A stretch of DNA of 64,000 bases from Candidatus Omnitrophota bacterium (GTDB taxonomy: Bacteria; Omnitrophota; Gorgyraeia; Duberdicusellales; 4484-171). Both the position numbers and the translations under genes were made by a program. Within the stretch, counting starts at the first letter, position 1. Each line of letters begins with the position of its first letter. Below are positions 1 through 64,000 of this stretch, one piece after another. The stretch covers positions 15,366 through 79,365 of the forward strand of contig PMCS01000008.1 in NCBI GenBank assembly GCA_003154195.1. The letters are read 5' to 3'. Under the pieces are notes generated by a model. It made no database searches. It was not told the origin of the DNA and saw only the letters and a program-made list of their open reading frames with translations.

Positions 1-138
1 TATCCGATAAAGAAAAATATTTGTTACTATTTTAATAATAGTAACACAATCTGTTTATGCGTCAATAACAATTAATTTTAGATACTTCCTCTCCGTTCCC
101 ACTGTTCCGTTATAATTTCCTTATCCGCGAAGCGGACA

Positions 139-173
139 TATTTATTTTTTCCGGCTTGCCGGAAAAAATAAAT
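139..173 (-). terminator. Hairpin 3' of the CBS gene: tttattttttccgg cttg ccggaaaaaataaa
   Basis: Perfect 14-bp arms at 141-154 and 159-172 with a 4-nt loop, abutting the stop codon of the minus-strand ORF 173..628. The stem runs are A/T-rich. Confidence 0.5.
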
Positions 174-628
174 CAATACACTTTCCCCTGAGCAATCGCG
201 CGAACGATATCTTTCTTGGTAACAACGCCAACCAGCTTGTTGCCTTTTACGACCGGATAATAGTGGATATTCCGTTCGATTATCATCGTGGCGACATCCT
301 CTACGGAATCTTCCGGAGAAATAAACAGGCAATCTTTCTCCATAATCCCTTCGACGCTGGTTGCGGCAATCCGCTTCATCTCCGCTTCGAATTTTTTCTC
401 GCCCAACGTTAAATATCCAGTAAAAAAAGCGATAAAAGTCGGCAGGTGCACTTTTTTATCCTGGAAGATCAGGCTTTCCTCTAAAACTATCCCAATACAT
501 TTACCGCTCGAATCCACTACCGGCGCGCCGCTTACGTTTTTATCGACCAATAACTTAGCCAAGTCACGTATATTAGCCTGAGGTGTCACGCTGAAAACTT
601 CCTTAGTCATTATTTCGCTTACTTTCAT
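173..628 (-). CDS. CBS-pair domain protein
   Basis: 151 aa. Two CBS-like segments: EIMTKEVFSVTPQANIRDLAKLLVDKNVSGAPVVD and EGIMEKDCLFISPEDSVEDVATMIIERNIHYYPVV. Confidence 0.65.
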   Translation of the reverse strand: MKVSEIMTKEVFSVTPQANIRDLAKLLVDKNVSGAPVVDSSGKCIGIVLEESLIFQDKKVHLPTFIAFFTGYLTLGEKKFEAEMKRIAATSVEGIMEKDCLFISPEDSVEDVATMIIERNIHYYPVVKGNKLVGVVTKKDIVRAIAQGKVY

Positions 629-731
629 CTCCTACCTCCCGATTGTTATCGCAGTCTTTAAAAACATTACCTGTTTTTTATTCGCGTAGTTCGCTCAATT
701 CGTTGTTAAAAATTATTTTGCCTTTATTCCT

Positions 732-1130
732 TTAATAAAACTCTAAGCTTGTAACTGCCTGCTTTATATTTTCAAAATCCTTATCATTATGCAATAATTT
801 TAAATCCTGCTCCAGAACTATTTGCGCAATGATACAATCTACTGAACTGCGGACGGTTATCCCCTTCTTCCGGCAGTGAAAATAGATATTAGCGGCTTGC
901 GCGTATGAATCTTTTTTATCGAGAGGGGAAAAAAATGTGAAAGTATCAAGATACTTCTTCAAAACATCGAAATCTTTTTGGCTGGACGCGCCCTGAAGCA
1001 GTTCTTGATAAATATGACTGGTTATTCCGAACGGTATATTCAAATCGATGATTTCAGTAAATTTATCCGTGGCCGGATTTTTAATATCTTTTAGAAAATC
1101 AATCAGAACTGAAGTGTCGACTAAAATCAT
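732..1130 (-). CDS. vapC: PIN-domain toxin (VapC-like)
   Basis: 132 aa. N-terminal MILVDTSVLIDFL with later acidic residues typical of PIN. Lies 4 bp downstream of a small antitoxin-like ORF. Confidence 0.65.
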   Translation of the reverse strand: MILVDTSVLIDFLKDIKNPATDKFTEIIDLNIPFGITSHIYQELLQGASSQKDFDVLKKYLDTFTFFSPLDKKDSYAQAANIYFHCRKKGITVRSSVDCIIAQIVLEQDLKLLHNDKDFENIKQAVTSLEFY

Positions 1131-1133
1131 AAA

Positions 1134-1331
1134 TCAGCCCTTCCTTAACGCTTTATAATCATAATCTTTTCTAAAAGATATTTTTCCCCTTAATTCCCTT
1201 AGATCTAAACGACTGTGGTTTCTGATAAACTCCAACAAAGCAGTCGCAATCAGCTCTTTCTTGGTATGGGCATGAGATATTTTTAAAGCTTTCTTAATTA
1301 AATTATCGTCTAATACTATATTTGTACGCAT
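1134..1331 (-). CDS. vapB: VapB-type antitoxin
   Basis: The ORF runs 1134..1367, but the likely start is the internal Met of MRTNIVLDDNLIKKALKISHAHTKKELIATALLEF, a ribbon-helix-helix-like antitoxin N-terminus. It sits immediately upstream of the PIN gene. Confidence 0.55.
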   Translation of the reverse strand: MRTNIVLDDNLIKKALKISHAHTKKELIATALLEFIRNHSRLDLRELRGKISFRKDYDYKALRKG

Positions 1332-1424
1332 CGCTATACACCTCCTCGTACACATAGGATAACACATAGATTAAATATATCAAGACTTTAAAGTTTTGCG
1401 AATAATTATCATTTCCCTTGCGTG

Positions 1425-1645
1425 CTTTGCCAGCCTCGCATAGCTCGCCTTGCGGCGTCCGCCTCGGCGAGTCTTCGGCCCTCGGCTTCGCCGCGAGGCG
1501 AGCGAGACGGGAAGCCGAGGGCTCGTCTAGGCGGGCGCCTTGGCGGAAAAAAATATTTCCAATCTGAGAAAGTCAGCCGCTTAGGCGGCCATATAGACTA
1601 CACCTTGGACTTCCCCGGTACTCCGGGAAGTCTGTGGACAAAATT
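1425..1645. repeat. Two-module intergenic repeat, copy A (GC-rich module Y then double-hairpin module X)
   Basis: Y spans about 1425-1560 (ttgccagcctcgc...gaagccgagggctcgtctaggcgggcgcc...atatttcc). X spans about 1561-1645 (aatctgagaaagtcagccgcttaggcggccatatagactacaccttggacttccccggtactccgggaagtctgtggacaaaat). Both modules recur at 4555-4745 in the opposite order. Confidence 0.8.
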
Positions 1646-1657
1646 CGCAGTTCCCCT

Positions 1658-2113
1658 TTATCCTATCTTTAAAATCCAAATCCCAGCAACAATCAAAATC
1701 ACCCCCACAAATTTCACCGGCGTCCAGGCTTCGCCTAAAATGATAATGCCGATTAAAAAGGTCAGAAACGGATAACTGCCGGAGATGGGAACGATGCGGG
1801 AAATGTCGCCGGATTTTAACGCGTTATAAAAACAAATCTGGCCCAGGATACTGGCCATAAACCCGGCCAAAATAAGCAATACCATCGGTTTGGCGCCGAC
1901 GGATTTGATCTCCGAAGGCTTAACCATAAAAGGGAGCAACAGGACTAATCCCAGCAGAACCCCCAGGGAACGATAAAACAATCCGGCCAGGGCGCTGGCT
2001 TTAGCCAGGCCTAATTTTTCCAGCAACGGAACAAAACCCCAAATTAACGCGGCCAACCCCGCCCAGTAAAAAGATGTCATAAGTTTATAAAGTGTTGGGC
2101 CCGTTGAGTCCAT
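1658..2113 (-). CDS. EamA/DMT-family small membrane transporter
   Basis: 151 aa with four or five hydrophobic helices. The true start is probably the internal Met at about 2080, because the first codons overlap the intergenic palindrome. Confidence 0.5.
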   Translation of the reverse strand: MDSTGPTLYKLMTSFYWAGLAALIWGFVPLLEKLGLAKASALAGLFYRSLGVLLGLVLLLPFMVKPSEIKSVGAKPMVLLILAGFMASILGQICFYNALKSGDISRIVPISGSYPFLTFLIGIIILGEAWTPVKFVGVILIVAGIWILKIG

Positions 2114-2195
2114 TGAGCCGGTTGCATAGTTAACAATGAATCTTTTAACACATTTAACGGGCTAAACTGGCTCAACCGGCCAAGCAGGCTAAACT
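2098..2195. repeat. Intergenic word-palindrome (cccgtt / gagccggtt family)
   Basis: Left arm cccgttgagtccattgagccggttg. Right arm taacgggctaaactggctcaaccggccaagcaggctaaac. Confidence 0.7.
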
Positions 2196-2198
2196 AAT

Positions 2199-2921
2199 TT
2201 AAATAACTATCCCCTTAAATAACTCCTTCTCTATCGCGATAATCTCATTAATGCCCTTCTTGCCCAAAGCCAGCAAGTCGCTTAGATCTTTCTCGTTAAA
2301 CGATCCATGCTCGCCGGTTCCCTGCAGCTCGATAAATTCTCCGCTTGATTTCATCACGACATTCATATCCACTTCCGCGGCAGAATCCTCATCGTAATCC
2401 AGATCCAACATGTATTTACCTTTGATGATCCCCACGCTGATCGCCGCTAAATAATCGGTAATACATATTTCCGGGATTTTTTTTGATTTATAAAGTTTAT
2501 CCATGCAATCAACCAGAGCCACAAATCCTCCCACAATCGATGCCACGCGCGTGCCGCCGTCAGCCTGCATCACGTCGCAATCAATGACAATGGTGCGCTC
2601 GCCGATTTTATTCATCAACGTAACATTGCGCAAGGCTCTGCCCACCAAACGTTGTATCTCCATGGTGCGCCCCGATAATTTATCCCGCTCGCGCTGGATG
2701 CGGGTATTGGTAGAGCGCGGCAGCATCCCGTATTCGGCGGTCAACCACCCTTTGCCGGAATTACGTAAAAACGGCGGGACTTTTTCGTCCACCGACGCGG
2801 TGCAGATAATCTTGGTATTGCCGAATTCGATAAGGCACGACCCCTCGGCGTGCTTGATAAAATTTCTGGTGATGTTGACTTTCCTTAGCTGGTCGAACAA
2901 TCGGTTGTCATTACGTTTCAT
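2199..2921 (-). CDS. rph: Ribonuclease PH
   Basis: 240 aa. Conserved RNase PH segments [19 protein letters not shown] and AISVGII. Confidence 0.88.
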
Positions 2922-3119
2922 TATACTCTCCTTTTATTTAGCCACTGATTAACACTGATTTCCACGGATTATTTTTTCCCGCCAAAGCGTAAAGCGCGCA
3001 AAGGTAAAATACAAAAATATTTTAACCACCCGTTCGCCTGGCTCTGCCAGGCTCACTAGATTACACAGATTTTCACAGATAGATTAAAACCAGTAAAACC
3101 AGATTTTTAAAAATATGCC

Positions 3120-3250
3120 CTTCGTAAACTTCGTATTCACGATTAATATTTCTTGTATTTATCAGTGAAATCAGTGTAATCTCGTGGTTGCAAATATTTG
3201 TTTTTCTGTATTCTCCGTGCCCTCTATGTCCTGTGGTAAATATTTTATCT
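3120..3250. repeat. Intergenic repeat, copy 1 (cttcgt.aacttcgt ... gtgccctct.tg.cctgtggt.aaat.ttttatct)
   Basis: Shares about 130 bp of collinear similarity with 5895-6050. Confidence 0.6.
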
Positions 3251-3257
3251 TTGTTTC

Positions 3258-4556
3258 TTAGTTTTTATTCCACTCCTCTTTATAAAAATAATACGCCTTT
3301 TTAAGGCGACGCAGGAATGGCGAGTTTTTGCCATCACCCTGGGAACAAACGCCGAGCCATTCGTCATTAACCCAGGCATCATTCATCGGCCCTTGCCAAG
3401 CGCCGATTACGGTATCGTGCTCATCAAGTTTGCCGCAAAACCACCAGCCGTCGAGCCAGTTATAGACAAAACCGCCGACCGAACAACCGCCGGAAGCGGC
3501 GGAATTTTTGGCCATATCGCGCCAGGCGCCTTTGTGGTAAAACGCCTGAAAATCTTCGTCTTCTTTTTGCTTACGGCTATCCCAGGAATCTCCGCCGTAT
3601 TCGGTGATCACCACGGCCCGGTCGAACCCGAAAAATTTTGGCTTACGGAACAGTGCGCCAAAGCCATACGGCCCGGTGTAACTGTTAAATCCTAAAAAAT
3701 CTATTGCCGGAGTATATTTTTTATAATAGGGCAACATCGCCTCAAGAGCGTTGCTTACGCCAACCGGATGATTTTTATCAAGTTGATGGATCATCTCGGC
3801 TACCTTGTTCACAAAGCGCGCGAATTCTCCCGGGCGCTGGCGGGCATTGGTATTGTTGAAAGTAGAATTTTCTTTACTGCCTACGGCGTCGTTTTCGTTG
3901 CCCAGCAGCCACATCAGGATATACGGCTCGTCTTTAAATTCAACAACCATCTTCCGGACGTCTTCAAGCATGCTCTCCAAATGCTTGGAGTTGGTATAGT
4001 CGGTCCCCTCTTCCCAGCTCGCGCCGGAACCACGCGTATAGGCGCCTAAAAAATTACCCATCATCACCATAATCCCGTATTTTTTATATAAATCGCGCAA
4101 CAATTCTTTATTGATGTTATCGGGATGATAAATCCGCAAGGTATTGGCGCCCATCTCTTTCATCAATTGAAAATCGCCCACCGCCGGTTCATCTTTATCC
4201 TGGATATTGTTTCCATTCTTGTCTACCCATGATTCATAGGCAACATCATTAATGCCGTTGTGGTTATAATCGTAATTCATCCACATATTGGACGCGGTAA
4301 GCCGCTCGCCGACCTTAATCGGGTCGGTGCATAATCCTTTAATAAAATAAGGATTATTGTCGACTAAAATCTGCCAGCCGCCGTTATCATACTTGACCAA
4401 TCGCACCCGGCCTTTACCCCGCTGTTCGACGATTTTTAGCTTTTGCGCGGGATAAGCCGCGGGAATCAAACCAACACCAAATATCCAACAACAAAAAAAA
4501 CTAAGAATAATCTTCATTTTTATATTTTCCATACCCTTTTTCTTAATCTGTAACAA
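3258..4556 (-). CDS. Secreted clan GH-A (TIM-barrel) glycoside hydrolase, GH2/GH5-like
   Basis: Signal peptide MKIILSFFCCWIFGVGLIPAAYPA, so the real start is probably about 4517. Acid/base LLGNEND and nucleophile VITEYGGDSW motifs. Confidence 0.5.
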   Translation of the reverse strand: MLQIKKKGMENIKMKIILSFFCCWIFGVGLIPAAYPAQKLKIVEQRGKGRVRLVKYDNGGWQILVDNNPYFIKGLCTDPIKVGERLTASNMWMNYDYNHNGINDVAYESWVDKNGNNIQDKDEPAVGDFQLMKEMGANTLRIYHPDNINKELLRDLYKKYGIMVMMGNFLGAYTRGSGASWEEGTDYTNSKHLESMLEDVRKMVVEFKDEPYILMWLLGNENDAVGSKENSTFNNTNARQRPGEFARFVNKVAEMIHQLDKNHPVGVSNALEAMLPYYKKYTPAIDFLGFNSYTGPYGFGALFRKPKFFGFDRAVVITEYGGDSWDSRKQKEDEDFQAFYHKGAWRDMAKNSAASGGCSVGGFVYNWLDGWWFCGKLDEHDTVIGAWQGPMNDAWVNDEWLGVCSQGDGKNSPFLRRLKKAYYFYKEEWNKN

Positions 4557-4745
4557 TCTGAGAAAGTCAGCCGCCTAAGCGGCCATATAGATTACACCTT
4601 GGACTTCCCCGGTACCCCGGGAAACCCGTGGACAAATTTTTAGGTTTTTCTTTGCTGACTTTGCCAGCCTCGCCTAGCTCGCCTCGCGGCGAAGCCGAGG
4701 GCTCGTCTAGGCGGGCGCCTTTGCGGGAAAATATTTTTCCTTCCC
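4555..4745. repeat. Two-module intergenic repeat, copy B (X then Y)
   Basis: X spans 4555-4640 and Y spans 4655-4745. Both are near-identical to 1561-1645 and 1425-1560 respectively, with the module order swapped. Confidence 0.8.
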
Positions 4746-4755
4746 TCACCTTCCA

Positions 4756-5316
4756 TCAATCATCCTTAGCTATATTCTCCGCCAGCATGTTGCAGAACAA
4801 AAGCCCCTGCTCAATGGCATCCTCCAGGGCAACATGGGACTTGCGGCTCACATCAAACCAGCGCTTGGGCATATTTTTTTTGCGTATGGAATGAAAATCT
4901 TTTTTCAGCATTGCCATGGCATAGGTTTTTATATCCAGAGAAGAGAAAGAAAACGGGCTTTCCCCGGTAAATTTTATCAGGTACCAATATATATAGGTAA
5001 AATCAAAACCGGCAGGGTAAGCGGTGAATACCGGCTTGCCGGGAAGTCTTTTCAACCACACCGAATAATCCTTCATCGCGCGGCGCGGCTCCTGCCGGTT
5101 TTCATGACAAGCCTTCCATGCCTCAGGGTTCTTTGCCCAAAACGCCATTGTATCCTTATCCTGTTTTGCGCCGGAAAGAGTTTTGAGGTTGGCAGCAAAA
5201 GTCCCCAGCATGGTTTTATCCGCCTTAAACGCCGCGGAGCCGAAACTGAGCATGGAATTAGCCCCGGGGATGGGGCCGTCGGCTTCGATATCCGTACTTA
5301 CGTATATTTCGCTCAT
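4756..5316 (-). CDS. DEDDh-type 3'-5' exonuclease-like protein
   Basis: 186 aa. Exo I-like [10 protein letters not shown] and C-terminal HVALEDA (H-x4-D). Confidence 0.45.
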
Positions 5317-5381
5317 AATATTTTTACCACAATTTTTTCCCGCAAAAACGCGAAGTGCGCAAAGCTCGTTAAAAACAAATT

Positions 5382-5771
5382 CTATTTTCCGCTCAAAGCA
5401 CGACCATTAAGTATTGCAAGCACTTTATCCATAGAATTTGAGAATATTTTGATTTTTATCTTAGAATTATAACGAACTATATCAATATGGGGTCCTGACT
5501 TTTCAAACGATTCAATATCATCGTAAGGTATAAACGTAGTTCCCAAAAAAGAAACCACCAAAAATGTATCATAAAAAGCCACTCTGCCAGCTTGTATATT
5601 TCCTCCAGCCCACACCGGTATCATATCATTCTTGTAAGCTACATTGCATTTTTCCTGATGGAGCGGAATTTTACCTATTTCCTCTTTTATCTTTCTATTG
5701 GAAGAAAATAATACAAACAACAATACAAGACAAACTAAAATTAAAAACCCTACTGCCAATAAAGTTCCCAT
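5382..5771 (-). CDS. Hypothetical membrane-anchored protein
   Basis: 129 aa with an N-terminal transmembrane helix and no recognised motif. Confidence 0.3.
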
Positions 5772-5894
5772 ACAGACACCCGAGATTTTTTAATTCTTCT
5801 ACCTTTGCGATCTTCGCGCCTTAGCGAGAAATTTTTTTATATTTTCATTCGCGCTATTCGCGTGATTCGTTGTTAAATTTATTTTTTGTATTTA

Positions 5895-6050
5895 TTTGAG
5901 AAATCTGGGGGCAGTATTTTGTTTCTCTTCGTGAACTTCGTGCCTTCGTGGTAAATCTTTTGGTTTTTCATCCTTCATCCATCTTCCCTCATCCTGCAGT
6001 ATCTCTCTATGAGCTCTGTGCCCTCTGTGGTGAAATTTTTATCTGCGTAA
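5895..6050. repeat. Intergenic repeat, copy 2 (paralog of 3120-3250)
   Basis: cttcgtgaacttcgtgccttcgtggtaaatctttt ... tctctatgagctctgtgccctctgtggtgaaatttttatctg aligns with 3120-3250. Confidence 0.6.
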
Positions 6051-6058
6051 TTTTGCGG

Positions 6059-6616
6059 TTACAAATCTTCGTACACGCTTTTACCCGCGGAATCAATCCC
6101 CACAATCACCGGAAAATCTTTTACTTCCAACCGGTAAATCGCTTCCGGCCCTAAATCGCCAAAAACAACGAGTTCATTTTTAACCACATGCCTGGCCAGT
6201 AACGCCCCACACCCGGCCGGCGCTAGGAAATAAACCGCTCGGTATTTTTTAATCAATTGCCTTACGTCCTTGCTTCTCCTTCCTTTTCCAATCATCCCCG
6301 CCAAGCCGCCTCGCAGAAGTGATTCGACAAACTCATCCATCCTGCGGGAAGTAGTCGGGCCGCAGGAACCGATGACTTTCCCCTTAGGCGTGGCGGTCGG
6401 GCCGCAATAATAAATAATCGCGCCGGCTAAATTGATGGGCAGTTTTTTACTGGCCTGGATTAAAGAAACCAGCCGTTGGTGCGCCTGGTCGCGGGCAGTA
6501 TAAATGACACCGCTCAATAAGACTTCATCACCGGCTTTAAGCCCCTCGATCTCCCTATTTTTAAACGGTACCTTTAATATTTTCATGTGATTTTTTACTT
6601 CTAGCTTATCTCTCAC
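6059..6616 (-). CDS. fumB: Class I fumarate/tartrate hydratase, beta subunit
   Basis: 185 aa. Fe-S hydro-lyase beta-subunit signature GVIYTARDQAH...YYCGPT...GKGRRS. Confidence 0.8.
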   Translation of the reverse strand: MRDKLEVKNHMKILKVPFKNREIEGLKAGDEVLLSGVIYTARDQAHQRLVSLIQASKKLPINLAGAIIYYCGPTATPKGKVIGSCGPTTSRRMDEFVESLLRGGLAGMIGKGRRSKDVRQLIKKYRAVYFLAPAGCGALLARHVVKNELVVFGDLGPEAIYRLEVKDFPVIVGIDSAGKSVYEDL

Positions 6617-6619
6617 TCG

Positions 6620-7507
6620 CTACTTTATCACTGCCGTTGCTCTCCGCAACGCATGGCAGCCTATATTCACTCCTACCGGCAAACCGGCAATATGTGTAGG
6701 TGCTTTCAAAATTTTTACCGCCAGCGCCGTGGTTTTGCCACCTAACCCCATCGGCCCAATCTCCAAACGGTTAATTTTTTCTAAAATTCTTTTCTCCATC
6801 GCAGCCAGATTGCCGTCGAAATTCGGCTTCGCCAAATCTTGCAGTAAAGCCTTTTTTGCCAATAGGAGCGCGCCGTCAGCAGTCGAGCCGATACCCACGC
6901 CCACAATAAACGGCGGGCAGCTTTCCGGCCCGGCGCGCCGGGCCGCGTCCACGATAAAATCTTCTATCGCTTCAATCGAAACGGTCGGATTAAACATCTT
7001 CAACGCCGATTTATTTTCACTGCCAAATCCTTTAGGTAAAATTGTGATTTTTAAACCTTTCACCCCGGGGATAAAATCAAGATGGATAACTGCGCCACCA
7101 TAAAAAGAAGCGCCGCGCTTAAGCGGGCCAACGGCGGAAGCGCGTAAATAGCTTTTCGCGTACCCCGACTCGATACCTTTCTTCACGGCTTCAATATCCC
7201 GGGCGCAAACCCGGATATCACTGCCCGCCTCTAAAAAAACTATCGGCAGCCCCGTATCCTGGCAAATCGCGAGATTTTCTTTTTTAGCAATCCGCGCGTT
7301 ATCTAAAATCCATCTCAGCGCCTGCTTAGCCCGCTTATTGGTTTCTACGCTATATGCTTTTTTAATCAACCGCGATACATCGGCGGGCAACTCAAAGGCA
7401 GCCCTTGCCACTATTTTTTCCACTTGTTTTTTTATCTTATCAATTTTCATCGTTGATATCACCGCCGAAATTTTTACATAGTAGAGCATGTAGAGCATAT
7501 AGAACAT
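6620..7507 (-). CDS. fumA: Class I fumarate/tartrate hydratase, alpha subunit
   Basis: Motif ICQDTGLPIVFLE...GIGSTADGA. The likely true start is MKIDKIKKQ at about 7450. Confidence 0.8.
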   Translation of the reverse strand: MFYMLYMLYYVKISAVISTMKIDKIKKQVEKIVARAAFELPADVSRLIKKAYSVETNKRAKQALRWILDNARIAKKENLAICQDTGLPIVFLEAGSDIRVCARDIEAVKKGIESGYAKSYLRASAVGPLKRGASFYGGAVIHLDFIPGVKGLKITILPKGFGSENKSALKMFNPTVSIEAIEDFIVDAARRAGPESCPPFIVGVGIGSTADGALLLAKKALLQDLAKPNFDGNLAAMEKRILEKINRLEIGPMGLGGKTTALAVKILKAPTHIAGLPVGVNIGCHALRRATAVIK

Positions 7508-7568
7508 GTAGAAAATATTTACTTGGCAATTCCCTACATTCTCTATATGGCCTGCATATGAATATTTT

Positions 7569-8234
7569 TTATTTTATACCTAATTTCTTATGAATCTGAG
7601 CGATAACCCGAACATCTACCCCATGCATACGGCAAAATGACTGGAAAAATAATAACTTAGGCCCCAGAATATCCTCGTAAGGATTCTGTGGTTGTAAAAC
7701 AAAAGGTATTTTTGCGTTAAGCGTATTCAAGATTTCGACGGCACGGGAAATATCGGTTATTTGAGTGTTTGGGCCGACAACTGCCTTTACAAATACTTCC
7801 TTCCCCAGCGCAACCTTTAAAAATTCCTGATGTTCATCCCAAAACGACCGGCCGCCGCCGGAAGACGGCAATTTAAAATCCATGGAAATCATATCGACAC
7901 AATCAATAATTTCTTTTAAATTATCCGGCGATGTCCCATTGGTCTCCAGGTATACCTTCTTACCACTATCCTGGATTTTTTTCGCCAATACCTTTAACAC
8001 CCCGGCCTGCAAAAGCGGCTCCCCACCGGTCAATGCTACCGCGCCATATCCGTCATATCCGGCAATCTGCCGGAAAACATCGTCAACCTCTTTTTCTTCA
8101 TAAGAAATAAGTTTTGTATCGCAATAAGAACAATCCAGATTACAGCCGTAGAAACGGACAAATACCTGCGGCCGGCCCTGGTAAATCCCCTCGCCCTGCA
8201 GACTTTTAAATATTTCCGATATCTTTGCTTTCAT
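7569..8234 (-). CDS. queE: 7-carboxy-7-deazaguanine synthase (radical SAM)
   Basis: 221 aa. Cluster motif CNLDCSYCDT and GGEPLLQ. Confidence 0.8.
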   Translation of the reverse strand: MKAKISEIFKSLQGEGIYQGRPQVFVRFYGCNLDCSYCDTKLISYEEKEVDDVFRQIAGYDGYGAVALTGGEPLLQAGVLKVLAKKIQDSGKKVYLETNGTSPDNLKEIIDCVDMISMDFKLPSSGGGRSFWDEHQEFLKVALGKEVFVKAVVGPNTQITDISRAVEILNTLNAKIPFVLQPQNPYEDILGPKLLFFQSFCRMHGVDVRVIAQIHKKLGIK

Positions 8235-8270
8235 TTTATAGGTTAATCCGAAAAACGCAATATTATAACC

Positions 8271-9704
8271 TTAAAGCAAATCAGCTACGATGCGGGAACC
8301 GGCGATCACTGAAGGTAAACCGCTGCCTGGTTGCGTGCTGCCGCCGACGTAATATAAACCTTTTAAATAATGATCATAATTTTTCGGCAGGGAAAAGATG
8401 TCTTGAACTAAATTATGAGAAAAACCGAATGTCGCGCCGTTATATAAATTGTAGCATTTCCTGAAATCATGGGGGTAAAATCTATGTTCTACCTCAAGCG
8501 AATCCTTTAAGTCCTGGCCGGAAATATCTTTTATCCGCGAGAAGACTGCATTGCGTAACCTTTCCCGGTGTTCTTCGATATTATCGCGCAGGTTCTCTAA
8601 ATTTGGCGCCAAAATCAGGATGCAAACTGTTTCCTTACCCGCCGGCGAAAGCGATGGATCGGTAACGGTAGGAACATAAACATAAAAAAATGGGTCCTGG
8701 GAAAATAGTTTTGTGTTAAAAACTTCCCGCAAATTCTTTCGCCAATCAGCGGGGAAGAAAAAATTATGATGTCCCAAGCCTTTAATTTTCCGGTTTAAGC
8801 CTAAATAAATCATCATTGCCGAACAGGAATATTTACGAGGCGTCAGCTTACGGCCAAGCAAATATTTTTGGGTATAATTATAATCAGCATTCACCACTAC
8901 TTTATCGGCCTTAACCGCACCGCGTTCTGTGTCCAGGATAAATTCAGAACCTTGTTTTCTGATGTTCTTTATGGCCTGGTTATAAAAAAGCTTCGCGCCG
9001 AATTTTTCCGCCATCTTCCTAAACGCCAAAGGAACCTGATACGTCCCGCCCAAAGAATGGAATATTTTCTGGCGATGGTCTAGATAAGTTATGATGCTGT
9101 AAAATCCCGGCGCGGAGAAGGGCGACGCGCCGACGAACAAAGACTGAAACGTAAACGCGTAACGAAGCTTTACGCTTTTAAAAAATTTCGAGACTACCTG
9201 CCAGTATGACTTATTCATTTTCAGGCCGGCGGCGATATTCCAAAACTTCGGGCTGAGCATATTCCCGGCGGAAAAACACCGATAGAACAAAGGGCGCAAC
9301 ACGCTGTCGATGCCTTGAGCTTCTTGTAGAAATCGGTCAAAACCCCGGCTGCCTCCCCGCTCTATTTTTTCTATTTCCTCCTTAGTCCTTTCACTATCCC
9401 GATAAATGTTCAATTGCGTTCCGTCGGCATAAAAAATTTTATAGGACTGGTCTAAAATCTTTAAGCTCAAATAATCATTTAGATTCTCGCCGCAGTATTG
9501 AAAAATCTCTTCCAAGAAATCCGGCATCATCACCAATGACGGCCCGGTATCGAATTTAAAACCTTTATCTTCGATAATATTGGCTACGCCGCCGCACCGA
9601 TCCAATTTCTCATAAACGCTGACGCGATAACCGTTTTTCGCCAGGCGCGCTGCCGCAGCCAACCCTCCCACTCCGGAACCGATAACTGCTATTTCATCTC
9701 TCAT
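8271..9704 (-). CDS. FAD-dependent oxidoreductase, phytoene-desaturase (CrtI)/amine-oxidase family
   Basis: 477 aa. N-terminal Rossmann IAVIGSGVGGLAAAARLAKNGYRVSVYEK, CrtI-like length and C-terminal YYVGGSTQPGSGLPSV. Confidence 0.65.
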   Translation of the reverse strand: MRDEIAVIGSGVGGLAAAARLAKNGYRVSVYEKLDRCGGVANIIEDKGFKFDTGPSLVMMPDFLEEIFQYCGENLNDYLSLKILDQSYKIFYADGTQLNIYRDSERTKEEIEKIERGGSRGFDRFLQEAQGIDSVLRPLFYRCFSAGNMLSPKFWNIAAGLKMNKSYWQVVSKFFKSVKLRYAFTFQSLFVGASPFSAPGFYSIITYLDHRQKIFHSLGGTYQVPLAFRKMAEKFGAKLFYNQAIKNIRKQGSEFILDTERGAVKADKVVVNADYNYTQKYLLGRKLTPRKYSCSAMMIYLGLNRKIKGLGHHNFFFPADWRKNLREVFNTKLFSQDPFFYVYVPTVTDPSLSPAGKETVCILILAPNLENLRDNIEEHRERLRNAVFSRIKDISGQDLKDSLEVEHRFYPHDFRKCYNLYNGATFGFSHNLVQDIFSLPKNYDHYLKGLYYVGGSTQPGSGLPSVIAGSRIVADLL

Positions 9705-9708
9705 ATTT

Positions 9709-10374
9709 CTATTTTCTCAAAAGAGGGTCGATAATGTTTAGCCGCCGGAACGCCTCGGTTCTAAACCGGCAGCTATCGCATTGAAGACACGGTTTTTTGC
9801 CGCCGGAGTAACATGACCAGGTATACCGGAAGGGAACCTTTAATTTCAAACCCAATTTAATAATATCTTTTTTGCTTTTATCGATCAGGGGAGCGGAAAT
9901 CTTTATTTTCGAATCCTTCATCCCCAGATTAACGGCCTGGTTGAAATTCCACAAAAACTCGGGACGGCAATCGGGATAACCGGAATAATCACAGGTATGG
10001 GCACCGATAAAAATAGTCTCCGCGCCTATGCTCTCGGCTAAAGAAAAAGCATAACTTAGAAAAATAATATTGCGGCCGGCGACATAGGTAGCAGGAATAT
10101 CTTTTTTGTTTAAATTGCGCGACAGAGGGACAACAATCTTGCTATCAGTAAGGCTCGATTTCGTCCAACCCAAATCTATTTTTGCTGTGTAAAAATCGAT
10201 ATGGTTGAGACGGCAAAGCTTTATCGCGTATTCTATTTCTTTTTTGTGCCTCTGCGCATAATCAAAAATCAAGGCATCCGGCCGAAAGCCCCGGCTCCGG
10301 GCGTAATAAAGGGTGACTGCCGAGTCCAGCCCCCCTGATAAAAGAATGACGCCTTTTTTATTATTTTTTTTCAT
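9709..10374 (-). CDS. queC: 7-cyano-7-deazaguanine synthase
   Basis: Motif VILLSGGLDSAV and the C-terminal zinc motif CLQCDSCRFR. Confidence 0.88.
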   Translation of the reverse strand: MKKNNKKGVILLSGGLDSAVTLYYARSRGFRPDALIFDYAQRHKKEIEYAIKLCRLNHIDFYTAKIDLGWTKSSLTDSKIVVPLSRNLNKKDIPATYVAGRNIIFLSYAFSLAESIGAETIFIGAHTCDYSGYPDCRPEFLWNFNQAVNLGMKDSKIKISAPLIDKSKKDIIKLGLKLKVPFRYTWSCYSGGKKPCLQCDSCRFRTEAFRRLNIIDPLLRK

Positions 10375-10397
10375 CGCGTACCGGCGAGGTTGGATTG

Positions 10398-10826
10398 TTA
10401 AAGTTTTTTATTTTTAAGCTTTTTAGCCGGCCGAGGAGATGTGTCGTCCGAATAAATCGCGCAGGAATTGGCCGTCTCCCAGACTCGCACTTCGTCCAGC
10501 CGGCAGTTATTTTTCACGATGTCGTCTTTTAATTTTTCAAATAGATAGCGGGAAATTTCTTCGCAGCTGGGGTTAACGTTTCCTCCGTAAGAAACAGAAA
10601 AATATTCCAATTCGTTAAGATGTTTATGGTCAAGTTTTTCCAAAACTCTATTGACGATAATTTTTAATTCACCGAAATCAATAACCATACCCGCCCGATC
10701 AAGCTCCCGGGAAGAAATAATAACTTCCACTTTCCAATTATGGCCGTGCAGGGATTCGCACTTACCTTTATACTCCCGCAGGCTGTGCGCGGCGCTGAAA
10801 TTAGAAATCACTTTGATTTTATACAT
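10398..10826 (-). CDS. queD: 6-carboxy-5,6,7,8-tetrahydropterin synthase
   Basis: 142 aa. Motif SAAHSL...LHGHNW typical of the PTPS/QueD family. Confidence 0.8.
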   Translation of the reverse strand: MYKIKVISNFSAAHSLREYKGKCESLHGHNWKVEVIISSRELDRAGMVIDFGELKIIVNRVLEKLDHKHLNELEYFSVSYGGNVNPSCEEISRYLFEKLKDDIVKNNCRLDEVRVWETANSCAIYSDDTSPRPAKKLKNKKL

Positions 10827-10839
10827 AGATTAATAAGTT

Positions 10840-10945
10840 TAGCCGGTTTTGCCGGTTGGGCACATTAACCGGTTAAGTAGGTTTAGCCGGTTAAATGATT
10901 TTTTAACTGGCTAAACCGGCTCAACCAGCTAAACCGGTGAAACAT
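10840..10945. repeat. Intergenic word-palindrome (ccggtt/aaccgg words)
   Basis: ttagccggttttgccggttgggc...ggtttagccggttaa ... ttaactggctaaaccggctcaaccagctaaaccggtg. Confidence 0.7.
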
Positions 10946-10948
10946 AGA

Positions 10949-11743
10949 TCACACATTCACTACTTTCGGTATCGCGATCTCCCGCCCTAAAAATAGCTTC
11001 GCCATCTTGGCAAAGCCCTTAGGCTCATCGGAAACATAAAATTCCACCCTACCCCGGCGGCGGCGGTTATTAAAAATATTACATTGCGCGATAATCTCCT
11101 GAGTATGGATACTCACGGCTTGCGCGGAATCAATGATTTTAACCCCGCGTAAATATCCGGATATTTCTTTTTTAAGCAACGGGTAATGCGTGCAGCCTAA
11201 AATCAACGTGTCGATACCGGCGTGTTTAAAATCCTTAAGATACATGTCGACAATATCCTCAACCAGTTTGCCTTTTAGAATACCTTCTTCCACCAACGGC
11301 ACAAAAAGCGGGCAGGCACGGGAATAAACCTTAGCCTTTGGCTCTTTAGAAAGGATAACCTTATCATAGCTTAAGCTTTTTATCGTAGAACGCGTCCCGA
11401 TAATGCCGATGCGTTTATTGCGGGAAACCTGCGCAGCCAAACGCGCTCCCGCTTCGATAACGCCGAAAACAGGGATATTAAATACCCCTGACAGATAATC
11501 GAGCGCCAGGGCTGAAGCGGTGTTGCAGGCGACCACAACAATTTTTACTTTTTTCTTTAAAAGAAATAATATATTTTCCGTGCTAAATTTGACAATCGTC
11601 TCCCGGGACTTATTACCGTAGGGGACGCGCGCGGTATCGCCGAAATAAATGATATTCTCACCCGGTAATGCCTTTTCGATTTGCCGCAATACCGTCAACC
11701 CGCCTACGCCTGAATCGAAAATACCGATAGGATTGTTCTTCAT
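10949..11743 (-). CDS. murI: Glutamate racemase
   Basis: Motifs IGIFDSGVGGLTV, VVACNTAS and GCTHYP. Confidence 0.88.
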   Translation of the reverse strand: MKNNPIGIFDSGVGGLTVLRQIEKALPGENIIYFGDTARVPYGNKSRETIVKFSTENILFLLKKKVKIVVVACNTASALALDYLSGVFNIPVFGVIEAGARLAAQVSRNKRIGIIGTRSTIKSLSYDKVILSKEPKAKVYSRACPLFVPLVEEGILKGKLVEDIVDMYLKDFKHAGIDTLILGCTHYPLLKKEISGYLRGVKIIDSAQAVSIHTQEIIAQCNIFNNRRRRGRVEFYVSDEPKGFAKMAKLFLGREIAIPKVVNV

Positions 11744-11772
11744 ATCTCCCCTCTCATTATTAAAATTTCATT

Positions 11773-12843
11773 TTAATAAGAATCATGTTTTCTTGCGATA
11801 TCTCCAGCAGAAGCCAAATATGACGAATACCGTTTGTTCAAAGAAACTACCCCCAAAGCGATCGCCTCGGCAATCTGCCTTTGATAATAATCTTTCCTAA
11901 GGCTTTTTTCTTCATAATGGTTGCTCAGGTACCCGATCTCAACCAGAACTGAAGGTACATAGGCAAGCCGAAGCACATAAAACGGCGCGCGCTTGGGCAA
12001 CGCGATTTTAAAACCCATATTTTTAAAAAACTGATATAGCGTATTAGTCAACGTTACGGAGAGCGAATAATTTTTTGTCAAAAGTAAATCCCACAATATC
12101 GCCTCTCCGGCAACCGGGATATCCCCCCGGCCGAATTCTTTGTCCAATCCTCTTGTCCGGGCAAGTTCTAATGCCCGGGATTGGCTCTGGAGGCGGTTAG
12201 GAGTAAGATAATAAACTTCCAAACCGTTAAGCCGCCGGGATTCGCTCGAGTTAGAATGAATACTTATAAAGATATCAGCATTACGTTTCCTGGCTACTTC
12301 CACCCGCTCCTGCAATTCAAGAAATATATCGCAGGAACGCGTCAAAAAAACCCGGAACCCCCGGCGGCTCAACTCCTCTTCAAGATATTTGGCGACCTTA
12401 AGATTAAGGTCCTTCTCTTTCATCCCCGAAACCGATGTAGCGCCGGGATCCTTACCGCCGTGGCCGGGATCGATCACGATGGTTTTTACGGCAAAAACCG
12501 GCCTTTGATAAATATCTTCATTTAAAAAAATGATCTCTTCCAATTGGCGCGGGATAAATATTTTCCCGGCGGCATAGAACGGCCGCTTTACCAGATTAAA
12601 AATCTTACCGTTGCAATAACCGGCGGCGGAATTCAAAATCAGGCGGATTTCTTTGTCACCGCCATATATTTTTACCATATCGTCGATGGTATCAAAATCA
12701 TAGCGCAGGCTGTGTTTCGCGCATAAATCGCTAACCTCGATAAAATCGGCCGACGAAGCGCCGACGCCGCCCGGCCGGTAAGAAACAGTAGCGCAGGCTG
12801 ACAATAGCATAACCGCGCTGAGTAAAAACAACTTCCGCACCAT
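11773..12843 (-). CDS. N-acetylmuramoyl-L-alanine amidase (Amidase_3)
   Basis: Lipoprotein-like N-terminus LLSACAT. Catalytic domain VIDPGHGGKDPGA...ISIHSNSS. Confidence 0.8.
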   Translation of the reverse strand: MVRKLFLLSAVMLLSACATVSYRPGGVGASSADFIEVSDLCAKHSLRYDFDTIDDMVKIYGGDKEIRLILNSAAGYCNGKIFNLVKRPFYAAGKIFIPRQLEEIIFLNEDIYQRPVFAVKTIVIDPGHGGKDPGATSVSGMKEKDLNLKVAKYLEEELSRRGFRVFLTRSCDIFLELQERVEVARKRNADIFISIHSNSSESRRLNGLEVYYLTPNRLQSQSRALELARTRGLDKEFGRGDIPVAGEAILWDLLLTKNYSLSVTLTNTLYQFFKNMGFKIALPKRAPFYVLRLAYVPSVLVEIGYLSNHYEEKSLRKDYYQRQIAEAIALGVVSLNKRYSSYLASAGDIARKHDSY

Positions 12844-13070
12844 AATATTATTATACCATTTTGGATAAATCTTTCATTAGAAAAACAATGCACAACCGAA
12901 AAAATGCCTGCTCGCTTATCTCACTCGATCCGTCTCGCTCGCCTCTAGGCAAGCCGAGGACCTTCAGCTTGCCGAAGCGGACACGAATCGAAGCGGGCTC
13001 GCCTCGCTTTGCGGACGAAGCGGACAGTTAGGGAGGCGCGCGGCGTATTTTTCCGGTTAATCCGCTTCTT

Positions 13071-14768
13071 CTAAATCTCTCTCCGGGAAAGTTCACTGAG
13101 GCTGGATTTATAATTACCCCGCAATATCGAAAGGATAACAAAAACTGCCGTAACGCTTACCGCCAGAGACAGCGTAAACGCACGGGAAAATCCGTCGGTA
13201 AGAAAATAATTGGCGGGGACTCCCACCAGAACAATCACAATCGTCACAAAAATCAGTTCGCGGATAAGGCACAAAAACCCTTTCGCGCTTAACGCGAAAT
13301 CTAAAGGCGTTTGAATCGAAAAATCGGCCTGCCGCATCCCCCAACTCAAAGCGATAAGGACAACCCCCCAACACAATAATCCGGTCGTAACCGCGCAAAC
13401 CAGGATAAAAATAAATTTTATACGCAGGATAAGGCAGGAAACTACCGTCAAAACCTCGCCCAATAAAAACAGCGGGATAAACCCTAAAAGAAATTTCGCT
13501 TTCAGGAAATCACCGAGAGGGATCAGCGAGTTTTTAATCAATTTAAAATTGTTTGCCTCAACGCTGACGCTGGGAAATACCCAACGGCCGCTTAATGCCG
13601 CGACCACTACCGAAGAATAGAAAAAATTAAAGAGGTAAATATAAAGGAAAGAAAAGATCGGGTCGGCGCCGGCCTTGCGCGCGCCGGCATCAATCTGGTA
13701 AACACTGTAAAAATAGATAAAACTTAAAGGGATAAAGATCAGGAGCGAACCCTTCTCCACGATATCCCGGTAAAAAGTTAACAGGTCTTTACGGATAAAC
13801 CCACGCAATGAACGCGGAAAAATATTAAGCAAGGCCTGCCAGCTGAACTTTTTATTAACAACCGCTGACATCACCGCCGCGTCCTCCCATATACGTTTAT
13901 AAAAAAGATTGGCTAAAAGATACAGCGAAACCAACAGCGCCATCGCCAGGATAAAAAGACCGGAAAAATTGGCCACGATGCCTTTAGTATCTCCCCGGGT
14001 TTGCGCGACGATCATGCCGGTCAACCATTCACTGGGAAAAATAGTCATCCACGGTTTGTGCAGGTTTTGCACAAAATTAAGCAAGCGCATTTTTCCTTCA
14101 CCGGTTACGACCTGCTCCGGCTGCATCAACCGGATTAAAACAACCAGGATACTGCCGGTCAAAAGGCCGATAACGGTAAGTACCCCCCGCGCCCGGACAA
14201 AAGAGACGAAACACGAAATCACGATGACTGTAATCGCGGCCAGGGATACGGGAATCAGAAGAAATACGGCAAAACCGATACCAGCCGTAAGATAGGTCGC
14301 TAAACCGATATTAAAATAATTCTGTAGCGCCGCGATAAAAGTCATAAAGCCCAGAAATACCATCCAGCAGGTATAAAAATACACCTGGATAAACTTCACG
14401 GAAAAAATCGATAACCGGTTGACCGGAAAAGAAAAGTAAAAATAGACTTCCTCTTTTTGGAACAAAAAGGAAAGAGTCATCACCACCGCGCTATAAAAAA
14501 TCAACGGTAAGAACATCAGGAGAGTAAAGGAAAGAAAGAAAAAAGCAAAATCCAAAGCTGGCAGGCTTTTTTGGGCGACGAAACGAAACATCGTAGTTAA
14601 AAAAATATAGATTAAAACCAGGCCGAAAAGGACAATAAGCGGGTGCATGATATCCCCGCATAAAAACTCTCTCCGGTTTTTTTTAAAAGAATTATTTAAA
14701 ATCTTAAACTGAATGTTAAGCCAGCTCAAAACAAACATATTTTTTGCTCCGCAAAAAATATCCGGCAT
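13071..14768 (-). CDS. Polytopic membrane protein, putative ABC-type permease
   Basis: 565 aa with more than 10 predicted transmembrane helices, downstream of an ABC ATPase. The start is uncertain; an alternative is MHPLIV at about 14648. Confidence 0.4.
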   Translation of the reverse strand: MPDIFCGAKNMFVLSWLNIQFKILNNSFKKNRREFLCGDIMHPLIVLFGLVLIYIFLTTMFRFVAQKSLPALDFAFFFLSFTLLMFLPLIFYSAVVMTLSFLFQKEEVYFYFSFPVNRLSIFSVKFIQVYFYTCWMVFLGFMTFIAALQNYFNIGLATYLTAGIGFAVFLLIPVSLAAITVIVISCFVSFVRARGVLTVIGLLTGSILVVLIRLMQPEQVVTGEGKMRLLNFVQNLHKPWMTIFPSEWLTGMIVAQTRGDTKGIVANFSGLFILAMALLVSLYLLANLFYKRIWEDAAVMSAVVNKKFSWQALLNIFPRSLRGFIRKDLLTFYRDIVEKGSLLIFIPLSFIYFYSVYQIDAGARKAGADPIFSFLYIYLFNFFYSSVVVAALSGRWVFPSVSVEANNFKLIKNSLIPLGDFLKAKFLLGFIPLFLLGEVLTVVSCLILRIKFIFILVCAVTTGLLCWGVVLIALSWGMRQADFSIQTPLDFALSAKGFLCLIRELIFVTIVIVLVGVPANYFLTDGFSRAFTLSLAVSVTAVFVILSILRGNYKSSLSELSRREI

Positions 14769-14943
14769 CCGCTTCGCGGATGAAAAAAAGGAAATATACC
14801 CACCGGAGGAATATCATCCACTAGCCATTACCTCATACCTAACCGGTTTTCTTTAAGCTATAAGATAATCGGTTATCCCAAAGCACGCAGGCATTTTCCG
14901 GGTTAAGGGAAAGTTTGAAAACCGCAAGGTTTTCATTCATCTA

Positions 14944-14982
14944 ATTCAGCCGGTAGCCTCCTTCGGAGGCGATCAGCTGAAT
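14944..14982 (-). terminator. GC hairpin overlapping the stop of the ABC ATPase gene
   Basis: attcagc cggta gcctcc ttcg gaggc gatca gctgaat. The inner perfect stem gcctcc/ggaggc has a tetraloop, and a second hairpin gaaaacc..ggttttc lies just 3' on the transcript. Confidence 0.4.
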
Positions 14983-15737
14983 CAGGAGATATATTTTAAA
15001 AGCTCGGTGTATTTCTCGCCGCCGGTCAACTCCAGGAACAGATCTTCCAGATTATTACTCGCGCCGCCGGCGGCAGCCTTCAATTCTGCCAAAGACCCGG
15101 AAGCGATCTGTTTCCCCTTGTGGATGACCACAACCCGCCGGCATAGTTTTTCGGCAATCTCTAAAATATGCGTGGAAAGCAATATCGACGCCCCTTTTTT
15201 TGCCAGGCCCAGTAAGTATTCTTTGACCAACCGGCTGCTTTTCGGGTCAAGATTAAGCAGTGGTTCATCCAGGACGATGATTTTAGGCGAATGCAACAGC
15301 ATCGCCGCGAAAGTCATTTTCTGCCTCAAACCCCGGGGGTACCCTTCCATGATCTCATCCAGCCAAAAAGTAAGTTCCAGCGCCTTTTCTAATTCGGATA
15401 TCTTTTGTTTTATTTTTTGCTCGTCCAGCTTATAAAGCGAACCCACGAACATCAGGAATTCCCTCCCCGTGAGCCGGGGATAGAGAAACGGAGTATCCGG
15501 GATATATCCGATTTTGCCTTTTATATCGTCGCCGCCCCTGGTGAGACTTACACCGTCGATCTCCACATCGCCAGAATCCGGACGCCAGATACCGGCAATG
15601 ATATTTAAAAGAGTGGTCTTCCCCGCGCCGTTGGGGCCGACTAACCCTAAAATCATATTATCTTCTACTTCAAAATCGATGTTTTCCAAAATAACGTTAG
15701 CGTTGATTTTTTTACTTACCTTTTTTACTTTAATCAT
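14982..15737 (-). CDS. ABC transporter ATP-binding protein
   Basis: Walker A GPNGAGKTT, signature-like LSTH, Walker B ILLDEP. Confidence 0.85.
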   Translation of the reverse strand: MIKVKKVSKKINANVILENIDFEVEDNMILGLVGPNGAGKTTLLNIIAGIWRPDSGDVEIDGVSLTRGGDDIKGKIGYIPDTPFLYPRLTGREFLMFVGSLYKLDEQKIKQKISELEKALELTFWLDEIMEGYPRGLRQKMTFAAMLLHSPKIIVLDEPLLNLDPKSSRLVKEYLLGLAKKGASILLSTHILEIAEKLCRRVVVIHKGKQIASGSLAELKAAAGGASNNLEDLFLELTGGEKYTELLKYIS

Positions 15738-15739
15738 GA

Positions 15740-16198
15740 TTATTTGCCTTTTTTAGTTTTCCCGAATCCCGCGCCGCCGGATTTTGATTTTTTAGCTTTG
15801 CCGGCGGTTCCGATTTCATTATTTTTGATAATCTCTTTCAGAAAAATCCGGCCCCAGCCGATAAGTTTTTTATCGGCGAATACAAAAGGAGTCAGGTCAT
15901 CGTCACTTATGGTACCATCCTCGTACCGGTCGTCCGTCGCGTAGTAAAAAACTTCGAAAGTTTTATCCTTGCCCTGCAATATTTCCGAACGATAAGGATT
16001 GTTGATGGTCAGCGAAGTAAAAAGATCTGTTTGAATCACCCTGGTCCTGTGGCCCATTATTTTAAACACACCCGATTTATCCATGCCGACCGAAAGCTTT
16101 GTTGAATTTATCCGGTTCAGCGCCGTTACGTTTTCCACGGTAGAACAACCGCCGGCAATCAGTGCCAGAGTAAATAAAAATACTATCCTTTTTTTCAT
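15740..16198 (-). CDS. Lipoprotein with an SmpA/OmlA (BamE-like) motif
   Basis: Lipobox LIAGGC. The segment LSVGMDKSGVFKIMGHRTRV resembles the BamE L-x-GM-x-K-x-V motif. Lys/Gly-rich tail. Confidence 0.4.
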   Translation of the reverse strand: MKKRIVFLFTLALIAGGCSTVENVTALNRINSTKLSVGMDKSGVFKIMGHRTRVIQTDLFTSLTINNPYRSEILQGKDKTFEVFYYATDDRYEDGTISDDDLTPFVFADKKLIGWGRIFLKEIIKNNEIGTAGKAKKSKSGGAGFGKTKKGK

Positions 16199-16304
16199 AT
16201 TTAGCTCCTTTAAGATTATATAATGCGCGAAAACAACTCCTATTTTCTATATATATTCTACCTCATTTTTCTATTTAAAAGCAGGATTATTTATAAGCCA
16301 GGCT

Positions 16305-17981
16305 TTACGCCGGCGCGGCTGATCGGCCTAAGATATCTTTCAAATCCTGTTCCGGGTTTGCAATCGGCTTAATATTGAAATTTTTCACTAATATCTCAAG
16401 CACCCCGGGCGACACAAACACCGGTAGGCTCGGGCCCAAGCGTACATTCTTAATCCCCAGCGATAATAATGTAATCAAAATGCACACCGCCTTCTGTTCG
16501 TACCAGGATAAAACCAGCGAAAGCGGCAAATCGTTTACCGTGCACTTAAACGCTTCGGCTAACGCAACCGCAATCACAATCGCGGAGTAAGCATCGTTAC
16601 ACTGGCCGCAATCCAGGAGGCGCGGGATACCGCCGATATCGCCAAACTCAAGCGTATTAAACCGGAATTTTCCGCAAGCCAGGGTCAAAACCACGCAATC
16701 CTGAGGAACTTTTTGGGCAAATTCGGTATAATAGTTTCTCCCCGGTTTAGCGCCGTCACAACCGCCGATAAGAAAAAAATGTTTTATTTTTCCACCCTTC
16801 ACCGCTTCAATGATTTGAGGTGCAGCGCCTAAGACAGCCTTGTGCGCAAAACCGACTAAAATATTTTTTCCGGGGCGGCCCTCTTTAAACCCGCCCAGTT
16901 CTTTAGCTTTAGCGATCAGGCGGCTAAAATCTTTTTTGCCACCCTTTGCCTCGATATGGGCCACATCCGGCCAGCGCACCAGGCCGGTAGTAAACATTTT
17001 ATCCTTATAGGAATTAGACGGCTTTTGAATGCAATTAGTCGTCATCAAAATCGCGCCGGGAAGTTCACTGAATTCTTTTTGTTGATTTTGCCAGGCGGTC
17101 CCGTAATGGCCCGCCAGATGCTTATACTTATTCAGGGCGGGATAACCGTGAGCGGAAAGCATCTCGCCATGGGTATAAACGCTAACGCCGCTACCCTCGG
17201 TTTGTTCTAATAATTGCTTTAAATCAAGTAAATCGTGGCCGGAGATAACGATTGCCGGGCCGCTTTTTACGCCCAGAGAAACTTTCGTCGGCACGGGATT
17301 ACCAAGATGCTGAACGTGCGCGCCATCCAGCACCTTAAGACAGGTGAAGTTAACCTTACCGAATTCTAAAACCAGAGCAGTTAACGCCTTCGCGCTTAAA
17401 GAATCGTCGTCCAGGGCGGTTAAGCCTTTGTAAAAAAAAGCGTAGACTTCTTCATCGCCGGCGCCAAGAATTGCGGCGTGATCCGCATAAGCCGCCATCC
17501 CTTTCATCCCATAGAGCAATAATTCACGCAGGCTGCGGATGTCCCCGTCTAAACCGGCGCCGGACAAAATTCCCACCCCCTCGCCTTGAGCTATTAACCC
17601 CGGTAAACTATCAAGCGGTTTAAATTTAGCGGCGTCGGGAACCGTTTCGTTAAATTCTTTGCCGTTTTCCTCTCGATACGCTTCTTGAAATAATTTCTTT
17701 AGCGTTTCTTTATGTTCATACGCCTTTAAAATAAGCTTTTGGATTTCAACGGGGTCAAAATCAACATTAGTCACGGTAGCGAACAAAGCTTCGGCGACAA
17801 ATAAATCTATCGCCGCGTCTTTGACCCCCCAAGTCCGCGCCTTATCGCCGTAAAATCCTAAGCCTTTTAAGGCAAAAATAAGTAAGTCCTGTAAAATAGC
17901 GGTATCGTTGGTTTTACCGCACACACCCTGCACCGTACAGCCCTTACCGCCGCCGGTCTGTTCGCATTGTCGACAAAACAT
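16305..17981 (-). CDS. hcp: Hybrid-cluster protein / hydroxylamine reductase
   Basis: 558 aa. N-terminal Cys cluster CRQCEQTGGGKGCTVQGVCGK and C-terminal hybrid-cluster Cys/Glu residues. Strong SD sequence aggaggtaaaaatATG. Confidence 0.9.
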   Translation of the reverse strand: MFCRQCEQTGGGKGCTVQGVCGKTNDTAILQDLLIFALKGLGFYGDKARTWGVKDAAIDLFVAEALFATVTNVDFDPVEIQKLILKAYEHKETLKKLFQEAYREENGKEFNETVPDAAKFKPLDSLPGLIAQGEGVGILSGAGLDGDIRSLRELLLYGMKGMAAYADHAAILGAGDEEVYAFFYKGLTALDDDSLSAKALTALVLEFGKVNFTCLKVLDGAHVQHLGNPVPTKVSLGVKSGPAIVISGHDLLDLKQLLEQTEGSGVSVYTHGEMLSAHGYPALNKYKHLAGHYGTAWQNQQKEFSELPGAILMTTNCIQKPSNSYKDKMFTTGLVRWPDVAHIEAKGGKKDFSRLIAKAKELGGFKEGRPGKNILVGFAHKAVLGAAPQIIEAVKGGKIKHFFLIGGCDGAKPGRNYYTEFAQKVPQDCVVLTLACGKFRFNTLEFGDIGGIPRLLDCGQCNDAYSAIVIAVALAEAFKCTVNDLPLSLVLSWYEQKAVCILITLLSLGIKNVRLGPSLPVFVSPGVLEILVKNFNIKPIANPEQDLKDILGRSAAPA

Positions 17982-18022
17982 ATTTTTACCTCCTAATTAA
18001 CGCAGATGATCACAGATAAAAA

Positions 18023-18358
18023 TCAGCGATCATCCCCGCCTTTAATCATCACTAACATCATTTTAAATCTCTTCGCCGCTTTTACGCTATGGAGTTTGCC
18101 GGCGGGAAGAATAATCGATTGGCTGCGGCTGACGCGAAAAAACTTCTTTTCGATAGAGATGAGCGCTTCCCCGTCCATAATGCTGATTAAAGCGTCAAAG
18201 GGAGCGGTATGTTCGCTTAAACCCTGCCCCCTATCGAAAGCGAACAAGGTAACCGTTCCGGCCTTACGGTTTATCATCGCCTGGCTGACAATCGAATCGC
18301 GTTCATAAGAAACGGAATCTTTTAAAGAAATCACTTTAGCGGAAAAATCTTTCTTCAT
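18023..18358 (-). CDS. Cupin-domain protein
   Basis: 111 aa. His/Glu-containing beta-barrel segment GQGLSEHTAPFDALISIMDGEALI. Confidence 0.55.
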   Translation of the reverse strand: MKKDFSAKVISLKDSVSYERDSIVSQAMINRKAGTVTLFAFDRGQGLSEHTAPFDALISIMDGEALISIEKKFFRVSRSQSIILPAGKLHSVKAAKRFKMMLVMIKGGDDR

Positions 18359-18462
18359 TAATCAACCTCCTTGATAAAAAGTATCATCGAAACTAAAAAC
18401 TTAAAACCTTAACCTTACCAGTGCGAAGTCTCCCCGAAGGGGGCAAAGACGCTGAGAAAATA

Positions 18463-19284
18463 TTAATTGCCCCTTACAATCCCGCCCTTAAGGCTCACCT
18501 TAATACAGGTAATGGGTATTTTATTCTTTGCCTTATCGCAAGCTTGCTGGGCGAGATACAATAAACCGCCGCAGCAGGGAACTTCCATAATCATCACCGT
18601 CAGTGATTTGATCTTCGCCTTATCAATCAAACCAACGATCTTTTCAATATAACGTTCCTTATCGCCGTCGAGTTTGGGACAGGCAATCGCCAACGGCTTG
18701 CCTTTCAAATAATCTTTATGAAAATCAGCAGCGGCATAAGCCACACAATCGGCGCAAAGCAAAACATCTTTCCCCTGAAAATAAGGCGCCTGCGCCGAAA
18801 CCAGATGCAATTGCACCGGCCACTGCCGAAGTTGAGATTTGCGCGCACCGTCTTCCGCCTCATCAATTTGCGCTTCGCCGGGAAAATCCCTCATTGCCAC
18901 CCCGGGACAGGAACAGGCCTCGCCTTTCTTTAACAAACTTACCTTAATATTATTATCCGCTGACAAATCCATCGCCTCCCTTAAGTATTCTTTCTGGCCA
19001 TGGTCTTTCAAATGTTTCAGGTGGGCAATAATCACTTCCTGCCCGCCTTGAGCAATATTTTTCATCGTTTCTTTTTCGCTATAAGCACAGGCTTCCCTCT
19101 CCATGATAGAGATTGCTTTTTCAGGGCATTGGCCGATACAAGCCCCTAACCCGTCGCAGAATATCTCCGCGGCCAGCTTTGCTTTGCCGTTGATTATCTG
19201 GATTGCCCCCTCCGGGCACCCAGAAGCGCAAACCCCACATCCATTGCATTTTTCTTCGTCGATAGTAATTATCTTACGTTTCAT
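18463..19284 (-). CDS. 4Fe-4S dicluster ferredoxin-domain protein with a Cys-rich C-terminal domain
   Basis: Two cluster motifs, CNGCGVCASGCP and CDGLGACIGQCP, plus further Cys pairs (CSCPG, CADC, VPCCGG). Confidence 0.65.
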   Translation of the reverse strand: MKRKIITIDEEKCNGCGVCASGCPEGAIQIINGKAKLAAEIFCDGLGACIGQCPEKAISIMEREACAYSEKETMKNIAQGGQEVIIAHLKHLKDHGQKEYLREAMDLSADNNIKVSLLKKGEACSCPGVAMRDFPGEAQIDEAEDGARKSQLRQWPVQLHLVSAQAPYFQGKDVLLCADCVAYAAADFHKDYLKGKPLAIACPKLDGDKERYIEKIVGLIDKAKIKSLTVMIMEVPCCGGLLYLAQQACDKAKNKIPITCIKVSLKGGIVRGN

Positions 19285-19293
19285 CGATTACCC

Positions 19294-19692
19294 TCAAATC
19301 ATCAAATCCCGAATAGTTATATTTTCGAATTCCTTTATAACCTTACGCTCGATACATCTTATTTTCTTACGCAACGAGCAGTTCGCCCGGTTAGCGCAGA
19401 CTATCCTTCGAAACATGCATTGTGAAAACTCGATTTTTCCCTGGAATAATTCCATAATCGCGGCCAAGCTTATTCGCTCCGGAGTTTTCAGGATAGCGCT
19501 CCCGCCATCAATACCCTCTTTAGCCTGGATAATCCGCTCTTTTATCAAAGTTTGCAAGATTCTTCGTAAAAACGGCAATGGTATTTTCTGGCTTTCGGCA
19601 ATGCGACGCGAAGAAAAAAATTTTCCCCGTCGCTTCGCCAGATAGGCCAGCGCCCTTACCGCGTAATCCGTGTGTTTCGTTATCAACTTCAT
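19294..19692 (-). CDS. Rrf2-family transcriptional regulator (NsrR/IscR-like)
   Basis: Rrf2 wHTH MKLITKHTDYAVRALAYLAK plus three Cys (CMFRRIVCANRANCS) for an Fe-S cluster. It heads the ferredoxin-cupin-hcp gene string. Confidence 0.8.
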   Translation of the reverse strand: MKLITKHTDYAVRALAYLAKRRGKFFSSRRIAESQKIPLPFLRRILQTLIKERIIQAKEGIDGGSAILKTPERISLAAIMELFQGKIEFSQCMFRRIVCANRANCSLRKKIRCIERKVIKEFENITIRDLMI

Positions 19693-19713
19693 CTAATACT
19701 ATTTTAGTATTAG
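19693..19713. promoter_or_regulatory. Perfect palindrome abutting the Rrf2 start codon (ctaatact atttt agtattag)
   Basis: 8-bp arms around a 5-bp centre, immediately 5' of the ATG at 19690-19692. Candidate operator. Confidence 0.4.
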
Positions 19714-19725
19714 TTTAATAAAATG

Positions 19726-19762
19726 TCAAGGATAATTTATTTTCCGGATAAATTATCCTTGA
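19726..19762. promoter_or_regulatory. Perfect 15-bp inverted repeat with a 7-bp spacer (tcaaggataatttat tttccgg ataaattatccttga)
   Basis: Sits 35-70 bp upstream of the Rrf2 gene. Candidate Rrf2 operator, or a terminator for the upstream gene. Confidence 0.4.
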
Positions 19763-19923
19763 TTCTGAAGCCAACGGCCGAAGAATCTTCGATAAGAAAT
19801 AACCACCTTCCGAGATGCTCAAGGCAACTAAAAAAATAATTGGCAAGTTTGACGGACTCATCGGCCCGCCTCTGGCTGGATTTAGATATGAGTGATTGTC
19901 GCGAGAAAAGAAAAATATTACTG

Positions 19924-20466
19924 CTATTCCCGCGCCGGGAGCGCGGAAGGTTGCTCTGTGGGCTTCTTTTCTATAACCCTCAGCGAACTTTGAATCTGCG
20001 CCGACTTAAGCTGGTTCTTAATCTGCGTTATCTCCGATTCAATATTGGCCACTGTTTCCTTATTAAGTAAATCGACGCCGGCCTTTATCGCGTCTATTTT
20101 CTGAGTCGTTTCCAACAAAGCTTTAAAATAATCTTTCTGCCATGACTTGATGTCGTTTTCCAAATCGGTAATCTTCGAAGAAATATCATTGATTGTCGCT
20201 CGGTCGGATTTAAGCTTGATCTCCACGGCCGATAAAGAATCGGCGTATTTGGTAAATTTAGCGGCCAACTGAGCGATATTCTCCTTAAACGCGGAAAGTT
20301 GTTCCTGAAAAGAATCAACTTTTCCCTGCAAAGAAGCGGCCTGCCGGGAAAAATCTTCGTTGCGCCGGCCATAGTCTTTATAAAAGAAAACTGTAAACGC
20401 TATGCTTGCCGAAAGAGCGATAAACATTACCGCCAGGATAATGATTAAAACAATGTTTTTTTTCAT
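19924..20466 (-). CDS. Membrane-anchored coiled-coil protein
   Basis: N-terminal transmembrane helix followed by heptad-rich, low-complexity sequence. Confidence 0.35.
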   Translation of the reverse strand: MKKNIVLIIILAVMFIALSASIAFTVFFYKDYGRRNEDFSRQAASLQGKVDSFQEQLSAFKENIAQLAAKFTKYADSLSAVEIKLKSDRATINDISSKITDLENDIKSWQKDYFKALLETTQKIDAIKAGVDLLNKETVANIESEITQIKNQLKSAQIQSSLRVIEKKPTEQPSALPARE

Positions 20467-21323
20467 CTTATGGCCTCAACTATTTTTTTTATTACCTCTG
20501 CTTTATTTAACGTAAAGAAATGTAAAAACTTTACCCCGTTAGCCAAAAGGCCGCGGCACTGTTTTATGGTAAATTCTAAACCCGCCTTCTCCATTTCCTG
20601 CGGTTTATTTAAAAAAGGTTCGACTTGTTTTATGAGACTTTCGGGTATCGTAGTCCGGCAAATCGAAACAAACTGGCGAAGCTTATTCAAATCAGTCACC
20701 GGCATAATCCCCGGTACAATCGGAATGTTTATCCCGCGGCCACGGCACTTTTCATAAAAATTATGATAGAAAGTATTGTCAAAAAACATCTGCGTCACTG
20801 CGAATTCCGCCCCGCAATCTATTTTACGCCTTGTATAATCAAGGTCGGCCTCAAGCGACGCCGATTCGATATGGCCCTCGGGATACACCGCGACGCCGAT
20901 AGAAAAATTGCCGTATTGCTTTACGAACGAAACCAAATCCCGCGCATGAACAAATTCGCCTTTCGTAATATCAAAATCCGGCGCGTCGCGGGGGATATCC
21001 CCTCGTAACGCCATGATGTTTTCTATGCCTTTTGTCTTATACTCATCAAGCAAAGAATCGATTGACGATTTTGTCGCTCCGATGCAAGTCAAATGCGGCA
21101 TCACCACCCGGTCGGTTTCCTCCATAAACATATAGACCGCTTCCTTGGTCATTTCCTGGGAAGCCCCACCGGCGCCGTAAGTCATCGACATATATAACGG
21201 GTTATAATTTTTAAGCGCCCTGACCGCCTGCCGGAGCTGTTCCTTACCCTTAGGGGTTTTATACGGAAAAAACTCAAAAGATACTCCGCTTTTGTTATCT
21301 TTTAATATCTGGCTTATTCTCAT
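20463..21323 (-). CDS. metF: Methylenetetrahydrofolate reductase
   Basis: FEFFP...MTYGAGG and the MTHFR TIM-barrel length. Confidence 0.85.
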   Translation of the reverse strand: MRISQILKDNKSGVSFEFFPYKTPKGKEQLRQAVRALKNYNPLYMSMTYGAGGASQEMTKEAVYMFMEETDRVVMPHLTCIGATKSSIDSLLDEYKTKGIENIMALRGDIPRDAPDFDITKGEFVHARDLVSFVKQYGNFSIGVAVYPEGHIESASLEADLDYTRRKIDCGAEFAVTQMFFDNTFYHNFYEKCRGRGINIPIVPGIMPVTDLNKLRQFVSICRTTIPESLIKQVEPFLNKPQEMEKAGLEFTIKQCRGLLANGVKFLHFFTLNKAEVIKKIVEAIR

Positions 21324-21345
21324 ACTCCCCCTTTTAAACTCGGTA

Positions 21346-21600
21346 AAGGTTACGGTTATGATACCTGTTTAAGCTAGGATTAAGGTTAAAGCTAAGGCTA
21401 AGGCTTTAGGAATATCCCTGTCATTTTAAATTGGACATTGAACATTTATCAATTATCATTGAAAAAATTCTTTATTTTCAGCTTCTTTCATTTTAAAATG
21501 ATAAATGTCCAATGCTAAATTTAAAATCATATCTATTCTTGCCGACGCCCTAACCGTTACCCTTACCCATACCGGCTTCATAGCCCTAGCCTTAACCAAG
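21346..21600. repeat. Composite element: outer imperfect inverted repeat (ggttaa/gctaagg words) enclosing a core AT-rich hairpin repeat (21421-21530)
   Basis: Outer arms are 21346-21410 and 21547-21600, and the arm segment ccggcttcatagccct also occurs at 63895-63915. The core cattttaaattggacattgaacattt...aaatgtccaatgctaaatttaaaat has three other copies. Confidence 0.7.
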
Positions 21601-21612
21601 TATCGAACCTGA

Positions 21613-22968
21613 TTATGTCAAATGTAGATATGGTTTCCCCTCCGTCAACGGATTAAGGAAACGAGAAATCTCTAACGCGCCCTTACGTTCTTTTAAATTA
21701 ATTATTTCTTTTTTATCCGCAAGCACAATTGTTTCAACTATCGGCGAAAATATATCGTCGCCGTTTTCGTCCCTCACCACGGCAACCCTTCCATCGCTTA
21801 AAGCGACAAGCGCGCCTATCGGCCAGACGCCCATTACTTTAAAAAACTCATCAAAAAGCTTCGGCTCGAACAAACCCCCTTGTTCCTTAAGCATCGTTTC
21901 ATAGATAAGCTTCGGCGCGTAATCGCGCTTATAGCTGCGCCGCTGGCCCAACGCGTCGTAAACATCACAAAGGGTGACTAAAGAAGAAACCAAATGCGGT
22001 TTGTAAGAAAAGAATAACTTCGGGTAACCGGTTGAATCGTACCGGGCGTGATGCTCAAACGCGACAACCACCGGTAAAAAACCTAAACTGTCGGTATATC
22101 TTAAAAGAATCTCCGCACCAAGGTAGCTGTGGCTCTTCATCAAAGCAAATTCTTCATCGCTTAAGCGCGATTCCTTGCCGATAATTTTTCGGGAAATATC
22201 AACCTTGCCGATATCATGGAAAAGAGCGGCAATACCGATATCCACGACATCATCTTTGGAAAAACCGAGACGGGAAGAAAAATACATCGCTAAAACGCAA
22301 ACATTCAATAAATGCATAAAAGTAGAAACATCGTATTTTTTTATCGCGGTTAATTTAAGAAAATCACTGTACCGGGTCATGAGATTTTCCATAACATTCA
22401 CGATATTAAACCGTAGCTGGAGGTAATCAACGTCTTCCTGCCCCAAGATAAAATCCACGGAATCGGTAATACGGTCCAAAGAATCTTCGTATTTTTTGAA
22501 AGGGCCGGCCGCCTCCTTAGGCTCTTGCCCGGCTCCCTGGCGCGGCACGCCGCCTGACGGCGACGCCGTAATTTTTCCCACGCTGATGTTTTTGATGCCC
22601 AAAAGGCTCAAGTTTTGCGGATTCTTTTCAAAATTTACCGATTGCTCCGAAAGAAGGGAAAGAAATTTAATAAATTCCTGTTTATCTAATCCGCGGCAAA
22701 AGCTTATCCTCTCAATACCCCTGGCCTTTAAATAAAGAATCATACTGCGAAGTTTCTTGCTCAATTCAAAAAATATTTCCGTCTCATACGCCAGCTCTTC
22801 CCCCACAATCCCGAGGATCAGCTCATCCTTTTTCCGAAGAATATCGTCTAAATCGCCGAACGCTGTATCGGCAGATTCACTGAATTTAGGATGAGTGGTC
22901 GTATATATTTTAGCGATCTGAAATGCCGAGATGAAATTTTTTAAAAAAGTTTCAATCTTTTCCAGCAT
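21613..22968 (-). CDS. HD-GYP domain phosphodiesterase with an N-terminal domain shared with the upstream gene
   Basis: HD-GYP motifs LFHDIGK and EHHARYDSTGYP. Start taken at MLEKIETF (22968); the longer ORF to 23085 overlaps the upstream gene. Confidence 0.8.
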   Translation of the reverse strand: MLEKIETFLKNFISAFQIAKIYTTTHPKFSESADTAFGDLDDILRKKDELILGIVGEELAYETEIFFELSKKLRSMILYLKARGIERISFCRGLDKQEFIKFLSLLSEQSVNFEKNPQNLSLLGIKNISVGKITASPSGGVPRQGAGQEPKEAAGPFKKYEDSLDRITDSVDFILGQEDVDYLQLRFNIVNVMENLMTRYSDFLKLTAIKKYDVSTFMHLLNVCVLAMYFSSRLGFSKDDVVDIGIAALFHDIGKVDISRKIIGKESRLSDEEFALMKSHSYLGAEILLRYTDSLGFLPVVVAFEHHARYDSTGYPKLFFSYKPHLVSSLVTLCDVYDALGQRRSYKRDYAPKLIYETMLKEQGGLFEPKLFDEFFKVMGVWPIGALVALSDGRVAVVRDENGDDIFSPIVETIVLADKKEIINLKERKGALEISRFLNPLTEGKPYLHLT

Positions 22969-24886
22969 TCCACCTCTCCAGAAGTTTACGGGATTTGCGC
23001 CGCAGTCTCCATTTAAACAAAGATTTTGTTTTGCTGAAATCGTTGAGGTATCTTTCCGCCTCTCTGACGCCAAGCGCGGCGACAATATCGATATTCTCTT
23101 CTAAAATCCTATTTTTCAGCCCGAATTTATTGGGGTAGCAAAACATAAACCGCATTGCTTCCTCTATAAGTTTTGAATCTTTAGCTATAGCCGAAAGCGC
23201 CGCTTTCTTTAAAAGAAAACTCTCTTTTTTCAGAACCGAAAATAAAAAATCTGCGTCGCGAGCTTCGCTCTCCCCCATAATCCCCAATATCTCTATCTTG
23301 GCTAAATCATTCGTTAAATTAAAAATATTTTTGAAAAACTCCCGCGCCGAAGATGCGTTGACATCTTTTGCCGCACCGATAAGTTTTCTGATAAAAGCTG
23401 TATCGGAAATTTTCTCTCTTATTTTCTTTAAAAATAAGTCGCCATCGCTGCCGAAAAACTTAAAGAATAACCGCAGAATACGGGAATCAACCCTATTTTG
23501 TTTAAAAATCTTATCCAGATAGAATTCAACCCCCAAAGAGCTGACTGCCAGATGTTCACTTAAAAGTCCGGCTTGCCGGGTATCGCTGTTTTCCAGAACA
23601 TAATTTTCCAGAAAACAAGATAGTTTATTATAGAGAACGAAAAAAATATCCCCCGGTTGGCTGATTCCTTTATTTTTCTCGTTAAAAACAATCAGGCTTT
23701 GCGTTAGATAATCAATATTCCCGGTATTTATTATATTATCCCACTCATCGGAAATCTTTTTTAAGATAATATCGAGTTTAACGCGTTTATTTTCCTGAGC
23801 GAGAAGATTCAACAAAATACAACGGTAGTTGTCATAAAGGGTGGAACGTTCAAAAACAAAATCGTTGCGGGATTCCGGCTCTTCATAAAGCGAAGCAACA
23901 ACCTTGCGATAGATTCCGGAAATTACCGGCGAAAATTCGACGGATAGTAATTCTTTCATTTTTTTCCGCGCCGCCGTTTTATTTTTTATCGCGGGATGGC
24001 CGGCGGACTTAGCGGAAAAGGAAGCGGCTACGGTCTCCTGTTTCGTTTTATCCATAAGCTGGGCGAACAAGCCAAACGCCGTGGAATCAAAATTATCATC
24101 GCCGGTCAGCCCATCCCAAAGAGTATCCGCAAAATCATCCGCTTCAAAAGTATCTAAGATTTCTTTTATTTTGTTTACATTAGTTTCTCCCAGATTATTT
24201 TTATTTTTTATAATTAATTTAATAAAATCTTTCGAGCATTGGCTGAATTTATCCTTATGCTTGTCTTTTAGAAATAGGAAGAATTTCTTTAAAACATCTT
24301 TGAGCGCTTCCTTTTCTGTAAAATCTTTCAGCTTAAACTTTTCGATGATTGTGCCGAACTTATCGGCTAATTCGCCAATTTCTCCGGCGTTCTGGTTCTC
24401 CACCGCCTTATTGAGTAAATATCCCCAGATATCCTTATACTCCTCCCCCTCGCCTTTTAAAAACTGTGAATAATCCAATTCCTCCACGGTAATATTGTTA
24501 ATTTTATTTTTTCCAAGGATAAAAGCCATGCCTCCTTCCTTGAATGTATTCTTAGCGGACAAACCGACCGCGGATAAAAATAAATCCCACTCTTGCGCGG
24601 TTACGCCCTTTTTTATTTCCAGGCTTTTTATTTTCCGGGAATGAAAAAGTTGAGCCAGTTCTTCATATAGTTTTACCTTCTCCCAATACTGGCCATCAAT
24701 CATCAGAGAAGACGAAGTAAAACCTATTCTGATGGGGCAGGCAAATTCAAAAAGCGAATCGGTCTTTTTTCTTAGATCATCCACGGATTTGCGAAAAAGC
24801 GGATGCTCCGTGGAATAGACCGAAACATTATTGAGCGCCACCCGAAAACTTTTAAAAAATTCTTCGTAAGCGGTAGTTTTATCCAT
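22952..24886 (-). CDS. Large all-helical hypothetical protein; its N-terminal ~110 aa are paralogous to the HD-GYP protein N-terminus
   Basis: EEFFKSFRVALNNVSVYSTEHPLFRKSVDD... aligns with FLKNFISAFQIAKIYTTTHPKFSESADT... of the downstream gene (shared F.K.F, Y.T.HP.F, S.D, FLS positions). HEAT-like C-terminus. No tubulin/FtsZ GGGTGTG motif. Confidence 0.45.
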   Translation of the reverse strand: MDKTTAYEEFFKSFRVALNNVSVYSTEHPLFRKSVDDLRKKTDSLFEFACPIRIGFTSSSLMIDGQYWEKVKLYEELAQLFHSRKIKSLEIKKGVTAQEWDLFLSAVGLSAKNTFKEGGMAFILGKNKINNITVEELDYSQFLKGEGEEYKDIWGYLLNKAVENQNAGEIGELADKFGTIIEKFKLKDFTEKEALKDVLKKFFLFLKDKHKDKFSQCSKDFIKLIIKNKNNLGETNVNKIKEILDTFEADDFADTLWDGLTGDDNFDSTAFGLFAQLMDKTKQETVAASFSAKSAGHPAIKNKTAARKKMKELLSVEFSPVISGIYRKVVASLYEEPESRNDFVFERSTLYDNYRCILLNLLAQENKRVKLDIILKKISDEWDNIINTGNIDYLTQSLIVFNEKNKGISQPGDIFFVLYNKLSCFLENYVLENSDTRQAGLLSEHLAVSSLGVEFYLDKIFKQNRVDSRILRLFFKFFGSDGDLFLKKIREKISDTAFIRKLIGAAKDVNASSAREFFKNIFNLTNDLAKIEILGIMGESEARDADFLFSVLKKESFLLKKAALSAIAKDSKLIEEAMRFMFCYPNKFGLKNRILEENIDIVAALGVREAERYLNDFSKTKSLFKWRLRRKSRKLLERWNAGKD

Positions 24887-24907
24887 GTTCAAACCTTGAA
24901 ACCCCAC

Positions 24908-25000
24908 TAGAGTGTCATAGTGTCAAAGTATACCCCTTGTAGCGCTCCGACACTCCATCTGGCTCTCTGACACTTTGACGCTCTGACGCTTTCGCGCTCA
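24908..25000. repeat. Intergenic word-palindrome (catagtgtc / gacgctttg family)
   Basis: agagtgtcatagtgtcaaag ... ctctgacactttgacgctctgacgcttt. Paralogs at 47800-47878 and 32540-32605. Confidence 0.7.
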
Positions 25001-26143
25001 AAAGTATTCTCTATAAATCTGCGCAATCTTCTCCCGGATTGTTTGGCTTTTCCCCCGCTCTAAAAACCGGGTTAGCCCATAGCGTATACACCCATAAGAA
25101 GAAGACAAGAGACCCTGCGGCAAAGAAGAAACGGCAAGTTGAGAAGGCAGTAATTCTTTTACGAAAGAAAAAAAACCCTCTTTACCGTTCAGCCTTCCTA
25201 AAAAATAGAGCGAAAAAGGCGCGCTGACTTTGCCGCCGATGCTTGAAACCATCGCTTCAATCTGGCCCTTGATATAAATCTTCAAAAAACTGTTGATCGC
25301 GTTTGTACTCAAATTCATATACGTGCTGCCGTCTCTAATACTTATCTCTTTGGCAGGTGGCACCTCGGTAAACGACGCATAATTGTCGAAAATATTCTGC
25401 GCCAGGTTAAATGACAACAGGAAATTCTTTTCCAGCGCTTCGATAATTTTTTTAATTCCAAAATCAAACTCGCCGACGCAATCCACCGAGCCTTGTGAAC
25501 ATGCTACGACACGACTGTGGTCATAGCCGATGCTTAAAGCCGCTTCTACGCCTTCGGTTTTGCAATCGCATAGAAACATCGCAACAATACCAAAATCGTG
25601 CGCCGTAAAATTAACCAAGCGCCGGTCGAAATTGGCAAAAAGTTCTCCCACTTCGCGGCGTACGCTATCCTTAATCCAGAAAATATGGGAATTAAGTTTG
25701 ATTTTTCTTGCCCATACGCCCAGGGGAGGCATCCGGTGGACAACCCCATCGATCTCATAATTATTCACAAAATGGTGAAGACAGTAATCATCCCAATCCA
25801 GAAAAACGTCTTCCACATACTTTTTAGACCGAACAATATCCCTGGCGCTTATTTTTTTTACTCGCTTCAAAGGAACAACTTCTTCTACGATGCTGTGGTT
25901 TTCGCAAGCCGGCGGCAAATTAATATAAATATCGCAAAACCGGTGTGATAATTCTTTTTCCTGACTTTTTATTTGCGCGTTAAACGTGTCGCAATTTTTC
26001 CTAAAAAAATCGGCGATGTCGGTTTCCCATGGCACACACAACGATATTTCTTTAATAAAATTTAGCTTCCCCTTCTCGAGAGAAGCTAAAGAAATAAAAG
26101 TTTTATCGCGATCGATATCAAAACCGCAAATACCTTTCATCAT
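24998..26143 (-). CDS. Divergent FtsA-like (actin/ASKHA-fold) protein at the ftsA position of the dcw cluster
   Basis: Directly follows ftsQ, as ftsA does in canonical dcw order. Weak phosphate-1-like GFDIDRDKTFISLA and adenosine-like LSIGYDHSRVVACSQG motifs. Otherwise highly diverged. Confidence 0.4.
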   Translation of the reverse strand: MMKGICGFDIDRDKTFISLASLEKGKLNFIKEISLCVPWETDIADFFRKNCDTFNAQIKSQEKELSHRFCDIYINLPPACENHSIVEEVVPLKRVKKISARDIVRSKKYVEDVFLDWDDYCLHHFVNNYEIDGVVHRMPPLGVWARKIKLNSHIFWIKDSVRREVGELFANFDRRLVNFTAHDFGIVAMFLCDCKTEGVEAALSIGYDHSRVVACSQGSVDCVGEFDFGIKKIIEALEKNFLLSFNLAQNIFDNYASFTEVPPAKEISIRDGSTYMNLSTNAINSFLKIYIKGQIEAMVSSIGGKVSAPFSLYFLGRLNGKEGFFSFVKELLPSQLAVSSLPQGLLSSSYGCIRYGLTRFLERGKSQTIREKIAQIYREYF

Positions 26144-26157
26144 TTAACCCTTCACAA

Positions 26158-26268
26158 CCCCGTAGGGGCGAGGCCTGCCTCGCCCTATACTAAATAATTT
26201 TTAACATTATTTTCATCGGATAAATTGTTATTTTTATTAGAGGGCCGGGCAGGCCCGGCCCCTACTAT
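26158..26268. repeat. Intergenic palindromic element (cgtagggg...cccctac family)
   Basis: Arms ccgtagggg[cgaggcctgcctcg]ccctata and tagaggg[ccgggcaggcccgg]cccctacta. Each arm carries its own GC mini-palindrome. Confidence 0.7.
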
Positions 26269-26329
26269 TAATTATCTTTTCTATTTTTCTTTCGTCTTTC
26301 ATCTTTCATCCTTCGGTTTCTTCTCCTCT

Positions 26330-27121
26330 CTATTTCACTCCGATGTATCCTTCTTTGAACCGCAAATCAATGTATTTTACGCCCGCCAGATTTCCTTTTA
26401 ATTTTTCGTTCACTAAATTATCGAAAATAAAAAGTTTATGTTCGACGTCATCGATGCCGATAATAACCTTTACCGCGTTTGTTTCTTCCGGACGGTCTTT
26501 GCTGCCGATCATAAAGCTTAAAGCGGGCAGAGATGTCGCGTTAATCGAAGTTATGACAAACCTCTTAACCACATCCTTACCTTGAAACGCCTCCCATAAA
26601 ATAAATGCGTATTCCAGCCGTTTGTCTCTGATCAAATCGCCCGGATCAAGTTTCCGCGCCCGGTCATACAGGTCTATGGCAACAAAATTATCAAACGGCT
26701 CGGCGCTGCCGCCGCTTAAAATAACGCCTTCCCGGTCAATAAGATAAAATAAGCTATTTTTAATTTGCGCTAAAGGCCGGCGCTTCTTGATCAGTATCTT
26801 AACTGTCGCGGGAAATTCTTTTAAAACGCACACTTCCTGGTATAGAGGATTGCCTTCCAGCAGCATCCGGCGGATTTTTCCCGCGTCTAAAGAAAAAAGA
26901 GATTTTCCGGAAATCTCCCTTTTTGTGTTTTTGTCTAAAACAACATTCGACTTGACACAGTTTTCATTAACCAAAAAAGTATTGGATTGCGACAAAAACG
27001 TTTCCGCTGTTTTATACAAATAGCTAAGCAAAAACAAAGAAAAAATAAAAACGAGCGCGGTTTTGATCAACCGAGAATCTAATTTGAAATTTGCCCTGTT
27101 AGCTTTTTTTCCTTTTCTCAT
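26330..27121 (-). CDS. ftsQ: Cell division protein FtsQ/DivIB (POTRA)
   Basis: N-terminal transmembrane helix plus a periplasmic POTRA-like domain, in the dcw position between ddl and ftsA. Confidence 0.6.
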   Translation of the reverse strand: MRKGKKANRANFKLDSRLIKTALVFIFSLFLLSYLYKTAETFLSQSNTFLVNENCVKSNVVLDKNTKREISGKSLFSLDAGKIRRMLLEGNPLYQEVCVLKEFPATVKILIKKRRPLAQIKNSLFYLIDREGVILSGGSAEPFDNFVAIDLYDRARKLDPGDLIRDKRLEYAFILWEAFQGKDVVKRFVITSINATSLPALSFMIGSKDRPEETNAVKVIIGIDDVEHKLFIFDNLVNEKLKGNLAGVKYIDLRFKEGYIGVK

Positions 27122-28040
27122 TTAGCCCCATTAAGGTCATCTTTAAAATCAACTCATCGAAACTTATACCGCAATGTTTTGCCGCCAGAGGCAGAAGACT
27201 ATGCGTAGTCAAACCCGGTATAGAATTCACCTCAAGCACGTACGGACAATTATTTTTATCTAAAATTATATCAACCCGGGAAAAATGACGGCACCCTAAA
27301 GCCCTATGCGCTTTCAAGGCAACCGCCTGAACTATTTTACGGATATCATCCGCAAGCTTAGCCGGAACTATAAATTCCGCCAAGCCATCGCTATACTTTG
27401 CGGTAAAATCAAAATACCCTGTCTTAGGCGCTATCTCAATCACGCTAAGAGGATTTTCTTCTAAAATACCTACGGTTAATTCCCTTCCCGGTATGAATTC
27501 TTCCAGAACCGCCTTATTATTTAACGCTGAAACTTTGTCTAAAGCCGGATTTAAATCCTGCGCGTTCCGAACAATGGATAATCCTATGCTTGAACCGCCG
27601 AGGTGCGGTTTAACTACTACGGGATATCCCATCGATGGAGAAACCGGCGATCCTTCCTGCCAAACCGTAAAATGCGCGGTAGGAATTTTTTCCTTAAAAA
27701 ATATTTCTTTAGATTTTATCTTATTCATTGCCGTAGAGCTCGCCAGCGGCGATGAACCCGTATAGGCGATATTCATTTCTTCCAGGATCTGTTGTATCCT
27801 GCCGTCTTCACCAAACTCGCCGTGCAAAGCAATAAAAACCACATCCATACCGCAAGAAAGAAGATTTTTTACTTTTTCTTTATCACAAGTATTTATATCG
27901 ATAAAAATAGCGTCAACGGCCTGCCTCCTTAATGCCTTCAACGCCTCATTGGCGGAGATAAGAGAAATTTCCCTCTCACTGGAAACCCCGCCGCCCAAGA
28001 CGCCTACTTTAATATTTTTCAAATCACCGATACCGGTCAT
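27099..28040 (-). CDS. ddl: D-alanine--D-alanine ligase
   Basis: Ddl motifs LHGEFGEDGRIQ and ATP-grasp. The true start is likely MTGIGDLK at 28040. The ORF extension to 28067 (MPDPYEILS) is encoded by the intergenic palindrome. Confidence 0.88.
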   Translation of the reverse strand: MTGIGDLKNIKVGVLGGGVSSEREISLISANEALKALRRQAVDAIFIDINTCDKEKVKNLLSCGMDVVFIALHGEFGEDGRIQQILEEMNIAYTGSSPLASSTAMNKIKSKEIFFKEKIPTAHFTVWQEGSPVSPSMGYPVVVKPHLGGSSIGLSIVRNAQDLNPALDKVSALNNKAVLEEFIPGRELTVGILEENPLSVIEIAPKTGYFDFTAKYSDGLAEFIVPAKLADDIRKIVQAVALKAHRALGCRHFSRVDIILDKNNCPYVLEVNSIPGLTTHSLLPLAAKHCGISFDELILKMTLMGLNEKRKKS

Positions 28041-28051
28041 ACTTAATATCT

Positions 28052-28183
28052 CGTAGGGGTCAGGCATGCCTGACCCGTTGATTTATATTTCAAAAATGTC
28101 AGATTTGAACAATCTGACGACAATCGATAAATTATTATTTTCCCGTATTTTATTAACGGGGCGGGCATGCCCGCCCCCTACAG
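28052..28183. repeat. Intergenic palindromic element (gtagggg...cccctac family)
   Basis: Arms gtagggg[tcaggcatgcctga]cccgtt and aacgggg[cgggcatgcccg]cccctac. The caggcATGcctg palindrome creates an ATG on both strands. Confidence 0.75.
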
Positions 28184-28184
28184 G

Positions 28185-29039
28185 TTACACCCACCTCTGG
28201 ATCTCTTCTTCCAATAATACGCTGTGTTTTTGGAAAACTTTATCTTTTATTGTACGGATCAAATAATCTACATCATCATAAACGGCGCCGCCGACGTTAA
28301 TTATGAAATTAGCATGCTTATCCGAAACTTGAGCGCCGCCTTTACGCGAACCCTTAAGGGCGCATGAATCAATTAAAAACCCTGCCGCCAATCCGACGGG
28401 GTTTTTAAAAACGCATCCGCAACTGGGATAACCAAAATCCTGCTTCTGCAGCCTCTGCGCCAGGAAATCTTTTATGCGTAAACGCACCCCCTGCCCGTTT
28501 CTCAATTCGAACCAGGCGCGTAAAATAATCTTATCCTTCAAAGAAGAATGCCGGTAGCCAAATTCGATATTGGTTCTATCCAAAATTTTCACGGTTCCCC
28601 GGCCGGCCAGAATTTGGGCTTTTTTTAAAAAAGATGACACCTCCCTGCCGAAAGCCGAAGCGTTCATCGCCAACATCCCGCCCAGAGTTGCCGGTATTCC
28701 TGCCAGATTTTCCCATCCCTCAAGGTTATGCTCAATGCAATAACGCAGAATACTTCTCAAAGAAGCCGCCGCGCCGATTTCTATCAGACCGCCGTCATCT
28801 TTTATATAATCAAATTCCTTTCCCAGTTTTATCACCGGTTTCTCTATCAAAGAATCTTTGATCAACAGGTTGGAACCGCCGCCCAAAAGATAGAATCGCT
28901 CTTCATTCTGCCTTGAGAAAGCAGCTAAATCATCCGTAGACTCGACGATACAAAAATACCTGGCCTTGCCGCCTATTTTTATGGATGAATATTGTTTTAA
29001 ATCAACGTTATTCCGTATCTGAAGATCTTTGATAACCAA
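28185..29039 (-). CDS. murB: UDP-N-acetylenolpyruvoylglucosamine reductase
   Basis: FAD-binding domain with GGGSNLL and the MurB C-terminal domain. Confidence 0.88.
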   Translation of the reverse strand: MVIKDLQIRNNVDLKQYSSIKIGGKARYFCIVESTDDLAAFSRQNEERFYLLGGGSNLLIKDSLIEKPVIKLGKEFDYIKDDGGLIEIGAAASLRSILRYCIEHNLEGWENLAGIPATLGGMLAMNASAFGREVSSFLKKAQILAGRGTVKILDRTNIEFGYRHSSLKDKIILRAWFELRNGQGVRLRIKDFLAQRLQKQDFGYPSCGCVFKNPVGLAAGFLIDSCALKGSRKGGAQVSDKHANFIINVGGAVYDDVDYLIRTIKDKVFQKHSVLLEEEIQRWV

Positions 29040-29054
29040 TCTCCTCGCAACTTT

Positions 29055-30458
29055 TCAAATTTCTTTCATATTATTTTTGATGGAGTTATTACTAATTCTC
29101 TTAAATTCCTCCAAAATACCATCCATCAAGATATTAATATCTCCCGCCCCCAGGCCAATCACGATATCCCCTTCCTCCAGATAAAGCGGGACTGTCTTTA
29201 TCAACTTATCTTTCGGAACATACTTTACTGATTTACATGATTTTTTCTTTATTTCCCCGGCTAGAATATGACCGCTTAGCCCTTCGATCTCTTTTTCGCA
29301 CGCCGAATATATATCCGTAACAATAACTTCGTCGGCGCAGGAAAAACAGGAACCGAATTCGCCGCACAATGCTTTCGCCCGGGAAAAACGGTGGGGCTGG
29401 AAAATAGCCACCAGACGACGCGGATTAAGCAAGCGGGCTGCCTTTAAAACCGCTTGAATCTCCGAGGGGTGATGCGCATAATCATCTACAAAAGTAACCT
29501 GCTGAACAACTTCTTTTATTTGAAACCGCCTCTTAGTCCCTTTAAAATCGGCCATAAAATCTATGACCCGGGCAAGGTCTTCGCCCAGATAATGGAAAAA
29601 ACCCAAAACCGCTAAAGAATTAAGCGCGTTATGTTCGCCCAGCAGAGGTATTTTTACCCGGGAAACCGGCTTGTTATCGATAAAAAAAGAAAAGTTGCTG
29701 AACCGGCCGTCAAAAGAAAAATCATCGGCCCTGAATTTATTACTGTCGCTAAAACCGTAAGTCCAGCCGTCAGCCTTGACGATAATATCGCGTAAATAAG
29801 GGTCCTCGCCCCAGCCGATAACTTTGCCTTTAGTCTGATAGGCAAATTTCTGGAAGCCCGCTCTCAGGTTTTCAATATTTTTATAGTAGTCAAGATGTTC
29901 CGCGTCAATATTGGTAATCAGAGAAACCAGGGGGTTATAGTACAGAAAACTTGCGTCGCTCTCATCGGTCTCAATCACAAAATATTCATCGCCCCACCAG
30001 GCACTACGAGAATAGTTCAGGGGCACCCCCCCCACAAATACCGTCGGTTTATAACCCAAGGCGGTCAAAAGATAGCCCGTAAAAGCCGTGGTCGTGGTTT
30101 TACCATGGCTGCCGGCAACAGCAATAGTTTTTTTATCCCAGGTAAGCAATCCTAAAAGTTCGCCCCGTTTCAGGATCGTCAAGCCGCGGCAGCCAGCCTC
30201 GATAAGTTCGGAATTATCATCTTTGATTGCCGAAGAATATGTGACTAAATTGGTATCCGGCGCGATGTTTTCTTTTCGATGGCCGATAAAAATATCGATA
30301 CCTTCCCGGCGAAGCATCGCGACCGTAGGACTATCCTGTATATCCGAACCGCAAACCCGAAAACCCTTATCTTTTAAAAGTAAAGCCAAACCGCTCATGC
30401 CGATGCCGCCGATACCGATAAAATGAATATTTTTTACTCCTGATAGAATTTTTTCCAT
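29055..30458 (-). CDS. murC: UDP-N-acetylmuramate--L-alanine ligase
   Basis: HFIGIGGIGMSGLA and the Mur ligase GSHGKTTTT. Confidence 0.9.
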   Translation of the reverse strand: MEKILSGVKNIHFIGIGGIGMSGLALLLKDKGFRVCGSDIQDSPTVAMLRREGIDIFIGHRKENIAPDTNLVTYSSAIKDDNSELIEAGCRGLTILKRGELLGLLTWDKKTIAVAGSHGKTTTTAFTGYLLTALGYKPTVFVGGVPLNYSRSAWWGDEYFVIETDESDASFLYYNPLVSLITNIDAEHLDYYKNIENLRAGFQKFAYQTKGKVIGWGEDPYLRDIIVKADGWTYGFSDSNKFRADDFSFDGRFSNFSFFIDNKPVSRVKIPLLGEHNALNSLAVLGFFHYLGEDLARVIDFMADFKGTKRRFQIKEVVQQVTFVDDYAHHPSEIQAVLKAARLLNPRRLVAIFQPHRFSRAKALCGEFGSCFSCADEVIVTDIYSACEKEIEGLSGHILAGEIKKKSCKSVKYVPKDKLIKTVPLYLEEGDIVIGLGAGDINILMDGILEEFKRISNNSIKNNMKEI

Positions 30459-31339
30459 CCGTCCTCCAGATTTTTCATAGTGGTGAATACTCCGAATGAC
30501 TTGATCAGGGCTTCCTCCAGGGTTGCGTCATTGCGCAAACAAAACAAAAAATAGTTAAAAGTATCCCGGCCGCGGTCTTTGATCATAAAATTAATCAGCG
30601 AGAAAGATTCAATATAAAAAATATCGGCATATTCTTGAGGCTGACTATTTAAAAATAAACCGTCGATTTTATTCAATTTTTCAAAAGGTATATAGTTATT
30701 ATCTCTAATCATAACTTTCGCGGCCGGTAGATATCCCTGATGGGCTCCGTTATTATATTTATCTTCAATATACATCGCGACAGCTTCATCAAGCCATAAA
30801 GGAAAATTCTTTTCGCCGACGTACTCCCGGAAAATTATATGCGTCAGCTCATGCGCCAATATCGCAGAAAATCGATTCTGATTCGGGTAGGTATAAATCA
30901 GGCGTTCCCGGTAATCGACGCACGCCCCGGACCATTGGGGGCAATTAAAACGCCGGGAATAATCATCGCGGTCCCTGGCGACATAAATTTTTGCCCTGTT
31001 TTCCCAAAGCCAAAGCTTACCCCTGATGAGGTTGAATTCCTCCGTAATCCGGGAGAAAAACTGTTCCGCGATATCCCTTATGCCATAGGCATAGTTATCG
31101 CCCACCGCCGGAGAATAATAAATAATGAAATGATCACACTTTAATTCCTTAAAATCAGATTCCTGCGCGAAACAAATAATGGAACAAAAAATACAAAATA
31201 AAAAAAATTGACAAAATACCTTAGTCCACAGGTTAATCAGATTATTCAGATTAATTTTTACAGATTTTTTATGATTTTTTTCTGTATAATCCGCAAAACC
31301 AGTCAATAACGTTTTTATCTTTAAAATATTTTTAACCAT
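30434..31339 (-). CDS. Membrane-anchored putative zinc metallopeptidase (HExxH...E) embedded in the dcw cluster
   Basis: Transmembrane helix FCQFFLFCIFCSIICFA, then AILAHELTHIIF with WLDEAVAMYIE about 20 residues later (gluzincin-like). Overlaps the murC start by 25 bp. Confidence 0.4.
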   Translation of the reverse strand: MVKNILKIKTLLTGFADYTEKNHKKSVKINLNNLINLWTKVFCQFFLFCIFCSIICFAQESDFKELKCDHFIIYYSPAVGDNYAYGIRDIAEQFFSRITEEFNLIRGKLWLWENRAKIYVARDRDDYSRRFNCPQWSGACVDYRERLIYTYPNQNRFSAILAHELTHIIFREYVGEKNFPLWLDEAVAMYIEDKYNNGAHQGYLPAAKVMIRDNNYIPFEKLNKIDGLFLNSQPQEYADIFYIESFSLINFMIKDRGRDTFNYFLFCLRNDATLEEALIKSFGVFTTMKNLEDGWKKFYQE

Positions 31340-31359
31340 TGATTTTTCCGATAAATCTG

Positions 31360-31432
31360 TCCCGTTACCCTGAATGAAATATTTAGGTGCGGGACGCCCC
31401 GAACCTAAATAGATTATCTATGGTAACGGGGC
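31360..31432. repeat. Intergenic palindrome with cccgtta/taacggg termini
   Basis: gccccgttaccctgaatgaaatatttaggt ... acctaaatagattatctatggtaacggggc. Confidence 0.7.
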
Positions 31433-31484
31433 TGCGAAATATGTGGACTAGAATCTTTTATTGTTTTTGCCTTTTATCTATTAT

Positions 31485-32513
31485 TTATTTCAGCATCCGC
31501 CCAATGTTCTCGCCGAATTCATCGCAAGCTACCGCTAATTTTATTTTTGCCAAATTGGCAATCATGCCATTTCTTACCGCGTCATCGAAAAGCAATTCTC
31601 CCGCGCGAAGTTTAAAATCGGCAAAATTAAAATCGTCCTGCGTAAAGACACGGGCGGCGCCGCGTTCTTCAAAATACAAAGCATTGGCTTTTTGATGCCC
31701 GCCGGCCGCGGGATAGGGAATCAATATTGGCGGTATTCCGTAATAGGAAATTTCCGCCAGGGTCGAAGCCCCCGCGCGCGAAATAATCAGATCAGCCGCG
31801 CTGTAAAGATATTGCATATCGTAATAAAAATCTTTTATAAATTTTGCTTTTTCTATTTTTTCATACATCGCCAAACATTCGCGATAATTATTCTTGCCGG
31901 TAAGATGAATGATCAAAAATTCCTCATCCAGCTCTGCGACGAGTTTTATAAAATTTTTATTCAGGAATTCTGAGCCCTGGCTTCCGCCAAAACATAAAAT
32001 CCCGGGTTTACCGTTTAAACCCAAATGCTTTCTCGCTTCATCCCTGTTTATCTTTCTTATATTTTCCCTTAAAGGAACGCCGACGACACAAGCTTTATCG
32101 CGGTTATCGCCGGCATCAAAACCGTATATCACCTTGCGGCTGAAAAAAGAAAGCGCCTTGTTTGCCGCGCCCATAACGGCGTTAGGTTCATAAACCGCCG
32201 TCGGGATAAAAATACAAGAGCTGAAAAAAAGTAAAAAAAAACTATCCCTTCCTCCGAAACCGATAACCCGCTCTGGCCTGACCAACAACAAAATATAAAC
32301 CGCTTCGCTAAACCGCCATAATGCTTCACAAAAAATATTTCTCTTTTTAAAAACTTTTCCCCATACCTTATATCCCCTGTCCCTGATATAACCTTTCAAC
32401 GACTCGGCGGTGGCAAAAAAACAAACCTCTCCTTCTTTCTCAAAAGCCTTCGCAAAAACAAGAGCAGGGAAAATATGTCCTCCGCTCCTATCGCAAACCA
32501 ATAATGTTTTCAT
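31485..32513 (-). CDS. murG: UDP-GlcNAc:lipid I GlcNAc transferase
   Basis: GGHIFPALV at the N-terminus and the GT28 C-terminal domain. Confidence 0.85.
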   Translation of the reverse strand: MKTLLVCDRSGGHIFPALVFAKAFEKEGEVCFFATAESLKGYIRDRGYKVWGKVFKKRNIFCEALWRFSEAVYILLLVRPERVIGFGGRDSFFLLFFSSCIFIPTAVYEPNAVMGAANKALSFFSRKVIYGFDAGDNRDKACVVGVPLRENIRKINRDEARKHLGLNGKPGILCFGGSQGSEFLNKNFIKLVAELDEEFLIIHLTGKNNYRECLAMYEKIEKAKFIKDFYYDMQYLYSAADLIISRAGASTLAEISYYGIPPILIPYPAAGGHQKANALYFEERGAARVFTQDDFNFADFKLRAGELLFDDAVRNGMIANLAKIKLAVACDEFGENIGRMLK

Positions 32514-32610
32514 GTATTAACCTAAATAATCTCTAAGCGCCAAAGTATCAGAGTGCCAGGGCGGTTCTTTAACTTTGACGCTTTGCCCTTTTGACGCTAT
32601 GATCCTTCCG

Positions 32611-33921
32611 TCAATCTGCCAGCATTGGCTCCATCTTCCCGGCAACTTCGCGTATCTTCTCTTCATAAGGACGCGACGCGTTAAAAAATAACCCCAGAAG
32701 TATATAATGGGCGATCAAATTACTGCCGCCGTAACTCAAAAAAGGAAACGACAAGCCTTTGGTAGGAAAAAGGCCGCAGGCCACGCCGATATTCCCCAGT
32801 ATTTCTAAAAAAAATATAAAAGTTATCCCTAATAGAATCGCGCGACGCGATTCGCTGACGGCGAATCTGGCGATATTGAACATTTTATAAAAAATTGTAA
32901 AACACAAGGCCAATACCGCAAAAGAACCGAAAAACCCAAATTCTTCGGCAATAATAGAAAAAATAAAATCAGTGTGCGCCGCCGGTAAAAAAAATAATTT
33001 TTGCATTCCCTCTCCCAACCCTACGCCCGTAAGACCGCCATTACCGAAAGCAATCTGAGATTGAACAAGCTGGAACCCTGTTCCTTGCGGATCGGCAAAA
33101 GGATTAAGGTAGGCGGTTATCCGCCTAAAACGATAAGGATGAAGTTTAATCAGAAAAAATAACGCGATTAGCGCCAAAACAACGAGCGGCACGATATGCT
33201 TTGCCCTGGCGCGATATAAAACCAGAAAAAGCATCGTCCAAACAATCCAGAATACCGCTGTTCCTAAGTCCGGCTGCAAAAGGAGCAGGCCGCAGATAAC
33301 CACCATCACCAACCCTAAGGGGAGAAGCCCTCCGTAAAAACTTCTGAGCAAAACCCCTTTTCTCCTGAAATACTCTACGGCGTAAAATAAAAAAGTTATT
33401 TTCAATATTTCCGACGGCTGTAAATTAAAACCCGGGAGTTTAAACCAGCGGGTAGCACCGCCGGCGGTCCTGCCGATAACCGGCACTAAAGCCAGAAGCA
33501 CCAGCGTTAAAACCAAAAACAACTTATTATGACGGCGCAAAAAATCCAAATCGACAAGCAAGGCCAGGAGAAACAAAACAAGGCTTACGGCAAAATAAAC
33601 AACCTGGCGTATTAAAAAATACTGGGAATCTGAAGTTATTTTATAAGCATACATGCTTGAAGATTCATAAACCATAAGGATACCGAAAAGAGTAAGCAAA
33701 AAAACTGCGCCAAAAATAAACCGACGCTCCTTGCTTAATGGCTTTCGCGGCGGCGCTTCATTATCGGCGCCGTCTTCCTGACAAAAATAATCGGGTTGAG
33801 GACAAGCCTCCAGCGTTTTTCTGGGATGGGCAATAAAAATGCGAAGATTAGCAAACAATTTTTTAATATTTTGCAATTTACCTTCCAATGATTTTTTTAA
33901 TTTTAAGAGGTATTCTGTCAT
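32611..33921 (-). CDS. ftsW: SEDS-family lipid II flippase/polymerase FtsW
   Basis: Ten transmembrane helices and a SEDS core, with an N-terminal cytoplasmic extension of about 75 aa. Confidence 0.85.
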   Translation of the reverse strand: MTEYLLKLKKSLEGKLQNIKKLFANLRIFIAHPRKTLEACPQPDYFCQEDGADNEAPPRKPLSKERRFIFGAVFLLTLFGILMVYESSSMYAYKITSDSQYFLIRQVVYFAVSLVLFLLALLVDLDFLRRHNKLFLVLTLVLLALVPVIGRTAGGATRWFKLPGFNLQPSEILKITFLFYAVEYFRRKGVLLRSFYGGLLPLGLVMVVICGLLLLQPDLGTAVFWIVWTMLFLVLYRARAKHIVPLVVLALIALFFLIKLHPYRFRRITAYLNPFADPQGTGFQLVQSQIAFGNGGLTGVGLGEGMQKLFFLPAAHTDFIFSIIAEEFGFFGSFAVLALCFTIFYKMFNIARFAVSESRRAILLGITFIFFLEILGNIGVACGLFPTKGLSFPFLSYGGSNLIAHYILLGLFFNASRPYEEKIREVAGKMEPMLAD

Positions 33922-33960
33922 TTTAAAATGAATTGGCCATCGGTCTTTGGTCTTTAATTA

Positions 33961-35211
33961 TTATTCACCTAAACTATTGACTATCTGGACAAACTTCCTC
34001 CCCCTATCCATGTAATTCATAAACATATCGAAGCTGGCGCACATCGGCGAAAGAATGACCGTATCACCCCGGGACGCTTCCGCAAAAGAAGCGGCAACGG
34101 CATCCTCCAGCGACGGGAAAATTTCCACAGCGGCGAGTAAACCCAATTCATTTTTTATTTTCGGCGCGGCCTGGCCGATTAAATTAAGCTTTTTGACTTT
34201 TTCCAGATAAGGGTTGATTAAATCGTAATCTACGCCTTTATCTTTTCCGCCGGCGATCAGGATAATTTTCCCCCTGGTGTTCTTAAGCGCCCATATAGTA
34301 GAAGATGGGTTCGTAGATTTAGAATCATTCACAAAAGTAACGCCGTTGATTCTTTTCACGAATTGCATCCGGTGCGGCAATCCCTTAAATTCCGAAAATG
34401 CCTTTACGCAATCGGCCTTAGCCACATCAAAAATGCTTGCTATCCGGCAAGCGCACGAATAATTCGCGTTATCAAACTCATCGGAAAAATACAAAACTTT
34501 TGCTTTTATATTTTTTTCCACATCGGAACGCAAACGCATATCTTTATTGATAATTGCCCAATCATCTTTTTTTTGATTCTTGAAAATATTCATTTTGGCG
34601 TTAAGGTAATCCTTGAAGGTCGGATGCCGGTCTAAGTGGTTAGGGCCGACGTTGAGAAGCACGGCAACATGCGGCCGGAATTCTAAAATTGTTTCCAATT
34701 GAAAAGAGCTTATCTCTAAAACAATTAAATCGCCTTTTTTAGTATTTAAAACAAAGGAAGAAACGGGAATGCCGATATTTCCGCCCAAGAAAACTCTTTT
34801 GCGTTTTTCTTTTAATGCCCGGTAGGTGAGAAAAGTCGTAGTAGATTTTCCGTTGGTCCCAGTAATCGCGATAAATTTTGCCTTGGTCAGCCAAAAAGCA
34901 AACTCGACTTCCCCCACACAAAGAATACCGAGCTCCTTAGAGATTCTGGCAACGTCCGATGTCAAAGGATCTACGCCCGGACTTAAAACAACAAGTTGAC
35001 AATCTTTGATAAATTTTTCGCTATTGGCGCCGAATTCGAATTGGACGCCTCTCTCTCCATACCGAGTGATGGGCAACGGATGGAATGAATCCTTCTCTTT
35101 AATCTCGGTCAGTTTAACCTCTTTTTTCAGCGCAAGCAAAGCATCGCAAAGAGCGATACCACTCCGGCCCCATCCCACCACACCTACTTTTTTGATGCTA
35201 TCGATGTCCAT
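33961..35211 (-). CDS. murD: UDP-N-acetylmuramoylalanine--D-glutamate ligase
   Basis: Mur ligase GTNGKSTTT, in the dcw position. Confidence 0.88.
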   Translation of the reverse strand: MDIDSIKKVGVVGWGRSGIALCDALLALKKEVKLTEIKEKDSFHPLPITRYGERGVQFEFGANSEKFIKDCQLVVLSPGVDPLTSDVARISKELGILCVGEVEFAFWLTKAKFIAITGTNGKSTTTFLTYRALKEKRKRVFLGGNIGIPVSSFVLNTKKGDLIVLEISSFQLETILEFRPHVAVLLNVGPNHLDRHPTFKDYLNAKMNIFKNQKKDDWAIINKDMRLRSDVEKNIKAKVLYFSDEFDNANYSCACRIASIFDVAKADCVKAFSEFKGLPHRMQFVKRINGVTFVNDSKSTNPSSTIWALKNTRGKIILIAGGKDKGVDYDLINPYLEKVKKLNLIGQAAPKIKNELGLLAAVEIFPSLEDAVAASFAEASRGDTVILSPMCASFDMFMNYMDRGRKFVQIVNSLGE

Positions 35212-35219
35212 TTTATTAT

Positions 35220-35430
35220 TTTTGTAATACAGATGATCGCGGATTAAAAATCAACAGATGATCACAGATAATTACCAAAAATTCCAAGCACCGAATAACA
35301 ATTAAATACCAACAACCAGAATTCTAATGACCTGGACAAAAACCGATTAAGTCATCCGGTAATTGAAATTTATAATTTAATTATCTTATCAGCGATCATC
35401 AGCTTCTTCTAATCTGCGATCATCTGCGTT
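35220..35430. repeat. Intergenic repeat built from gatcatc/cagatgatc words
   Basis: The segment atcttatcagcgatcatcagct...aatctgcgatcatctgcg matches 56903-56962. A shorter relative lies at 17990-18045. Confidence 0.65.
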
Positions 35431-36511
35431 AACGCAGTTTCAACGTCAACAACGCCGCCACGGCAAAAAGTGCCGAAACAATCCAAAAACGCACGGTTAC
35501 TTTTGATTCTTTCCATCCCATTAGTTGAAAATGATGATGCAGGGGCGCGGCCAAAAATATTTTTTTGCCTCTCAGCCGCACCGAAAGAATCTGTAATATT
35601 ACGCTTAAGGTTTCGATAACAAAAAGGCCGCCGGTGATTATCAACAAAAACTCTTTCTTTATAAAAAGCGCGATCATGCCGATAACTCCCCCTAAAGATA
35701 AAGCCCCCACGTCACCCATGAAAATTTCCGCCGGATGTGCGTTGAACCACAAAAATCCCAGGCCCGCGCCCATCAACGCCAGGCAAACCACCGATAATTC
35801 TCCGGCGCCTTTAACAAACGGAATAAAAAGATAATGCGAAAATTTGACATTGCCTGCCACATAGCTGAATACGGTAAAGATTAAAGCGTTAGTGAGAACT
35901 CCGCCGATTGCTAACCCATCGAGGCCGTCGGTAAGATTAACCGCGTTTGATGTGGCGACAATAACCAAAGCAACCCAGAAAATGTAAAAATAACTCAAAT
36001 CCACTACCACCCGCTTAAAAAAAGGAAAATCCCAGGTCGTAGAGATATTCCGGTTTAACGTTATTAAAAAACCTAAAATCAATCCGATAAAAATCTGGGA
36101 AAATAATTTATCGCGCCGCGTCAAGCCTTTACCGGTTTTGATTTTGGTTAAATCATCCTGCAAACCCAGCGCGCCCAGAAAAGACGCCGTCAGGATAACT
36201 ACCCAGATAAAATAGTTATCGAGCCTGGCCCAGAGTAAAGTTGTCAAAATAAAAGAAGAAAGAATCAAAACACCGCCCATGGTAGGCGTTCCTTTTTTTT
36301 CGGAGTATAAAGACTCCAGCGGTTTATATCCATACATATCTATTCTTTCGACAAACTGGAGTTTTTTTATCCAGGCGATAACAAATTTCCAAAACAACAT
36401 CACCAGCAGAAAAGAAGTGATAAAAGCGCACCCTCCCCGGAAGGTGATGTATTTGGTTACATTTAAAACCGAAATATACTTTGATAAAGGGTAGAGTAGA
36501 TGATAAATCAT
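35429..36511 (-). CDS. mraY: Phospho-N-acetylmuramoyl-pentapeptide transferase
   Basis: MraY motifs NAVNLTDGLDGLA and PTMGG. Confidence 0.9.
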   Translation of the reverse strand: MIYHLLYPLSKYISVLNVTKYITFRGGCAFITSFLLVMLFWKFVIAWIKKLQFVERIDMYGYKPLESLYSEKKGTPTMGGVLILSSFILTTLLWARLDNYFIWVVILTASFLGALGLQDDLTKIKTGKGLTRRDKLFSQIFIGLILGFLITLNRNISTTWDFPFFKRVVVDLSYFYIFWVALVIVATSNAVNLTDGLDGLAIGGVLTNALIFTVFSYVAGNVKFSHYLFIPFVKGAGELSVVCLALMGAGLGFLWFNAHPAEIFMGDVGALSLGGVIGMIALFIKKEFLLIITGGLFVIETLSVILQILSVRLRGKKIFLAAPLHHHFQLMGWKESKVTVRFWIVSALFAVAALLTLKLR

Positions 36512-36540
36512 AAATTTATTATATTTGAATGATTGCTATC

Positions 36541-36624
36541 GGTTACTAAAGGTTACAAAAGGTTGTAAAGCCCCCGGCAACCGTTAGTAACCAATAGCAA
36601 CCAGCAGTAACCTTTAGTAACCAT
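36541..36624. repeat. Intergenic word-palindrome (ggttac/gtaacc words)
   Basis: ggttactaaaggttacaaaaggttg ... cagtaacctttagtaaccatt. Confidence 0.7.
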
Positions 36625-37991
36625 TAAGCTTTATCGGTTTTAAGCTCCTCTATCACTTTCTCCAACTCCATCTTTCTTGAGCCTTTGAGAAAAATTAAAT
36701 ACTTATCGCGCCCTTCGTTCCCCCGGCGTGTTTCTTTTTTAATAAAATCAGCGATATCTTTATGGGAAAAAAAATGAAAAGCTTTGACGCCGCCGCGAGC
36801 CCGAAGCTCTTCGTTCAAATATCTTGCCTCATCGCCTATAGTCAAGCAATAAGCACATTGGGATTTGATAATCGAACCGGCTAAGGATTTATGATAATAA
36901 ATAGACTTATCGCCTAACTCCCGCATATCTCCCACCACGGCAATTTTCGTATAGGGAAAAAACCCGAGGCTTTTTAAGACTTCACAAAAAGCGTAGGGAT
37001 TGGAATTATATGAATCGTCGATAATAGTAAAACCGTTGATCTCCTTAAGCTCCATACGCGATTTAGGGAAATCATTAAAATTACTCAAACTTCCCACCGC
37101 CGTTTTTAAAGATATATTTTTAATCCCGGCCGCGGCTATCGCCGCCATGGCGTTGGAGATAAAACCGGCAAACGGCGTGGCTAATTTTAATTCGTATTTA
37201 TCGCAGATTATAAAAACCGACTCTTTAGCGCTGCTATTGATCAAGCGGCCATATACATTATTTTCGTTACTTTTGCCGAACCAAAAAACTTTTTTGCATG
37301 AATCTACCTTTCGCAAACAATTGTCATCGGCGTTCAGCACGGCTTTTATTCTACGGTTTTCTCTCAGAAGAGATATTTTTTCTTGATATATGGCGTTTAA
37401 GCTGCCAAATCCTTCCCAGTGAACCGGTTTTATGAAAGTAATGACGCCGACATCGGGCAAAGCCATTTGCGCAAGCGTCTTTATTTCTCCCGGATGATTA
37501 GTGCCTAATTCTAAAATCATAATTTTTTCATCGTTAAGGGCAAAAATTGTTTTAGCCACGCCCAAAATATTATTTTCGGTCTTGTTATTTTTAAGAACCT
37601 TGAATTTATCCCGCAGGCAAAACGCCAGCATTTCCTTAGTCGTGGTTTTTCCCACTGAACCGGTTATCGCGTAAACAAAAGGATTCTTATACTTACGAAC
37701 ATACCGGGCGCATTTAGCCAAAGCCAGGTAACTGTCGCCGACGATAAAAAACGGGACCTTGTGCGGCACAGCAATATATTTTTGGGCAATAATCAGAGAA
37801 GCGCCTTTCCTTACCGCTTCCGCGATATAATCATGGCCGTCCTTATGCTCTCCCTTCAAAGCAATATAGGCCTGCTCCTTTTTAAGGGTACGCGTATCAA
37901 GAGAAAAGCCTTTAACCGGTTTAAAAAAATATAGATTATAGATTTTATCCGGTTTTAATAATTTTTTTAGGGTTAAAAAATCATTAATCAT
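36624..37991 (-). CDS. murF: UDP-MurNAc-tripeptide--D-Ala-D-Ala ligase
   Basis: ITGSVGKTTTKE, in the dcw position. Confidence 0.85.
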   Translation of the reverse strand: MINDFLTLKKLLKPDKIYNLYFFKPVKGFSLDTRTLKKEQAYIALKGEHKDGHDYIAEAVRKGASLIIAQKYIAVPHKVPFFIVGDSYLALAKCARYVRKYKNPFVYAITGSVGKTTTKEMLAFCLRDKFKVLKNNKTENNILGVAKTIFALNDEKIMILELGTNHPGEIKTLAQMALPDVGVITFIKPVHWEGFGSLNAIYQEKISLLRENRRIKAVLNADDNCLRKVDSCKKVFWFGKSNENNVYGRLINSSAKESVFIICDKYELKLATPFAGFISNAMAAIAAAGIKNISLKTAVGSLSNFNDFPKSRMELKEINGFTIIDDSYNSNPYAFCEVLKSLGFFPYTKIAVVGDMRELGDKSIYYHKSLAGSIIKSQCAYCLTIGDEARYLNEELRARGGVKAFHFFSHKDIADFIKKETRRGNEGRDKYLIFLKGSRKMELEKVIEELKTDKA

Positions 37992-38039
37992 AATTTTTAT
38001 TTCTTACTGCGTAAAAAATAAATAACGATAATTGCGTAG

Positions 38040-38112
38040 AAACGGGCACCCGTGCCTGTCCTTTATTATTTAATATTTCATCATTGAGTAAGGGGGGGGC
38101 CGCCCCTACTGC
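38040..38112. repeat. Intergenic palindromic element (acggg...cccctac family)
   Basis: aacgggcacccgtgcc ... ggggggggccgcccctac. Confidence 0.6.
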
Positions 38113-38120
38113 ATATTTGA

Positions 38121-39608
38121 TTACAATTGTTGCGCGCAGTTGTGCCGGCGGTAATCATTTTTTATGCTCATCTCGTATATTTCTCTTATCACATCTCTAT
38201 CCTTAAACGGCACTTTTTTATTGCCGATCGCCTGATAATCTTCATGGCCCTTGCCCGCTGCCAACAAACAGCAATGGTCATATTGCGACTGAAGCATTAT
38301 CGCCTCTTTAATCGCCTGGTATCGGTCTACCACAATCTTGTAATTATTGCGGCTGAATCCGCGCTCGATTGCCCGGCAGATATCAACCGGGTCTTCGCAG
38401 CGCGGATTATCCGACGTGATAAACGAGAAATCCGCCAGAACGCACGCAACGTGCCCCATTAATGGCCGCTTGCCGTGGTCGCGTTCCCCGCCGCAACCGA
38501 ACACGCAAATAATATTCCGATAGCCTACCCGGCGCAAAGCGTTTAATGTTTTTTTCAAAGAATCATGAGTATGCGCGTAATCCACGAAAGTATCGGGCCT
38601 GACTTGTTCCAGCCTCCCTTCGACGCCGCTAAAACGCGAAAGGACAGCGGCTGTCCTTTTCATATCAAGCTTAAGCGAATAGGCGACAGCCGCGGCGGCA
38701 AGCAAATTAAAAACATTATGCTTTCCGATAAGGCGAGTGTTAATCGGCAGGGCCTTCTTACCATAGAGGAGACTGAAACTTCCTCCCTGCCGCCGCAGGA
38801 CAATATCTTCAGCCATCACATCTGATTTTTCTTTTATCCCAAAAGACAGTTTATTTTTTTGCCGCGCCAGGATAATCTTTCCGTAATGGTCATCGGCATT
38901 TACAATCGCCGTGCCCTGATTATTCTCGTTAAAAAACCTGTATTTAGCGTTAAAATAATTTTTCATCGTCTTATGATAATCTAAATGTTCTCGGCTTAAA
39001 TTAGTAAATACGCAGCGGCTGAATCTGATGCCCTCGATCCGACCCTGGTCTAAAGCGTGCGAAGAAACCTCCATTACCACATAATCGGTAGCGGCCCTTT
39101 TCATCTGCGCGAATAACCGGCGCAAAACTAAATATCCCGGGGTCGTATTGACCGCCTTAACCGCTTTATTGCCGATCCGGTACTCGATGGTGCCGATTAA
39201 AGCCGGGCGCTTGCCCATTTTCTTTAAAAGATGATAAATCAGGTAAGCGGTGGTGGTCTTACCTTTTGTCCCGGTTATGCCGATAAATTTAAAATTGGAT
39301 TCGGGATAAAACCTGTCGACCGCGGCTTTAAATTCTTTTTTTATATCCCCGACAAAAATAACCTTTTTACTCAGGCCCAGCGAATTCACCATGGTAACGT
39401 ATTTTTTATCGGCGACGAAAACACAAATTTTGCTCTCAAGCGATTTCAACGTCGAAAAAATATCAAAGTTATCTTTGGCAATGACAAAAAAAACATCCCC
39501 GCGGGAAACGTAACGGCTGTCATCGCTTATCCCGGCCGCCGCGATATTTCCTAATTCCTTATTCAGCGACAACGACAGAAAAATCTTTTTTAACTTCATT
39601 TTTGGCAA
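38121..39608 (-). CDS. murE: UDP-MurNAc-L-Ala-D-Glu--2,6-diaminopimelate ligase
   Basis: ITGTKGKTTTAY, in the dcw position. The start may be MKLKK at about 39599. Confidence 0.88.
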   Translation of the reverse strand: MPKMKLKKIFLSLSLNKELGNIAAAGISDDSRYVSRGDVFFVIAKDNFDIFSTLKSLESKICVFVADKKYVTMVNSLGLSKKVIFVGDIKKEFKAAVDRFYPESNFKFIGITGTKGKTTTAYLIYHLLKKMGKRPALIGTIEYRIGNKAVKAVNTTPGYLVLRRLFAQMKRAATDYVVMEVSSHALDQGRIEGIRFSRCVFTNLSREHLDYHKTMKNYFNAKYRFFNENNQGTAIVNADDHYGKIILARQKNKLSFGIKEKSDVMAEDIVLRRQGGSFSLLYGKKALPINTRLIGKHNVFNLLAAAAVAYSLKLDMKRTAAVLSRFSGVEGRLEQVRPDTFVDYAHTHDSLKKTLNALRRVGYRNIICVFGCGGERDHGKRPLMGHVACVLADFSFITSDNPRCEDPVDICRAIERGFSRNNYKIVVDRYQAIKEAIMLQSQYDHCCLLAAGKGHEDYQAIGNKKVPFKDRDVIREIYEMSIKNDYRRHNCAQQL

Positions 39609-41280
39609 AGGCGCTCCGGCCGTCTAAATACTTCACGCACTTTTGAGCTATCTGTTTAAAAAGCGACGCCGCGACTACGCCGCCAAAATGCGATTTTTGC
39701 GGTTCGTCGATAGTAATCCCCATCGCTAACGGTACAGTTGAATAGTCAATAAATCCCACGAAATTAGCCCGGTAGCGGGAAGGCGAATACCGGCCGAGTT
39801 GAAAATCAAATTTCTGCGCGGTGCCGGTTTTACCGCCAATCCTTATCCCGTCGACTGCCGCCAACTTGCCCGTGCCGTCCGCAACCACAGAAATAAGTAT
39901 ATCCTTGGCTTTTTCGACAGTCGAAGGCGGCAAGACGTACTCTTTGACAGATTCGCTGTCTTTATAAATATTTTGTCCGGAAATGCTCTTTAACAGGTGC
40001 GGCTTTACCAGATAACCGCCGTTAGCTACAACCGCTATAGCTCTTACCAGCTGAAGGATATTAACTCCCACTTCCTGGCCGATAGGGACCATGTAAGGCG
40101 TAGTCTTAGACCAGCGTTCAAGAGGCTTAACACTGCCATCCTCTTCGCCGGGTAAATCGATGCCGGTTTTTTCCCCAAACCTTAATTTTTTTATATAGCT
40201 GTAAATAAACTCTTTCCCGACGCCGTTGGCGATCTTGCCCACCCCGATATTGCTGGATTTCTTAAAAACTTCCCGGAAAGACAAAGTGCCGTAAGGTTTC
40301 CAATCATGCAGCGTCGCTCCGGGTATTTTAAACAATCCATTTTCGCAAAAAAAGGTATCTGTTTCGCCATATCGCTTCGTGTCTAAAGCCGCAATCAGGG
40401 TAACGATTTTGAACACCGAACCGGGCTCAAACATATCGCATACCGCCCTGTTTTTTAGATACTTAGCCGATGCCGCATCGATGCTGTTGGGATCAAAGGC
40501 GGGATAATTAGCCAGGCTGAGAATCTCCCCGGTGGTCGCGTCCATAACCACAACGCTTCCGGCCGACGCGGCGAATTTCCTGACCGTTTCGGCCAGATAA
40601 TTTTCCACCCAATACTGAAGCTGGGCGTCAATCGTCAAAACTATATCCGACCCCTCCTGGGGAGTAATCACCTGAGGGCTGACGATAATCTCCCGGCAAT
40701 GAGAATCCTGCAGCACCCTGACTATGCCGTTTTTACCGCGGAGATAATTGTCGTAAAAAACTTCCATCCCCTCTAAGCCCTTATTGTCTACGTCGACAAT
40801 CCCTAAAACTGAAGATGCCAACATTTCCTGAGGATAGAAACGTTTTTCTTCGCGGATGAATCCTATGCCCTTTAAATTTATTTTTTTTATCCGTTCCTTG
40901 TCGAACCAGGAAACCTTCCTTTTTATCCAGACAAATCTCCCCTTTTTATTTTTAGCGAGCTTGCGATAAATTTCGCCGGCCGGCAAAGAAAGGTTAGCGG
41001 CTAAAATCCCGGCGGTCTTCCCGGCATCTTTTACCATAACGGGATCGGCAAAAACAGAATAACTGTTCATGCCGGTGGCGAGCACTTTTCCCGTACGGTC
41101 AAAAATATCCCCCCGCCTGCCCTCTAAAGGCACCAGCCGATAATATTGCCGGGAAGCGAGATTTTTTAAAAAAGGGTTTTGTAAAATCTGCAGGTAAAAA
41201 ATTCTTATTCCGATGACGACAAAAAGGAGGGCAAAAAAAGAATAGACAAGATTGATGCGCAGGTTATCTTTGTTTTCCAT
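39559..41280 (-). CDS. ftsI: Peptidoglycan D,D-transpeptidase FtsI (PBP3)
   Basis: N-terminal transmembrane helix, a PBP dimerisation domain, and transpeptidase motifs SVFK, SSN and KTGT. Confidence 0.85.
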   Translation of the reverse strand: MENKDNLRINLVYSFFALLFVVIGIRIFYLQILQNPFLKNLASRQYYRLVPLEGRRGDIFDRTGKVLATGMNSYSVFADPVMVKDAGKTAGILAANLSLPAGEIYRKLAKNKKGRFVWIKRKVSWFDKERIKKINLKGIGFIREEKRFYPQEMLASSVLGIVDVDNKGLEGMEVFYDNYLRGKNGIVRVLQDSHCREIIVSPQVITPQEGSDIVLTIDAQLQYWVENYLAETVRKFAASAGSVVVMDATTGEILSLANYPAFDPNSIDAASAKYLKNRAVCDMFEPGSVFKIVTLIAALDTKRYGETDTFFCENGLFKIPGATLHDWKPYGTLSFREVFKKSSNIGVGKIANGVGKEFIYSYIKKLRFGEKTGIDLPGEEDGSVKPLERWSKTTPYMVPIGQEVGVNILQLVRAIAVVANGGYLVKPHLLKSISGQNIYKDSESVKEYVLPPSTVEKAKDILISVVADGTGKLAAVDGIRIGGKTGTAQKFDFQLGRYSPSRYRANFVGFIDYSTVPLAMGITIDEPQKSHFGGVVAASLFKQIAQKCVKYLDGRSAFAKNEVKKDFSVVVAE

Positions 41281-41425
41281 TTTTTATATCCCATCCTATG
41301 CCTACCAGCGAATACGCTGCCTCGGCAAAACCTGGGATCGCACTCAAAATATTTCGCAATAATTGCGAAATATTTTGTCAATACCCGGGAAAATTCATTT
41401 AAAGCATTTTCCCGGTTAGAAATAT

Positions 41426-41794
41426 TTATTTTTTCTCCTGGGCCATGGCCGTAGCCGAAGCGGTAGGGATACCCAGGAAACGGCTTAGCGCTATAGAAAA
41501 CCCTCTACCGGCCACTGCAGGCGCCTCTTTCTTCAGATTAAGAGCTAATACATTATTTTTCCCCACAAGAGAAAATTTATTATCTTCCGCCCATTGGCTT
41601 AATTTGGCTACCGATACTTTTTTGTTGAAATTATAAGTAAGGTAATCCCTTTTATCGGCAAGATTATTGTAGACAGAATAATTTTTACTTAAATTGTAGG
41701 CCTCCACGTAAATCTGCACCTTTTGATGAAGGCGAAGGAAGAGCGCCGCAAAAATAATGGCTACCAGCATCGGCGGTAAGATTTTTTTCATCAT
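41426..41794 (-). CDS. ftsL: Cell division protein FtsL-like
   Basis: 122 aa bitopic protein between rsmH and ftsI. Confidence 0.5.
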   Translation of the reverse strand: MMKKILPPMLVAIIFAALFLRLHQKVQIYVEAYNLSKNYSVYNNLADKRDYLTYNFNKKVSVAKLSQWAEDNKFSLVGKNNVLALNLKKEAPAVAGRGFSIALSRFLGIPTASATAMAQEKK

Positions 41795-42708
41795 ATCTTT
41801 TCCCCCACCCTTAATTTAGCGGAACGGGAAGGCGTATTCTCTTCTATTTCTTTATCCTGCGGCTCAACCGGCTTTTTTGTTATGACCTTGATGATTCCCC
41901 GGCTTGCGGATTCTTTGAATGTTTGTTTGACGATCCGATCTTCCAACGAATGAAAAGAAATAACGCCGATTCTCCCGCCTTTAGCCAGCAAGGAAATCCC
42001 CTTTTGCACTCCGGCGTCTAAAGATTCAAGTTCTCGGTTCACGGCAATACGCAAAGCTTGAAAAATTCTTGTCGCCGGATGAATCCGGTATTTGAAACTC
42101 CTGACGGGAACGACCGCGCCGACGAGCCGGGCTAGTTGAATCGTTGTGGATATCGGCTCCCTGCTTCTCGCCTCAACGATGGAACGAGCAATCCGACGAG
42201 AGTAATGTTCCTCGCCAAATTTAAAAAAAACGCTGGTAAGTTCTTCTTCGCTTAAATTATTGACCAGATCGTATGCGCTGACGAAAGAATCTCTATCCAT
42301 GCGCATATCTAAAGGCCCTTCCTGCAGAAAACTGAAACCGCGCTCGTTTTTAGTTAGTTGGTAAGCCGAGATGCCTAAATCAAAGAATATCGCATCGGCT
42401 TCGTTTACGCCTGAATTCTTAAGCGCTTCATCTAAATGAGAAAAATCGCTTTTTACCAGGCGCAATTTCTGCGAAAAGCTTTTCAATCGTTCGCCGGCCA
42501 TGCTCAGCGATTCTTCATCCTTGTCAATTCCCACATAAAGGGATAAATTTTTTGCCGCTTCCAGGAAACAGCAGGCATGACCGCCTAAGCCAAGAGTACA
42601 ATCGACAATAACCCTTGCCTCCTCGATCCTTAAAAGTTCCCGGGCCTCTCGATACATCACCGGATAATGTTTTATTTCATCCATAACGCAACTTTCCATA
42701 AAAGTCAT
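41791..42708 (-). CDS. rsmH: 16S rRNA (cytosine1402-N4)-methyltransferase
   Basis: VDCTLGLGGH and SFHSLEDRIVK. Confidence 0.9.
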   Translation of the reverse strand: MTFMESCVMDEIKHYPVMYREARELLRIEEARVIVDCTLGLGGHACCFLEAAKNLSLYVGIDKDEESLSMAGERLKSFSQKLRLVKSDFSHLDEALKNSGVNEADAIFFDLGISAYQLTKNERGFSFLQEGPLDMRMDRDSFVSAYDLVNNLSEEELTSVFFKFGEEHYSRRIARSIVEARSREPISTTIQLARLVGAVVPVRSFKYRIHPATRIFQALRIAVNRELESLDAGVQKGISLLAKGGRIGVISFHSLEDRIVKQTFKESASRGIIKVITKKPVEPQDKEIEENTPSRSAKLRVGEKI

Positions 42709-42777
42709 TTTTACATCTCTTCTTTGTGTCCTGGTACCTTGGTAGCTAAATTTTCTAAATCAACCGCTAAATTTCTT

Positions 42778-43209
42778 TTAAAATAGATTCTCCGCTACCT
42801 GCTCAAATTTCGGCCGGTTATCCTGATAGAATTTCGACCAGGTATCTTTATCCCAGATCTCAATCCGGTCCGATATGCCGATAATAATTATATCTTTTTT
42901 GATATGCGCGTATTCTTTCAAATATTGCGGCACAATCACGCGGCCCTGGACATCGATCTCAAATTCCTGAGCGCCGCTGAAAAATAAACGGTTGAAAGAA
43001 CGCGATTGTTGTTTCGTGAAAGAAATGTTCTTAAGAGATTCCTCTATTTTTATCCACGCGTTTTTATGAAAAATAAAAAGGCATTCCTCCAGCCCCCGCG
43101 TCATATAAAAACTTTTCTCATCGAGAGTTTTTATTTTATCGCGGAATTTCGCGGGAAGAATGAACCTCTCTTTGTCGTCAAGCGTATGGGAATATTCGCC
43201 ATACCACAT
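42778..43209 (-). CDS. mraZ: Transcriptional regulator MraZ
   Basis: Two MraZ repeats (DDKERFILPAKFR and EIDVQGRVIVPQYL). Start at MWYGEY, preceded by the SD sequence GGAGGAAAG. Confidence 0.85.
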   Translation of the reverse strand: MWYGEYSHTLDDKERFILPAKFRDKIKTLDEKSFYMTRGLEECLFIFHKNAWIKIEESLKNISFTKQQSRSFNRLFFSGAQEFEIDVQGRVIVPQYLKEYAHIKKDIIIIGISDRIEIWDKDTWSKFYQDNRPKFEQVAENLF

Positions 43210-43237
43210 TCCACTTTCCTCCACTTTGTTCCACAAA

Positions 43238-43269
43238 CTAAATATAATACGACTGTATAATATTGTCAA
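43238..43269 (-). promoter_or_regulatory. Candidate sigma70-type promoter of the dcw operon
   Basis: The minus strand reads TTGACA, a 17-bp spacer, then TATATT. This lies about 30 nt upstream of the mraZ SD sequence and ATG. Confidence 0.45.
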
Positions 43270-43361
43270 GGAATTTTGTTAAATAAAATAGGGGGGATAC
43301 TACCGATTGGGGTGGCGGGATAATAAAATACTACATTTTGAGATAAAAACAGAAAAAATTT

Positions 43362-44285
43362 TCAAAACTCGGCCTTTTTGAATTTTCTTTCAATATAGCC
43401 GACATCTTTGGCAATCGCTTCTTTAAGCGCGGCGAGAGAAGAAAATCTCTTTTCTTCCCGTATCTTCTGGAAAAAATATACCTTGATTTGTTTCCCCAGA
43501 ATATTCCCGTGAAAATTAAGAAGGTGGGCTTCGATGATTATTTTTTTTGCCGTGGTGACGGTAGGATTTGTCCCGATGTTAACCACGCACAAATATTTTC
43601 TTTTATTAAATTCCGCGGCGGCGGCATAAACGCCGCTCGCAGGGATAACATAAGCGCCCGTGAAAACATTTGCCGTGGGAAAACCTAATTTTCTACCGAT
43701 GCCCCTGCCCTTAATGACGATCCCTTTTAAAGAATAGTTTCTTCCTAAAAGAACGTCGGCACCGGCAAAATCGCTGCGTTTTATCAAATGCCGGATAAGC
43801 GAACTGCTGATTACCCGGCCCTTATTTTTCATTTTCTTTATGACCAGAAAGTCAAAATTATGCTCCCGGGCAAAACCGCGCAGGCAATTTACGTTATTTT
43901 GCGCGCCGGCGCCGAAACGGAAATCCTCCCCCACAATTATTTTTTTAATATCAAAATATTTTAGGATATAAACGATAAACTCTTTCCCGGAAAGCCGGAA
44001 GAGATTCCTCCGTGATTTTAAAAACCAGATGTTAGCGATACCTAAAGATTCGACGATATTTTTTTTATCTTCGCAATCACAGAGACAACCGCCGAAAGGT
44101 TTGTTTAAAATAATACGGGGAGATTTGTCGAAAGTAATCAGCAGGCTGGCTGCCTTTAATCGGGCTGCCTCTGCCTTTACTTTTCTCAGGATAAATTGAT
44201 GCCCGCGGTGTATCCCATCAAAAACGCCGATGGTAGCAACGCATGGCACCCGTCTATAAGGCAGCTTTTTGTAAACAACTCTCAT
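43362..44285 (-). CDS. ribF: Bifunctional riboflavin kinase / FMN adenylyltransferase
   Basis: GVFDGIHRGHQ adenylyltransferase motif and a C-terminal riboflavin kinase domain. Confidence 0.9.
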   Translation of the reverse strand: MRVVYKKLPYRRVPCVATIGVFDGIHRGHQFILRKVKAEAARLKAASLLITFDKSPRIILNKPFGGCLCDCEDKKNIVESLGIANIWFLKSRRNLFRLSGKEFIVYILKYFDIKKIIVGEDFRFGAGAQNNVNCLRGFAREHNFDFLVIKKMKNKGRVISSSLIRHLIKRSDFAGADVLLGRNYSLKGIVIKGRGIGRKLGFPTANVFTGAYVIPASGVYAAAAEFNKRKYLCVVNIGTNPTVTTAKKIIIEAHLLNFHGNILGKQIKVYFFQKIREEKRFSSLAALKEAIAKDVGYIERKFKKAEF

Positions 44286-44925
44286 CTATGTTTTCAGGAT
44301 TAAACGCGTCGCTAAGTTTGAAATGGCCGACGCTTAAGCGCTTTATATGGATCATATGCGCGCCGCAACCCAGGACATCACCGATATCTTCAGCAAGCTT
44401 GCGAATATAAGTACCCTTGGAACAACGCACGTAAAATTCAACCAACGGCGGGTCTATTTTTAAAATTTCTATCGCGTAGATTTTAATTCTGCGAGGGTCT
44501 CTCTCGATAGTTATACCCTTACGGGCCAAGTCGTATAAACGTTTGCCTTTAACTCTTAAGGCGCTGACCATGGGAGGTATCTGGTCTATTTCGCCCACAA
44601 AAGAAGCAAAAACTTCCCTGATTTTTTCTTCGGTTACACCGCCAAACCCGCTGGAACGCAGAACTTTGCCTTGCGAATCTCCGGTAGAAGTAACCTCGCC
44701 TAATTTCAAAATACCCACATATTCTTTATCGAAATGAACGAATTTGGAAAATAGTTTAGTGGAACTGCCTACCAGAATAATCAAAAGGCCTTCGGCTAAA
44801 GGATCGAGGGTACCGGCATGTCCCACGCGCTTAATCGCTAATTTCCTGCGCACGATATCAACAACATCATGGCTGGTAATACCCTGGGGCTTATTGACTA
44901 AGATGATCCCTTCTTTATTAACCAT
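44254..44925 (-). CDS. truB: tRNA pseudouridine(55) synthase
   Basis: GHAGTLDPLAEG catalytic motif. Confidence 0.9.
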   Translation of the reverse strand: MVNKEGIILVNKPQGITSHDVVDIVRRKLAIKRVGHAGTLDPLAEGLLIILVGSSTKLFSKFVHFDKEYVGILKLGEVTSTGDSQGKVLRSSGFGGVTEEKIREVFASFVGEIDQIPPMVSALRVKGKRLYDLARKGITIERDPRRIKIYAIEILKIDPPLVEFYVRCSKGTYIRKLAEDIGDVLGCGAHMIHIKRLSVGHFKLSDAFNPENIDESCLQKAAL

Positions 44926-44982
44926 GCAAACCTGTAATTATTTGAGTAGCCGGGGATTACCTGCTTTCAAATATTCTCCCTA

Positions 44983-45088
44983 TCATTTTAAATTGAACAT
45001 TGAACATTTGCCAATGATCATTGAAAGAATTAATTATTTTTCTCTTCTTCCATTTTAAAATGATAATTAATCAATGCTAAATTTAAAA
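44983..45088. repeat. Core AT-rich hairpin repeat, copy 2
   Basis: tcattttaaattgaacattgaacatttg...cattttaaaatgataattaatcaatgctaaatttaaaat. Confidence 0.75.
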
Positions 45089-45113
45089 TTAACCTGGCTA
45101 TCTGAGGGTTTAG

Positions 45114-46082
45114 CTATTTCTTCTTATACCCATTTTTGTAAATATAGGCGTGTTTTTTTACAAAAGAAATGACTTTATCTTCTATCGCCTTAAGATTGCC
45201 CTCGACGGTAGTACCGCTGGCCCGTCGATGCCCGCCGCCGCCGAAAAATTTGGCGATTTTGTTGACATCGACGTACTCGCGGGAACGGAAATTAACTCTT
45301 ACTTTATTGGCGCTGATTTGTTTAAAAATCATAAATACTTCAACACCCTTCAACAACCGCATGATGGAAAAAATAATCTCGGTGAGGTCAAAACCTTTGT
45401 CCTCCCATTTGTCGGCGGCAACCCAGCAAATTTTACGCGACATATCAAGTTTCAAGCTCGCCATAAGGCCGGTAATAAGTTTTAAATCATGGATCTCGCA
45501 GGCGCTATGGATATTCTCGAATACCCTGTTGGGTTTGATATTATGCTTCATTAAATCAGCGATAATTTTATGCACCCGGGAATCGGCGCTGCTGAAGGTA
45601 AAATTTCCCGTATCGGTAGCGATGCCGGTATAAAGGCATAACGCTATCTCGTCATCCATCACGCCGAATTGCCGGCAAAGCTCATAAAGCAACTGGCAAG
45701 CGGAACTGGCCTGCGGCGCAATCCAATTTATATCGCCGAAGTAAGTATTACTGATGTGATGGTCGATGTTGACAATGCAATCGGCGCAACCCAGGGAATC
45801 CTTGACCTTCCCCGTGCGGGAAGAATCGGAACAGTCTAAAACTATTACCGTGTCAAAACGCTCTTTCCTGAAGGTATTTTTTATCATCCGGCTGGAAGGA
45901 AGAAATTTATAGATATCGGGAACCGCGTCGTTAAGGTAAAGCACAGCTCTCTTTTTAAGCTTCTTAAGGAGAGCGTACATAGCCAATGCCGAGCCGAGAG
46001 CGTCGCCTTCGACATTCATATGCGTAGTAATAAGAAAACTCCGGCTTGATTTTATTTTATTTATTATCTTCTTTATTATCAT
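45114..46082 (-). CDS. DHH/DHHA1 phosphoesterase (NrnA-like oligoribonuclease/pAp phosphatase)
   Basis: HMNVEGDALGS, DHH and C-terminal GGGH (DHHA1). Start taken at MIIKKI. Confidence 0.75.
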   Translation of the reverse strand: MIIKKIINKIKSSRSFLITTHMNVEGDALGSALAMYALLKKLKKRAVLYLNDAVPDIYKFLPSSRMIKNTFRKERFDTVIVLDCSDSSRTGKVKDSLGCADCIVNIDHHISNTYFGDINWIAPQASSACQLLYELCRQFGVMDDEIALCLYTGIATDTGNFTFSSADSRVHKIIADLMKHNIKPNRVFENIHSACEIHDLKLITGLMASLKLDMSRKICWVAADKWEDKGFDLTEIIFSIMRLLKGVEVFMIFKQISANKVRVNFRSREYVDVNKIAKFFGGGGHRRASGTTVEGNLKAIEDKVISFVKKHAYIYKNGYKKK

Positions 46083-46446
46083 CTTCCTGCTTCCGCTCCT
46101 CCGCGCGGCGCGCGTCTTCGCTGCGCACCTCATCTATCTTTTTGCAAATATCCACGCTATATTTTATCGAATCGTCGGGTATAAACTTAAGCTGCGGGAC
46201 AATGCGTAAACTTATCTTCTTAGCCATACTTGCCCTTAAGAAACCATTCATTTTCCTCAGTATCTCGCTTACTTTTTTATAATTATTGTCATTAAGCAGG
46301 CTGAAAAAAACTTTGCTTTCCTGTAAATCGCCGGTTGTCTCCACCCGCGTTATCGATAAAAGTGTAGCCGCCGGGTCATCAACCTGCGACTGGATTACTT
46401 CCATAAGCGCTTTCTGTATCTGGCTGTTTATTTTTTCTATTCTCAT
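46057..46446 (-). CDS. rbfA: Ribosome-binding factor A
   Basis: RbfA KH-like fold sequence with an acidic/basic tail. Confidence 0.8.
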   Translation of the reverse strand: MRIEKINSQIQKALMEVIQSQVDDPAATLLSITRVETTGDLQESKVFFSLLNDNNYKKVSEILRKMNGFLRASMAKKISLRIVPQLKFIPDDSIKYSVDICKKIDEVRSEDARRAEERKQEDDNKEDNK

Positions 46447-46482
46447 ATTTTTCGCTGCGCAAAAAATAAATGTAATTATAGC

Positions 46483-47784
46483 TCAAACTGGCTGCTTTAG
46501 CAACAGTTTATGAAAAATATGTTTTGCTTCTTTTAATTCCTCGCCTTTTGTTGCGAGTTTCTTCTCGATCTTGGCATCCAGGAGGCCTTCCAGAACTTTA
46601 CCGTATAAAACCAAAGGCTGGAAACCAAGCGCTTTTAAATCGCTGCCCTTAACTTTAAGGCGGATGTGAATAAGTTTTCCCAAAAACAACTCGATTTGCC
46701 GTCGGATTGTTTTTCCCGAATAGTAAGCGTAAAAAAACAAAATCGTTTCCAGGCTGAGCGGGAATAATTTTCGATACAGGTCCCGCGGTTTAACGTTTTT
46801 GTCCAAACACGATATTCCCGCCAGGCTGTCTTTCGCCGACAATACCCTTATCCGGTCCCCTTTACGAAAATCGAATTCCTGGACAAATTTTGCGATTTCC
46901 TCCCGCTTCAAACCAATCATCAAACCGATAAGATAAATCAGCCAAGCGTCTACCTTCCTAAGCCCGCCGAATTTTTTGCCGTAAACGCCAATCGTTTTTT
47001 CAACGCGACACAGTAATCCGTAAATACGTTTATTGACTTTTAAACTTTTGTTGATAAAAAGAAAACCGGTAAGCGCGCCGATTCTTTTAACATTGCGGCA
47101 GGGTTTCGGCTCTTTTAAAATAAGGACTAACTCATCGCGTAAACGATGGGCGTGGACACAGCGCAACGCTTCCTGCGCCGCGGCCTCTTTGATTAAGCCG
47201 AGCGTTTTCTTTTCAATTTTGAAAGAAAACCTCTGTTCGAACCTTACGGCGCGCAAGATTCTTGTCGGGTCATCAGAAAAACTCCGGTTATGTAATACCC
47301 GGATCAATTTTTGTTTAAGGTCGCGCGAGCCGGAATAAAAATCGATCAACTTCGCGTAATCGTTTTTATTCAGGCTTATTGCCATGGCATTTATCGTAAA
47401 ATCGCGGCGAAACAGATCATCCCGCAAATCGGACGGTTCAACCGCAGGTAAAACTCCCGGCCGCGAATAATATTCTTTTCTCGCGGTAGCAAAATCTATT
47501 TTATGATTATCGAAAAAGACCGTCGCTGTCCCAAAAGCATGATGCCGCGTGAATTTAGCGCTATACCTTTGCGCCAGGGCTTGCGCCAAAGCAGCGGCAT
47601 CGCCCTCTACGACAATATCCAAGTCAAGATTCGTCCTGCCCAATAATAAATCACGCACAATCCCGCCGACCAAGTATACTCTTACCCCTTGGGGTTCGGC
47701 AAGGGACGATATGACATCCAGGATGTTCTTTAATTCTTTCGGCAATTTTTTGAGTTTGGTAATCATGTTTTTGTCAAAAATCAA
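46483..47784 (-). CDS. cca: CCA tRNA nucleotidyltransferase / poly(A) polymerase family
   Basis: Pol-beta NT motif YLVGGIVRDLLLGR...DLDIVV. Confidence 0.8.
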   Translation of the reverse strand: MIFDKNMITKLKKLPKELKNILDVISSLAEPQGVRVYLVGGIVRDLLLGRTNLDLDIVVEGDAAALAQALAQRYSAKFTRHHAFGTATVFFDNHKIDFATARKEYYSRPGVLPAVEPSDLRDDLFRRDFTINAMAISLNKNDYAKLIDFYSGSRDLKQKLIRVLHNRSFSDDPTRILRAVRFEQRFSFKIEKKTLGLIKEAAAQEALRCVHAHRLRDELVLILKEPKPCRNVKRIGALTGFLFINKSLKVNKRIYGLLCRVEKTIGVYGKKFGGLRKVDAWLIYLIGLMIGLKREEIAKFVQEFDFRKGDRIRVLSAKDSLAGISCLDKNVKPRDLYRKLFPLSLETILFFYAYYSGKTIRRQIELFLGKLIHIRLKVKGSDLKALGFQPLVLYGKVLEGLLDAKIEKKLATKGEELKEAKHIFHKLLLKQPV

Positions 47785-47799
47785 ATATCATTATAGAGT

Positions 47800-47878
47800 C
47801 ATAGTGTCATCACATCAAAGCGTCAAAGTTTAATCCCTCTAAAACACTCTGACACTATGACGCTCTGACGCTTTGCCT
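47800..47878. repeat. Intergenic word-palindrome (catagtgtc / gacgctctgacgcttt family)
   Basis: gagtcatagtgtcatcacatcaaagcgtcaaag ... ctctgacactatgacgctctgacgctttgcc. Confidence 0.7.
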
Positions 47879-48765
47879 CACTTTGCCCTCGGATGATACA
47901 ACGTATGTATCTGTTTTAATCTCGCCTGATTTATATGCGTATAGATTTGCGTTGTGGTAATACTGACGTGGCCCAGCATCTCCTGGACGCTGCGTAAATC
48001 AGCGCCATGTTCCAATAAATGCGTAGCGAAGGAATGCCGTAGAGTGTGCGGCGTAGCGTGTTTTTTTATCCCTGCCGCCCGCACGCACTTTTTTATCATT
48101 TTCCAGATACTTTGCCGGGTAATGCTCCTGGCTCCCTGGGCGAGAAAAAGAGTATCCATAGTTTTACCTTTAAGGAGTTTCGGCCTCGCTTCCGCGATGT
48201 ATCTGCTTAAAAAATGAGACGCGGTCTTGCCTAAAGGGACAATCCGTTCCTTAGAACCTTTTCCTTTGCATTTAACGAATCCGACATCCAGATTAAGGTC
48301 ATTAACCCTGAGCGACGCCGCTTCCGAGATGCGCAGGCCTGACGCGTACATTATTTCCAGAATCGCTTTATCGCGCAGCCCCTGGGCGCTGTTTAAGTTG
48401 ACTTGCTTAAGGAGGCGGTTGATTTCTTCAGAAGTCAAGAAAGAAGGAATCTTCTTATCCAGCTTCAGCGATTCCATTAAATCGGTAGGGTCGTTCGCCA
48501 CGGCCTTTTCCCTCAGTAAAAACCGATGAAAACTTTTTACCGTAGACATAACACGAGAAATACTGACCACCGCCATTTTGCCGCGTAAAAGAAATAAAAA
48601 ATCGCCTACATCTTTACGGCTGATTTGAGAAAGGCTGTCGATATTCTTCGACTTAAGATATTTGAAATATTTTCCCAAATCCTGGGCATAGGCGTCGAGA
48701 GAGTTTTTCGCCAACCCTTTCTCTACCGTTAGATAATCGATAAATGCCTGCAGGTAAATATCCAT
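47878..48765 (-). CDS. Tyrosine site-specific recombinase XerC/XerD
   Basis: Catalytic R...HxxR...Y region HATPHTLRHSFATHLLEHGADLRSVQEMLGHVSITTTQIYTH. Confidence 0.85.
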   Translation of the reverse strand: MDIYLQAFIDYLTVEKGLAKNSLDAYAQDLGKYFKYLKSKNIDSLSQISRKDVGDFLFLLRGKMAVVSISRVMSTVKSFHRFLLREKAVANDPTDLMESLKLDKKIPSFLTSEEINRLLKQVNLNSAQGLRDKAILEIMYASGLRISEAASLRVNDLNLDVGFVKCKGKGSKERIVPLGKTASHFLSRYIAEARPKLLKGKTMDTLFLAQGARSITRQSIWKMIKKCVRAAGIKKHATPHTLRHSFATHLLEHGADLRSVQEMLGHVSITTTQIYTHINQARLKQIHTLYHPRAK

Positions 48766-48770
48766 AAATT

Positions 48771-48900
48771 AAGGGTATCGGGATATTGGGACATCGGGAT
48801 CTGGGTATTGGGGGACTGGGATATCGGGCATTTCCTAATTCCCCAATTTCCCAATCTCCCAATCTCCAAATCCTAATCCCCTGATATCCTAAATATCCTG
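48771..48900. repeat. Intergenic word-palindrome (gggatattggg / cccaatctccc words)
   Basis: gggtatcgggatattgggacatcgggatctgggtattggggg ... ccccaatttcccaatctcccaatctccaaatcc. Confidence 0.7.
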
Positions 48901-49512
48901 AAGAAACTGATTACTCTCTTTTTCTCTCCCCACCGTTGTCTTCGGGCCATGGCCGGGATAGACAACTGTATCGGGAGGCAAAACCATGATCTTCTGCTTG
49001 ATGGCTTTAATAAGGCTGTCGTGCGAACCGTAAGGCAAATCGGTCCTGCCCACCGAATCAAAAAATAACGTATCGCCGCTGAAGAGCCAATTATTTAGTT
49101 TTATACAAATCCCGCCGGGGGTATGGCCGGGGGTATGGATAATATTCAACACCGACGCCTGGAATGACAGCGAAGAACCGTCCTCAAGCGCCTTAGCCTC
49201 TTTTTTTATCGTAATCGGCCGGGAAAAAAATTCCGAACCGTTCAAGCCGGCATCATCAAGGCAAGGCTTATCGTCGACGTGAATATAAACCGGGCAATCA
49301 AAATTATCCAAACCGGCGATATGGTCGAAATGGCCGTGGGTCAGAATAATAAAATCCAAAGAAAGTTTTTCTTTTACGATAAATTCCTTGATTTTTTCGC
49401 TTCCGTCAGGCGTATCAATCAGAAAAGCTTTCTTCGCCTTTTCATCAATTATAAGGTAAGCATTCGTCCCCAACGCGCCAAGAGTGAATTTTTTTAATGT
49501 CAGCTCATCCAT
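48889..49512 (-). CDS. MBL-fold metallo-hydrolase
   Basis: HxHxDH motif ILTHGHFDHIAG. Confidence 0.7.
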   Translation of the reverse strand: MDELTLKKFTLGALGTNAYLIIDEKAKKAFLIDTPDGSEKIKEFIVKEKLSLDFIILTHGHFDHIAGLDNFDCPVYIHVDDKPCLDDAGLNGSEFFSRPITIKKEAKALEDGSSLSFQASVLNIIHTPGHTPGGICIKLNNWLFSGDTLFFDSVGRTDLPYGSHDSLIKAIKQKIMVLPPDTVVYPGHGPKTTVGREKESNQFLQDI

Positions 49513-49522
49513 CTGTTTACTA

Positions 49523-49957
49523 TTACCGATTTTTTCCGGTGATTCTTTCTGTTGCCATAATATTATTTTTTGCCGCCTGGATAAGACGCTGGGCGCCGTC
49601 TTTGGAGAATTTGCGTTTGTAGTCAGCTAGCTCGCGTAAATTCATCCCCTGCATAAAATTATCATAATATTCTCCGGGTAATTCCTTACTTTCGCCATAC
49701 AAAGCTAAAATCGCCCGGCCTAAATAAATGTGGCTTTTCTCGCGAAACTTTTTGGCATAAAGAAGCGCGCGCGCCGCGTGAAACATAGCATAGTAAGCTT
49801 GCACCGTCGCCCACTTGTATCTTTCCTCGTCAAATGAATGCTGGGCATCGGCTAAATCTTCCCTGGCGGTTTCCAATTCTTTCGCCACAAGCCTGGGGCC
49901 GTCGGAAAAAGAAACGATTCTCCCCTTTTCGATAGCTTCCCTGAGATTATTCTTCAT
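49523..49957 (-). CDS. HEPN-domain protein (toxin partner of MNT)
   Basis: 144 aa helical protein. C-terminal LRELADYKRK fits the HEPN R-x4-6-[HY] motif. Overlaps the upstream MNT gene by 11 bp. Confidence 0.65.
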   Translation of the reverse strand: MKNNLREAIEKGRIVSFSDGPRLVAKELETAREDLADAQHSFDEERYKWATVQAYYAMFHAARALLYAKKFREKSHIYLGRAILALYGESKELPGEYYDNFMQGMNLRELADYKRKFSKDGAQRLIQAAKNNIMATERITGKNR

Positions 49958-50540
49958 GTTCCGGTTTTCCCTCCCATAAAGTTATCCCTTTTTTTATTTG
50001 TTCAAAAAAATGCTTATCGTCTTTGCGCGAACTAACCATTTCCAAAGGATCATAAATGACGGCGTTGATATAATTATCCGCGTGGTTAAATTTAGCGATA
50101 ATTTTCTCGACAGCTTCTTTCTCGTCGGTTTTTACAAACAAATCAATGTCGCTGCGGCTGGTGTTTTCTCCGCGGGCGCAACTGCCGAATAACGTTATTT
50201 GATAAGAATAGGGTTTAAGTTTTTTTAAAAGCGGCTGCAAGGAAAGAAAATTTTCGAACATCTTGAAGTGTTTCAAAAGCGGGCTGTCTTCGTTGACTTT
50301 ATATAGAAATAGATTTCCCCGGGGCGTCCGGTTAACAACCTCCAGTTCCAGGAGAAGCCGCAACGCCTGATTGGTCGCGCCTTTGCTTGTAGAAACCGCC
50401 TTAGATATCTCCGATGCCGAAAAATTATCGGCGGAATTCAAAGCGAAAAAAGATAAAATCTTTAACGGCACGGGGTTATACAGAATATCCTTTAAGTTAT
50501 GGGTTTTGCTATCGTTCATTGCATTATCCTCATCGTCCAT
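49947..50540 (-). CDS. wHTH plus minimal nucleotidyltransferase (MNT) antitoxin-type protein
   Basis: NT motif LFGSCARGENTSRSDIDLFV, i.e. GS-x9-13-D-x-D. Confidence 0.7.
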   Translation of the reverse strand: MDDEDNAMNDSKTHNLKDILYNPVPLKILSFFALNSADNFSASEISKAVSTSKGATNQALRLLLELEVVNRTPRGNLFLYKVNEDSPLLKHFKMFENFLSLQPLLKKLKPYSYQITLFGSCARGENTSRSDIDLFVKTDEKEAVEKIIAKFNHADNYINAVIYDPLEMVSSRKDDKHFFEQIKKGITLWEGKPEHEE

Positions 50541-50720
50541 TATAATGAACGATAGACTTGTGTCAACTATTATATCAGAAAGGTAAGCTTGGGCAGAGGT
50601 TTAACTTGGTGGAATAGTAAGAGAAATAATCAAATAATTATTTATTCTATAACGATAATCAGCCGCCTAAGCCGCCTGCGGCCAAATTGTGCCGCGGTTC
50701 AGGTCGGCTGGATTTTATGT

Positions 50721-51386
50721 TTAAGTTTTTGGTATAAAATCATGCCAATCAGGCCCAATGCATTTTTTAATATCGAAATCCAGTCGTGATTTTGGCCAAT
50801 ATCTTGAAATTAAATTCTCGTAAGTTTCTGTTACAGACCAACGTGGCAAAACTGACGTTTCTCCGTGCGAAGTAAGCGTGGCGGCATTGACGCAAAATCT
50901 ATTTTGTTGAAAGCAAACATTATTCATAACTGATTGTTCAAGGGTACCAAAATTATCATTGTCGTATGGATCTGTTGGCGCAAAATGTGCTGAAACTTTA
51001 TTGCGCCATTTCTTCAGTTCTGGAATGACAGACTCGACGTAAGAATTGCATTCAGTTTTAATTTTGTTCTTATTATTAACAATGTCTAATGTTGTCCAAG
51101 AGTTGGTATTGAGTGTTTTTATTAGCCCTACTAGTCTTACAAAATTTACCATTGATGTGCTAAACCAGTGGAATGTGCATGGAATTATTGGATCCATTTT
51201 TGCGAATATTTCAAAAACTTTAACATTTGGATTGGGCGGCGTTTTTTTACCTTCTTCAATTTTGATTATTAAAGCCAATCGAAATAACCCATGAGGCATG
51301 AAATTGAGAGCATGGGGATTCTTTATTGGAAGATTTTTAAGATCTACCGTTATGTTATCAATGCAGTCTATTGTGATTTTGTTCAT
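50721..51386 (-). CDS. Hypothetical protein in an AT-rich islet; possible HEPN-like R-x5-H motif
   Basis: 221 aa. Local composition is much more AT-rich than the flanking genes. KWRNKVSAHF contains R-x5-H. No other recognised motif. Confidence 0.3.
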   Translation of the reverse strand: MNKITIDCIDNITVDLKNLPIKNPHALNFMPHGLFRLALIIKIEEGKKTPPNPNVKVFEIFAKMDPIIPCTFHWFSTSMVNFVRLVGLIKTLNTNSWTTLDIVNNKNKIKTECNSYVESVIPELKKWRNKVSAHFAPTDPYDNDNFGTLEQSVMNNVCFQQNRFCVNAATLTSHGETSVLPRWSVTETYENLISRYWPKSRLDFDIKKCIGPDWHDFIPKT

Positions 51387-51656
51387 ATTTATTAACTTAA
51401 CAATTAATATACGACAGTCCTATTTGTTAATATTATTTGAAATTTTTTCGCCAGAGAAGCGTCTTTTAGCTAATAATAGCTCAAAAACACCAAAAATCAA
51501 AGGATTTCTACCGGCTTATGTCGTCTTTGCTATGTAATGTAATGATATACGGCAGTCGTATATTGTGGGGTTTTTGGCAAAATTATGGGAATCGGATATA
51601 AAATAACATTTTTGCCGTAATTTCTCGGGTTCTCGGAATAAGCGGAAAATCCTTCC

Positions 51657-52400
51657 TTAATAATTGACCTTTTGCAGGTAAAGACCACTGGCCGGCGCCG
51701 GCTCATTATGGTAAGGGACTTTACGAATGATTATACTTTTTGCCTGGGCTAAAGTTAATTTACCGGAACCGGTCTTAACCAAAAACGAAACAATGTTTCT
51801 TGCCATATTGTGCATGAAGCCATCAGCTTCGATATCAATGTAGACAAAAGTACCCTTATTTTTTATCGCGATATTTTTTATGTCCCTGACGCTGTTTTTA
51901 TAATTGTCCGGGTGTTTGGCAAAAAGAGAGAAATCCTGTTTACCGGCCAGCAATCTTGCCACGGCGCGCATCCGCTCGAGGTCCAGCGCCCGGCCCAAAT
52001 GCCAGCAAAAGTTATTCTGAAAAACCGAAGGGTCTTTTTTATTCAAAATAATATAGCGATAAATTTTTGATTTGACGTTGAAGCGGGCGTGAAAATCCGG
52101 GGGAACTTCCTTAACCTTTTTTACCCTGATATCTCCGGGCAAAAAAGTATTCAATGCCTGTTTTATATTTTTAAACGGGATACGCGAATCGGTTTTAAAA
52201 TTAATCGATTGTGCTTTCGCGTGCACCCCGCGGTCGGTGCGCGAGGAATAGATTATCCTGATTTTACGGTTAAACAGCTTCTCCAATGCCCGCTCAACCA
52301 TTTCCTGAACGGTAATCTCTCCGGCATGATTTTTATCCTGCAGCTGAAACCCGAAATAATTTGTCCCCACATACTCCAATTCGATAAAAATATTACGCAT
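51657..52400 (-). CDS. truA: tRNA pseudouridine(38-40) synthase
   Basis: IELEYVGTNYFGFQ and RTDRGVHA catalytic Asp motif. Confidence 0.9.
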   Translation of the reverse strand: MRNIFIELEYVGTNYFGFQLQDKNHAGEITVQEMVERALEKLFNRKIRIIYSSRTDRGVHAKAQSINFKTDSRIPFKNIKQALNTFLPGDIRVKKVKEVPPDFHARFNVKSKIYRYIILNKKDPSVFQNNFCWHLGRALDLERMRAVARLLAGKQDFSLFAKHPDNYKNSVRDIKNIAIKNKGTFVYIDIEADGFMHNMARNIVSFLVKTGSGKLTLAQAKSIIIRKVPYHNEPAPASGLYLQKVNY

Positions 52401-52555
52401 ACAATAGGATTATAACAGAAAGGCGCATTTTGTCATTTTAACAAAATGCGCCTTTTTTGTTTAAGAATCTATTTTTATTATCTTTACGCACCAAACGCAT
52501 TTCCCCGATGCGTTTGGTAATTAAATTATTTTTGCCGGAGTATTACCGGCAAAAA

Positions 52556-53584
52556 TCATTTACCGATTAATTTTTCGGCAATCTGCACCGCATTGGTTGC
52601 CGCGCCTTTACGCAGATTGTCCGCTACCACCCAAAGCCAGAGGCCGTTTTTGACAAAAGGATCCTTGCGAATTCTGCCCACAAACGTTTCATCCCTTCCT
52701 TCGATATCCTTAGGCATAGGGTAGAGAGCGTTCCTGGGGTCATCGATCACGACAATCCCCTTTGATTTAGCAAGTAAAGTTTTCACTTTTTGCGGCTCGA
52801 TCACGTCTCGGGTTTCGATATAAACCGATTCCGAATGGCCGGTCCTGACCGGAACGCGGACGGTAGTCGCGGAAATCTTTATTTTATTATCGTGCATAAT
52901 CTTATGCGATTCATTGATGACTTTCCACTCCTCGGAAGTATAATCAAAATCGCTGAAAGACCCGATATGGGGAAAAACGTTATAGCCCAATTGCTGGGGC
53001 ATAGATTTTTCCACGCCGTTCACCTGCAAGTTTTTACAGACACCCGCCAGAATAGCCTCGTTTTCCTTGTTAAGCTGCTCGATCGCGCTGCGGCCGGCGC
53101 CGCTCGACGCCTGCAACGTCGTAACGATAACTCTTTTAAGGCCGGCTTTTTTATAAATCGGCCATAAAGCAACGACGAGCTGTATCGTCGAACAGTTGGG
53201 ATTGGCAATAATCCCCTGGTGCTTCTTGATATCATTGCTATTTACCTCCGGCACAACCAGCGGCACATCGTCCCGCATCCGGAAATCAGCGCCGTTATCG
53301 ATAACCACCCCGCCGCGCTTAACCACCTCGGAAGCAAAAGTCACTGCCGCGCCCTTATCGCCTTCAGTCCCGGCGAATAAAGCGATGTCCACGCCGTCGA
53401 AGCTCTCCGGAATAGTCTCTTTAACTTGATAGACTATCCCATCAACATTGATCTCGCGGCTACGGCGGGCTAAAACTTTTAATTCGGCTATGGGAAATTT
53501 ACGGCGGCGCAATACCCGCAGCATCTCTTCGCCGACCGCGCCGACGCCCACTACCGCTACGTTATATTTATCTTTTTTTCGCAT
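52556..53584 (-). CDS. asd: Aspartate-semialdehyde dehydrogenase
   Basis: VAVVGVGAVG and active-site NPNCST. Confidence 0.9.
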   Translation of the reverse strand: MRKKDKYNVAVVGVGAVGEEMLRVLRRRKFPIAELKVLARRSREINVDGIVYQVKETIPESFDGVDIALFAGTEGDKGAAVTFASEVVKRGGVVIDNGADFRMRDDVPLVVPEVNSNDIKKHQGIIANPNCSTIQLVVALWPIYKKAGLKRVIVTTLQASSGAGRSAIEQLNKENEAILAGVCKNLQVNGVEKSMPQQLGYNVFPHIGSFSDFDYTSEEWKVINESHKIMHDNKIKISATTVRVPVRTGHSESVYIETRDVIEPQKVKTLLAKSKGIVVIDDPRNALYPMPKDIEGRDETFVGRIRKDPFVKNGLWLWVVADNLRKGAATNAVQIAEKLIGK

Positions 53585-53606
53585 TTATCTTCCTCCGCAA
53601 AAATAT

Positions 53607-53688
53607 GTACGGGATGGGCTTGCCCCATCCCGTATAATAAATATTTACGCAACAAGCATAACGGGCGGGGACTAACCCCGCCCCTACA
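53607..53688. repeat. Intergenic palindromic element (gtacggg...cccctac family)
   Basis: gtacggg[atgggcttgccccat]cccgtataa ... taacggg[cggggactaaccccg]cccctacaa. Confidence 0.7.
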
Positions 53689-53700
53689 ATATTTTCTCTT

Positions 53701-54768
53701 CTATAAAAATTTTACCACTAAGTCGCCCACTTCCTGAGTAGAATAACCCATTTTACCCGCCGATAAACTTTCCATTTTTTCCACGACTGTTTTCTTTACC
53801 GAATCTTCTATTGCCTTTGCAGCTTTTTCCTCTCCCAAAAAATCCATCATCATGCCGCCGGCGCAGATAGCCGCCAGGGGATTAATAACATTTTTACCGG
53901 TATACTTCGGGGCACTGCCGCCAATCGGCTCAAACATCGAAACACCATGGGGATTGATGTTGCCCCCCGCGGCGATACCCATACCGCCCTGGATCATCGC
54001 GCCTAAATCGGTAATAATATCGCCGAACATATTGTCGGTGACGATGACATCAAACCATTCGGGGTTTTTCACCATCCACATACAAGTGGCGTCGACATGG
54101 GCATAATCGGTGGCGATATCGCTAAAATCAGCAGAAACCTTATAGAACGTCCTTTCCCATAAGTCAAAGGCAAAAGTCAATACGTTGGTTTTGCCGCAAA
54201 GAGTAACTTTCTTGCGCTTATTGCGCTTGCGGGCATATTCAAATGCAAAACGGCAGCATCGCTCAATTCCCTTATAGGAGTTTATGCTTTCCTGGATTGC
54301 CACCTCATACTCGGTTCCCTTACGTAAAAATCCGCCGGCGCCGCAATACAGGCCTTCGGTATTTTCCCGGACCACGGTAAAATCGATATCTCGCTCACTC
54401 TTATCTTTCAGCGGGCAATATTTCTTATCATATAGAACAACCGGGCGTAAATTGATATACTGGTCTAATTCGAAACGCAGCCTCAATAATATCCCTTTTT
54501 CTAAAATGCCGGGCTTTACCCTGGGGTCGCCAATCGCCCCCAGATAAATAGCGTCAAAACCTTTCAAATCTTCGATAAGCGATTCCGGCAGGATTTCTCC
54601 GGTTTTCAAAAACCTTTCCCCGCCGATATCAAACATAGTTTTTTCAATTTTGAAATCAAATTTCGAACTGGCCGCGTCTAAAACTTTCAGACCCTGCGCG
54701 ATTACTTCCGGCCCCGTGCCGTCTCCGCCGATGACTGCGATGTTATATGTTTTCATAGATTCCTCCAT
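53701..54768 (-). CDS. leuB: 3-isopropylmalate dehydrogenase
   Basis: IAVIGGDGTGPEV and the isocitrate/isopropylmalate dehydrogenase family. Adjacent to leuCD. Confidence 0.8.
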   Translation of the reverse strand: MEESMKTYNIAVIGGDGTGPEVIAQGLKVLDAASSKFDFKIEKTMFDIGGERFLKTGEILPESLIEDLKGFDAIYLGAIGDPRVKPGILEKGILLRLRFELDQYINLRPVVLYDKKYCPLKDKSERDIDFTVVRENTEGLYCGAGGFLRKGTEYEVAIQESINSYKGIERCCRFAFEYARKRNKRKKVTLCGKTNVLTFAFDLWERTFYKVSADFSDIATDYAHVDATCMWMVKNPEWFDVIVTDNMFGDIITDLGAMIQGGMGIAAGGNINPHGVSMFEPIGGSAPKYTGKNVINPLAAICAGGMMMDFLGEEKAAKAIEDSVKKTVVEKMESLSAGKMGYSTQEVGDLVVKFL

Positions 54769-54780
54769 ATTGGTTTGATT

Positions 54781-54888
54781 CGTTAAGCCTGCTATGCCAG
54801 TTTAGCCTGTTGAGCCCGTTTGGCCTGTTAGCACTGTTGATAATTTTAACGCTACAACGGGCACAACGGGCTAAACAGGCTCAACGTT
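54781..54888. repeat. Intergenic word-palindrome (cccgtt / gggctaaac words)
   Basis: gccagtttagcctgttgagcccgtttggcctg ... aacgggcacaacgggctaaacaggctcaacg. Confidence 0.7.
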
Positions 54889-55369
54889 TTTTATTTATTA
54901 TCCACTTAAGCAACCCGCCGCTTTCGACTATTTCGGTCATAAACGATGGAAATTTTTCGCTATTATAAGACTGGTTTTTTGTGATATTTTTTATCCGGCC
55001 GGCGGAAAGATCCACCTCAAGTTCATCCTTATCGCTGATTTTATCGCCGTCATTGCATACCAGGATAGGCAAACCGACATTTATGCAATTGCGGTAAAAA
55101 ATACGGGCAAAACTTTTGGCGATAACCAGGGAAATACCCGCACCCTTAAGGCTTACCGGGGCGTGCTCCCGCGATGAACCGCAGCCGAAATTAGTACCGG
55201 AAACAATGATATCGCCCTTGCTGACTCTTTTAATAAAATCAGGGTCGATGTTTTCCATGCATTTAGAACCCAAAAAACTATCATCCTGGGAATCTAAATA
55301 TCTTGCGGCGATAATATCGTCGGTATTGATGTTATCGCCAAATTTATGTGCGCGTCCTTTTAAAATCAT
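54881..55369 (-). CDS. leuD: 3-isopropylmalate dehydratase small subunit
   Basis: 162 aa LeuD/aconitase swivel domain, short archaeal-type. Confidence 0.85.
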   Translation of the reverse strand: MILKGRAHKFGDNINTDDIIAARYLDSQDDSFLGSKCMENIDPDFIKRVSKGDIIVSGTNFGCGSSREHAPVSLKGAGISLVIAKSFARIFYRNCINVGLPILVCNDGDKISDKDELEVDLSAGRIKNITKNQSYNSEKFPSFMTEIVESGGLLKWIINKKR

Positions 55370-55380
55370 AATTTTATTAT

Positions 55381-55499
55381 TTAGTTGAGCCGGTTGGGCC
55401 GGTTGGGCCGGTTAGAAAGTTGAAACACTACAACCGACTTAACCGGCTCAACTATCTCAACTGGCTAAACCGACTCAACCGGCTTAACCGGCTCAACGG
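55381..55499. repeat. Intergenic word-palindrome (gagccggtt / aaccggctc words)
   Basis: ttagttgagccggttgggccggttgggccggtta ... ttaaccggctcaactatctcaactggctaaaccgactcaaccggcttaaccggctcaacgg. Confidence 0.75.
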
Positions 55500-56764
55500 A
55501 TTTCATCCGGATGCGCAATCCTTCCCTTAATCGCGGACGCCGCCGCTACCGCCGGTGAACTAAGATAAACAAAACTTTCGGGACTTCCCATCCTGCCGAT
55601 AAAATTTCTATTGGTTGTAGCGATTGCCGTCTCGCCTTTATCCAGAATCCCCATATGGCCGCCCAGGCACGAGCCGCAGGTAGGCGAACTGACCGCGCAG
55701 CCGGCGGAAGCAAAAATTTTCAATAATCCTTCTTTCTCCGCCTGCAAGTAGACATCCGGCGTCGCCGGAATAACGACAACGCGTACGCCCCGAGCGATTG
55801 GTTTACCTTTTATGATTTTTGCCGCAATCTTTAAATCACCGATGCGGCCGTTGGTACAAGAACCTATAATCACCTGCTGAAGCTTAACCGCTTTTAACGC
55901 GCTTACCGGCCGGACATTAGCGGGTGAATGCGGACAAGCGACCTGCGGCTCCATATTGGTAACATCGATTTCAACGATCCGGCTGTATTTCGCATCCCGG
56001 TCGCTTTTAAGATTTTTTATATATGACACCGGTAATTTGATACCGGCGATTTTATTTAAATAGCTCAGGGTTATTTCATCCGGCGCAATGATACCGGCTT
56101 TTCCTCCCGCCTCGATGGCCATGTTAGACATCGCCAACCGGTCTTCCGCGCCGATTTTCTCAATCACCGGGCCGCAAAATTCCATTACTTGATAAAGCGC
56201 GCCGTCCACGCCGATCTTTCCGATAGTCGCCAATATTAAATCCTTGCCGCCGACCCATTTGCCGGGTTTTCCTTTATAAACAAACTTTATCGTTTGAGGA
56301 ACCTTAAGCCAGCAAAAACCGGTATACATGGCGGCGGATAGATCGGTGGACCCGACGCCGGTAGCAAATGCTCCCAATGCTCCACCGGTACAAGTATGCG
56401 AATCCGCTCCGACAACCAGATCGCCGGGCTTGACCAATCCCCTTTCCAGCAAGAACGCGTGCTCCACGCCGCAATGATTAATATCGTAAAAATGTTTTAT
56501 CCTAAATTTCCGCGAAAACTCTTTTAAAAATTTCGCGTTATTCGCGGCTTTCGCGTCACGCGCCGGTAAAAAATGGTCACAGACAAAACCGATTTTGCCC
56601 GGGTTGAATACGCTGTCGAATCCCGCCTTCAAAAATTCTTTAACCGCTAAAGGCGCGGTGATATCGTTGCCGAAACAAAAATCGACTTTAGCGTAAACAA
56701 AATCGCCGAGCTCTTTTTGCCCGCTGTGCTTAAGTAAAATTTTTTCCGCTATCGTTAAGCCCAT
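55493..56764 (-). CDS. leuC: 3-isopropylmalate dehydratase large subunit
   Basis: MGLTIAEKIL N-terminus and aconitase-family cluster cysteines. About 420 aa, archaeal type. Confidence 0.85.
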   Translation of the reverse strand: MGLTIAEKILLKHSGQKELGDFVYAKVDFCFGNDITAPLAVKEFLKAGFDSVFNPGKIGFVCDHFLPARDAKAANNAKFLKEFSRKFRIKHFYDINHCGVEHAFLLERGLVKPGDLVVGADSHTCTGGALGAFATGVGSTDLSAAMYTGFCWLKVPQTIKFVYKGKPGKWVGGKDLILATIGKIGVDGALYQVMEFCGPVIEKIGAEDRLAMSNMAIEAGGKAGIIAPDEITLSYLNKIAGIKLPVSYIKNLKSDRDAKYSRIVEIDVTNMEPQVACPHSPANVRPVSALKAVKLQQVIIGSCTNGRIGDLKIAAKIIKGKPIARGVRVVVIPATPDVYLQAEKEGLLKIFASAGCAVSSPTCGSCLGGHMGILDKGETAIATTNRNFIGRMGSPESFVYLSSPAVAAASAIKGRIAHPDEIR

Positions 56765-56962
56765 AATTATGTTTACACCGCAGATGATCGCTGATTAGAA
56801 GATGCGGATAATCACGGATGATTATTAAAAATTCAAAATCCAATAAGCTAAACAGTTCTGGTCATTGGAAAATAGAATTTGGGATTTGGGATTTGGTGTC
56901 GAGAATTTAACCATCTTATCAGCGATCATCAGCTGATTTTTAATCTGAGATCATCTGTGTTT
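56765..56962. repeat. Intergenic repeat built from gatcatc words (paralog of 35380-35440)
   Basis: gcagatgatcgctgattagaagatgcggataatc ... atcttatcagcgatcatcagctgatttttaatctgagatcatctgtg. Confidence 0.65.
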
Positions 56963-58193
56963 ATTTATATTCTTTCAGCAGGATTGTAGCGTTATGGCCG
57001 CCAAACCCCAAGGAGTTGGACAAAGCAATTTTTAAATCGAATTCAATTGCTTTATTGGGAACGTAATTTAAATCGCATTCGGGATCGGGGTTTTCATAAT
57101 TTATCGTGGGGGGAATAACCTTATTCTTGATCGCCATGCAACAAACAATCGCTTCAATCGCCCCGGCCGCGCCTAAGGTATGCCCCATCATTGACTTGGT
57201 AGAACTTATGTAAATATTTTTTGCGTTATCGCCGAAAACTCTCTTTATCGCCTTTGTCTCGATCTTATCATTTAACTCGGTGCTCGTGCCGTGCGCGTTG
57301 ATATAAACTTTTTCTCTCGGGGATACCTCCGCTTCCTCCAAAGCCAATTCTATTCCCTTCGCGGCCGAAATCGCCGTCGGGTCAGGCGCGGTGATATGAT
57401 ACGCGTCACACGTCGCGCCGAAACCGGCGAATTCCGCCCAAATTCGCGCGCCTCTTTTTAAGGCGTGTTCGAGTTCTTCAAAAACTAGTATACCGGCTCC
57501 TTCCGCCATGATGAAACCGTCTCTATCACGGTCAAACGGCCGGCAGGCTCTCGAAGGCTCGTCATTTCTAGTCGAAAGGGCCCGGGCGGAACAAAAACCC
57601 GCAACCCCTAAGGGTGTTATCGCCGCTTCGGTTCCGCCGCATACCATTATGTCGGCCTTGCCGGATTTTATCAGGCTATACGCCTCACAAACCGCATGGG
57701 CACCGGAAGCACAGGCAGTAACCGTACAAAAATTGATGCCTTTTAATCCAAATTGTATCGCCACCCATCCGGCCGCCTGGTTAGTAATCAGCATCGGGAT
57801 GAGAAACGGGGAAACCCGCGAAGGCCCTTTCCCTAAAAGAACCTTGTGCTCCCGTTCGATAATATCCATACAGCCGATACCCGAACCGATAACCACGCCG
57901 ATGCGAAAAGGATCAAGCTTAGCTAAATCAAGTTTGCTGTCCAGCAACGCTTCTTCGGCGGCTTTTAACGCGAATTGGATAAACCGCGGGGCACGACGAA
58001 CTTCTTTGGGGGAAAGAAACGCGGGCGGAACAAAATCATTAACTTCGCCGGCAATTCGGGAATCAAACCCGGCAGGGTCAAACTGAGTAATCGGACCGAT
58101 GCCGTTTTTACCCTTGATAAGAGAATCCCAAAACGCAACCTGTCCTGTACCTACGGAAGAAACAAGACCGCAGCCTGTTATAACTACCCGTCT
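56961..58193 (-). CDS. fabF: 3-oxoacyl-ACP synthase II
   Basis: Start taken at MKRRVVITG. KAS Cys-His-His triad context. The longer ORF would overlap acpP. Confidence 0.9.
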   Translation of the reverse strand, partial: RRVVITGCGLVSSVGTGQVAFWDSLIKGKNGIGPITQFDPAGFDSRIAGEVNDFVPPAFLSPKEVRRAPRFIQFALKAAEEALLDSKLDLAKLDPFRIGVVIGSGIGCMDIIEREHKVLLGKGPSRVSPFLIPMLITNQAAGWVAIQFGLKGINFCTVTACASGAHAVCEAYSLIKSGKADIMVCGGTEAAITPLGVAGFCSARALSTRNDEPSRACRPFDRDRDGFIMAEGAGILVFEELEHALKRGARIWAEFAGFGATCDAYHITAPDPTAISAAKGIELALEEAEVSPREKVYINAHGTSTELNDKIETKAIKRVFGDNAKNIYISSTKSMMGHTLGAAGAIEAIVCCMAIKNKVIPPTINYENPDPECDLNYVPNKAIEFDLKIALSNSLGFGGHNATILLKEYK

Positions 58194-58221
58194 TTTCATT
58201 AGAAGCTTACTCTCGCTTATT

Positions 58222-58458
58222 TTACTTTTTGGCCTTTGTTTCGATGTATTTAACCGCTTCACCGACGGTAGTTATTTTTTCCGCATCTTCATCGGGAATT
58301 TCTACGCCGAATTCCTCCTCCAGAGCCATCACCACTTCTACGGTATCAAGAGAATCGGCGCCTAAATCGTCAATAAAAGAGCTCTCTTGTTTTATTTCTT
58401 CTTTTTTCACGCCCAACTGCTCGGAAATAATATCCTTAACTCTGTCTTCAACGCTCAT
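58222..58458 (-). CDS. acpP: Acyl carrier protein
   Basis: Phosphopantetheine site LGADSLD. Confidence 0.9.
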
Positions 58459-58499
58459 TGATGACCTCCTTGTGTAATATGTTTCGTATTATCATATTC

Positions 58500-58566
58500 T
58501 TTACCATTGCAAATTGAACATTTACCATTTTAAAATGATACTTGTCCAATGTTAAATTTAAAATTA
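58500..58566. repeat. Core AT-rich hairpin repeat, copy 3 (truncated)
   Basis: attgcaaattgaacatttaccattttaaaatgatacttgtccaatgttaaatttaaaat. Confidence 0.65.
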
Positions 58567-58576
58567 TTATTAACCG

Positions 58577-59311
58577 TTATACCATTCCCCCGTCTACCAA
58601 TAATACCTGCCCCGTAATATAATCGGCGTCGCGGGATGCTAAAAACGCTACCGCATTTGCCACATCCACCGGCTCGCCTAATTTAGCCAGAGGAATCCTT
58701 TTCAGCATCTCCTCTTTTACTTTTTGGTCAAGCTTATCGGTCATCGCTGTTTTTATATATCCGGGAGCAACAGCGTTGACGTTAATATTCCTTGAGCCCA
58801 ACTCTTTTGCCAATGATTTAGTAATACCAATCAAGCCGGCTTTGGAAGCCGCGTAATTAACCTGACCGGCATTGCCCATCACTCCTATCACCGATGAAAT
58901 ATTGATAATCTTTCCGTAGCGCTGTTTAACCATATATTTGATAACCGCTTTCGCGCAGTTAAACGCGCCCTTCAGATTAACCGCGATAACCTTATCCCAA
59001 TCGCTTTCGCTCATTCTCAAGATAAGGCCGTCTCGCGTAATACCCGCATTGTTTACTAATATATCAACTCTCGTCCAGTTGTCAATAATTTTATTGATAT
59101 TTTTCTCGACTTCTCCCAGATTGGTAACATCAACCTTATAGCCCTCGGCCGCGGTAAGCTCTTTCAATTCGTTAACCGTGGCCGCCAGAATTTCATCATT
59201 AACGTCAAAAATGATTACTTTCGCCTTCTCTTTCGCGAATAAAAAAGCTATTTCTCTGCCGATTCCCTGGGCGCCGCCGGTAACCACGGCTACTTTATCC
59301 TGAAAGCGCAT
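58577..59311 (-). CDS. fabG: 3-oxoacyl-ACP reductase
   Basis: SDR motifs TGGAQGIG and YxxxK. Confidence 0.9.
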   Translation of the reverse strand: MRFQDKVAVVTGGAQGIGREIAFLFAKEKAKVIIFDVNDEILAATVNELKELTAAEGYKVDVTNLGEVEKNINKIIDNWTRVDILVNNAGITRDGLILRMSESDWDKVIAVNLKGAFNCAKAVIKYMVKQRYGKIINISSVIGVMGNAGQVNYAASKAGLIGITKSLAKELGSRNINVNAVAPGYIKTAMTDKLDQKVKEEMLKRIPLAKLGEPVDVANAVAFLASRDADYITGQVLLVDGGMV

Positions 59312-59321
59312 AATTTCTCCT

Positions 59322-59405
59322 TATTTTAAATTGAACATTGAGCATTTGTCATTTTAAATTTGTGAAAAACGATAAATGCTCAATGCCAAATGATAAATTT
59401 AAAAT
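59322..59405. repeat. Core AT-rich hairpin repeat, copy 4
   Basis: ttattttaaattgaacattgagcatttgtcattttaaatt...gataaatgctcaatgccaaatgataaatttaaaatg. Confidence 0.7.
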
Positions 59406-59423
59406 GAATCAATCTTTAGTTTA

Positions 59424-60320
59424 TCACAGCGCTTCGATATCTTCCTTCTTTTCTATATTAACGACCTTGATCTCCGGGTTAATCTTACGAATAAGCCCTT
59501 TCAGAATTTTAGACGGGCCAATCTCATACATCATGCTGACGCCGCGGCTTACCATAAAATCCACGCAGTCTTTCCAAAGCACCGGCGAAGTCAACTGCTC
59601 GATAAGGTTTCGCTTGATCTCATCTTTATCGGTATGGGCTTTAGCCGTAAAATTGCTCACAATCGGTATTTTTGCGTCATTAAACGCAAGGGAATCGATA
59701 ACTTTTTGCAGACGAACGCGGGCAGGCAGGATGAAGGGGGAATGAAACCCTCCGCTGACTTCCAGTTCTACCACTTTAGCCCCCATGCCCTCAAGCAAAG
59801 ATTTAATCTTAGCTATGTTTTCTCTCTTCAATGATATAACGATCTGCTGCCCGGAATTGATATTGGCAAGATAAAAACCCACCTGTTTGCTCTTTTCTTC
59901 CAACGCGGCGCGGTCAATGCCCATAACGGCAAGCATGCCGGAATGGGAATTCTGCGCCGCCTCCTGCATCGCCAATGCCCTTTCTTTTACTAATCGCAAA
60001 AGGTCGTCAAGATTTAAAACATCGGCCGCGTACAAACAAGTATACTCGCCCAGGCTCAAACCGGAAAGATAATCGATTTTTATATTTTTTTCCCGGAACA
60101 ACTCGTAAGTAACCACGCAAACCGATAAAATAGCTAATTGCTGATAGTACGTCTGCTTAAGTTCCTGTTCGCTGCCGTTGGAGCAAACCTTAGAGATACC
60201 GATATCCAATACCTTATCAATGCGACAGAGCAACTCTTTAGCCCGGGGGTAGTGATCAAAGATATTCTGCCCCATTCCTTTATATTGGGCGCCCTGCCCG
60301 GGAAAAACTATCGCGTTCAT
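59424..60320 (-). CDS. fabD: Malonyl-CoA:ACP transacylase
   Basis: FPGQGAQ and GLSLGEY active-site serine motif. Confidence 0.9.
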   Translation of the reverse strand: MNAIVFPGQGAQYKGMGQNIFDHYPRAKELLCRIDKVLDIGISKVCSNGSEQELKQTYYQQLAILSVCVVTYELFREKNIKIDYLSGLSLGEYTCLYAADVLNLDDLLRLVKERALAMQEAAQNSHSGMLAVMGIDRAALEEKSKQVGFYLANINSGQQIVISLKRENIAKIKSLLEGMGAKVVELEVSGGFHSPFILPARVRLQKVIDSLAFNDAKIPIVSNFTAKAHTDKDEIKRNLIEQLTSPVLWKDCVDFMVSRGVSMMYEIGPSKILKGLIRKINPEIKVVNIEKKEDIEAL

Positions 60321-60351
60321 AATTTATTTTTTGCCGTACAAAAAATAAATT
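60321..60351 (-). terminator. AT-stem hairpin aatttattttttg ccgtac aaaaaataaatt
   Basis: Perfect AT-rich palindrome between fabH and fabD. Similar hairpins (ttttttgctgcgcaaaaaa) occur at 63250-63285 and 46444-46474. Confidence 0.4.
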
Positions 60352-60500
60352 CTACCCGCTTCGCCCCGATGCGCCTGAATATCGCGAAAATATCTTCTCA
60401 GACATTTTCGCAAAGCTTTCGGGACTTCACTTACCCCGTTAGAAATTACATTTCTAACGGGGCTTACGCTTCGCGGATAAAAAAGTATTTTTTAATTGGG

Positions 60501-61484
60501 TTACGCCCAGCGTATCGCACAGCTTCCCCATACCAGCCCCGCGCCAAACGCGTCAAGCAACACAATATCATCTTTGCGGATTCTGCCTTCCTCCCACGCT
60601 TCGCACAAGGCGACTACGGTAGAAGCGGAAGACATATTGCCGTAACGAGCGATGTTCACATAAATCCGGTTAGCGGGAACTTCGAGCCTCGCCGCCACGG
60701 CGTTGATAATGCGCTCGTTCGCCTGATGCGGGATTAGAATACTTACCTCTTTCTGCGACAAACCCGCCCCGTCAAGCGCTTTCTGCGCGGCATCGACCAT
60801 AACCCTGACAGCAACTTTAAAAAGTTCGTTGCCTTTCATTTTTATCGTATGCAGCTTTTTTTCCACTGTTTCTTTTGTAGCAACCATACGCGAGCCGCCG
60901 GCCGGCACGATAAGCATCTCCGCTTCCGCCCCGTCGCTGCCCAGGTAGGCGCTTAAAATCCCTTCTTTGGCCGGGCAATCAGTCAATACCACGGCTCCCG
61001 CGCCGTCGCCGAATAAGACACAAGTAGAACGGTCGCTCCAGTCGGTAATCGATGACATCACCTCGCTGCCCACAACCAAGGCATTCTTATACAAACCGCC
61101 CTTGATGAATTGCCAAGCCGCGGTCAACGCGTAAATAAACCCCGCGCAAGCGGCAGAAACATCAAAACAAGCGGCTTTTTTAGCTTTCAGGAAATTTTGC
61201 AAGTGGCAAGCAGTAGAAGGAAATTGGTTATCGGGAGTAATTGTCGCCACGATAATTAAATCTAAGTCGGCGGGTTTGATCCCGGCGTTCTTTATCGCGA
61301 TTTTGCTTGCCTCGAAGGCGAGAACCGACGCGCCCTCGTTTTTGTGGGCAAGATGCCTTTCCTTGATACCGGTACGCGTAGTAATCCACTCATCACTGGT
61401 ATCAACCATCTTTTCTAAATCAAAATTAGTCAGGATTTTAGGCGGCAAGTATTTGCCTAACCCGATTATCTTGGCAGACTTCAT
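60501..61484 (-). CDS. fabH: 3-oxoacyl-ACP synthase III
   Basis: N-terminal IGLGKYLP...DEWI and active-site Cys context ACAGF. Confidence 0.9.
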   Translation of the reverse strand: MKSAKIIGLGKYLPPKILTNFDLEKMVDTSDEWITTRTGIKERHLAHKNEGASVLAFEASKIAIKNAGIKPADLDLIIVATITPDNQFPSTACHLQNFLKAKKAACFDVSAACAGFIYALTAAWQFIKGGLYKNALVVGSEVMSSITDWSDRSTCVLFGDGAGAVVLTDCPAKEGILSAYLGSDGAEAEMLIVPAGGSRMVATKETVEKKLHTIKMKGNELFKVAVRVMVDAAQKALDGAGLSQKEVSILIPHQANERIINAVAARLEVPANRIYVNIARYGNMSSASTVVALCEAWEEGRIRKDDIVLLDAFGAGLVWGSCAIRWA

Positions 61485-62469
61485 CGATTTTTCTTTTGAT
61501 TTCCGCGTTAAGGTCTTGTTTCAATTCTTTCGCCGCTACCTTAATCGCATTTTTGACGGCCTTAGCGTTGGAACGCCCGTGTCCTTCGATGACAATACCG
61601 TCTATACCCAAAAGCGGCGCGCCGCCGGTTTCGGCGTAATCCAACTTTTTCTTAAACTCGCTCAAATTACCCCTCATCATCAAATACCCTAATATACCCA
61701 GCAAATTCTTCCTGGCTGCGGCGGAAAATGACTTCACAATAAAATCCGCGCAAGACTCGGAAACCTTTAAGGCGATATTTCCCATCACGCCGTCGCAAAC
61801 CACGCAATCACATTCGCCGGAGAATACGTTTTTAGCTTCAATATTCCCCATAAAATTCAAAGGAGCCACGGAAAATATTTTATGGGTTGTTTTATAAAGG
61901 TCGGTACCCTTTGATTCCTCCTCTCCGATATTAAGAATACCTACGGTAGGATTGCCCTTACCAAGGACTAATCGAGAGTACACCGAAGCCATCGCGCCAT
62001 ATTGTAAAAGGTGCAGGGGCTTGCAATCAATATTTGCGCCGACATCAATAATAAGAGAAACGCCTTTTTTCGTAGGTATCGTAATAGCGATACCCGGTCG
62101 TTCTACTCCTTCAATCAAACCAACAATCAAAGTAGAAGCGCACACCATCGCTCCGGTATTGCCGCAAGAAACAAAAGCATCAATCTTTTTATCGCGCAGC
62201 ATGGCCGCGCCGATTGCAATCGATGAATCTTTTTTCTTGCGCACGGTGACCGCCGGAGACTCTTCCATGCCTATTTTATCCGGAGCATGGACTATCTCGA
62301 AATTACTTAAGTCAACGCGATGTTTGCGGGCTTCTTCCACAATCTCTTGCTGAACGCCGATCAGAACAAACTTGTCATGAATTTCCCGGGAAGCCAGCAT
62401 CGCGCCTTCGAAAACAGCGCCCGGAGCGTTATCTCCGCCCGAAATATCAATCCCTATCCTATACCCCAT
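61438..62469 (-). CDS. plsX: Phosphate acyltransferase
   Basis: IGIDISGGDNAP N-terminus. The 3' end overlaps the fabH start by 47 bp. Confidence 0.85.
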   Translation of the reverse strand: MGYRIGIDISGGDNAPGAVFEGAMLASREIHDKFVLIGVQQEIVEEARKHRVDLSNFEIVHAPDKIGMEESPAVTVRKKKDSSIAIGAAMLRDKKIDAFVSCGNTGAMVCASTLIVGLIEGVERPGIAITIPTKKGVSLIIDVGANIDCKPLHLLQYGAMASVYSRLVLGKGNPTVGILNIGEEESKGTDLYKTTHKIFSVAPLNFMGNIEAKNVFSGECDCVVCDGVMGNIALKVSESCADFIVKSFSAAARKNLLGILGYLMMRGNLSEFKKKLDYAETGGAPLLGIDGIVIEGHGRSNAKAVKNAIKVAAKELKQDLNAEIKRKIDEVCQDNRVRQILAA

Positions 62470-62498
62470 AGCGATCTCCACGATATAGTTTCATGTCA

Positions 62499-62705
62499 TT
62501 AGCTTGCTTTCTTTTTATCTTTTTTATCGAATTCGACCTTGACTACTTCACGGGAAGCATAATACCCGCAAAAAGGACAAATCATATGCGCCGGCTTAAG
62601 CTTACGGCATTGCTTGCATTCAACCAAAAGGGGAACGGCTATTTTATAATGAGTTAACCTTTTAGCCGAACGCGCGTGAGAATGTCTGCGTTTTGGATGC
62701 GCCAT
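62499..62705 (-). CDS. rpmF: 50S ribosomal protein L32
   Basis: MAHPKRRHSHARSAKR...CPFCG. Confidence 0.85.
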   Translation of the reverse strand: MAHPKRRHSHARSAKRLTHYKIAVPLLVECKQCRKLKPAHMICPFCGYYASREVVKVEFDKKDKKKAS

Positions 62706-62747
62706 ATTATCTCCTTTTGTTTTTTGCTTCGCGAAAAAACAAATCAA

Positions 62748-63248
62748 TTATTGTTTTGTTTTTTTCTTACCCTTGCGCCGCGGCAATACCCCCGCCACGG
62801 AAATCGTAAATTTTTGCCGTTTGACGGCGCTGTCATTTTTTTCAATACAGGCGCACTCTTGATTATTCAAATCTACGCCGCATTCAGGACAGATGCCCTT
62901 GCAATCGGGCTTACATAAAACTTTCATGGGAAAATCAAGAAGCAATTCTTCCCGGACATCTTTATCGACCTCAAGGTATTCGCCTAAACCGACGGCATCG
63001 TAAGATAACTCGAAATTTTTATTTATTTTTTGCTCTACTTCTTTTAAGCACCGGGAACAAGTAATAAGCCGGTTCAATGTTACACGAATATCGACGAGAA
63101 TTTCTTTATCGATTTTACAAAAATCGCCTACAAGACGGATGTTTTTTAAAAATTTGATATCGAAACTATCGATGTCCCAGTTTCCTGCCGGGATATCTTC
63201 GCATATGCGCAATGGTTCTCTTTTTATCTTATCTACTTCTATTTTCAT
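62748..63248 (-). CDS. yceD: DUF177/YceD-family protein
   Basis: Conserved position before rpmF-plsX-fab. C-terminal CxxC...CxxC (CKPDCKGICPECG). Confidence 0.7.
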   Translation of the reverse strand: MKIEVDKIKREPLRICEDIPAGNWDIDSFDIKFLKNIRLVGDFCKIDKEILVDIRVTLNRLITCSRCLKEVEQKINKNFELSYDAVGLGEYLEVDKDVREELLLDFPMKVLCKPDCKGICPECGVDLNNQECACIEKNDSAVKRQKFTISVAGVLPRRKGKKKTKQ

Positions 63249-63310
63249 ATTATTTTTTGCTGCGCAAAAAATAATTTATATATTTTTTGTTTTCGAAAAG
63301 CCGGGAAACG

Positions 63311-63790
63311 TTATTTGCGCATTCTTTTGGCTAACGCCTTCTGAACCGCTACCGGTAAAAATTGTTTTAGCTCCGCGCCCAGGCTGCCGGCTTCTTTAAT
63401 CAACCGCGAAGAAATATAGGAATATTGCGGATGGGGCATCAAAAAGATAGTCTCAACCCCGGGATCAAGGCTCCTGTTGGTAAGAGCCATTTGGAATTCA
63501 TACTCAAAATCGGAAAGCATTCTTAAACCCCGTATGATAACTTTAGCGTTATTTTTACGGGCAAAATCAACGACCAGGCCGTCAAAGCTAACAACTTTTA
63601 TGCCTTTCACATCCTTAAGCGCGTTTTTTGCCAACGCAAAACGTTCCGGAAAAGCGAAAAGAGGGTTTTTAAAAGAATTCTTAGCCACAGCCACGATTAC
63701 TTCATCAAATATAGACGCAGCGCGCTTAATGATATCAATGTGGCCGTTGGTAATCGGGTCAAATGTCCCCGGACAAAGTGCTTTAGGCAT
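63311..63790 (-). CDS. coaD: Phosphopantetheine adenylyltransferase
   Basis: CPGTFDPITNGHIDII. Confidence 0.9.
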   Translation of the reverse strand: MPKALCPGTFDPITNGHIDIIKRAASIFDEVIVAVAKNSFKNPLFAFPERFALAKNALKDVKGIKVVSFDGLVVDFARKNNAKVIIRGLRMLSDFEYEFQMALTNRSLDPGVETIFLMPHPQYSYISSRLIKEAGSLGAELKQFLPVAVQKALAKRMRK

Positions 63791-63799
63791 AGTTTTAAA

Positions 63800-63930
63800 A
63801 AACGGTTAGGGTAATGGTAAGGAAGCCTGTTTGGGTTATGGTAAAGGTTATGGCTGAAAATTCGTATCAGCCCTGGCCATTGCCTTAACCCAAACCGGCT
63901 TCATAGCCCTAACCCTGACCTTAACTCTAT
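63800..63930. repeat. Intergenic word-palindrome (ggttagg/ggttatgg words); paralog of the outer arms of the 21346-21600 element
   Basis: ggttagggtaatggtaaggaagcctgtttgggttatggtaaaggttatggctg ... cagccctggccattgccttaacccaaaccggcttcatagccctaaccctgacc. Confidence 0.7.
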
Positions 63931-64000
63931 TTAAAAAGAAATTTCTCTAATCCTGAAACTACTTCCTATATATAAGAAGCAGGGTCTGGCCGTATTTTCG

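Follow-up and report, generated by a model that had tools for sequence, protein, structure and literature searches.

A 64,000-nt stretch of the genome of an uncultured peat bacterium of the Omnitrophota (hereafter the window) probably houses a mixed population of small, non-coding, hairpin-forming dispersed repeats, in which at least eight families proliferated in the lineage and spread as tolerated, non-autonomous mobile DNA. The most distinctive class is of foldback type: degenerate words of 6–12 nt stand in tandem on the left and complementary words on the right, around a short or variable centre. Alongside it we find GTAG-headed, REP-like hairpins and an AT-rich family with terminal inverted repeats (TIRs), F3. 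The elements belong to families with collinear copies, are absent from the closest relatives, differ by whole-word insertions and deletions, and have received insertions in their loops.

Every long open reading frame of the window lies on the minus strand; between these frames are 41 spacers that measure 60 nt or more. The initial annotation had placed palindromes inside dcw, leu and fab operons, and its gene identities hold: mraZ-rsmH-ftsL-ftsI-murE-murF-mraY-murD-ftsW-murG-murC-murB-ddl-ftsQ, leuC-leuD-leuB, and plsX-fabH-fabD-fabG-acpP-fabF. An assembly artefact is ruled out because the window sequence is 100% identical in at least ten independent assemblies; contigs with the same MraY are 99.9–100% identical, their few differences being scaffold gaps or scattered SNPs. 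A tRNA scan and a plasmid BLAST yielded nothing relevant to the elements. Rfam 15 gave no matches at gathering thresholds and, at E<=0.5, only two spurious matches to miRNA-precursor hairpins.

How many spacers are structured, and how strongly? Spacers were compared with dinucleotide shuffles and with 41 length-matched coding segments. The minimum free energy (MFE) fell below z=-3 in 22 of the 41 spacers and below z=-2 in 25, as against 2 of the 41 coding controls below -3. A long palindrome, that is, an inverted repeat spanning ~60–290 nt, occupies ~15–17 spacers, and in ~12 of these the arms are clearly periodic and word-built; Tandem Repeats Finder detects arrays of period 6–10 in spacer arms. 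The remaining structured spacers contain ordinary short hairpins, including the GTAG-headed units, and ~16 of the 41 have no significant structure. The density of Watson-Crick inverted repeats scoring at least 44 is 2.66 per 10 kb in the window; in the dcw loci of 80 other genomes, 1.25 Mb in all, it is 0.76 per 10 kb, and the three closest relatives have none. The initial annotation had counted reverse-complementary halves in at least 24 spacers and palindromes of this kind at nearly every gene junction, and neither figure stands against the ~15–17 palindromes of 60 nt or more. Its observation is therefore real but overstated, and we regard it as partly confirmed. The words it quoted are present (GAGCCGGTT/AACCGGCTC, CCCAATATCCC and GACGCT.TGACGC), and word palindromes do lie at the junctions leuB/leuD, leuD/leuC and mraY/murF, which it named; several others turned out different or weak. 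The spacers at murB/ddl (28068-28184) and murF/murE (37992-38120) have short, GTAG-headed GC hairpins rather than word palindromes, the element at fabG/fabD is AT-rich with TIRs and is not a word array, and murG/ftsW shows words but no significant palindrome (MFE z -1.2, inverted-repeat z 0.6).

The word-built palindromes (Table 1) begin at, or a few nucleotides from, the upstream stop codon and end 0–38 nt before the next start. Their left and right arms hold unequal numbers of words, as in the leuC/leuD element with seven on the left and ~3.5 on the right, and this one genome combines eight or more unrelated words, their periods ranging from 6 to 12 nt. The first word may even supply the stop: the TGA of leuC and that of leuD both lie inside the first word of the element that follows, in the same context, CGT TGA GCC. 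Within the F1 word, G1, T3, A5, C7 and C8 are strongly conserved, T2 and G6 are intermediate, and positions 4 and 9 are highly variable.

Table 1. Elements of the window, by family (coordinates in the window; z, MFE score of the spacer against shuffles).
Element	Junction or site	Coordinates	Strand	z	Remarks
F1 word palindrome, 114 nt	leuC/leuD	55384..55497		-8.9	9-mer GTTNAGCCN
F1-like word palindrome, 90 nt	leuD/leuB	54796..54885		-4.5	GCCYGTT words
F1 word palindrome	Asp/Glu racemase gene/downstream ORF	10865..10948		-8.2	
F1, degenerate copy	RNase PH/EamA	2103..2198		-0.9	word arrays present, fold weak
F2 word palindrome	directly 3' of ftsA-like TGA	24909..24997		-5.3	8-mer GYGTCANA
F2 word palindrome	xerC/D-like / CCA/polyA-polymerase-like genes	47795..47877		-4.8	
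F2, degenerate copy	ftsW/murG	32514..32610			words recognisable, palindrome not significant
10-mer word palindrome	murF/mraY, right after TAA stop	36530..36623		-6.2	GGTTACTAAN
8-mer word palindrome	abuts upstream TAG stop	48781..48889		-4.1	GGGANATT / AATNTCCC
Palindrome of 9-10-nt words, 133 nt	336-nt spacer 2922-3257	3054..3186		-4.5	CACTGATTAA / ATCAGTGAA
Palindrome without word periodicity, 70 nt	murG/peptidase	31361..31430		-5.5	
TAAGGC-family word palindrome		63804..63920			6-mers; conserved loop GCTGATACGAATTTTCAGC
Composite element		21324..21612		-7.2	TAAGGC-family outer arms, F3 in loop
CAGATGATCGC-family palindrome, 197 nt	mraY/murD	35230..35426		-9.1	two 11-12-nt words per arm, centre variable
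CAGATGATCGC family, second window copy	fabF/leuC	56780..56933		-3.1	ATTTGGG array inside
F3 element, AT-rich, ~113 nt		44977..45089			~25-nt TIRs (ATTTTAAATTKARCATTGRACATTT); promoter-like hexamers
F3-family copy	fabD/fabG	59319..59408		-5.5	
F3-family copy, short, without centre	fabG/acpP	58502..58567			
Inverted doublet of GTAG-headed GC hairpins (REPIN-like)	ftsQ/ftsA-like	26162..26265		-4.6	
Single GTAG-headed GC hairpin	murB/ddl	28158..28181	-		GTAGGGGGCGGGCATGCCCGCCCC
Degenerate GTAG-headed GC hairpin	murE/murF	38088..38109	-		
GTAG-headed hairpin plus second GC hairpin	asd/leuB	53608..53687	-	-5.5	53663-53687 and 53608-53634

Collinear similarity defines four dispersed families, F1, F3, CAGATGATCGC and TAAGGC, with copies at separate junctions of the window and further ones in 20 kb of the contig outside it. 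The elements are thus dispersed repeats rather than unique sequences, and the recurrence of families at distant loci, which the initial annotation had described, is upheld. Four or five TAAGGC-family copies have in common a collinear core, GAAGCCGGTTTGGG...GCTGATACGAATT..CAGCC, and differ by whole-word indels. In the composite element an F3 copy (21415-21527) is nested in the loop between outer arms that are 80% identical to 63870-63920, the loop of the paralogous TAAGGC-family palindrome being intact; the same nesting pattern recurs in a further sequence (L210). The GTAG class comprises five units, all intergenic (26162, 26255, 28171, 38099, 53677), in which GTAG is followed by a GGGCSRGG stem and a 3–5-nt loop.

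The nearest relatives have MraY proteins only 66–70% identical to that of the window, and identity drops from 100% to 70% or less with nothing in between. Gaps between their genes have medians of 6–29 nt, compared with 101 nt here, and in three of them (L001, L002, L005) the same operons have compact, palindrome-free junctions. Since the nearest relatives are compact and lack them, the elements are lineage-specific gains. Palindromes of the same words occupy gene junctions in unrelated metagenome contigs (GC 0.45–0.62), one of them Desulfobacterales-like. A metagenome scan for the F1 pattern gave ~12 true F1 palindromes among the 119 matches listed, which were mostly unrelated and often collagen-like coding arrays (e.g. 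L209, L154) and did not include further loci from the source genome. Twelve foreign-contig examples abut stop codons. Elsewhere F1/F2 words form 17 stretches, ~5 of them palindromic, as against 7 with one palindrome and 3 with none for scrambled controls; these are small numbers. A candidate "full-length" element (L111), with arms 3.6 kb apart, was rejected, since what lies between them codes for PEP-CTERM proteins and a sigma-54 regulator and not for a transposase.

How could such elements spread, and why would essential operons put up with them? We favour spread as non-autonomous mobile DNA, served by an enzyme that would be encoded elsewhere in the genome and might be a hairpin-recognising transposase of the HUH/RAYT type. 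Against this, there is no transposase of any kind, RAYT/IS200-like ones included, in the 84 kb of contig read, and no consistent target-site duplication marks the alignment boundaries, the element ends being fuzzy because outer words vary. Replication slippage would lengthen and shorten the arms, and template switching within the palindrome would keep the two arms matched. A self-complementary insert may be nearly neutral and so persist inside essential operons: in the co-transcribed RNA the stem, which has no U-tract terminator, would keep the stop near the next start, and we propose that the elements are tolerated for this reason. An effect on transcript stability or processing, by analogy with REP and Correia elements, would then be secondary.

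Could the hairpins instead be RNA elements selected by the host, acting as barriers to 3'-5' exonucleases, as RNase III/E processing sites, or in translational coupling that sets cistron expression? Such roles have been described for the REP sequences of E. coli operons and for STRR hairpins in the nif operons of cyanobacteria. We consider this possible but rather less than probable here. The elements do occur, without terminators, within essential operons of co-oriented genes and fit tightly between stop and start, and none of the 12 foreign examples lies at a divergent junction. SD sequences are rare 3' of palindromes (1/15 vs 15/49), a difference that is not significant (p=0.09). At the lptG/lpxK junction a word palindrome is found in related Desulfobacterales-like lineages: the F1 arms are identical at 34–37 of 38 positions (90–97%), with LpxK identity between the lineages at only 65%. 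Such similarity exceeds what neutral decay of a selfish element should leave, which speaks against the reading we favour and for constraint by the host, concerted evolution or re-insertion. On the other hand, orthologous copies are lost or decayed in L210, L319 and the P0125 contig, the closest relatives manage with element-free versions of these operons, and equivalent positions are filled by many different sequence families and sizes. TAAGGC stems, in three full copies only, show 2 compensatory against 9 broken pairs. Neither excess stability of the sense strand nor G:U pairing gives a signal: the mean excess is -5.1 kcal (18/27 spacers), and coding controls reach -6.9 kcal. We therefore rejected strand asymmetry as evidence of selection on RNA, the equal bias of the coding controls being explained by strand composition. 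The initial annotation had suggested roles in RNA processing or attenuation, and no result here supports either.

An origin in place, free of transposition, we think unlikely. A hairpin 3' of a stop codon would grow by slipped-strand duplication of words, template switching would copy them to the other arm, and the families would stem from convergence of words or from gene conversion. Such growth agrees with arms that differ by whole words and in word number, with the many word types and periods, with ends that could not be sharply defined and show no consistent target-site duplication, with first words that can contain a stop and the last sense codon, and with one palindrome (L310) built from an arbitrary control word. 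Independent slippage would not, however, recreate the collinear, non-repetitive cores and loops of the TAAGGC-family copies or the TIRs common to F3 copies, and F1/F2 words in other phyla exceed scrambled controls, small as those numbers are.

That the words are DNA-level arrays for a nucleoid, partition or topology protein, by analogy with BIMEs, which bind IHF and gyrase, appears improbable. The pattern of conserved and variable positions in F1 resembles the logo of a binding site, the same word recurs across phyla, and palindromes are strand-symmetric; but the number of unrelated words and periods within one genome argues against a single sequence-specific protein, there is no helical phasing, and simple binding would not need an inverted-array architecture. 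Intrinsic terminators or attenuators punctuating operons are a very improbable reading, for, stable hairpins directly 3' of stop codons notwithstanding, the stems are far longer than those of terminators, no T-tract follows the word palindromes (their tails are A-rich or mixed), terminator-like sites are at chance level (31 vs 27.3+-4.5; 32 vs 27.3+-4.8), and a distinct, recognisable class of T6-GC stem-A6 hairpins stands at likely operon ends (140-173, 62734-62764, 63249-63275, also L320 and L321). The initial annotation was right to set the elements apart from simple terminators.

A wider proposal, which we put forward tentatively and with more doubt than belief, is that word-built foldback palindromes form a cosmopolitan, uncatalogued class of bacterial elements. 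They would settle at stop codons, at times providing the stop themselves, grow by slippage and serve as landing pads for other elements; F1 (GTTNAGCCN) and F2 (GYGTCANA) would be common to Omnitrophota and Desulfobacterota, and sequence at some junctions would be kept beyond neutral expectation. If so, it would imply either a dedicated hairpin-specific enzyme that mobilises or homogenises them or a selected role in expression within operons, through translational coupling or transcript stability.

Small hairpin repeats such as REP, MITE and Correia elements influence how stable mRNAs are, provide promoters and bring about genome rearrangements. To our knowledge, work on them has been confined almost entirely to cultured Proteobacteria, Firmicutes and cyanobacteria. 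Here they occupy a large share of junctions in an uncultured Omnitrophota genome, even inside dcw, leu and fab operons, and most have an unusual architecture, with arms of tandem words that also occur in unrelated environmental bacteria. Were this found more widely, it would offer a way to study how palindromes originate and grow in bacterial DNA, why operons tolerate them, and whether they are moved by an unrecognised enzyme. In practice, such elements swell the DNA between genes, mislead the calling of start codons and can cause assemblies to break.

How do the elements compare with known systems? REP, REPIN and BIME sequences are extragenic palindromes mostly just 3' of coding regions, often intra-operonic, with several families per genome, clusters and inverted doublets (PMC3116915, PMC3733652), and a REP carries at one end an unpaired tetranucleotide, GTAG or CGTC, that is conserved (PMC3733652). 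Position and multiplicity of families are alike here, and the GTAG-headed GC hairpins, including the doublet, show what defines a REP: the head, a GC stem of 5–13 bp, a short loop, extragenic location and head-to-head dimers. The REP-like element suspected in the initial annotation is thus present as this family. The word-built palindromes fall outside the REP definition, because they are 3–10 times longer than REPs (unit 20–40 bp), their arms begin with family words (GTTNAGCC, GCGTCAGA, GGTTACT, others) rather than a GTAG/CGTC head, and their 6–12-nt words are not palindromic; nor is a RAYT seen in the 84 kb.

STRRs of heterocystous cyanobacteria have the consensus heptamers CCCCAGT, TTGGTCA and CAACAGT. 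Their arrays reportedly form hairpins in nif intergenic regions. In Beggiatoaceae, TAACTGA repeats stand just upstream of start codons, 169 direct and one indirect (PMC4679880). Like both, our elements are intergenic only, are built of tandem words of ~7 nt in several families per genome, and are common to distant phyla; unlike both, they have other words, periods of 6–12 nt and another host phylum, which sets them apart from STRRs by definition, and their arrays are inverted pairs that make one long hairpin. In Volvox and Fusarium mitochondria, "palindromic microsatellite" repeats are reported to fill intergenic DNA (PMC2670323, PMC7218506). They too are short hairpin repeats that inflate a compact genome, but they are organellar and unrelated in sequence. 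FB transposons are eukaryotic, kilobase-sized elements with long inverted arms of short tandem subrepeats. There too subrepeat number varies between arms and copies and a variable centre can hold unrelated inserts. The likeness is purely architectural, and nothing indicates that the two are related.

MITEs can likewise sit in operons, as does Chunjie of Geobacter uraniireducens, whose insertion is described as leaving its operon undisturbed (PMC10969869). The terms "tandem repeat", "subterminal" and "hairpin" are absent from a 2024 MITE review. Our elements differ from MITEs in that neither a target-site duplication nor a cognate IS was found (84 kb), and in that the whole arm of most families consists of tandem 6–12-nt words instead of a unique TIR. 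In other respects they are alike: as in Correia/NEMIS of Neisseria, they are ~65–290 nt long, non-coding, with inverted-repeat ends and a hairpin transcript, and they are intergenic or intra-operonic, with many dispersed copies that follow a family consensus, some of them partial or of different size. The interpretation of the initial annotation, that the elements are REP/MITE-like, is accordingly supported in part: it suits the GTAG hairpins as REPs and the families as MITEs, and it does not extend to the word-built palindromes as REPs. F3, TAAGGC, CAGATGATCGC and F1 all have the marks by which MITEs are recognised, being short and non-coding, with TIRs and dispersed copies that yield a consensus.

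How many of the gene junctions are structured? Forty-one spacers of at least 60 nt lie between the genes of the window, with a median gap of 101 nt. On the sense strand, 22 of the 41 have a minimum free energy of z<-3 relative to dinucleotide shuffles (25 at z<-2), compared with 2 of 41 length-matched coding segments at z<-3, so that the spacers do fold better than controls. Watson-Crick inverted repeats with a score of at least 44 occur at 2.66 per 10 kb in the window versus 0.76 per 10 kb in the dcw loci of 80 other genomes (1.25 Mb), and are absent from the three nearest Omnitrophota loci. Long repeats (at least 60 nt) with periodic arms number 0.94 per 10 kb, against 0.23 in the control. 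The gain is lineage-specific: in the nearest relatives, median gaps are 6-29 nt and the same gene boundaries are plain and short. The initial annotation placed long palindromes at nearly every junction, the dcw, leu and fab operons included. Its core stands, but the extent is smaller: an inverted repeat of at least 60 nt is present in some 15-17 spacers rather than at the claimed minimum of 24 junctions, with clearly word-built arms in about 12 of these. The remaining structured spacers hold ordinary hairpins of 20-40 nt, and about 16 have no significant structure. Four of the junctions named as examples differ from or weaken the claim: murB/ddl and murF/murE carry short GC hairpins, murG/ftsW a degenerate copy and fabG/fabD an AT-rich element of the terminal-inverted-repeat type.

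The word palindromes, in which a left arm of tandem short degenerate words faces a right arm of complementary words, have arm periods of 6, 7, 8, 9 and 10 nt, as defined by Tandem Repeats Finder and arm autocorrelation. Their placement is stop-proximal. Word arrays begin at the upstream stop codon or within about 20 nt of it and finish 0-38 nt ahead of the next start; in the leuC and leuD cases, the stop and the sense codon before it fall within the first word (CGT TGA GCC). Stop trinucleotides show modest enrichment (z 2.8). In a set of 13 F1 elements, drawn from this genome and others, positions 4 and 9 of the word are variable and least often paired (0.54-0.64 versus 0.69-0.86), and the stems are therefore broken every 4-5 bp. 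On the sense strand, the spacers at 2922-3257 and 5772-6058 contain CACNGAG- or CACGAAG-type words (such as ACCACGAAGGCACGAAGTTCACGAAGAG) and GATGAAG heptamers in direct runs that have no clear partner in inverted orientation.

Repeat elements, by type. Coordinates are window positions; L320 and L321 are the segments read for the flanks of the window.
Element	Positions	Features
F1 word palindromes	2103-2198; 10865-10948; 54796-54885 (leuD/leuB); 55384-55497 (leuC/leuD)	9-mer GTTNAGCCN
F2 word palindromes	24909-24997; 47795-47877; 32514-32610 (degenerate copy)	8-mer GYGTCANA
GGTTACT element	36530-36623 (murF/mraY)	10-mer
GGGANATT element	48781-48889	8-mer
TAAGGC family	63804-63920; outer arms of 21324-21612	6-mer
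CAGATGATCGC family	35230-35426 (mraY/murD); 56780-56933	
Palindrome of CACTGATTA words	3054-3186	
F3	21415-21527; 44977-45089; 58502-58567; 59319-59408	AT-rich, 65-115 nt, terminal inverted repeats of ~25 nt
GTAG-headed GC hairpins	26162 and 26255 (inverted doublet); 28171; 38099; 53677	
GC-rich composite repeat	1401-1645; 4554-4740; partial similarity 12844-13070, 50541-50720	~190 nt
T6-(G/C)CG..CG(C/G)-A6 hairpins	140-173; 52522-52562; 62734-62764; 63249-63275; L320:10457-10490, 19850-19887; L321:3333-3360	Likely operon ends

Distinct families recur at distant loci, as initially proposed. Direct-repeat analysis ties together junctions that lie far apart, and the 10 kb read past each window end on the same 280-kb contig, ERZ27256924:k141_7580617 (84 kb in total), adds three TAAGGC-family copies, two CAGATGATCGC copies and further GTAG units. 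The TAAGGC copies align collinearly at 75-85% identity and have the loop GCTGATACGAATT..CAGCC in common, equally oriented in 4 of 4 copies, while their outer ends vary by whole words. The elements also nest. Segments 21324-21612 and 63791-63940 align collinearly across non-repetitive stretches, yet only the former holds F3 in its loop; F3 is thus a discrete insertion, and palindrome loops take insertions. F3 bears sigma-70-like hexamers. Copies of the GC-rich composite repeat are 79-92% identical, form several stable hairpins (GGCCGCCTAAGCGGC and CCCGGNGTACCGGGG, for instance) and have no match in Rfam.

NCBIfam and Pfam matches confirm the gene names on which the annotation relied. The dcw cluster comprises mraZ, rsmH, an ftsL-sized ORF, ftsI, murE, murF, mraY, murD, ftsW, murG, a Peptidase_MA_2 gene (30434-31339, with a 25-nt overlap into the neighbouring murC), murC, murB, ddl and an FtsQ-like gene. 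The cluster ends (22952-26143) with a weak FtsA-like ORF (381 aa; SHS2_FTSA E=0.0025) and then a 651-aa ORF without Pfam match, at the place expected for ftsA and ftsZ, and it has no gene with a tubulin/FtsZ domain. The leu genes are leuC, leuD and leuB, then asd and truA; the fab region holds coaD, yceD, rpmF, plsX, fabH, fabD, fabG, acpP and fabF. G+C is 43-44%, and GC skew is negative throughout the 64 kb, where the - strand holds all long ORFs. Over the 84 kb, one strand carries all called genes except one, an extreme co-orientation, and the + strand skew is constantly negative. Adjoining DHH/DHHA1 (NrnA-like) and PolyA_pol genes (45114-47784) correspond to one half each of the NCBIfam model for A-adding tRNA nucleotidyltransferase (880 positions), which suggests a split or fused gene relationship. 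Toxin-antitoxin-like pairs are a VapBC (PIN) pair (732-1130, with the VapB gene in 1131-1657) and a HEPN/nucleotidyltransferase pair (49523-50540) beside a XerC/D-like recombinase gene (47878-48765). Only 16 of the 64 genes show a GGAG, GAGG or AGGA motif in the 20 nt preceding the called start, and the genome seems to make little use of Shine-Dalgarno sequences. At 7476-7518, a tandem array of four 9-mers (ACATGTAGA x4) overlaps the longest fumarase-alpha ORF at its 5' end, giving several in-frame ATGs; the gene call of the public assembly begins downstream of the array.

Are the word palindromes terminators? To the initial annotation they looked unlike simple ones, and we agree: no T-tract follows them, and sites with a stem and T-tract occur at chance frequency (31 versus 27.3+-4.5 and 32 versus 27.3+-4.8), which speaks strongly against this candidate. 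The T6-GC stem-A6 hairpins, distinct from the word palindromes, look like the real bidirectional intrinsic terminators of this genome. At its gathering thresholds Rfam returned no match; relaxing the cut-off to E<=0.5 brought two miRNA-hairpin matches, both spurious. In the stems of three full TAAGGC copies compared for covariation, 2 compensatory and 9 broken pairs were counted. Spacer folds are more stable on the sense strand (mean -5.1 kcal, 18 of 27), but the bias of coding controls is the same or larger (-6.9 kcal; Mann-Whitney p 0.29), leaving no RNA-specific strand-asymmetry signal beyond these controls; the bias arises because the sense strand is G-rich.

Do such elements exist in other bacteria? 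We scanned metagenome contigs with a one-arm F1 pattern. Most of the matches listed are unrelated or coding arrays, and about 12 of the 119 loci listed show a paired inverted F1 array of the same architecture (contigs L122, L115, L160, L145, L187, L208, L120, L116, L111, L141, L121 and L118; G+C 0.45-0.60). Several of these contigs also carry palindromes of other words (ATTGGTTTT, GCGCAAA, GTCAGAG, CGATTGC). All 12 foreign palindromes with flanking ORFs checked (8 F1, 4 other words) fill a same-strand or convergent junction and abut a stop codon; none of the 12 lies at a divergent junction. The LpxK adjoining the L122 element has its best named relatives in Desulfobacterales (41-47% identity), so that this class is not confined to Omnitrophota. 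One spacer upstream of mraZ in an Omnitrophota relative with a 68% identical MraY (L005:2991-3358) bears the word-like arrays GTAAGTATTAAGTATTAAGT and ACCATAGAC, a hint of sporadic occurrence in other members of the phylum. On L111 (GC 0.58), two solo F1-type arrays (3765-3810 and 7365-7410), mutual reverse complements 3.6 kb apart and each located after a stop codon, enclose genes for PEP-CTERM proteins and for a sigma-54 response regulator, with no transposase between the arrays. In L209, L154, L131 and L105, one orientation of the F1 word (GGCTCAACC repeats) also forms long arrays within coding sequence, whose predicted products are collagen-like Gly-Ser-Thr repeats; such arrays give false positives in any word-based search. 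Scans of viral contigs with the F2 pattern yielded 17 stretches, of which about 5 are palindromic; the controls, two scrambled words, yielded 7 stretches with 1 palindromic (L310) and 3 with none. Because of L310, arbitrary words can form this architecture; by these small numbers (17 versus 7 and 3 stretches), the F1 and F2 words may be favoured.

The orthologous lptG/lpxK junction was compared over related contigs, with LpxK identities relative to L122. In L122 itself, F1 arms lie 5-6 nt past the TAA and 9 nt ahead of the ATG, around a 50-nt centre. L210 (LpxK 89%) has decayed arms and a centre of ~380 nt that is itself repeated at L210:8055-8350, there between arms of CGGAGTG words. L211 (65%) retains intact arms, 34-37 of 38 positions identical to those of L122, around ~300 nt, and has further word palindromes at lptF/lptG and one other junction. 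The arms are decayed in L319 (63%), the centre of which contains CACGAAT words similar to the direct runs in our window. Two further contigs lack the element, with a 37-nt gap (contig of P0125, 61%) or overlapping genes (contig of P0129, 48%).

These data best support a multi-family population of non-autonomous hairpin repeats, foldback/MITE-like and REP-like, that has expanded in this lineage. What speaks most against this reading is that F1 arms are strongly conserved at the orthologous junction, and that neither target-site duplications nor, in the 84 kb, any transposase came to light; the XerC/D-like protein is the sole recombinase there. For these reasons two alternatives stay alive: that the elements are RNA or coupling elements selected by the host, and that they are generated in situ. 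An origin as assembly artefacts is ruled out, since at least 10 contigs with the exact MraY, from metagenome assemblies of peat and permafrost thaw in ENA, JGI and NCBI (WOOD18 samples and GCA_003154645.1 among them), match the window at 99.9-100% identity, spacers included; other Candidatus Omnitrophota MAG proteins are 66-70% identical to this MraY, with no match between 70% and 100%. If the elements are indeed non-autonomous repeats, an enzyme encoded elsewhere would mobilise them, arms would grow through slippage, and template switching would keep them matched. Operons might tolerate them since the stem would bring the upstream stop and downstream start together.

In the architecture of their arms, the word palindromes are reminiscent of the foldback elements of eukaryotes and the STRR arrays of cyanobacteria. 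They behave like MITEs, with no target-site duplications or parent IS found here, and Chunjie provides a precedent for a MITE inside an operon (PMC10969869). A limited literature check turned up no account of such elements in Omnitrophota, nor of word-built arms in that recent MITE review. The TAACTGA repeats of Beggiatoaceae differ, being direct repeats upstream of start codons (PMC4679880). The proposed REP/MITE-like nature thus applies in part: the word palindromes are MITE-like but fail the REP definition on size, head motif and unit palindromy, whereas the GTAG-headed GC hairpins fit the published definition of GTAG-tagged REPs, which have been reported from the PVC superphylum too (PMC3733652).

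What the first reader, a model, noticed from the sequence alone, without database searches (positions are those of the whole stretch)
21346..21600. Roughly 110-bp AT-rich hairpin element in four copies, one nested inside a different palindromic element
The core cattttaaattgaacattgaacattt...aaatgttcaatgctaaatttaaaat occurs at 21421-21530, 44983-45088, 58500-58566 (truncated) and 59322-59405. The copy at 21421-21530 sits exactly at the centre of a larger inverted repeat. That larger repeat's arms (ggttaaggcta.../...ccggcttcatagccct...) have a paralog without the insert at 63800-63930. This is the signature of one MITE-like element having inserted into another.
Basis: seen in the sequence. Interest (0 to 1): 0.55.

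Follow-up and report, generated by a model that had tools for sequence, protein, structure and literature searches.

The report
AT-rich hairpin repeat between genes
A small family of non-coding, AT-rich hairpin repeats has been copied into the gaps between housekeeping genes of an uncultivated peat bacterium (Omnitrophota), once into the tip of another hairpin repeat; it is a new example of a known kind of bacterial "selfish or regulatory" intergenic repeat rather than a new kind of system.

Summary
Four related AT-rich palindromes lie at 21423-21527, 44985-45089, 58505-58564 and 59323-59405. The arm 25-mer matches 7 times against 0 expected. All four sit in spacers between co-oriented housekeeping genes (upstream of metF, truB, acpP and fabG).

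The first copy lies at the apex of a larger hairpin. That hairpin has a true paralogue without the insert at 63804-63920.

Syntenic Omnitrophota relatives have tight junctions (0-47 bp) where this genome has 112-188 bp, so the elements are gained DNA. More family members turned up in peat metagenomes, in unrelated spacers.

The MITE label is not earned:
- no target-site duplication;
- no transposase in 84 kb;
- the whole element is a palindrome whose arms are degenerate 7-nt tandem arrays.

It is one of many hairpin-repeat families (units of 6-10 nt, some nested or mosaic) that fill about half of the spacers of this genome.

Best reading: a REP/BIME-like dispersed palindromic repeat, copied without a duplication of the target and carried inside operon transcripts as an AU-rich stem-loop. 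Its function is inferred, not shown. It is a new member of a known kind, of moderate interest.

The parts
21415..21527 (-). Copy c1 of the AT-rich palindromic repeat (full-length form). Palindrome 21423-21527, plus an 8-nt tail TCCCTRTC shared with c2. It sits at the apex of the outer hairpin, upstream of metF.
   Evidence: D5, I5; sense RNA -34.2 kcal/mol, z -6.4; nhmmer E 3.5e-31.
44977..45089 (-). Copy c2 (full-length form), in the nrnA-truB spacer.
   Evidence: In relatives nrnA and truB overlap or are 4 bp apart.
58505..58564 (-). Copy c3, an internally deleted form, in the fabG-acpP spacer. It has a diverged orthologue in the closer relative L036.
59323..59405 (-). Copy c4, short subfamily, in the fabD-fabG spacer. 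It ends directly at the fabG ribosome-binding site (AAGGAG).
   Evidence: (z -4.3/-5.1). Absent from L036, which has a different hairpin at that site.
21545..21602 (-). Outer hairpin, 5' arm on the transcribed strand (GGTTAAGGCTAGGGCTATGAAGCCGG...; GGTTAGGG-type 6-nt units).
21342..21405 (-). Outer hairpin, 3' arm on the transcribed strand.
63804..63920 (-). Paralogue of the outer hairpin without an insert (9-nt loop), in the rsmD-coaD spacer. That spacer is 5 bp long in relatives.
   Evidence: I1; z -5.9.
20463..21323 (-). metF (methylenetetrahydrofolate reductase), the gene downstream of c1.
21613..23085 (-). HD-domain protein gene upstream of c1 (longest ORF; the true start is probably later).
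44254..44925 (-). truB, the gene downstream of c2.
45114..46133 (-). nrnA-like DHH/DHHA1 gene upstream of c2.
58223..58459 (-). acpP (acyl carrier protein), the gene downstream of c3.
58577..59311 (-). fabG, downstream of c4 and upstream of c3.
59424..60320 (-). fabD, the gene upstream of c4.

Best explanation
The element is a lineage-specific family of non-coding, dispersed palindromic repeats. It works like REP/BIME/REPIN-type repeats and like the 'inverted heptamer-repeat pairs' of Xanthomonas. The host is an uncultivated Candidatus Omnitrophota bacterium from peat.

Shown:
- Each copy is an 83-113-nt (c3, internally deleted, ~60 nt) AT-rich hairpin whose arms are degenerate arrays of 7-nt units (CATTnnn).
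- Copies share sequence through the loop while their flanks are unrelated, so they arose by copying.
- They sit only in spacers between co-oriented genes.
- Those spacers are 0-47 bp long in syntenic relatives.
- One copy occupies the apex of a hairpin of another family, which has an insert-free paralogue.
- A full-length form and a short form each have several dispersed members.
- One copy (c3) predates a speciation event; another (c4) is younger.

Inferred:
- The element spreads through a hairpin or single-strand intermediate that leaves no target-site duplication. Candidates are a trans-acting HUH/Y1-type enzyme, as for REPs, or template switching at hairpins.
- It lands preferentially in spacers and hairpin loops. 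This builds the nested and mosaic hairpins seen all over this genome.
- Once resident, it is transcribed inside the operon mRNA as a long AU-rich stem-loop. There it can affect processing, decay or coupling of the flanking cistrons.
- Its downstream end also offers a sigma-70-like TTGNNA-N18-TAAAAT, which could feed transcription into the next gene.

Any cellular function is secondary and unproven.
For: Family and significance.

Extra members in unrelated spacers: L059 pth|rpsF, L068, L056 lepA|lepB, L047, L043. L059 and L068 share other repeat families with the window.

Hairpin potential.

7-nt periodicity: lag-7 autocorrelation 0.51-0.59 against 0.33 in shuffles, p<=0.0005; TRF.

Gain relative to relatives:
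- fabD-fabG: 112 bp against 35-47 bp.
- fabG-acpP: 117 against 46.
- nrnA-truB: 188 against 0-4.
- rsmD-coaD: ~168 against 5.
 The relative L087 lacks both hairpins upstream of metF.

Nesting and paralogue.

Age structure: c3 has a diverged orthologue in L036, with its hairpin kept through three G.U-compatible changes. c4 is absent there.

Orientation: all 4 full-length copies and c3 have the same orientation relative to their genes.

Strand asymmetry: the gene-sense strand folds better in 6 of 10 copies and clearly worse in 1. This includes L056, which is inverted. G.U pairs number 24 on the sense strand against 12 on the antisense.

Same architecture elsewhere in the window: mean spacer 99 bp against 30-52 bp in relatives.

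No coding capacity is conserved (sequence). No Rfam family matches.
Against: - No mobilising enzyme was found in the 84 kb on hand, and the rest of the genome could not be read.
- No truly empty site with alignable flanks was found. Relatives are too diverged, and seven population contigs are identical. The insertion boundaries and mechanism therefore stay inferred.
- The copy number seen is small: 4 in 84 kb.
- The sense/antisense folding asymmetry also appears in coding controls and is statistically weak.
- Promoter-like hexamers are expected in AT-rich DNA, and the spacing is broken in c3 and L068.
- Closely related genomes carry different hairpins at the same junction (L036 fabD-fabG, L070 upstream of truB). 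This could also mean fast in-situ turnover rather than insertion.
Confidence: 0.6

Rival explanations
1. Classical MITE: a deletion derivative of an insertion sequence, moved by that IS's DDE transposase in trans. It would be recognised by its terminal inverted repeats and leave a target-site duplication. c1 would be a MITE inserted into another MITE.
For: It is small and non-coding, with identical inverted termini ATTTTAAATT/AATTTAAAAT. Copies are dispersed with unrelated flanks. One copy is nested and an insert-free paralogue exists. A 2-bp AT duplication would be invisible, because AT is both the terminus and self-complementary.
Against: No duplication of 3 bp or more flanks any of nine copies. 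No transposase lies in 84 kb. The element is palindromic along its whole length and made of 7-nt units, unlike an IS remnant. No hit in plasmid records, and only a chance AT-rich hit in viral contigs.
Confidence: 0.15
2. The primary identity is a cis-acting RNA or regulatory module selected at each site: an operon-internal processing or stability stem-loop (for example an RNase III site), or a portable promoter. Copying between sites would be incidental.
For: All copies lie between co-oriented genes, and 7 of 8 orientable copies share one orientation. The gene-sense strand folds better and carries more G.U pairs, even in the inverted copy L056. The c3 orthologue in L036 keeps a hairpin through G.U-compatible changes. 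TTGATA/TTGGCA/ATGACA-N18-TAAAAT faces the downstream gene in c1, c2, c4 and L059. Promoter-like sites number 8 against 1.4 expected around c1.
Against: Relatives express the same genes without it, from overlapping or 4-47-bp junctions. The neighbouring genes are unrelated. No covariation could be shown: 1 compensatory pair in 33. There is no terminator signature and no Rfam match. The strand asymmetry also appears in coding controls.
Confidence: 0.15
3. Hairpins grown in place: replication slippage of short units plus quasi-palindrome correction (intramolecular template switching) enlarges small spacer hairpins. The copies would resemble each other because the same simple unit arises repeatedly.
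For: Arms are degenerate tandem arrays that differ between copies by whole 7-nt units. About half of the spacers here have such a hairpin, with units of 6-10 nt. Close relatives have different units at the same junction. Similar (nnnCATT)n arrays occur in many phyla.
Against: c1, c2, L059 and L068 share 72-90% identity (c1, c2 and L059 86-90%) over 105-113 nt, including the non-repetitive purine-rich loop and an asymmetric tail. The short form likewise has three ~82% identical dispersed members. Convergence does not explain this. Slippage probably shapes the copies after they arrive.
Confidence: 0.05
4. Operator sites of one transcription factor: a shared regulon motif and not a repeat element.
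For: The sequence is palindromic and lies upstream of genes, two of them in the fatty-acid synthesis cluster.
Against: The other neighbours are metF, truB, rpsF, lepB and a transporter gene. The conserved length of 83-113 nt far exceeds an operator. It is absent from relatives with the same gene clusters.
Confidence: 0.03

Closest known systems
REP / BIME / REPIN sequences of Proteobacteria (with their RAYT/TnpA-REP Y1 transposases; PMC3333891, PMC3116915, PMC8266576)
   Same: Non-coding extragenic palindromes between co-oriented genes. They are dispersed in families, leave no target-site duplication, and occur as inverted doublets that form one long hairpin (REPIN). They combine into mosaics (BIME) and are carried in operon transcripts, where they can affect mRNA fate.
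   Different: These copies are AT-rich, not GC-rich. Arms are 45 nt, not 20-40 nt. There is no GTAG/CGTC tag. The arms are 7-nt tandem arrays. The copy number seen is low, and no RAYT is in the sequence on hand. The same window does hold separate GC-rich, GTAG-tagged REP-like doublets (for example 26144-26329 and 53585-53700), so this family is distinct from the genome's REP-like set.
Inverted pairs of heptameric simple repeats: GGGAATC in Xanthomonas, GGGGATT/STRR in Nostoc (PMC4692102)
   Same: Intergenic arrays of a 7-nt unit. In 70-75 cases per Xanthomonas genome two arrays lie in convergent orientation, so they can form a stem-loop. Length varies between relatives while the type of repeat is kept.
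   Different: Those units are G-rich and were studied as quadruplex formers. Here the unit is AT-rich (CATTnnn) and degenerate. A specific loop and termini are shared between copies, which shows copying of the whole element.
Bacterial MITEs such as Correia/NEMIS (Neisseria), ERIC/IRU, RUP, BOX and Nezha (named from my own knowledge; not compared by sequence here)
   Same: About 100-150 bp, non-coding, with inverted termini, intergenic and co-transcribed with neighbours. Some carry promoter elements and are cut by RNase III (Correia).
   Different: MITEs have target-site duplications (TA for Correia) and a recognisable parent IS or transposase. Neither was found here.
Repetitive hairpin-forming elements that invade intergenic regions of sponge mitochondrial genomes (PMC2800124), and GC clusters of yeast mitochondria (the latter from my own knowledge)
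   Same: Several families of short hairpin elements colonise the spacers of an otherwise compact genome in one lineage but not in its relatives.
   Different: A different genetic system (organelles), unrelated sequences, and a mechanism that is equally unknown.

Membership tests
MITE | Small (<~500 bp) and non-coding | tested here: met
   60-113 bp. The only ORFs are short and not conserved between copies.
MITE | Terminal inverted repeats | tested here: met
   ATTTTAAATT.../...AATTTAAAAT. However, the whole element is a palindrome (45-nt arms, 78% complementary), not only its ends.
MITE | Target-site duplication flanking each copy | tested here: not met
   No direct repeat of 3 bp or more flanks c1-c4, L059, L068, L056, L047 or L043. 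A 2-bp AT duplication cannot be told apart from the terminus.
MITE | Multiple dispersed copies with unrelated flanks | tested here: met
   4 copies in 84 kb, plus 4 close members (L059, L068, L056, L047) and one distant member (L043) in metagenome contigs.
MITE | Cognate autonomous IS or transposase with the same ends | tested here: inconclusive
   None in the window or its 10-kb extensions. The rest of the genome was not available.
MITE | Presence/absence polymorphism with a recognisable empty site | tested here: inconclusive
   Relatives at 68-82% protein identity have short junctions without the element, but the flanks do not align. Seven population contigs are identical.
REP / REPIN / BIME | Extragenic, mostly between co-oriented or convergent genes, with no target-site duplication | tested here: met
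REP / REPIN / BIME | 20-40-nt GC-rich imperfect palindrome with a conserved GTAG or CGTC tag (PMC3733652) | tested here: not met
   AT-rich (22-35% G+C in the spacers), 45-nt arms, no GTAG/CGTC tag.
REP / REPIN / BIME | A RAYT (Y1/HUH transposase) gene in the genome, flanked by the repeats | not testable with these tools
   Only 84 kb of the genome could be read and it holds none. The MAG GCA_003154645.1 cannot be fetched here.
REP / REPIN / BIME | High copy number (tens to hundreds per genome) | tested here: inconclusive
   4 per 84 kb. Three of the metagenome copies (L059, L068, L056) are probably from the same or a sister genome. No genome-wide count was possible.
Inverted pairs of heptameric simple repeats (Xanthomonas GGGAATC type) | Arms are tandem arrays of a 7-nt unit in convergent orientation, in intergenic DNA | tested here: met
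   Lag-7 and lag-14 autocorrelation peaks, p<=0.0005. TRF finds period 7 at 44992-45008 and 59363-59398.
Inverted pairs of heptameric simple repeats (Xanthomonas GGGAATC type) | G-rich unit able to form a quadruplex | tested here: not met
   The unit is CATTnnn, with no G runs.
Intrinsic (Rho-independent) terminator | GC-rich stem followed by a run of T | tested here: not met
   0 terminator-like sites around all four copies. The stems are AU-rich and followed by GACAGGG, GATAGGG or AAGGAG.
Any curated RNA family (Rfam 15) | Match at the gathering score | tested here: not met
   No match in the whole window. Only far sub-threshold chance hits, including plant microRNA hairpin models for c1.

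The most novel reading that the evidence does not exclude
The AT-rich element would be one visible member of an undescribed propagation process in one Omnitrophota lineage. In it, hairpin modules built of short (6-10 nt) tandem units insert without target duplication into spacers, and preferentially into the apical loops of resident hairpins. They would so build nested, mosaic hairpins that now occupy about half of the operon junctions and turn over faster than synonymous sites. This would be either a new class of mobile DNA or a new self-amplifying mutational mechanism for intergenic growth.
Probability: 0.15. Interest if true: 0.65.

Novelty: new member of a known kind. Interest (0 to 1): 0.35.

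Why it matters
As a single family it adds one more small palindromic repeat to a long list, in a phylum (Omnitrophota) where I found none described in two literature searches.

The context is more useful than the element. Two or more sister lineages with the same gene order have overlapping or 4-50-bp junctions. This genome carries 100-290-bp hairpin-filled spacers at the same places, with several families, nesting and mosaics. That gives a clean natural comparison for two questions:
- how hairpin repeats invade compact operons without breaking them;
- whether they are tolerated parasites or are used for mRNA processing or promoter supply.

Public metatranscriptomes from the same peat sites, if they exist for these samples, would make the second question directly testable.

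Tried and rejected
1. Genome-contig scan with ATTTTAAATTNNNCATTGNNCATTT. It gave 25 single hits and none in this species. Most are unrelated (nnnCATT)n heptamer arrays in other phyla, which the period-7 pattern itself selects. Two hits in a high-GC Planctomycetota MAG (L017, L031) look similar but sit in an unrelated genome. This was of no use for a copy census.

2. Search for an empty site.
- 10 contigs with identical TruB and 7 with identical MetF all carry the same spacer, with no polymorphism.
- Relatives found through FabG, TruB and MetF homologues lack the elements, but their flanks do not align.
- Target-site duplication therefore could not be tested against a true empty site.

3. Covariation. 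RNAalifold on the four full-length copies gave 1 compensatory pair of 33. The copies are too similar to be informative.

4. Sense against antisense folding as a test for RNA-level selection. The family shows the bias, but random coding segments do too. Across all hairpin families the G.U excess is only 80 against 58. I kept this as weak evidence only.

5. Rfam at gathering and at permissive thresholds found nothing meaningful.

6. Other collections. No match in plasmids. The viral contig scan gave 5 hits; the one with the family's spacing (L086) was read and is a chance match in AT-rich phage coding DNA, and the other four were not inspected.

7. Conserved target motif next to the element, as for IS200/IS605-type insertion. 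The flanks show no fixed tetra- or pentanucleotide.

8. Small-peptide reading. A 24-codon ORF in c1 is not conserved in c2 (sequence), so it was rejected.

9. IHF-site and LexA-box look-alikes, judged by eye. No consistent match, so they were dropped.

10. Transcription-factor operator reading. Rejected on gene content and element length.

Full report
**1. What is in the sequence**

- c1 is at 21423-21527. Homology with c2 starts 8 nt earlier, at 21415.
- c2 is at 44985-45089.
- c3 is at 58505-58564.
- c4 is at 59323-59405.

c1 has two 45-nt arms that are 78% complementary, around a 15-nt loop. The arm consensus ATTTTAAATTKARCATTGRRCATTT, with up to 3 mismatches, matches seven arms. No match occurred in any of 100 dinucleotide-preserving shuffles.

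c1 and c2 are 86% identical over 113 nt. That stretch includes the non-palindromic, purine-rich loop and an asymmetric 8-nt tail (TCCCTRTC on the + strand). Beyond it the flanks are unrelated (family D5). This rules out chance, and it rules out convergence of a simple motif.

**2. Genes and host**

Every gene in the window is on the minus strand, and so is nearly every gene called in the 10-kb extensions on either side. The copies lie in these spacers:
- c1: HD-domain gene | metF
- c2: nrnA | truB
- c3: fabG | acpP
- c4: fabD | fabG

 Source names on FabG, TruB and MetF homologues identify the host as Candidatus Omnitrophota. The same DNA is on ENA contig ERZ27256924:k141_7580617 (280 kb) and in NCBI MAG GCA_003154645.1.

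The neighbouring genes have no common function. Additional copies sit next to rpsF, lepB and a transporter gene. A shared operator is therefore not a sensible reading.

**3. Architecture**

The arms are not unique sequence. They are degenerate tandem arrays of a 7-nt unit. On the transcribed strand they read GATTTTA|AATTTAG|CATTGGA|CATTTAT|CATTTTA ... TGATAAT|TGATAAA|TGTTCAA|TGTCCAA|TTTAAAA.

Autocorrelation peaks at lags 7 and 14, at 0.51-0.59 against 0.33 in shuffles (p<=0.0005). TRF reports period 7 in c2 and c4. Copies differ from each other, and one arm from the other, by whole 7-nt units.

Folded as RNA, the gene-sense strand gives long AU-rich stem-loops:
- c1: -34.2 kcal/mol, z -6.4
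- c4: -24.9, z -4.3
- c2: -24.4, z -2.4
- c3: -13.7, z -2.7

 None has a terminator signature, since no GC-rich stem with a T run was found around any copy. No Rfam family matches, at gathering or at permissive thresholds.

**4. The nested copy**

c1 is centred at 21475. It sits at the centre of an outer inverted repeat (21342-21405 / 21545-21602, centre about 21473). The outer arms are 6-nt unit arrays.

With c1 deleted in silico the outer arms still form a hairpin (-58.9 kcal/mol, z -4.45). This is comparable with the hairpin at 63804-63920 (-56.2, z -5.9).

The two outer hairpins are true paralogues. On the transcribed strand the 5' arms are about 80% identical over about 52 nt, including 20 identical bases (ACCGGCTTCATAGCCCTA on the + strand). 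The 3' arms are about 70% identical. A third fragment of this family is on metagenome contig L068.

**5. Are these insertions?**

Syntenic relatives were fetched through FabG, TruB and MetF homologues. They keep the gene order coaD-yceD-rpmF-plsX-fabH-fabD-fabG-acpP-fabF-leuCD... and rbfA-nrnA-truB-ribF-mraZ... However, their junctions are tight.

| Junction | Relatives | This genome |
|---|---|---|
| fabD-fabG | 35-47 bp | 112 bp |
| fabG-acpP | 46 bp | 117 bp |
| nrnA-truB | overlapping or 4 bp | 188 bp |
| rsmD-coaD | 5 bp | ~168 bp |

 At least two separate relative lineages (L071; L037/L072, L039, L041) share the compact state, so parsimony says this lineage gained the DNA. A 71%-identical MetF relative has neither c1 nor the outer hairpin. 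nhmmer finds no family member in any of these relatives.

A closer relative, L036, is more informative. Its FabG is 93% identical in protein, and the 1.8-kb locus aligns with the window at 82.6% DNA identity.
- Its fabG-acpP spacer holds a diverged orthologue of c3. A hairpin is retained, and three stem substitutions are all compatible with G.U pairing on the sense strand.
- Its fabD-fabG spacer holds a different hairpin (unit CTAAAGT) and no c4.

 The family therefore placed copies both before and after that speciation. Likewise L070 (82% TruB identity) has another tandem unit upstream of truB.

**6. Other members and copy number**

The single metagenome scan matched all four window copies by design. 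It returned 27 stretches, of which five hold further members:
- L059: full length, about 88-90% identical to c1 and c2, in the pth|rpsF spacer.
- L068: full length.
- L056 and L047: short form, about 82% identical to c4.
- L043: a distant copy, in a 36% G+C genome.

A sixth stretch, L053, simply carries c3 and c4 themselves.

L059 and L068 also share other repeat families with the window, so they probably come from the same or a sister genome. The short form is thus a subfamily with its own dispersed copies and not a one-off deletion.

Within the 84 kb of this genome that I could read there are only the four copies. A genome-wide count was not possible.

All four full-length copies, and c3, have the same orientation relative to their genes. 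Of the short forms, two agree and one (L056) is inverted.

**7. Why not a MITE**

- No direct repeat of 3 bp or more flanks any of nine copies, and no conserved target motif is seen.
- No transposase is encoded in the window or its extensions. The only recombinase is a XerC-like integrase in a conserved position.
- The element is palindromic over its whole length and repetitive inside.

The features that are met (small, non-coding, inverted ends, dispersed) are shared with REP/REPIN/BIME elements, which leave no duplication. The defining REP features are not met either: these copies are not GC-rich 20-40-mers and carry no GTAG/CGTC tag. A RAYT gene could not be looked for. I therefore describe how the element behaves (REP/BIME-like) without filing it in either family.

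**8. Context that changes the reading**

Roughly half of all gene junctions in the window, 36 of 66, have spacers of 80 bp or more. Most of these hold a long hairpin whose arms are arrays of a 6-10-nt unit. The hairpins fall into several multi-copy families:
- GCCGGTTGA type: 2114, 10827, 54769, 55370
- GCGTCAGA type: 24908, 32514, 47785
- CAGATGATC type: 35212, 56765, 17997
- GGTTAGGG type: 21346, 63800
- GGTTACT type: 36512
- GGGATTGG type: 48766

 Two further spacers are compound hairpins with unrelated inner hairpins (35212-35428, 56765-56960). Two others share modules in swapped order (1131-1657, 4557-4755).

The mean spacer is 99 bp here, against 30-52 bp in the syntenic relatives. The relatives have only occasional hairpins of the same CAGATGATC unit family, at other junctions.

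The closest published architecture I found is the convergent pairs of GGGAATC heptamer arrays in Xanthomonas intergenic regions (PMC4692102). The closest behaviour is REP/BIME/REPIN (PMC3333891, PMC3116915). Two literature searches for such repeats in Omnitrophota found nothing.

**9. How it most likely works**

Shown:
- duplicative spread of a hairpin-forming, non-coding module into spacers that were ancestrally tight;
- one insertion at a hairpin apex;
- persistence across a speciation event, with the hairpin retained.

Inferred:
- Spread goes through a hairpin or single-strand intermediate that makes no target duplication. Candidates are a trans-acting HUH-type enzyme or template switching.
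- After arrival, slippage adds or removes 7-nt units.
- In the cell the element is part of the operon transcript.

The gene-sense strand folds better in 6 of 10 copies, including the inverted copy L056, and carries 24 G.U pairs against 12 on the antisense. This hints at constraint on the RNA. However, coding controls show a similar strand bias, and the excess over all hairpin families is only 80 against 58. I rate this as weak.

A TTGATA/TTGGCA/ATGACA-N18-TAAAAT faces the downstream gene in c1, c2, c4 and L059. The spacing is lost in c3 and L068, and such matches are easy to get in AT-rich DNA.

Function is therefore a hypothesis: an operon-internal stem-loop that affects processing or decay, and possibly a supply of promoters.

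**10. Verdict**

The moderately interesting part is the lineage-specific filling of operon junctions by many such hairpin families.

Noticed in passing
window 2114-2198, 10827-10948, 24908-24997, 32514-32610, 36512-36623, 47785-47877, 48766-48888, 54769-54880, 55370-55492: Most long spacers hold a hairpin whose two arms are complementary tandem arrays of a 6-10-nt unit (GCCGGTTGA, GCGTCAGA, GGTTACT, GGGATTGG and others), in several multi-copy families. The mean spacer is 99 bp, against 30-52 bp in syntenic relatives.
   Followed up: partly
window 35212-35428 and 56765-56960 (fragment at 17997-18027); L037 8962-9065 and 13620-13712: Compound hairpins. The outer arms are of the CAGATGATC-unit family (85% complementary between the two loci) and enclose unrelated inner hairpins. 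The same unit family occurs without inserts at other junctions in relatives with ~80% FabG identity.
   Followed up: partly
window 26144-26329, 28068-28184, 37992-38120, 53585-53700: GC-rich hairpins beginning GTAGGGGC(G/C)GG..., mostly as two inverted copies per spacer. They look like GTAG-tagged REP/REPIN doublets, which suggests the genome also has a classical REP system, and perhaps a RAYT gene elsewhere.
   Followed up: no
window 1401-1645 and 4554-4702: Two spacers share an 86-nt module (1560-1645 / 4554-4639, 91% identical, two predicted stem-loops) and a GC-rich module, in swapped order. This is a mosaic arrangement, and no Rfam match was found.
   Followed up: partly
L011-L035 (genome-contig hits), especially L031 180-290 and L017 357-381: Arrays of (nnnCATT)n heptamers preceded by CATTTTAAATT occur in MAGs of Bacteroidota, CPR groups, Cyanobacteria and Planctomycetota. 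L031 is a hairpin made of such units in a high-GC Planctomycetota contig. The search pattern itself has period 7 and selects for these arrays, so this is only a lead.
   Followed up: partly
window 1-64000 plus L080 and L081: All genes in the window, and nearly all in the two 10-kb extensions, are on one strand. They include the dcw cell-wall cluster, the fab cluster, leu genes and several toxin-antitoxin pairs (VapBC at 732-1331, HEPN/nucleotidyltransferase at 49523-50540).
   Followed up: no
L036 1-127 and L070 1-43: Closer relatives (93% FabG, 82% TruB) also have expanded spacers at the same junctions, but with different tandem units (CTAAAGT hairpin; GAAAT units). The occupant of a junction therefore turns over faster than the coding sequence diverges.
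   Followed up: partly
L053 2037-2458: This metagenome contig carries the acpP-proximal copy twice in inverted orientation, with small indels. It is probably an assembly chimera at the hairpin and not biology.
   Followed up: no
window 63921-63945: The insert-free outer-family hairpin is followed on the transcribed strand by TTTTTT and then directly by the coaD start codon, with no evident ribosome-binding site. It is terminator-like in form although it sits inside a conserved gene cluster.
   Followed up: no

What the first reader, a model, noticed from the sequence alone, without database searches (positions are those of the whole stretch)
21613..26143. dcw cluster ends in a divergent FtsA-like gene and is followed not by ftsZ but by a c-di-GMP signalling pair with a shared N-terminal domain
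The gene order mraZ through ftsQ is canonical, and the 381-aa protein at 24998-26143 occupies the ftsA slot with only vestigial actin-fold motifs. The next two genes overlap each other by 17 bp: a 651-aa helical protein and an HD-GYP phosphodiesterase. Their first roughly 110 residues are clearly paralogous, with shared F.K.F, Y.T.HP.F, S.D and FLS positions. No tubulin signature GGGTG[ST]G is present in the window. This is either an FtsZ-independent division arrangement, or ftsZ lies elsewhere, with a second-messenger module coupled to the division operon.
Basis: partly seen in the sequence, partly recalled or inferred. Interest (0 to 1): 0.6.

Follow-up and report, generated by a model that had tools for sequence, protein, structure and literature searches.

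The report
Omnitrophota division cluster without ftsZ
This is the cell-wall/division gene cluster of an uncultivated Omnitrophota bacterium, a phylum already reported to lack FtsZ; it ends in a real but ATP-site-less FtsA and is followed by a phylum-wide, undescribed two-gene module (a helical-repeat protein plus an HD-GYP phosphodiesterase that share a start domain) whose link to division is only positional.

Summary
On the minus strand the order is mraZ, rsmH, a 122-aa FtsL-slot gene, ftsI, murE, murF, mraY, murD, ftsW, murG, a metallopeptidase gene, murC, murB, ddl, ftsQ. A 381-aa protein follows, then a 644-aa protein and a 451-aa HD-GYP protein that overlap by 17 nt. No FtsZ is encoded in the window.

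The organism is Candidatus Omnitrophota, and lineage-wide absence of ftsZ is already published.

The 381-aa protein is a true FtsA homologue. It has the FtsA fold with the 1C domain and a conserved C-terminal amphipathic helix. All three nucleotide-binding loops are replaced by other conserved residues in 32 sequences.

The 644-aa protein is an N-terminal alpha/beta domain plus a HEAT-like solenoid, and it has no c-di-GMP domain. The HD-GYP protein keeps its catalytic residues.

Their shared ~145-aa N-domain matches nothing in Pfam, NCBIfam or PDB sequences. The two genes are adjacent in 96 of 96 loci, so they form an obligate pair.

The pair follows ftsA in 23 of 30 genomes retrieved through FtsA. 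It follows ftsA in none of about 47 informative loci retrieved through the HD-GYP protein. Coupling to division is therefore lineage-specific and unproven.

The parts
26330..43269 (-). dcw cluster in the order mraZ, rsmH, 122-aa FtsL-slot gene, ftsI, murE, murF, mraY, murD, ftsW, murG, Peptidase_MA_2 gene, murC, murB, ddl, ftsQ
   Evidence: Pfam hits; precomputed Pfam on the identical contig; the same order in relatives
30434..31339 (-). 301-aa Peptidase_MA_2 (HExxH) gene inserted between murG and murC; conserved at this position in relatives
   Evidence: Pfam PF13485 E=1.3e-11; present between murG and murC in L007-L009 and in most GTDB loci
26330..27121 (-). ftsQ (263 aa), divergent
   Evidence: POTRA_1 23.3 bits, FtsQ_DivIB_C E=0.004; NF004039 FtsQ E=3e-4
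24998..26143 (-). Divergent FtsA orthologue (381 aa). It has the FtsA fold with the 1C domain and a C-terminal amphipathic helix (...IAQIYREYF). The phosphate-1, phosphate-2 and adenosine loops are replaced.
   Evidence: Family profile vs PDB FtsA E=2e-12, PilM 0.017. AF2 pLDDT 85, pTM 0.83. Foldseek top 19 hits are all FtsA at TM 0.61-0.68, PilM about 0.53, MreB about 0.45. Motif alignment and statistics.
22952..24886 (-). 644-aa protein: N-terminal alpha/beta domain followed by an alpha-solenoid (HEAT/ARM-like). The family is about 640 aa and carries no annotation.
   Evidence: 63 homologues of 614-682 aa, all 'hypothetical', named ones mostly Omnitrophota. AF2 pLDDT 85. Foldseek PDB returns only generic solenoids with TM of 0.25 or less. 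No Pfam, NCBIfam or PDB sequence hit.
24437..24886 (-). Copy 1 of the shared N-domain (about aa 1-150 of the 644-aa protein)
   Evidence: BLASTP vs the HD-GYP protein E=2e-7; alignments; local profile hit E=3.5e-58
21613..22968 (-). 451-aa HD-GYP phosphodiesterase: shared N-domain, linker, HD-GYP domain and a C-terminal extension
   Evidence: Pfam HD 45.9 bits and HD_5 36.4 bits, both above cut-off. PmGH 4MCW E=3e-23, also V-cGAP3 and PA4781. More than 120 full-length clusters at 51-56% identity.
22534..22968 (-). Copy 2 of the shared N-domain (about aa 1-145 of the HD-GYP protein)
   Evidence: local profile hit E=2.7e-46
21835..22392 (-). HD-GYP catalytic domain (aa 193-378). The H, HD(IGK), H, HH...D..GYP and D residues are conserved. 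The extra Glu of the tri-metal PmGH is Ser here.
   Evidence: Residue-by-residue alignment to 4MCW; motif EHHARYDSTGYP
22952..22968 (-). 17-nt overlap between the stop of the 644-aa gene and the start of the HD-GYP gene, with a GGAGAGG ribosome-binding site upstream (translational coupling)
   Evidence: Sequence read. An overlap or a gap of at most a few nt occurs in 21 of 22 non-redundant relatives.

Best explanation
Shown:
- The window is chromosomal DNA of an uncultivated Candidatus Omnitrophota bacterium (PVC superphylum).
- Its dcw cluster ends in a vertically inherited FtsA that keeps the FtsA-specific 1C domain and the C-terminal membrane-targeting helix.
- The glycine-rich phosphate-1, phosphate-2 and adenosine loops of that FtsA have been replaced by other conserved residues.
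- The absence of ftsZ after ftsA is a property of the lineage (published), not a local rearrangement.
- The next two genes are an obligate, translationally coupled pair. One is a ~640-aa protein made of a ~145-aa alpha/beta domain plus a HEAT-like solenoid. The other is an HD-GYP phosphodiesterase with a complete di-metal catalytic set that begins with a paralogous copy of the same domain.

Inferred:
- The FtsA-like protein no longer binds or hydrolyses ATP. It acts as a passive membrane tether or scaffold for the FtsQ/FtsW/FtsI septal peptidoglycan machinery through its 1C domain.
- The two N-domains heterodimerise or bind the same partner or ligand. The solenoid would then be the scaffold or regulatory subunit of an HD-GYP enzyme that degrades c-di-GMP, or a related cyclic dinucleotide.
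- In this lineage the pair is probably co-transcribed with ftsA, so second-messenger turnover is coordinated with envelope growth and division. That coordination is lineage-specific and is not required for the pair to function.
For: Taxon:
- Homologues that carry names are Candidatus Omnitrophota or Omnitrophica MAGs.

FtsA identity:
- The family profile hits PDB FtsA at E=2e-12, against 0.017 for PilM.
- The AF2 model has pLDDT 85 and pTM 0.83.
- The top 19 Foldseek hits are all FtsA at TM 0.61-0.68, against about 0.53 for PilM and about 0.45 for MreB.
- The gene sits directly after ftsQ, with a 4-nt overlap in relatives.
- The C-terminus RILxIY[RK]EYF is conserved and is predicted to be a helix at residues 369-380.

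Lost nucleotide loops, counted in 32 distinct sequences:
- Phosphate-1: IGT becomes x-D(26/32)-x.
- Phosphate-2: DIGGGT becomes [SD]I[DG]Y(28/32)xx.
- Adenosine: GGA becomes G-R(29/32)-L(31/32).

The protein is still under selection: all ORFs are intact and 28 alignment columns are invariant.

FtsZ:
- None in the window or in 41 related loci.
- Seymour 2023 supplement: 'Except for one occurrence [archaeal-like], Omnitrophota lack a homolog for ... ftsZ'.
- Pende 2021 Supplementary Data: FtsZ absent but FtsA present in 3 of 5 'Omnitrophica' genomes.

The pair:
- The solenoid gene lies directly upstream of the N-domain HD-GYP gene in 20/20 GTDB loci and 76/76 metagenome loci. The junction overlaps in most.
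- The N-domains are homologous.
- The HD-GYP metal ligands and the GYP motif are conserved against PmGH.

Link to ftsA:
- The pair follows ftsA in 23/30 informative species genomes at only 33-47% FtsA identity.
- In the window the pair stays with ftsA although the downstream context differs (metF instead of the glycosyltransferase genes).
- In relatives a second HD-GYP module (REC plus a 385-aa HD-GYP with a weak GAF match) occupies the same spot.
Against: - Loss of ATP binding is inferred from motifs only.
- Adjacency to ftsA is not universal. Five species genomes have ftsA followed directly by the glycosyltransferase gene, and two have only the REC plus HD-GYP module.
- In 0 of about 47 informative metagenome loci is an FtsA-like gene upstream of the pair.
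- A crude NJ tree needs only one relocation, so there is no sign of repeated recruitment of the pair to dcw.
- The whole 20-kb neighbourhood is syntenic in the dcw-adjacent clade, so conserved adjacency is weak evidence of shared function.
- No GGDEF cyclase was seen in the window.
- The HD-GYP domain also matches a cGAMP-specific enzyme, so the substrate is open.
- ftsZ absence was not verified in this genome itself.
Confidence: 0.5

Rival explanations
1. The solenoid/HD-GYP pair is a general housekeeping signalling module of Omnitrophota. Its position after ftsA in this lineage is a historical accident of gene order, and it has no role in division or wall synthesis.
For: - In 0 of about 47 informative loci retrieved through the HD-GYP protein is an FtsA-like gene upstream. 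There the pair sits before DUF1846, a beta-CASP RNase and an M48 peptidase, and after variable genes such as glnA and GAF-ANTAR.
- Five FtsA-retrieved genomes lack the pair at the dcw end.
- The HD-GYP protein is more conserved (51-56% identity) than FtsA-like (33-47%) or FtsQ (27-41%), as expected for an independent core function.
- One relocation explains the distribution.
Against: - Adjacency is retained across deep divergence: 23/30 species, with FtsA-like identity down to 33%.
- Adjacency survives a change of downstream context in the window.
- A second, unrelated HD-GYP module (REC plus a 385-aa HD-GYP with a weak GAF match) is inserted at the same site in 9 relatives.
- No terminator-like site lies between ftsA-like and the pair.
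Confidence: 0.35
2. The solenoid protein, together with the ATP-independent FtsA and tuned by the HD-GYP enzyme, is the functional replacement of FtsZ. It would be a new scaffold that organises septal wall synthesis in a phylum without a tubulin ring.
For: - The solenoid gene occupies exactly the ftsZ slot in 23/30 species genomes.
- The phylum lacks ftsZ yet keeps ftsA, ftsQ, ftsW and ftsI.
- The solenoid family appears restricted to this phylum and has a constant length.
Against: - There is no polymer-forming or nucleotide-binding feature in the model. Its structural matches are generic HEAT/ARM adaptors.
- In a large clade the gene is not near dcw.
- Genomes including the closed chromosome CP070684.1 have nothing between ftsA and the next conserved gene.
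- MreB and FtsK KOs are listed for Omnitrophota entries in Seymour's table, so a Chlamydia-like MreB/FtsK route is an available alternative.
Confidence: 0.08
3. A canonical ftsZ lies elsewhere in this genome. Division is ordinary Z-ring division and only the gene order is unusual.
For: - Only 64 kb of the genome was examined, corresponding to positions 15516-79515 of a 280-kb contig.
- One 2025 survey states in general terms that dcw genes are highly conserved in Omnitrophota.
- One genome labelled Omnitrophica (OLB16) has FtsZ.
Against: - Seymour 2023, covering 421 genomes and 276 species, reports no ftsZ homologue except one archaeal-like contaminant.
- Pende 2021 found none in 4 of 5 genomes.
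- There is none in the window or in 121 related loci.
- The nucleotide loops of FtsA are degenerate, which would be odd for a working FtsZ-FtsA pair.
Confidence: 0.04
4. The FtsA-like gene is a decaying relic left behind after the loss of ftsZ and has no function.
For: - All three nucleotide-binding motifs are lost.
- The protein fails the TIGR01174 and Pfam cut-offs.
Against: - The ORFs are intact at 381-392 aa in 32 species.
- 28 alignment columns are invariant, and the replaced motif positions are themselves conserved (D, Y, R-L-N).
- The C-terminal helix is conserved.
- The AF2 model is confident.
Confidence: 0.03

Closest known systems
FtsA (bacterial actin-like divisome protein; PDB 4A2A T. 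maritima, 3WQU S. aureus, 7Q6D/7Q6F E. coli/Vibrio)
   Same: - The same fold, including the FtsA-specific 1C (SHS2) subdomain.
- The same gene position after ftsQ.
- A C-terminal amphipathic helix ending in ...EYF, compared with ...KEF in E. coli.
   Different: - 9-14% identity to solved FtsAs.
- The phosphate-1, phosphate-2 and adenosine loops are replaced by conserved non-glycine residues.
- The 2B region is shorter.
- No FtsZ partner exists in the lineage.
- The protein scores far below the TIGR01174 cut-off.
HD-GYP c-di-GMP phosphodiesterases (PmGH 4MCW, PA4781 4R8Z, RpfG type; also the cGAMP-specific V-cGAP3 5Z7C)
   Same: - The HD-GYP domain has all di-metal ligands, the HDIGK lysine and the GYP motif.
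- Pfam HD and HD_5 score above their cut-offs.
   Different: - The N-terminal partner domain is not REC, GAF or any annotated domain. It is a ~145-aa alpha/beta domain shared with the neighbouring solenoid protein.
- The Glu that ligates the third metal in PmGH is Ser here.
- The substrate is untested.
FtsZ-less division in Chlamydiota and Planctomycetota (PVC)
   Same: The same superphylum, no ftsZ, and retention of the peptidoglycan synthesis genes and of ftsQ, ftsW and ftsI.
   Different: Those phyla also lack ftsA (Pende 2021; iScience 2025). Omnitrophota keep a remodelled FtsA inside an intact, unfragmented dcw cluster.
HEAT/ARM alpha-solenoid scaffolds (PP2A A subunit, importin-beta, AP2 trunk)
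   Same: The same fold class for residues ~150-644 of the 644-aa protein: stacked helical hairpins.
   Different: The similarity is generic only (TM of 0.25 or less, about 10% identity). The bacterial protein also carries a unique N-terminal alpha/beta domain. No homology is implied.
Cyclic-di-GMP control of division or the cell cycle, such as E. coli DgcN/YfiN acting on the Z-ring and Caulobacter PleD/PopA (recalled from knowledge, not tested here)
   Same: The idea that a c-di-GMP enzyme is functionally tied to the division apparatus.
   Different: Those are cyclases or effectors acting on FtsZ-based division and are not encoded in the dcw cluster. Here the enzyme is a phosphodiesterase next to ftsA in an FtsZ-less organism, and the tie is positional only.

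Membership tests
FtsA | Actin/HSP70-type fold with the 1C (SHS2) subdomain in place of 1B | tested here: met
   Foldseek top 19 hits are all FtsA (TM 0.61-0.68, E as low as 3e-22), against about 0.53 for PilM and about 0.45 for MreB. Pfam SHS2_FTSA matches residues 88-154 weakly. The profile hit to PDB FtsA spans residues 47-255.
FtsA | Gene located in the dcw cluster immediately after ftsQ | tested here: met
   Window coordinates; the same in 32 GTDB species loci
FtsA | C-terminal amphipathic membrane-targeting helix | tested here: met
   Conserved ...R-I-L-x-I-Y-[RK]-E-Y-F terminus with Y and F invariant. Predicted as a detached helix at 369-380 with low pLDDT. Membrane binding itself was not tested.
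FtsA | ATP-binding phosphate-1 (DxGT), phosphate-2 (DxGGGT) and adenosine (GGxA) motifs | tested here: not met
   In the window these read GFDIDRDK, LSIGYDHS and FLGRLNGKEGF. In 32 sequences: G to D in 26/32, GG to xY in 28/32, and GG to GR in 29/32.
FtsA | Score above the curated equivalog threshold (TIGR01174) | tested here: not met
   21.4 bits against a cut-off of 175.85
FtsA | Binds the C-terminal peptide of FtsZ through subdomain 2B | not testable with these tools
   No FtsZ is known in the lineage. The 2B region is shorter than in E. coli FtsA.
HD-GYP phosphodiesterase | HD superfamily domain with H...HD...H...HH...D metal ligands and the GYP motif | tested here: met
   The alignment to PmGH 4MCW conserves all of these...MH..., FHDIGK, KSH, EHHARYDSTGYP, CDVYDAL. 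Pfam HD 45.9 bits and HD_5 36.4 bits are above their cut-offs.
HD-GYP phosphodiesterase | Third-metal glutamate of the tri-nuclear subclass (PmGH type) | tested here: not met
   PmGH PETQNH aligns with VSTFMH, so Glu becomes Ser. This suggests a di-metal site. Naming this Glu as the third-metal ligand rests on my recollection of the PmGH structure paper.
HD-GYP phosphodiesterase | Hydrolyses c-di-GMP | not testable with these tools
   There is sequence similarity to the cGAMP-specific V-cGAP3 as well. No GGDEF gene lies in the window.
FtsZ/tubulin | GGGTG[ST]G signature or tubulin GTPase domain encoded in the window | tested here: not met
   A six-frame motif scan finds nothing. tblastn with two FtsZ queries finds nothing in the window or in 121 related loci.
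c-di-GMP signalling protein (for the 644-aa protein) | GGDEF, EAL, HD-GYP, PilZ or another known c-di-GMP domain | tested here: not met
   No Pfam or NCBIfam family and no PDB sequence hit with the family profile. The model is an N-domain plus a solenoid.
Annotated sensory/input domains (for the shared N-domain) | Match to a curated domain model or to a solved structure | tested here: not met
   No Pfam or NCBIfam hit at E of 0.1 or 1. The profile against PDB sequences gives nothing better than E=0.05. A fold-level test was not possible.

The most novel reading that the evidence does not exclude
In FtsZ-less Omnitrophota, three proteins form a new kind of division-site organiser: an FtsA that has lost nucleotide binding, a phylum-specific HEAT-like solenoid protein, and an HD-GYP phosphodiesterase joined to the solenoid through a shared N-domain. 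Scaffold assembly and local cyclic-dinucleotide turnover would take over the organising and timing role of the FtsZ GTPase ring. The gene order ftsQ, ftsA, solenoid, HD-GYP would be the ancestral trace of that replacement.
Probability: 0.08. Interest if true: 0.85.

Novelty: new variant of a known kind. Interest (0 to 1): 0.5.

Why it matters
How bacteria divide without FtsZ is a long-standing open question for the PVC superphylum. Chlamydiae and Planctomycetes lost both FtsZ and FtsA. Omnitrophota lost FtsZ but keep an intact dcw cluster with an FtsA whose ATP site has been rewritten while its 1C domain and membrane helix are kept. That makes this FtsA a natural experiment on what FtsA does without FtsZ and without nucleotide, and it can be tested on recombinant protein.

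Separately, the solenoid/HD-GYP pair and its shared N-domain are two large, conserved, unannotated protein families. The N-domain profile has thousands of representative matches, and the pair appears to be a core module of a widespread uncultivated phylum.

The FtsZ absence itself is not new, and the division link of the pair is only positional.

Tried and rejected
- Sequence searches with no result. The solenoid-family and N-domain profiles gave nothing usable against PDB sequences. Pfam and NCBIfam gave nothing for either.
- N-domain profile against 1.84 billion representatives. It gave 5408 matches at E of 1e-3 or better, 1505 at 1e-10 and 198 at 1e-30. Only the best 150 are listed, and they are nearly all the ~640-aa family. 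I therefore could not tell whether the domain occurs outside Omnitrophota or with other output domains.
- Shorter hits from that list were checked in Pfam. They look like gene fragments.
- Promoter and terminator scan of 19800-27200. Counts were near the shuffled expectation and were not informative.
- Possibility of an internal second copy of the N-domain in the solenoid. Rejected, because the secondary HMM stretches have E above 30.
- Possibility that the pair was recruited to dcw more than once. Not supported by a crude NJ tree of the HD-GYP proteins (no support values, midpoint root).
- Locating ftsZ elsewhere in the genome.


Full report
**What is in the sequence**

Nearly all genes of the window lie on the minus strand. 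From 43269 down to 26330 the order is:
- mraZ, rsmH
- a 122-aa membrane protein in the FtsL slot
- ftsI, murE, murF, mraY, murD, ftsW, murG
- a 301-aa Peptidase_MA_2 gene
- murC, murB, ddl, ftsQ

These identities rest on the ORF list, Pfam and precomputed Pfam hits on the identical public contig.

Three genes follow ftsQ:
- a 381-aa ORF at 24998-26143
- a 644-aa protein at 22952-24886; the ATG at 24886 is the start supported by gene calls and homologues, not the GTG at 24907
- a 451-aa HD-GYP protein at 21613-22968

The last two genes overlap by exactly 17 nt. The TGA is at 22954-22952 and the ATG at 22968, preceded by GGAGAGG. Next come a 47-aa ORF, metF and a coiled-coil membrane protein.

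No tubulin signature occurs in any frame. Two small corrections apply: the extra peptidase gene inside the 'canonical' order, and the true start codons.

**Which organism**

The same sequence lies on ENA and JGI metagenome contigs, the longest 280,125 bp. The window corresponds to positions 15516-79515 of that contig. Homologues of all three proteins that carry a name are Candidatus Omnitrophota or Omnitrophica MAGs. The rest of the window is ordinary housekeeping DNA.

**FtsZ**

Absence of ftsZ from Omnitrophota is already in the literature.
- The Supplementary Information of Seymour et al. [quoted passage not shown] The one exception is 89% identical to an archaeal protein.
- Pende et al. 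2021 list FtsZ as absent in four of five 'Omnitrophica' genomes, while FtsA is present in three of those four. Their figure legend groups Omnitrophica with the FtsZ-less PVC phyla.
- Rivas-Marin et al. 2016 found FtsZ only in bacterium OLB16.
- A 2025 survey says only in general terms that dcw genes are conserved in Omnitrophota.
- KO lists for two entries in Seymour's table contain ftsK, mreB, mreC, ftsI and ftsQ (ftsW and ftsA in only one of the two) and skip K03531. I do not know what those entries denote.

In my own data none of 121 related loci, about 1.3 Mb in total, encodes FtsZ. I could not scan the rest of this genome, so absence in this organism rests on the lineage-wide reports.

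**The 381-aa protein is FtsA, remodelled**

As a single sequence it barely touches FtsA models: SHS2_FTSA E=0.0025, and TIGR01174 at 21 bits against a cut-off of 176. Stronger evidence comes from three sources.
- A profile of 18 family members hits solved FtsA structures at E=2e-12 over residues 47-255. PilM scores only 0.017.
- An AlphaFold2 model is confident, with pLDDT 85 and pTM 0.83.
- Its 19 best PDB matches are all FtsA at TM 0.61-0.68. PilM follows at about 0.53 and MreB at about 0.45.

The protein therefore has the FtsA-specific architecture with the 1C domain.

I aligned the family with E. coli FtsA. The three nucleotide-binding loops of the actin/HSP70 superfamily are replaced:

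| Loop | E. coli FtsA | Window protein |
|---|---|---|
| Phosphate-1 | GLEIGTAKV | GFDIDRDKT |
| Phosphate-2 | VDIGGGTMD | LSIGYDHSR |
| Adenosine | LTGGAAQIEGL | FLGRLNGKEGF |

In 32 distinct sequences the replacements are themselves conserved: Gly to Asp in 26, Gly-Gly to x-Tyr in 28, and Gly-Gly-Ala to Gly-Arg-Leu in 29-31.

The C-terminus, ...R-I-L-x-I-Y-R/K-E-Y-F, is nearly invariant. It aligns with the E. coli membrane-targeting helix ...WIKRLNSWLRKEF.

All ORFs are intact at 381-392 aa, and 28 alignment columns are invariant. This is a protein under selection that has most likely given up ATP binding, not a decaying gene. Loss of ATP binding is an inference from motifs.

**The two genes after ftsA**

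The 644-aa protein has no Pfam, NCBIfam or PDB sequence match. Its 63 listed homologues are 614-682 aa (apart from two truncated entries), all 'hypothetical', and where named mostly Omnitrophota. The AlphaFold2 model (pLDDT 85) shows an alpha/beta domain at residues 1-~145, followed by about 25 helices forming a solenoid. PDB fold matches are generic HEAT/ARM proteins with TM of 0.25 or less. It is not a c-di-GMP protein by any test.

The 451-aa protein has an HD-GYP domain at residues 193-378.
- Pfam HD and HD_5 score above their cut-offs.
- The best solved relative is PmGH (4MCW, E=3e-23), followed by the cGAMP-specific V-cGAP3 and PA4781.
- The His, His-Asp, Lys, His, His-His, Asp and GYP positions are all conserved. 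The Glu that lies four residues before the first His in PmGH is Ser here. From what I recall of the PmGH structure, that Glu ligates the third metal, so a di-metal site is likely.
- The family is strongly conserved: more than 120 clusters at 51-56% identity over the full length.

**The shared N-domain**

BLASTP between the two window proteins gives 26% identity over 160 residues, E=2e-7.

A profile of the domain finds exactly two copies in the window and in each related locus. Against 1.84 billion representative proteins it finds 5408 matches at E of 1e-3 or better. The listed top 150 are almost all the ~640-aa family, so I cannot say whether the domain exists outside these two families. It has no curated model and no solved relative by sequence.

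**Gene-order evidence**

Thirty are informative downstream of ftsA.

| Arrangement after ftsA | Number of loci | Which loci |
|---|---|---|
| Solenoid gene first (HD-GYP follows in all 20 whose contig continues) | 23 | includes 7 with an extra module, below |
| ...of which also carry a receiver-domain gene plus a 385-aa HD-GYP gene with a weak GAF match | 7 | L014, L021, L025, L026, L029, L034, L039 |
| Only the receiver plus 385-aa HD-GYP module | 2 | L011, L012 |
| Nothing between ftsA and a conserved MGDG-synthase-like glycosyltransferase gene | 5 | L023, L027, L030, L031, L033 |

The junction between the solenoid and HD-GYP genes overlaps or is within a few nucleotides in 21 of 22 non-redundant loci.

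I then retrieved loci from the other side, using the N-domain of the HD-GYP protein against metagenome contigs.
- In 76 of 76 loci with upstream sequence, a solenoid gene ends right before the HD-GYP gene.
- The FtsA-like profile finds nothing in any of the 80 loci, even at E=10, although about 47 have room for it. No ftsQ or ddl is present either.
- There the pair typically precedes DUF1846, a beta-CASP RNase and an M48 peptidase. In L050 and L055 it follows glnA and a GAF-ANTAR gene.

The search patterns bias this set towards one clade. In a crude neighbour-joining tree of the HD-GYP proteins, the non-dcw loci form one clade and the dcw-adjacent ones form a paraphyletic grade. The window groups with L025, L026 and L034 (no support values, midpoint root). 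One relocation is enough to explain the distribution.

**Interpretation**

Two things are solid.
- This phylum keeps an intact dcw cluster with a rewritten FtsA and no FtsZ.
- The solenoid and HD-GYP genes are an obligate, translationally coupled pair (96 of 96 loci) sharing a start domain. This is the pattern expected of two subunits of one complex, or of two proteins that answer to the same partner or ligand.

My best explanation is as follows. The solenoid is the scaffold or regulatory subunit of a di-metal HD-GYP phosphodiesterase, joined through or regulated by the paired N-domains. The FtsA-like protein is a nucleotide-independent membrane tether for the FtsQ/FtsW/FtsI machinery.

The position of the pair after ftsA is conserved across deep divergence in part of the phylum. 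It persists in the window despite a different downstream context, and a second HD-GYP module inserts at the same place in relatives. These facts hint at coordination with envelope growth. Against this, the pair is absent from the dcw end in a large clade and in five FtsA-retrieved genomes. Adjacency is therefore not required, and a direct division role is unproven.

The reading that the solenoid replaces FtsZ is not excluded, but nothing supports it beyond position.

**Novelty**

The FtsZ absence and the presence of an FtsA homologue in Omnitrophota are published. I found no paper describing three things (within the held library only):
- the loss of the nucleotide loops in this FtsA
- the solenoid/HD-GYP pair or its shared domain
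- HD-GYP genes at the end of a dcw cluster

I rate the finding a new variant of known kinds (FtsA; HD-GYP architecture) in a known FtsZ-less lineage.

Noticed in passing
window 30434-31339 (-); also L007-L009 and most of L010-L041: A ~270-300-aa Peptidase_MA_2 (HExxH) gene with an N-terminal hydrophobic segment sits inside the dcw cluster between murG and murC. It is conserved there in nearly all relatives. This is an unusual, clade-wide insertion that might act on peptidoglycan peptides.
   Followed up: partly
window 26166-26185, 26242-26261 and 28158-28177: Three perfect GC-rich hairpins (9-bp stem, 2-nt loop, such as GGGCCGGGC-AG-GCCCGGCCC) lie in intergenic gaps inside the dcw cluster of a 42% GC genome. 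Two are in the 186-nt ftsQ/ftsA gap, which does not exist in relatives, where these genes overlap by 4 nt. They may be REP-like elements or RNA-stability or processing sites.
   Followed up: partly
window about 24945-24990 (- strand), between ftsA-like and the 644-aa gene: The 111-nt gap contains direct repeats GCGTCAGA, GCGTCAAA, GTGTCAGA and, further on, GTGTCGGA, followed by a TTGACA-like hexamer. It could be an operator or promoter for the pair. This was not tested.
   Followed up: no
L014, L021, L025, L026, L029, L034, L039 (about 14600-16200); L011 and L012 (11334-12989): Relatives carry a second module between ftsA (or the pair) and the glycosyltransferase gene: a stand-alone receiver domain (119 aa) plus a 385-aa HD-GYP protein with a weak GAF match. 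The window lacks it. The dcw end is thus a variable HD-GYP 'slot' with all four combinations of the two modules.
   Followed up: partly
L015 (JAIWAR010000001.1); L016-L019, L028, L031, L036, L038, L041: Contigs carrying this Omnitrophota-type bacterial dcw cluster are deposited as 'Methanosarcinales archaeon' (L015) or 'uncultured Planctomycetia' MAGs. The archaeal label looks like mis-binning. It could reflect physical association, because some Omnitrophota are reported epibionts or predators of methanogens.
   Followed up: no
window 19924-20466 (-): A 180-aa protein with an N-terminal transmembrane segment and a long coiled coil overlaps the metF stop by 4 nt. It gives only sub-threshold coiled-coil matches (EzrA, crescentin rod and others). 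Its function is unknown.
   Followed up: no
window 10949-12843 (-): Glutamate racemase (murI-like, Asp_Glu_race) and an Amidase_3 (AmiC-type N-acetylmuramoyl-L-alanine amidase) lie next to each other about 9 kb downstream of the HD-GYP gene. More wall genes are therefore nearby.
   Followed up: no
window 16305-19692 (-): An Rrf2-family regulator, a 4Fe-4S ferredoxin-domain protein and a hybrid-cluster (prismane) protein form a small cluster downstream. The same set follows metF on all contigs of this organism.
   Followed up: no
L050 4315-8362 and L055: In another Omnitrophota clade the solenoid/HD-GYP pair sits directly after glnA and a GAF-ANTAR antiterminator gene, and before DUF1846, a beta-CASP RNase and an M48 peptidase. 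This is a quite different neighbourhood and might hint at a nitrogen-related input.
   Followed up: partly
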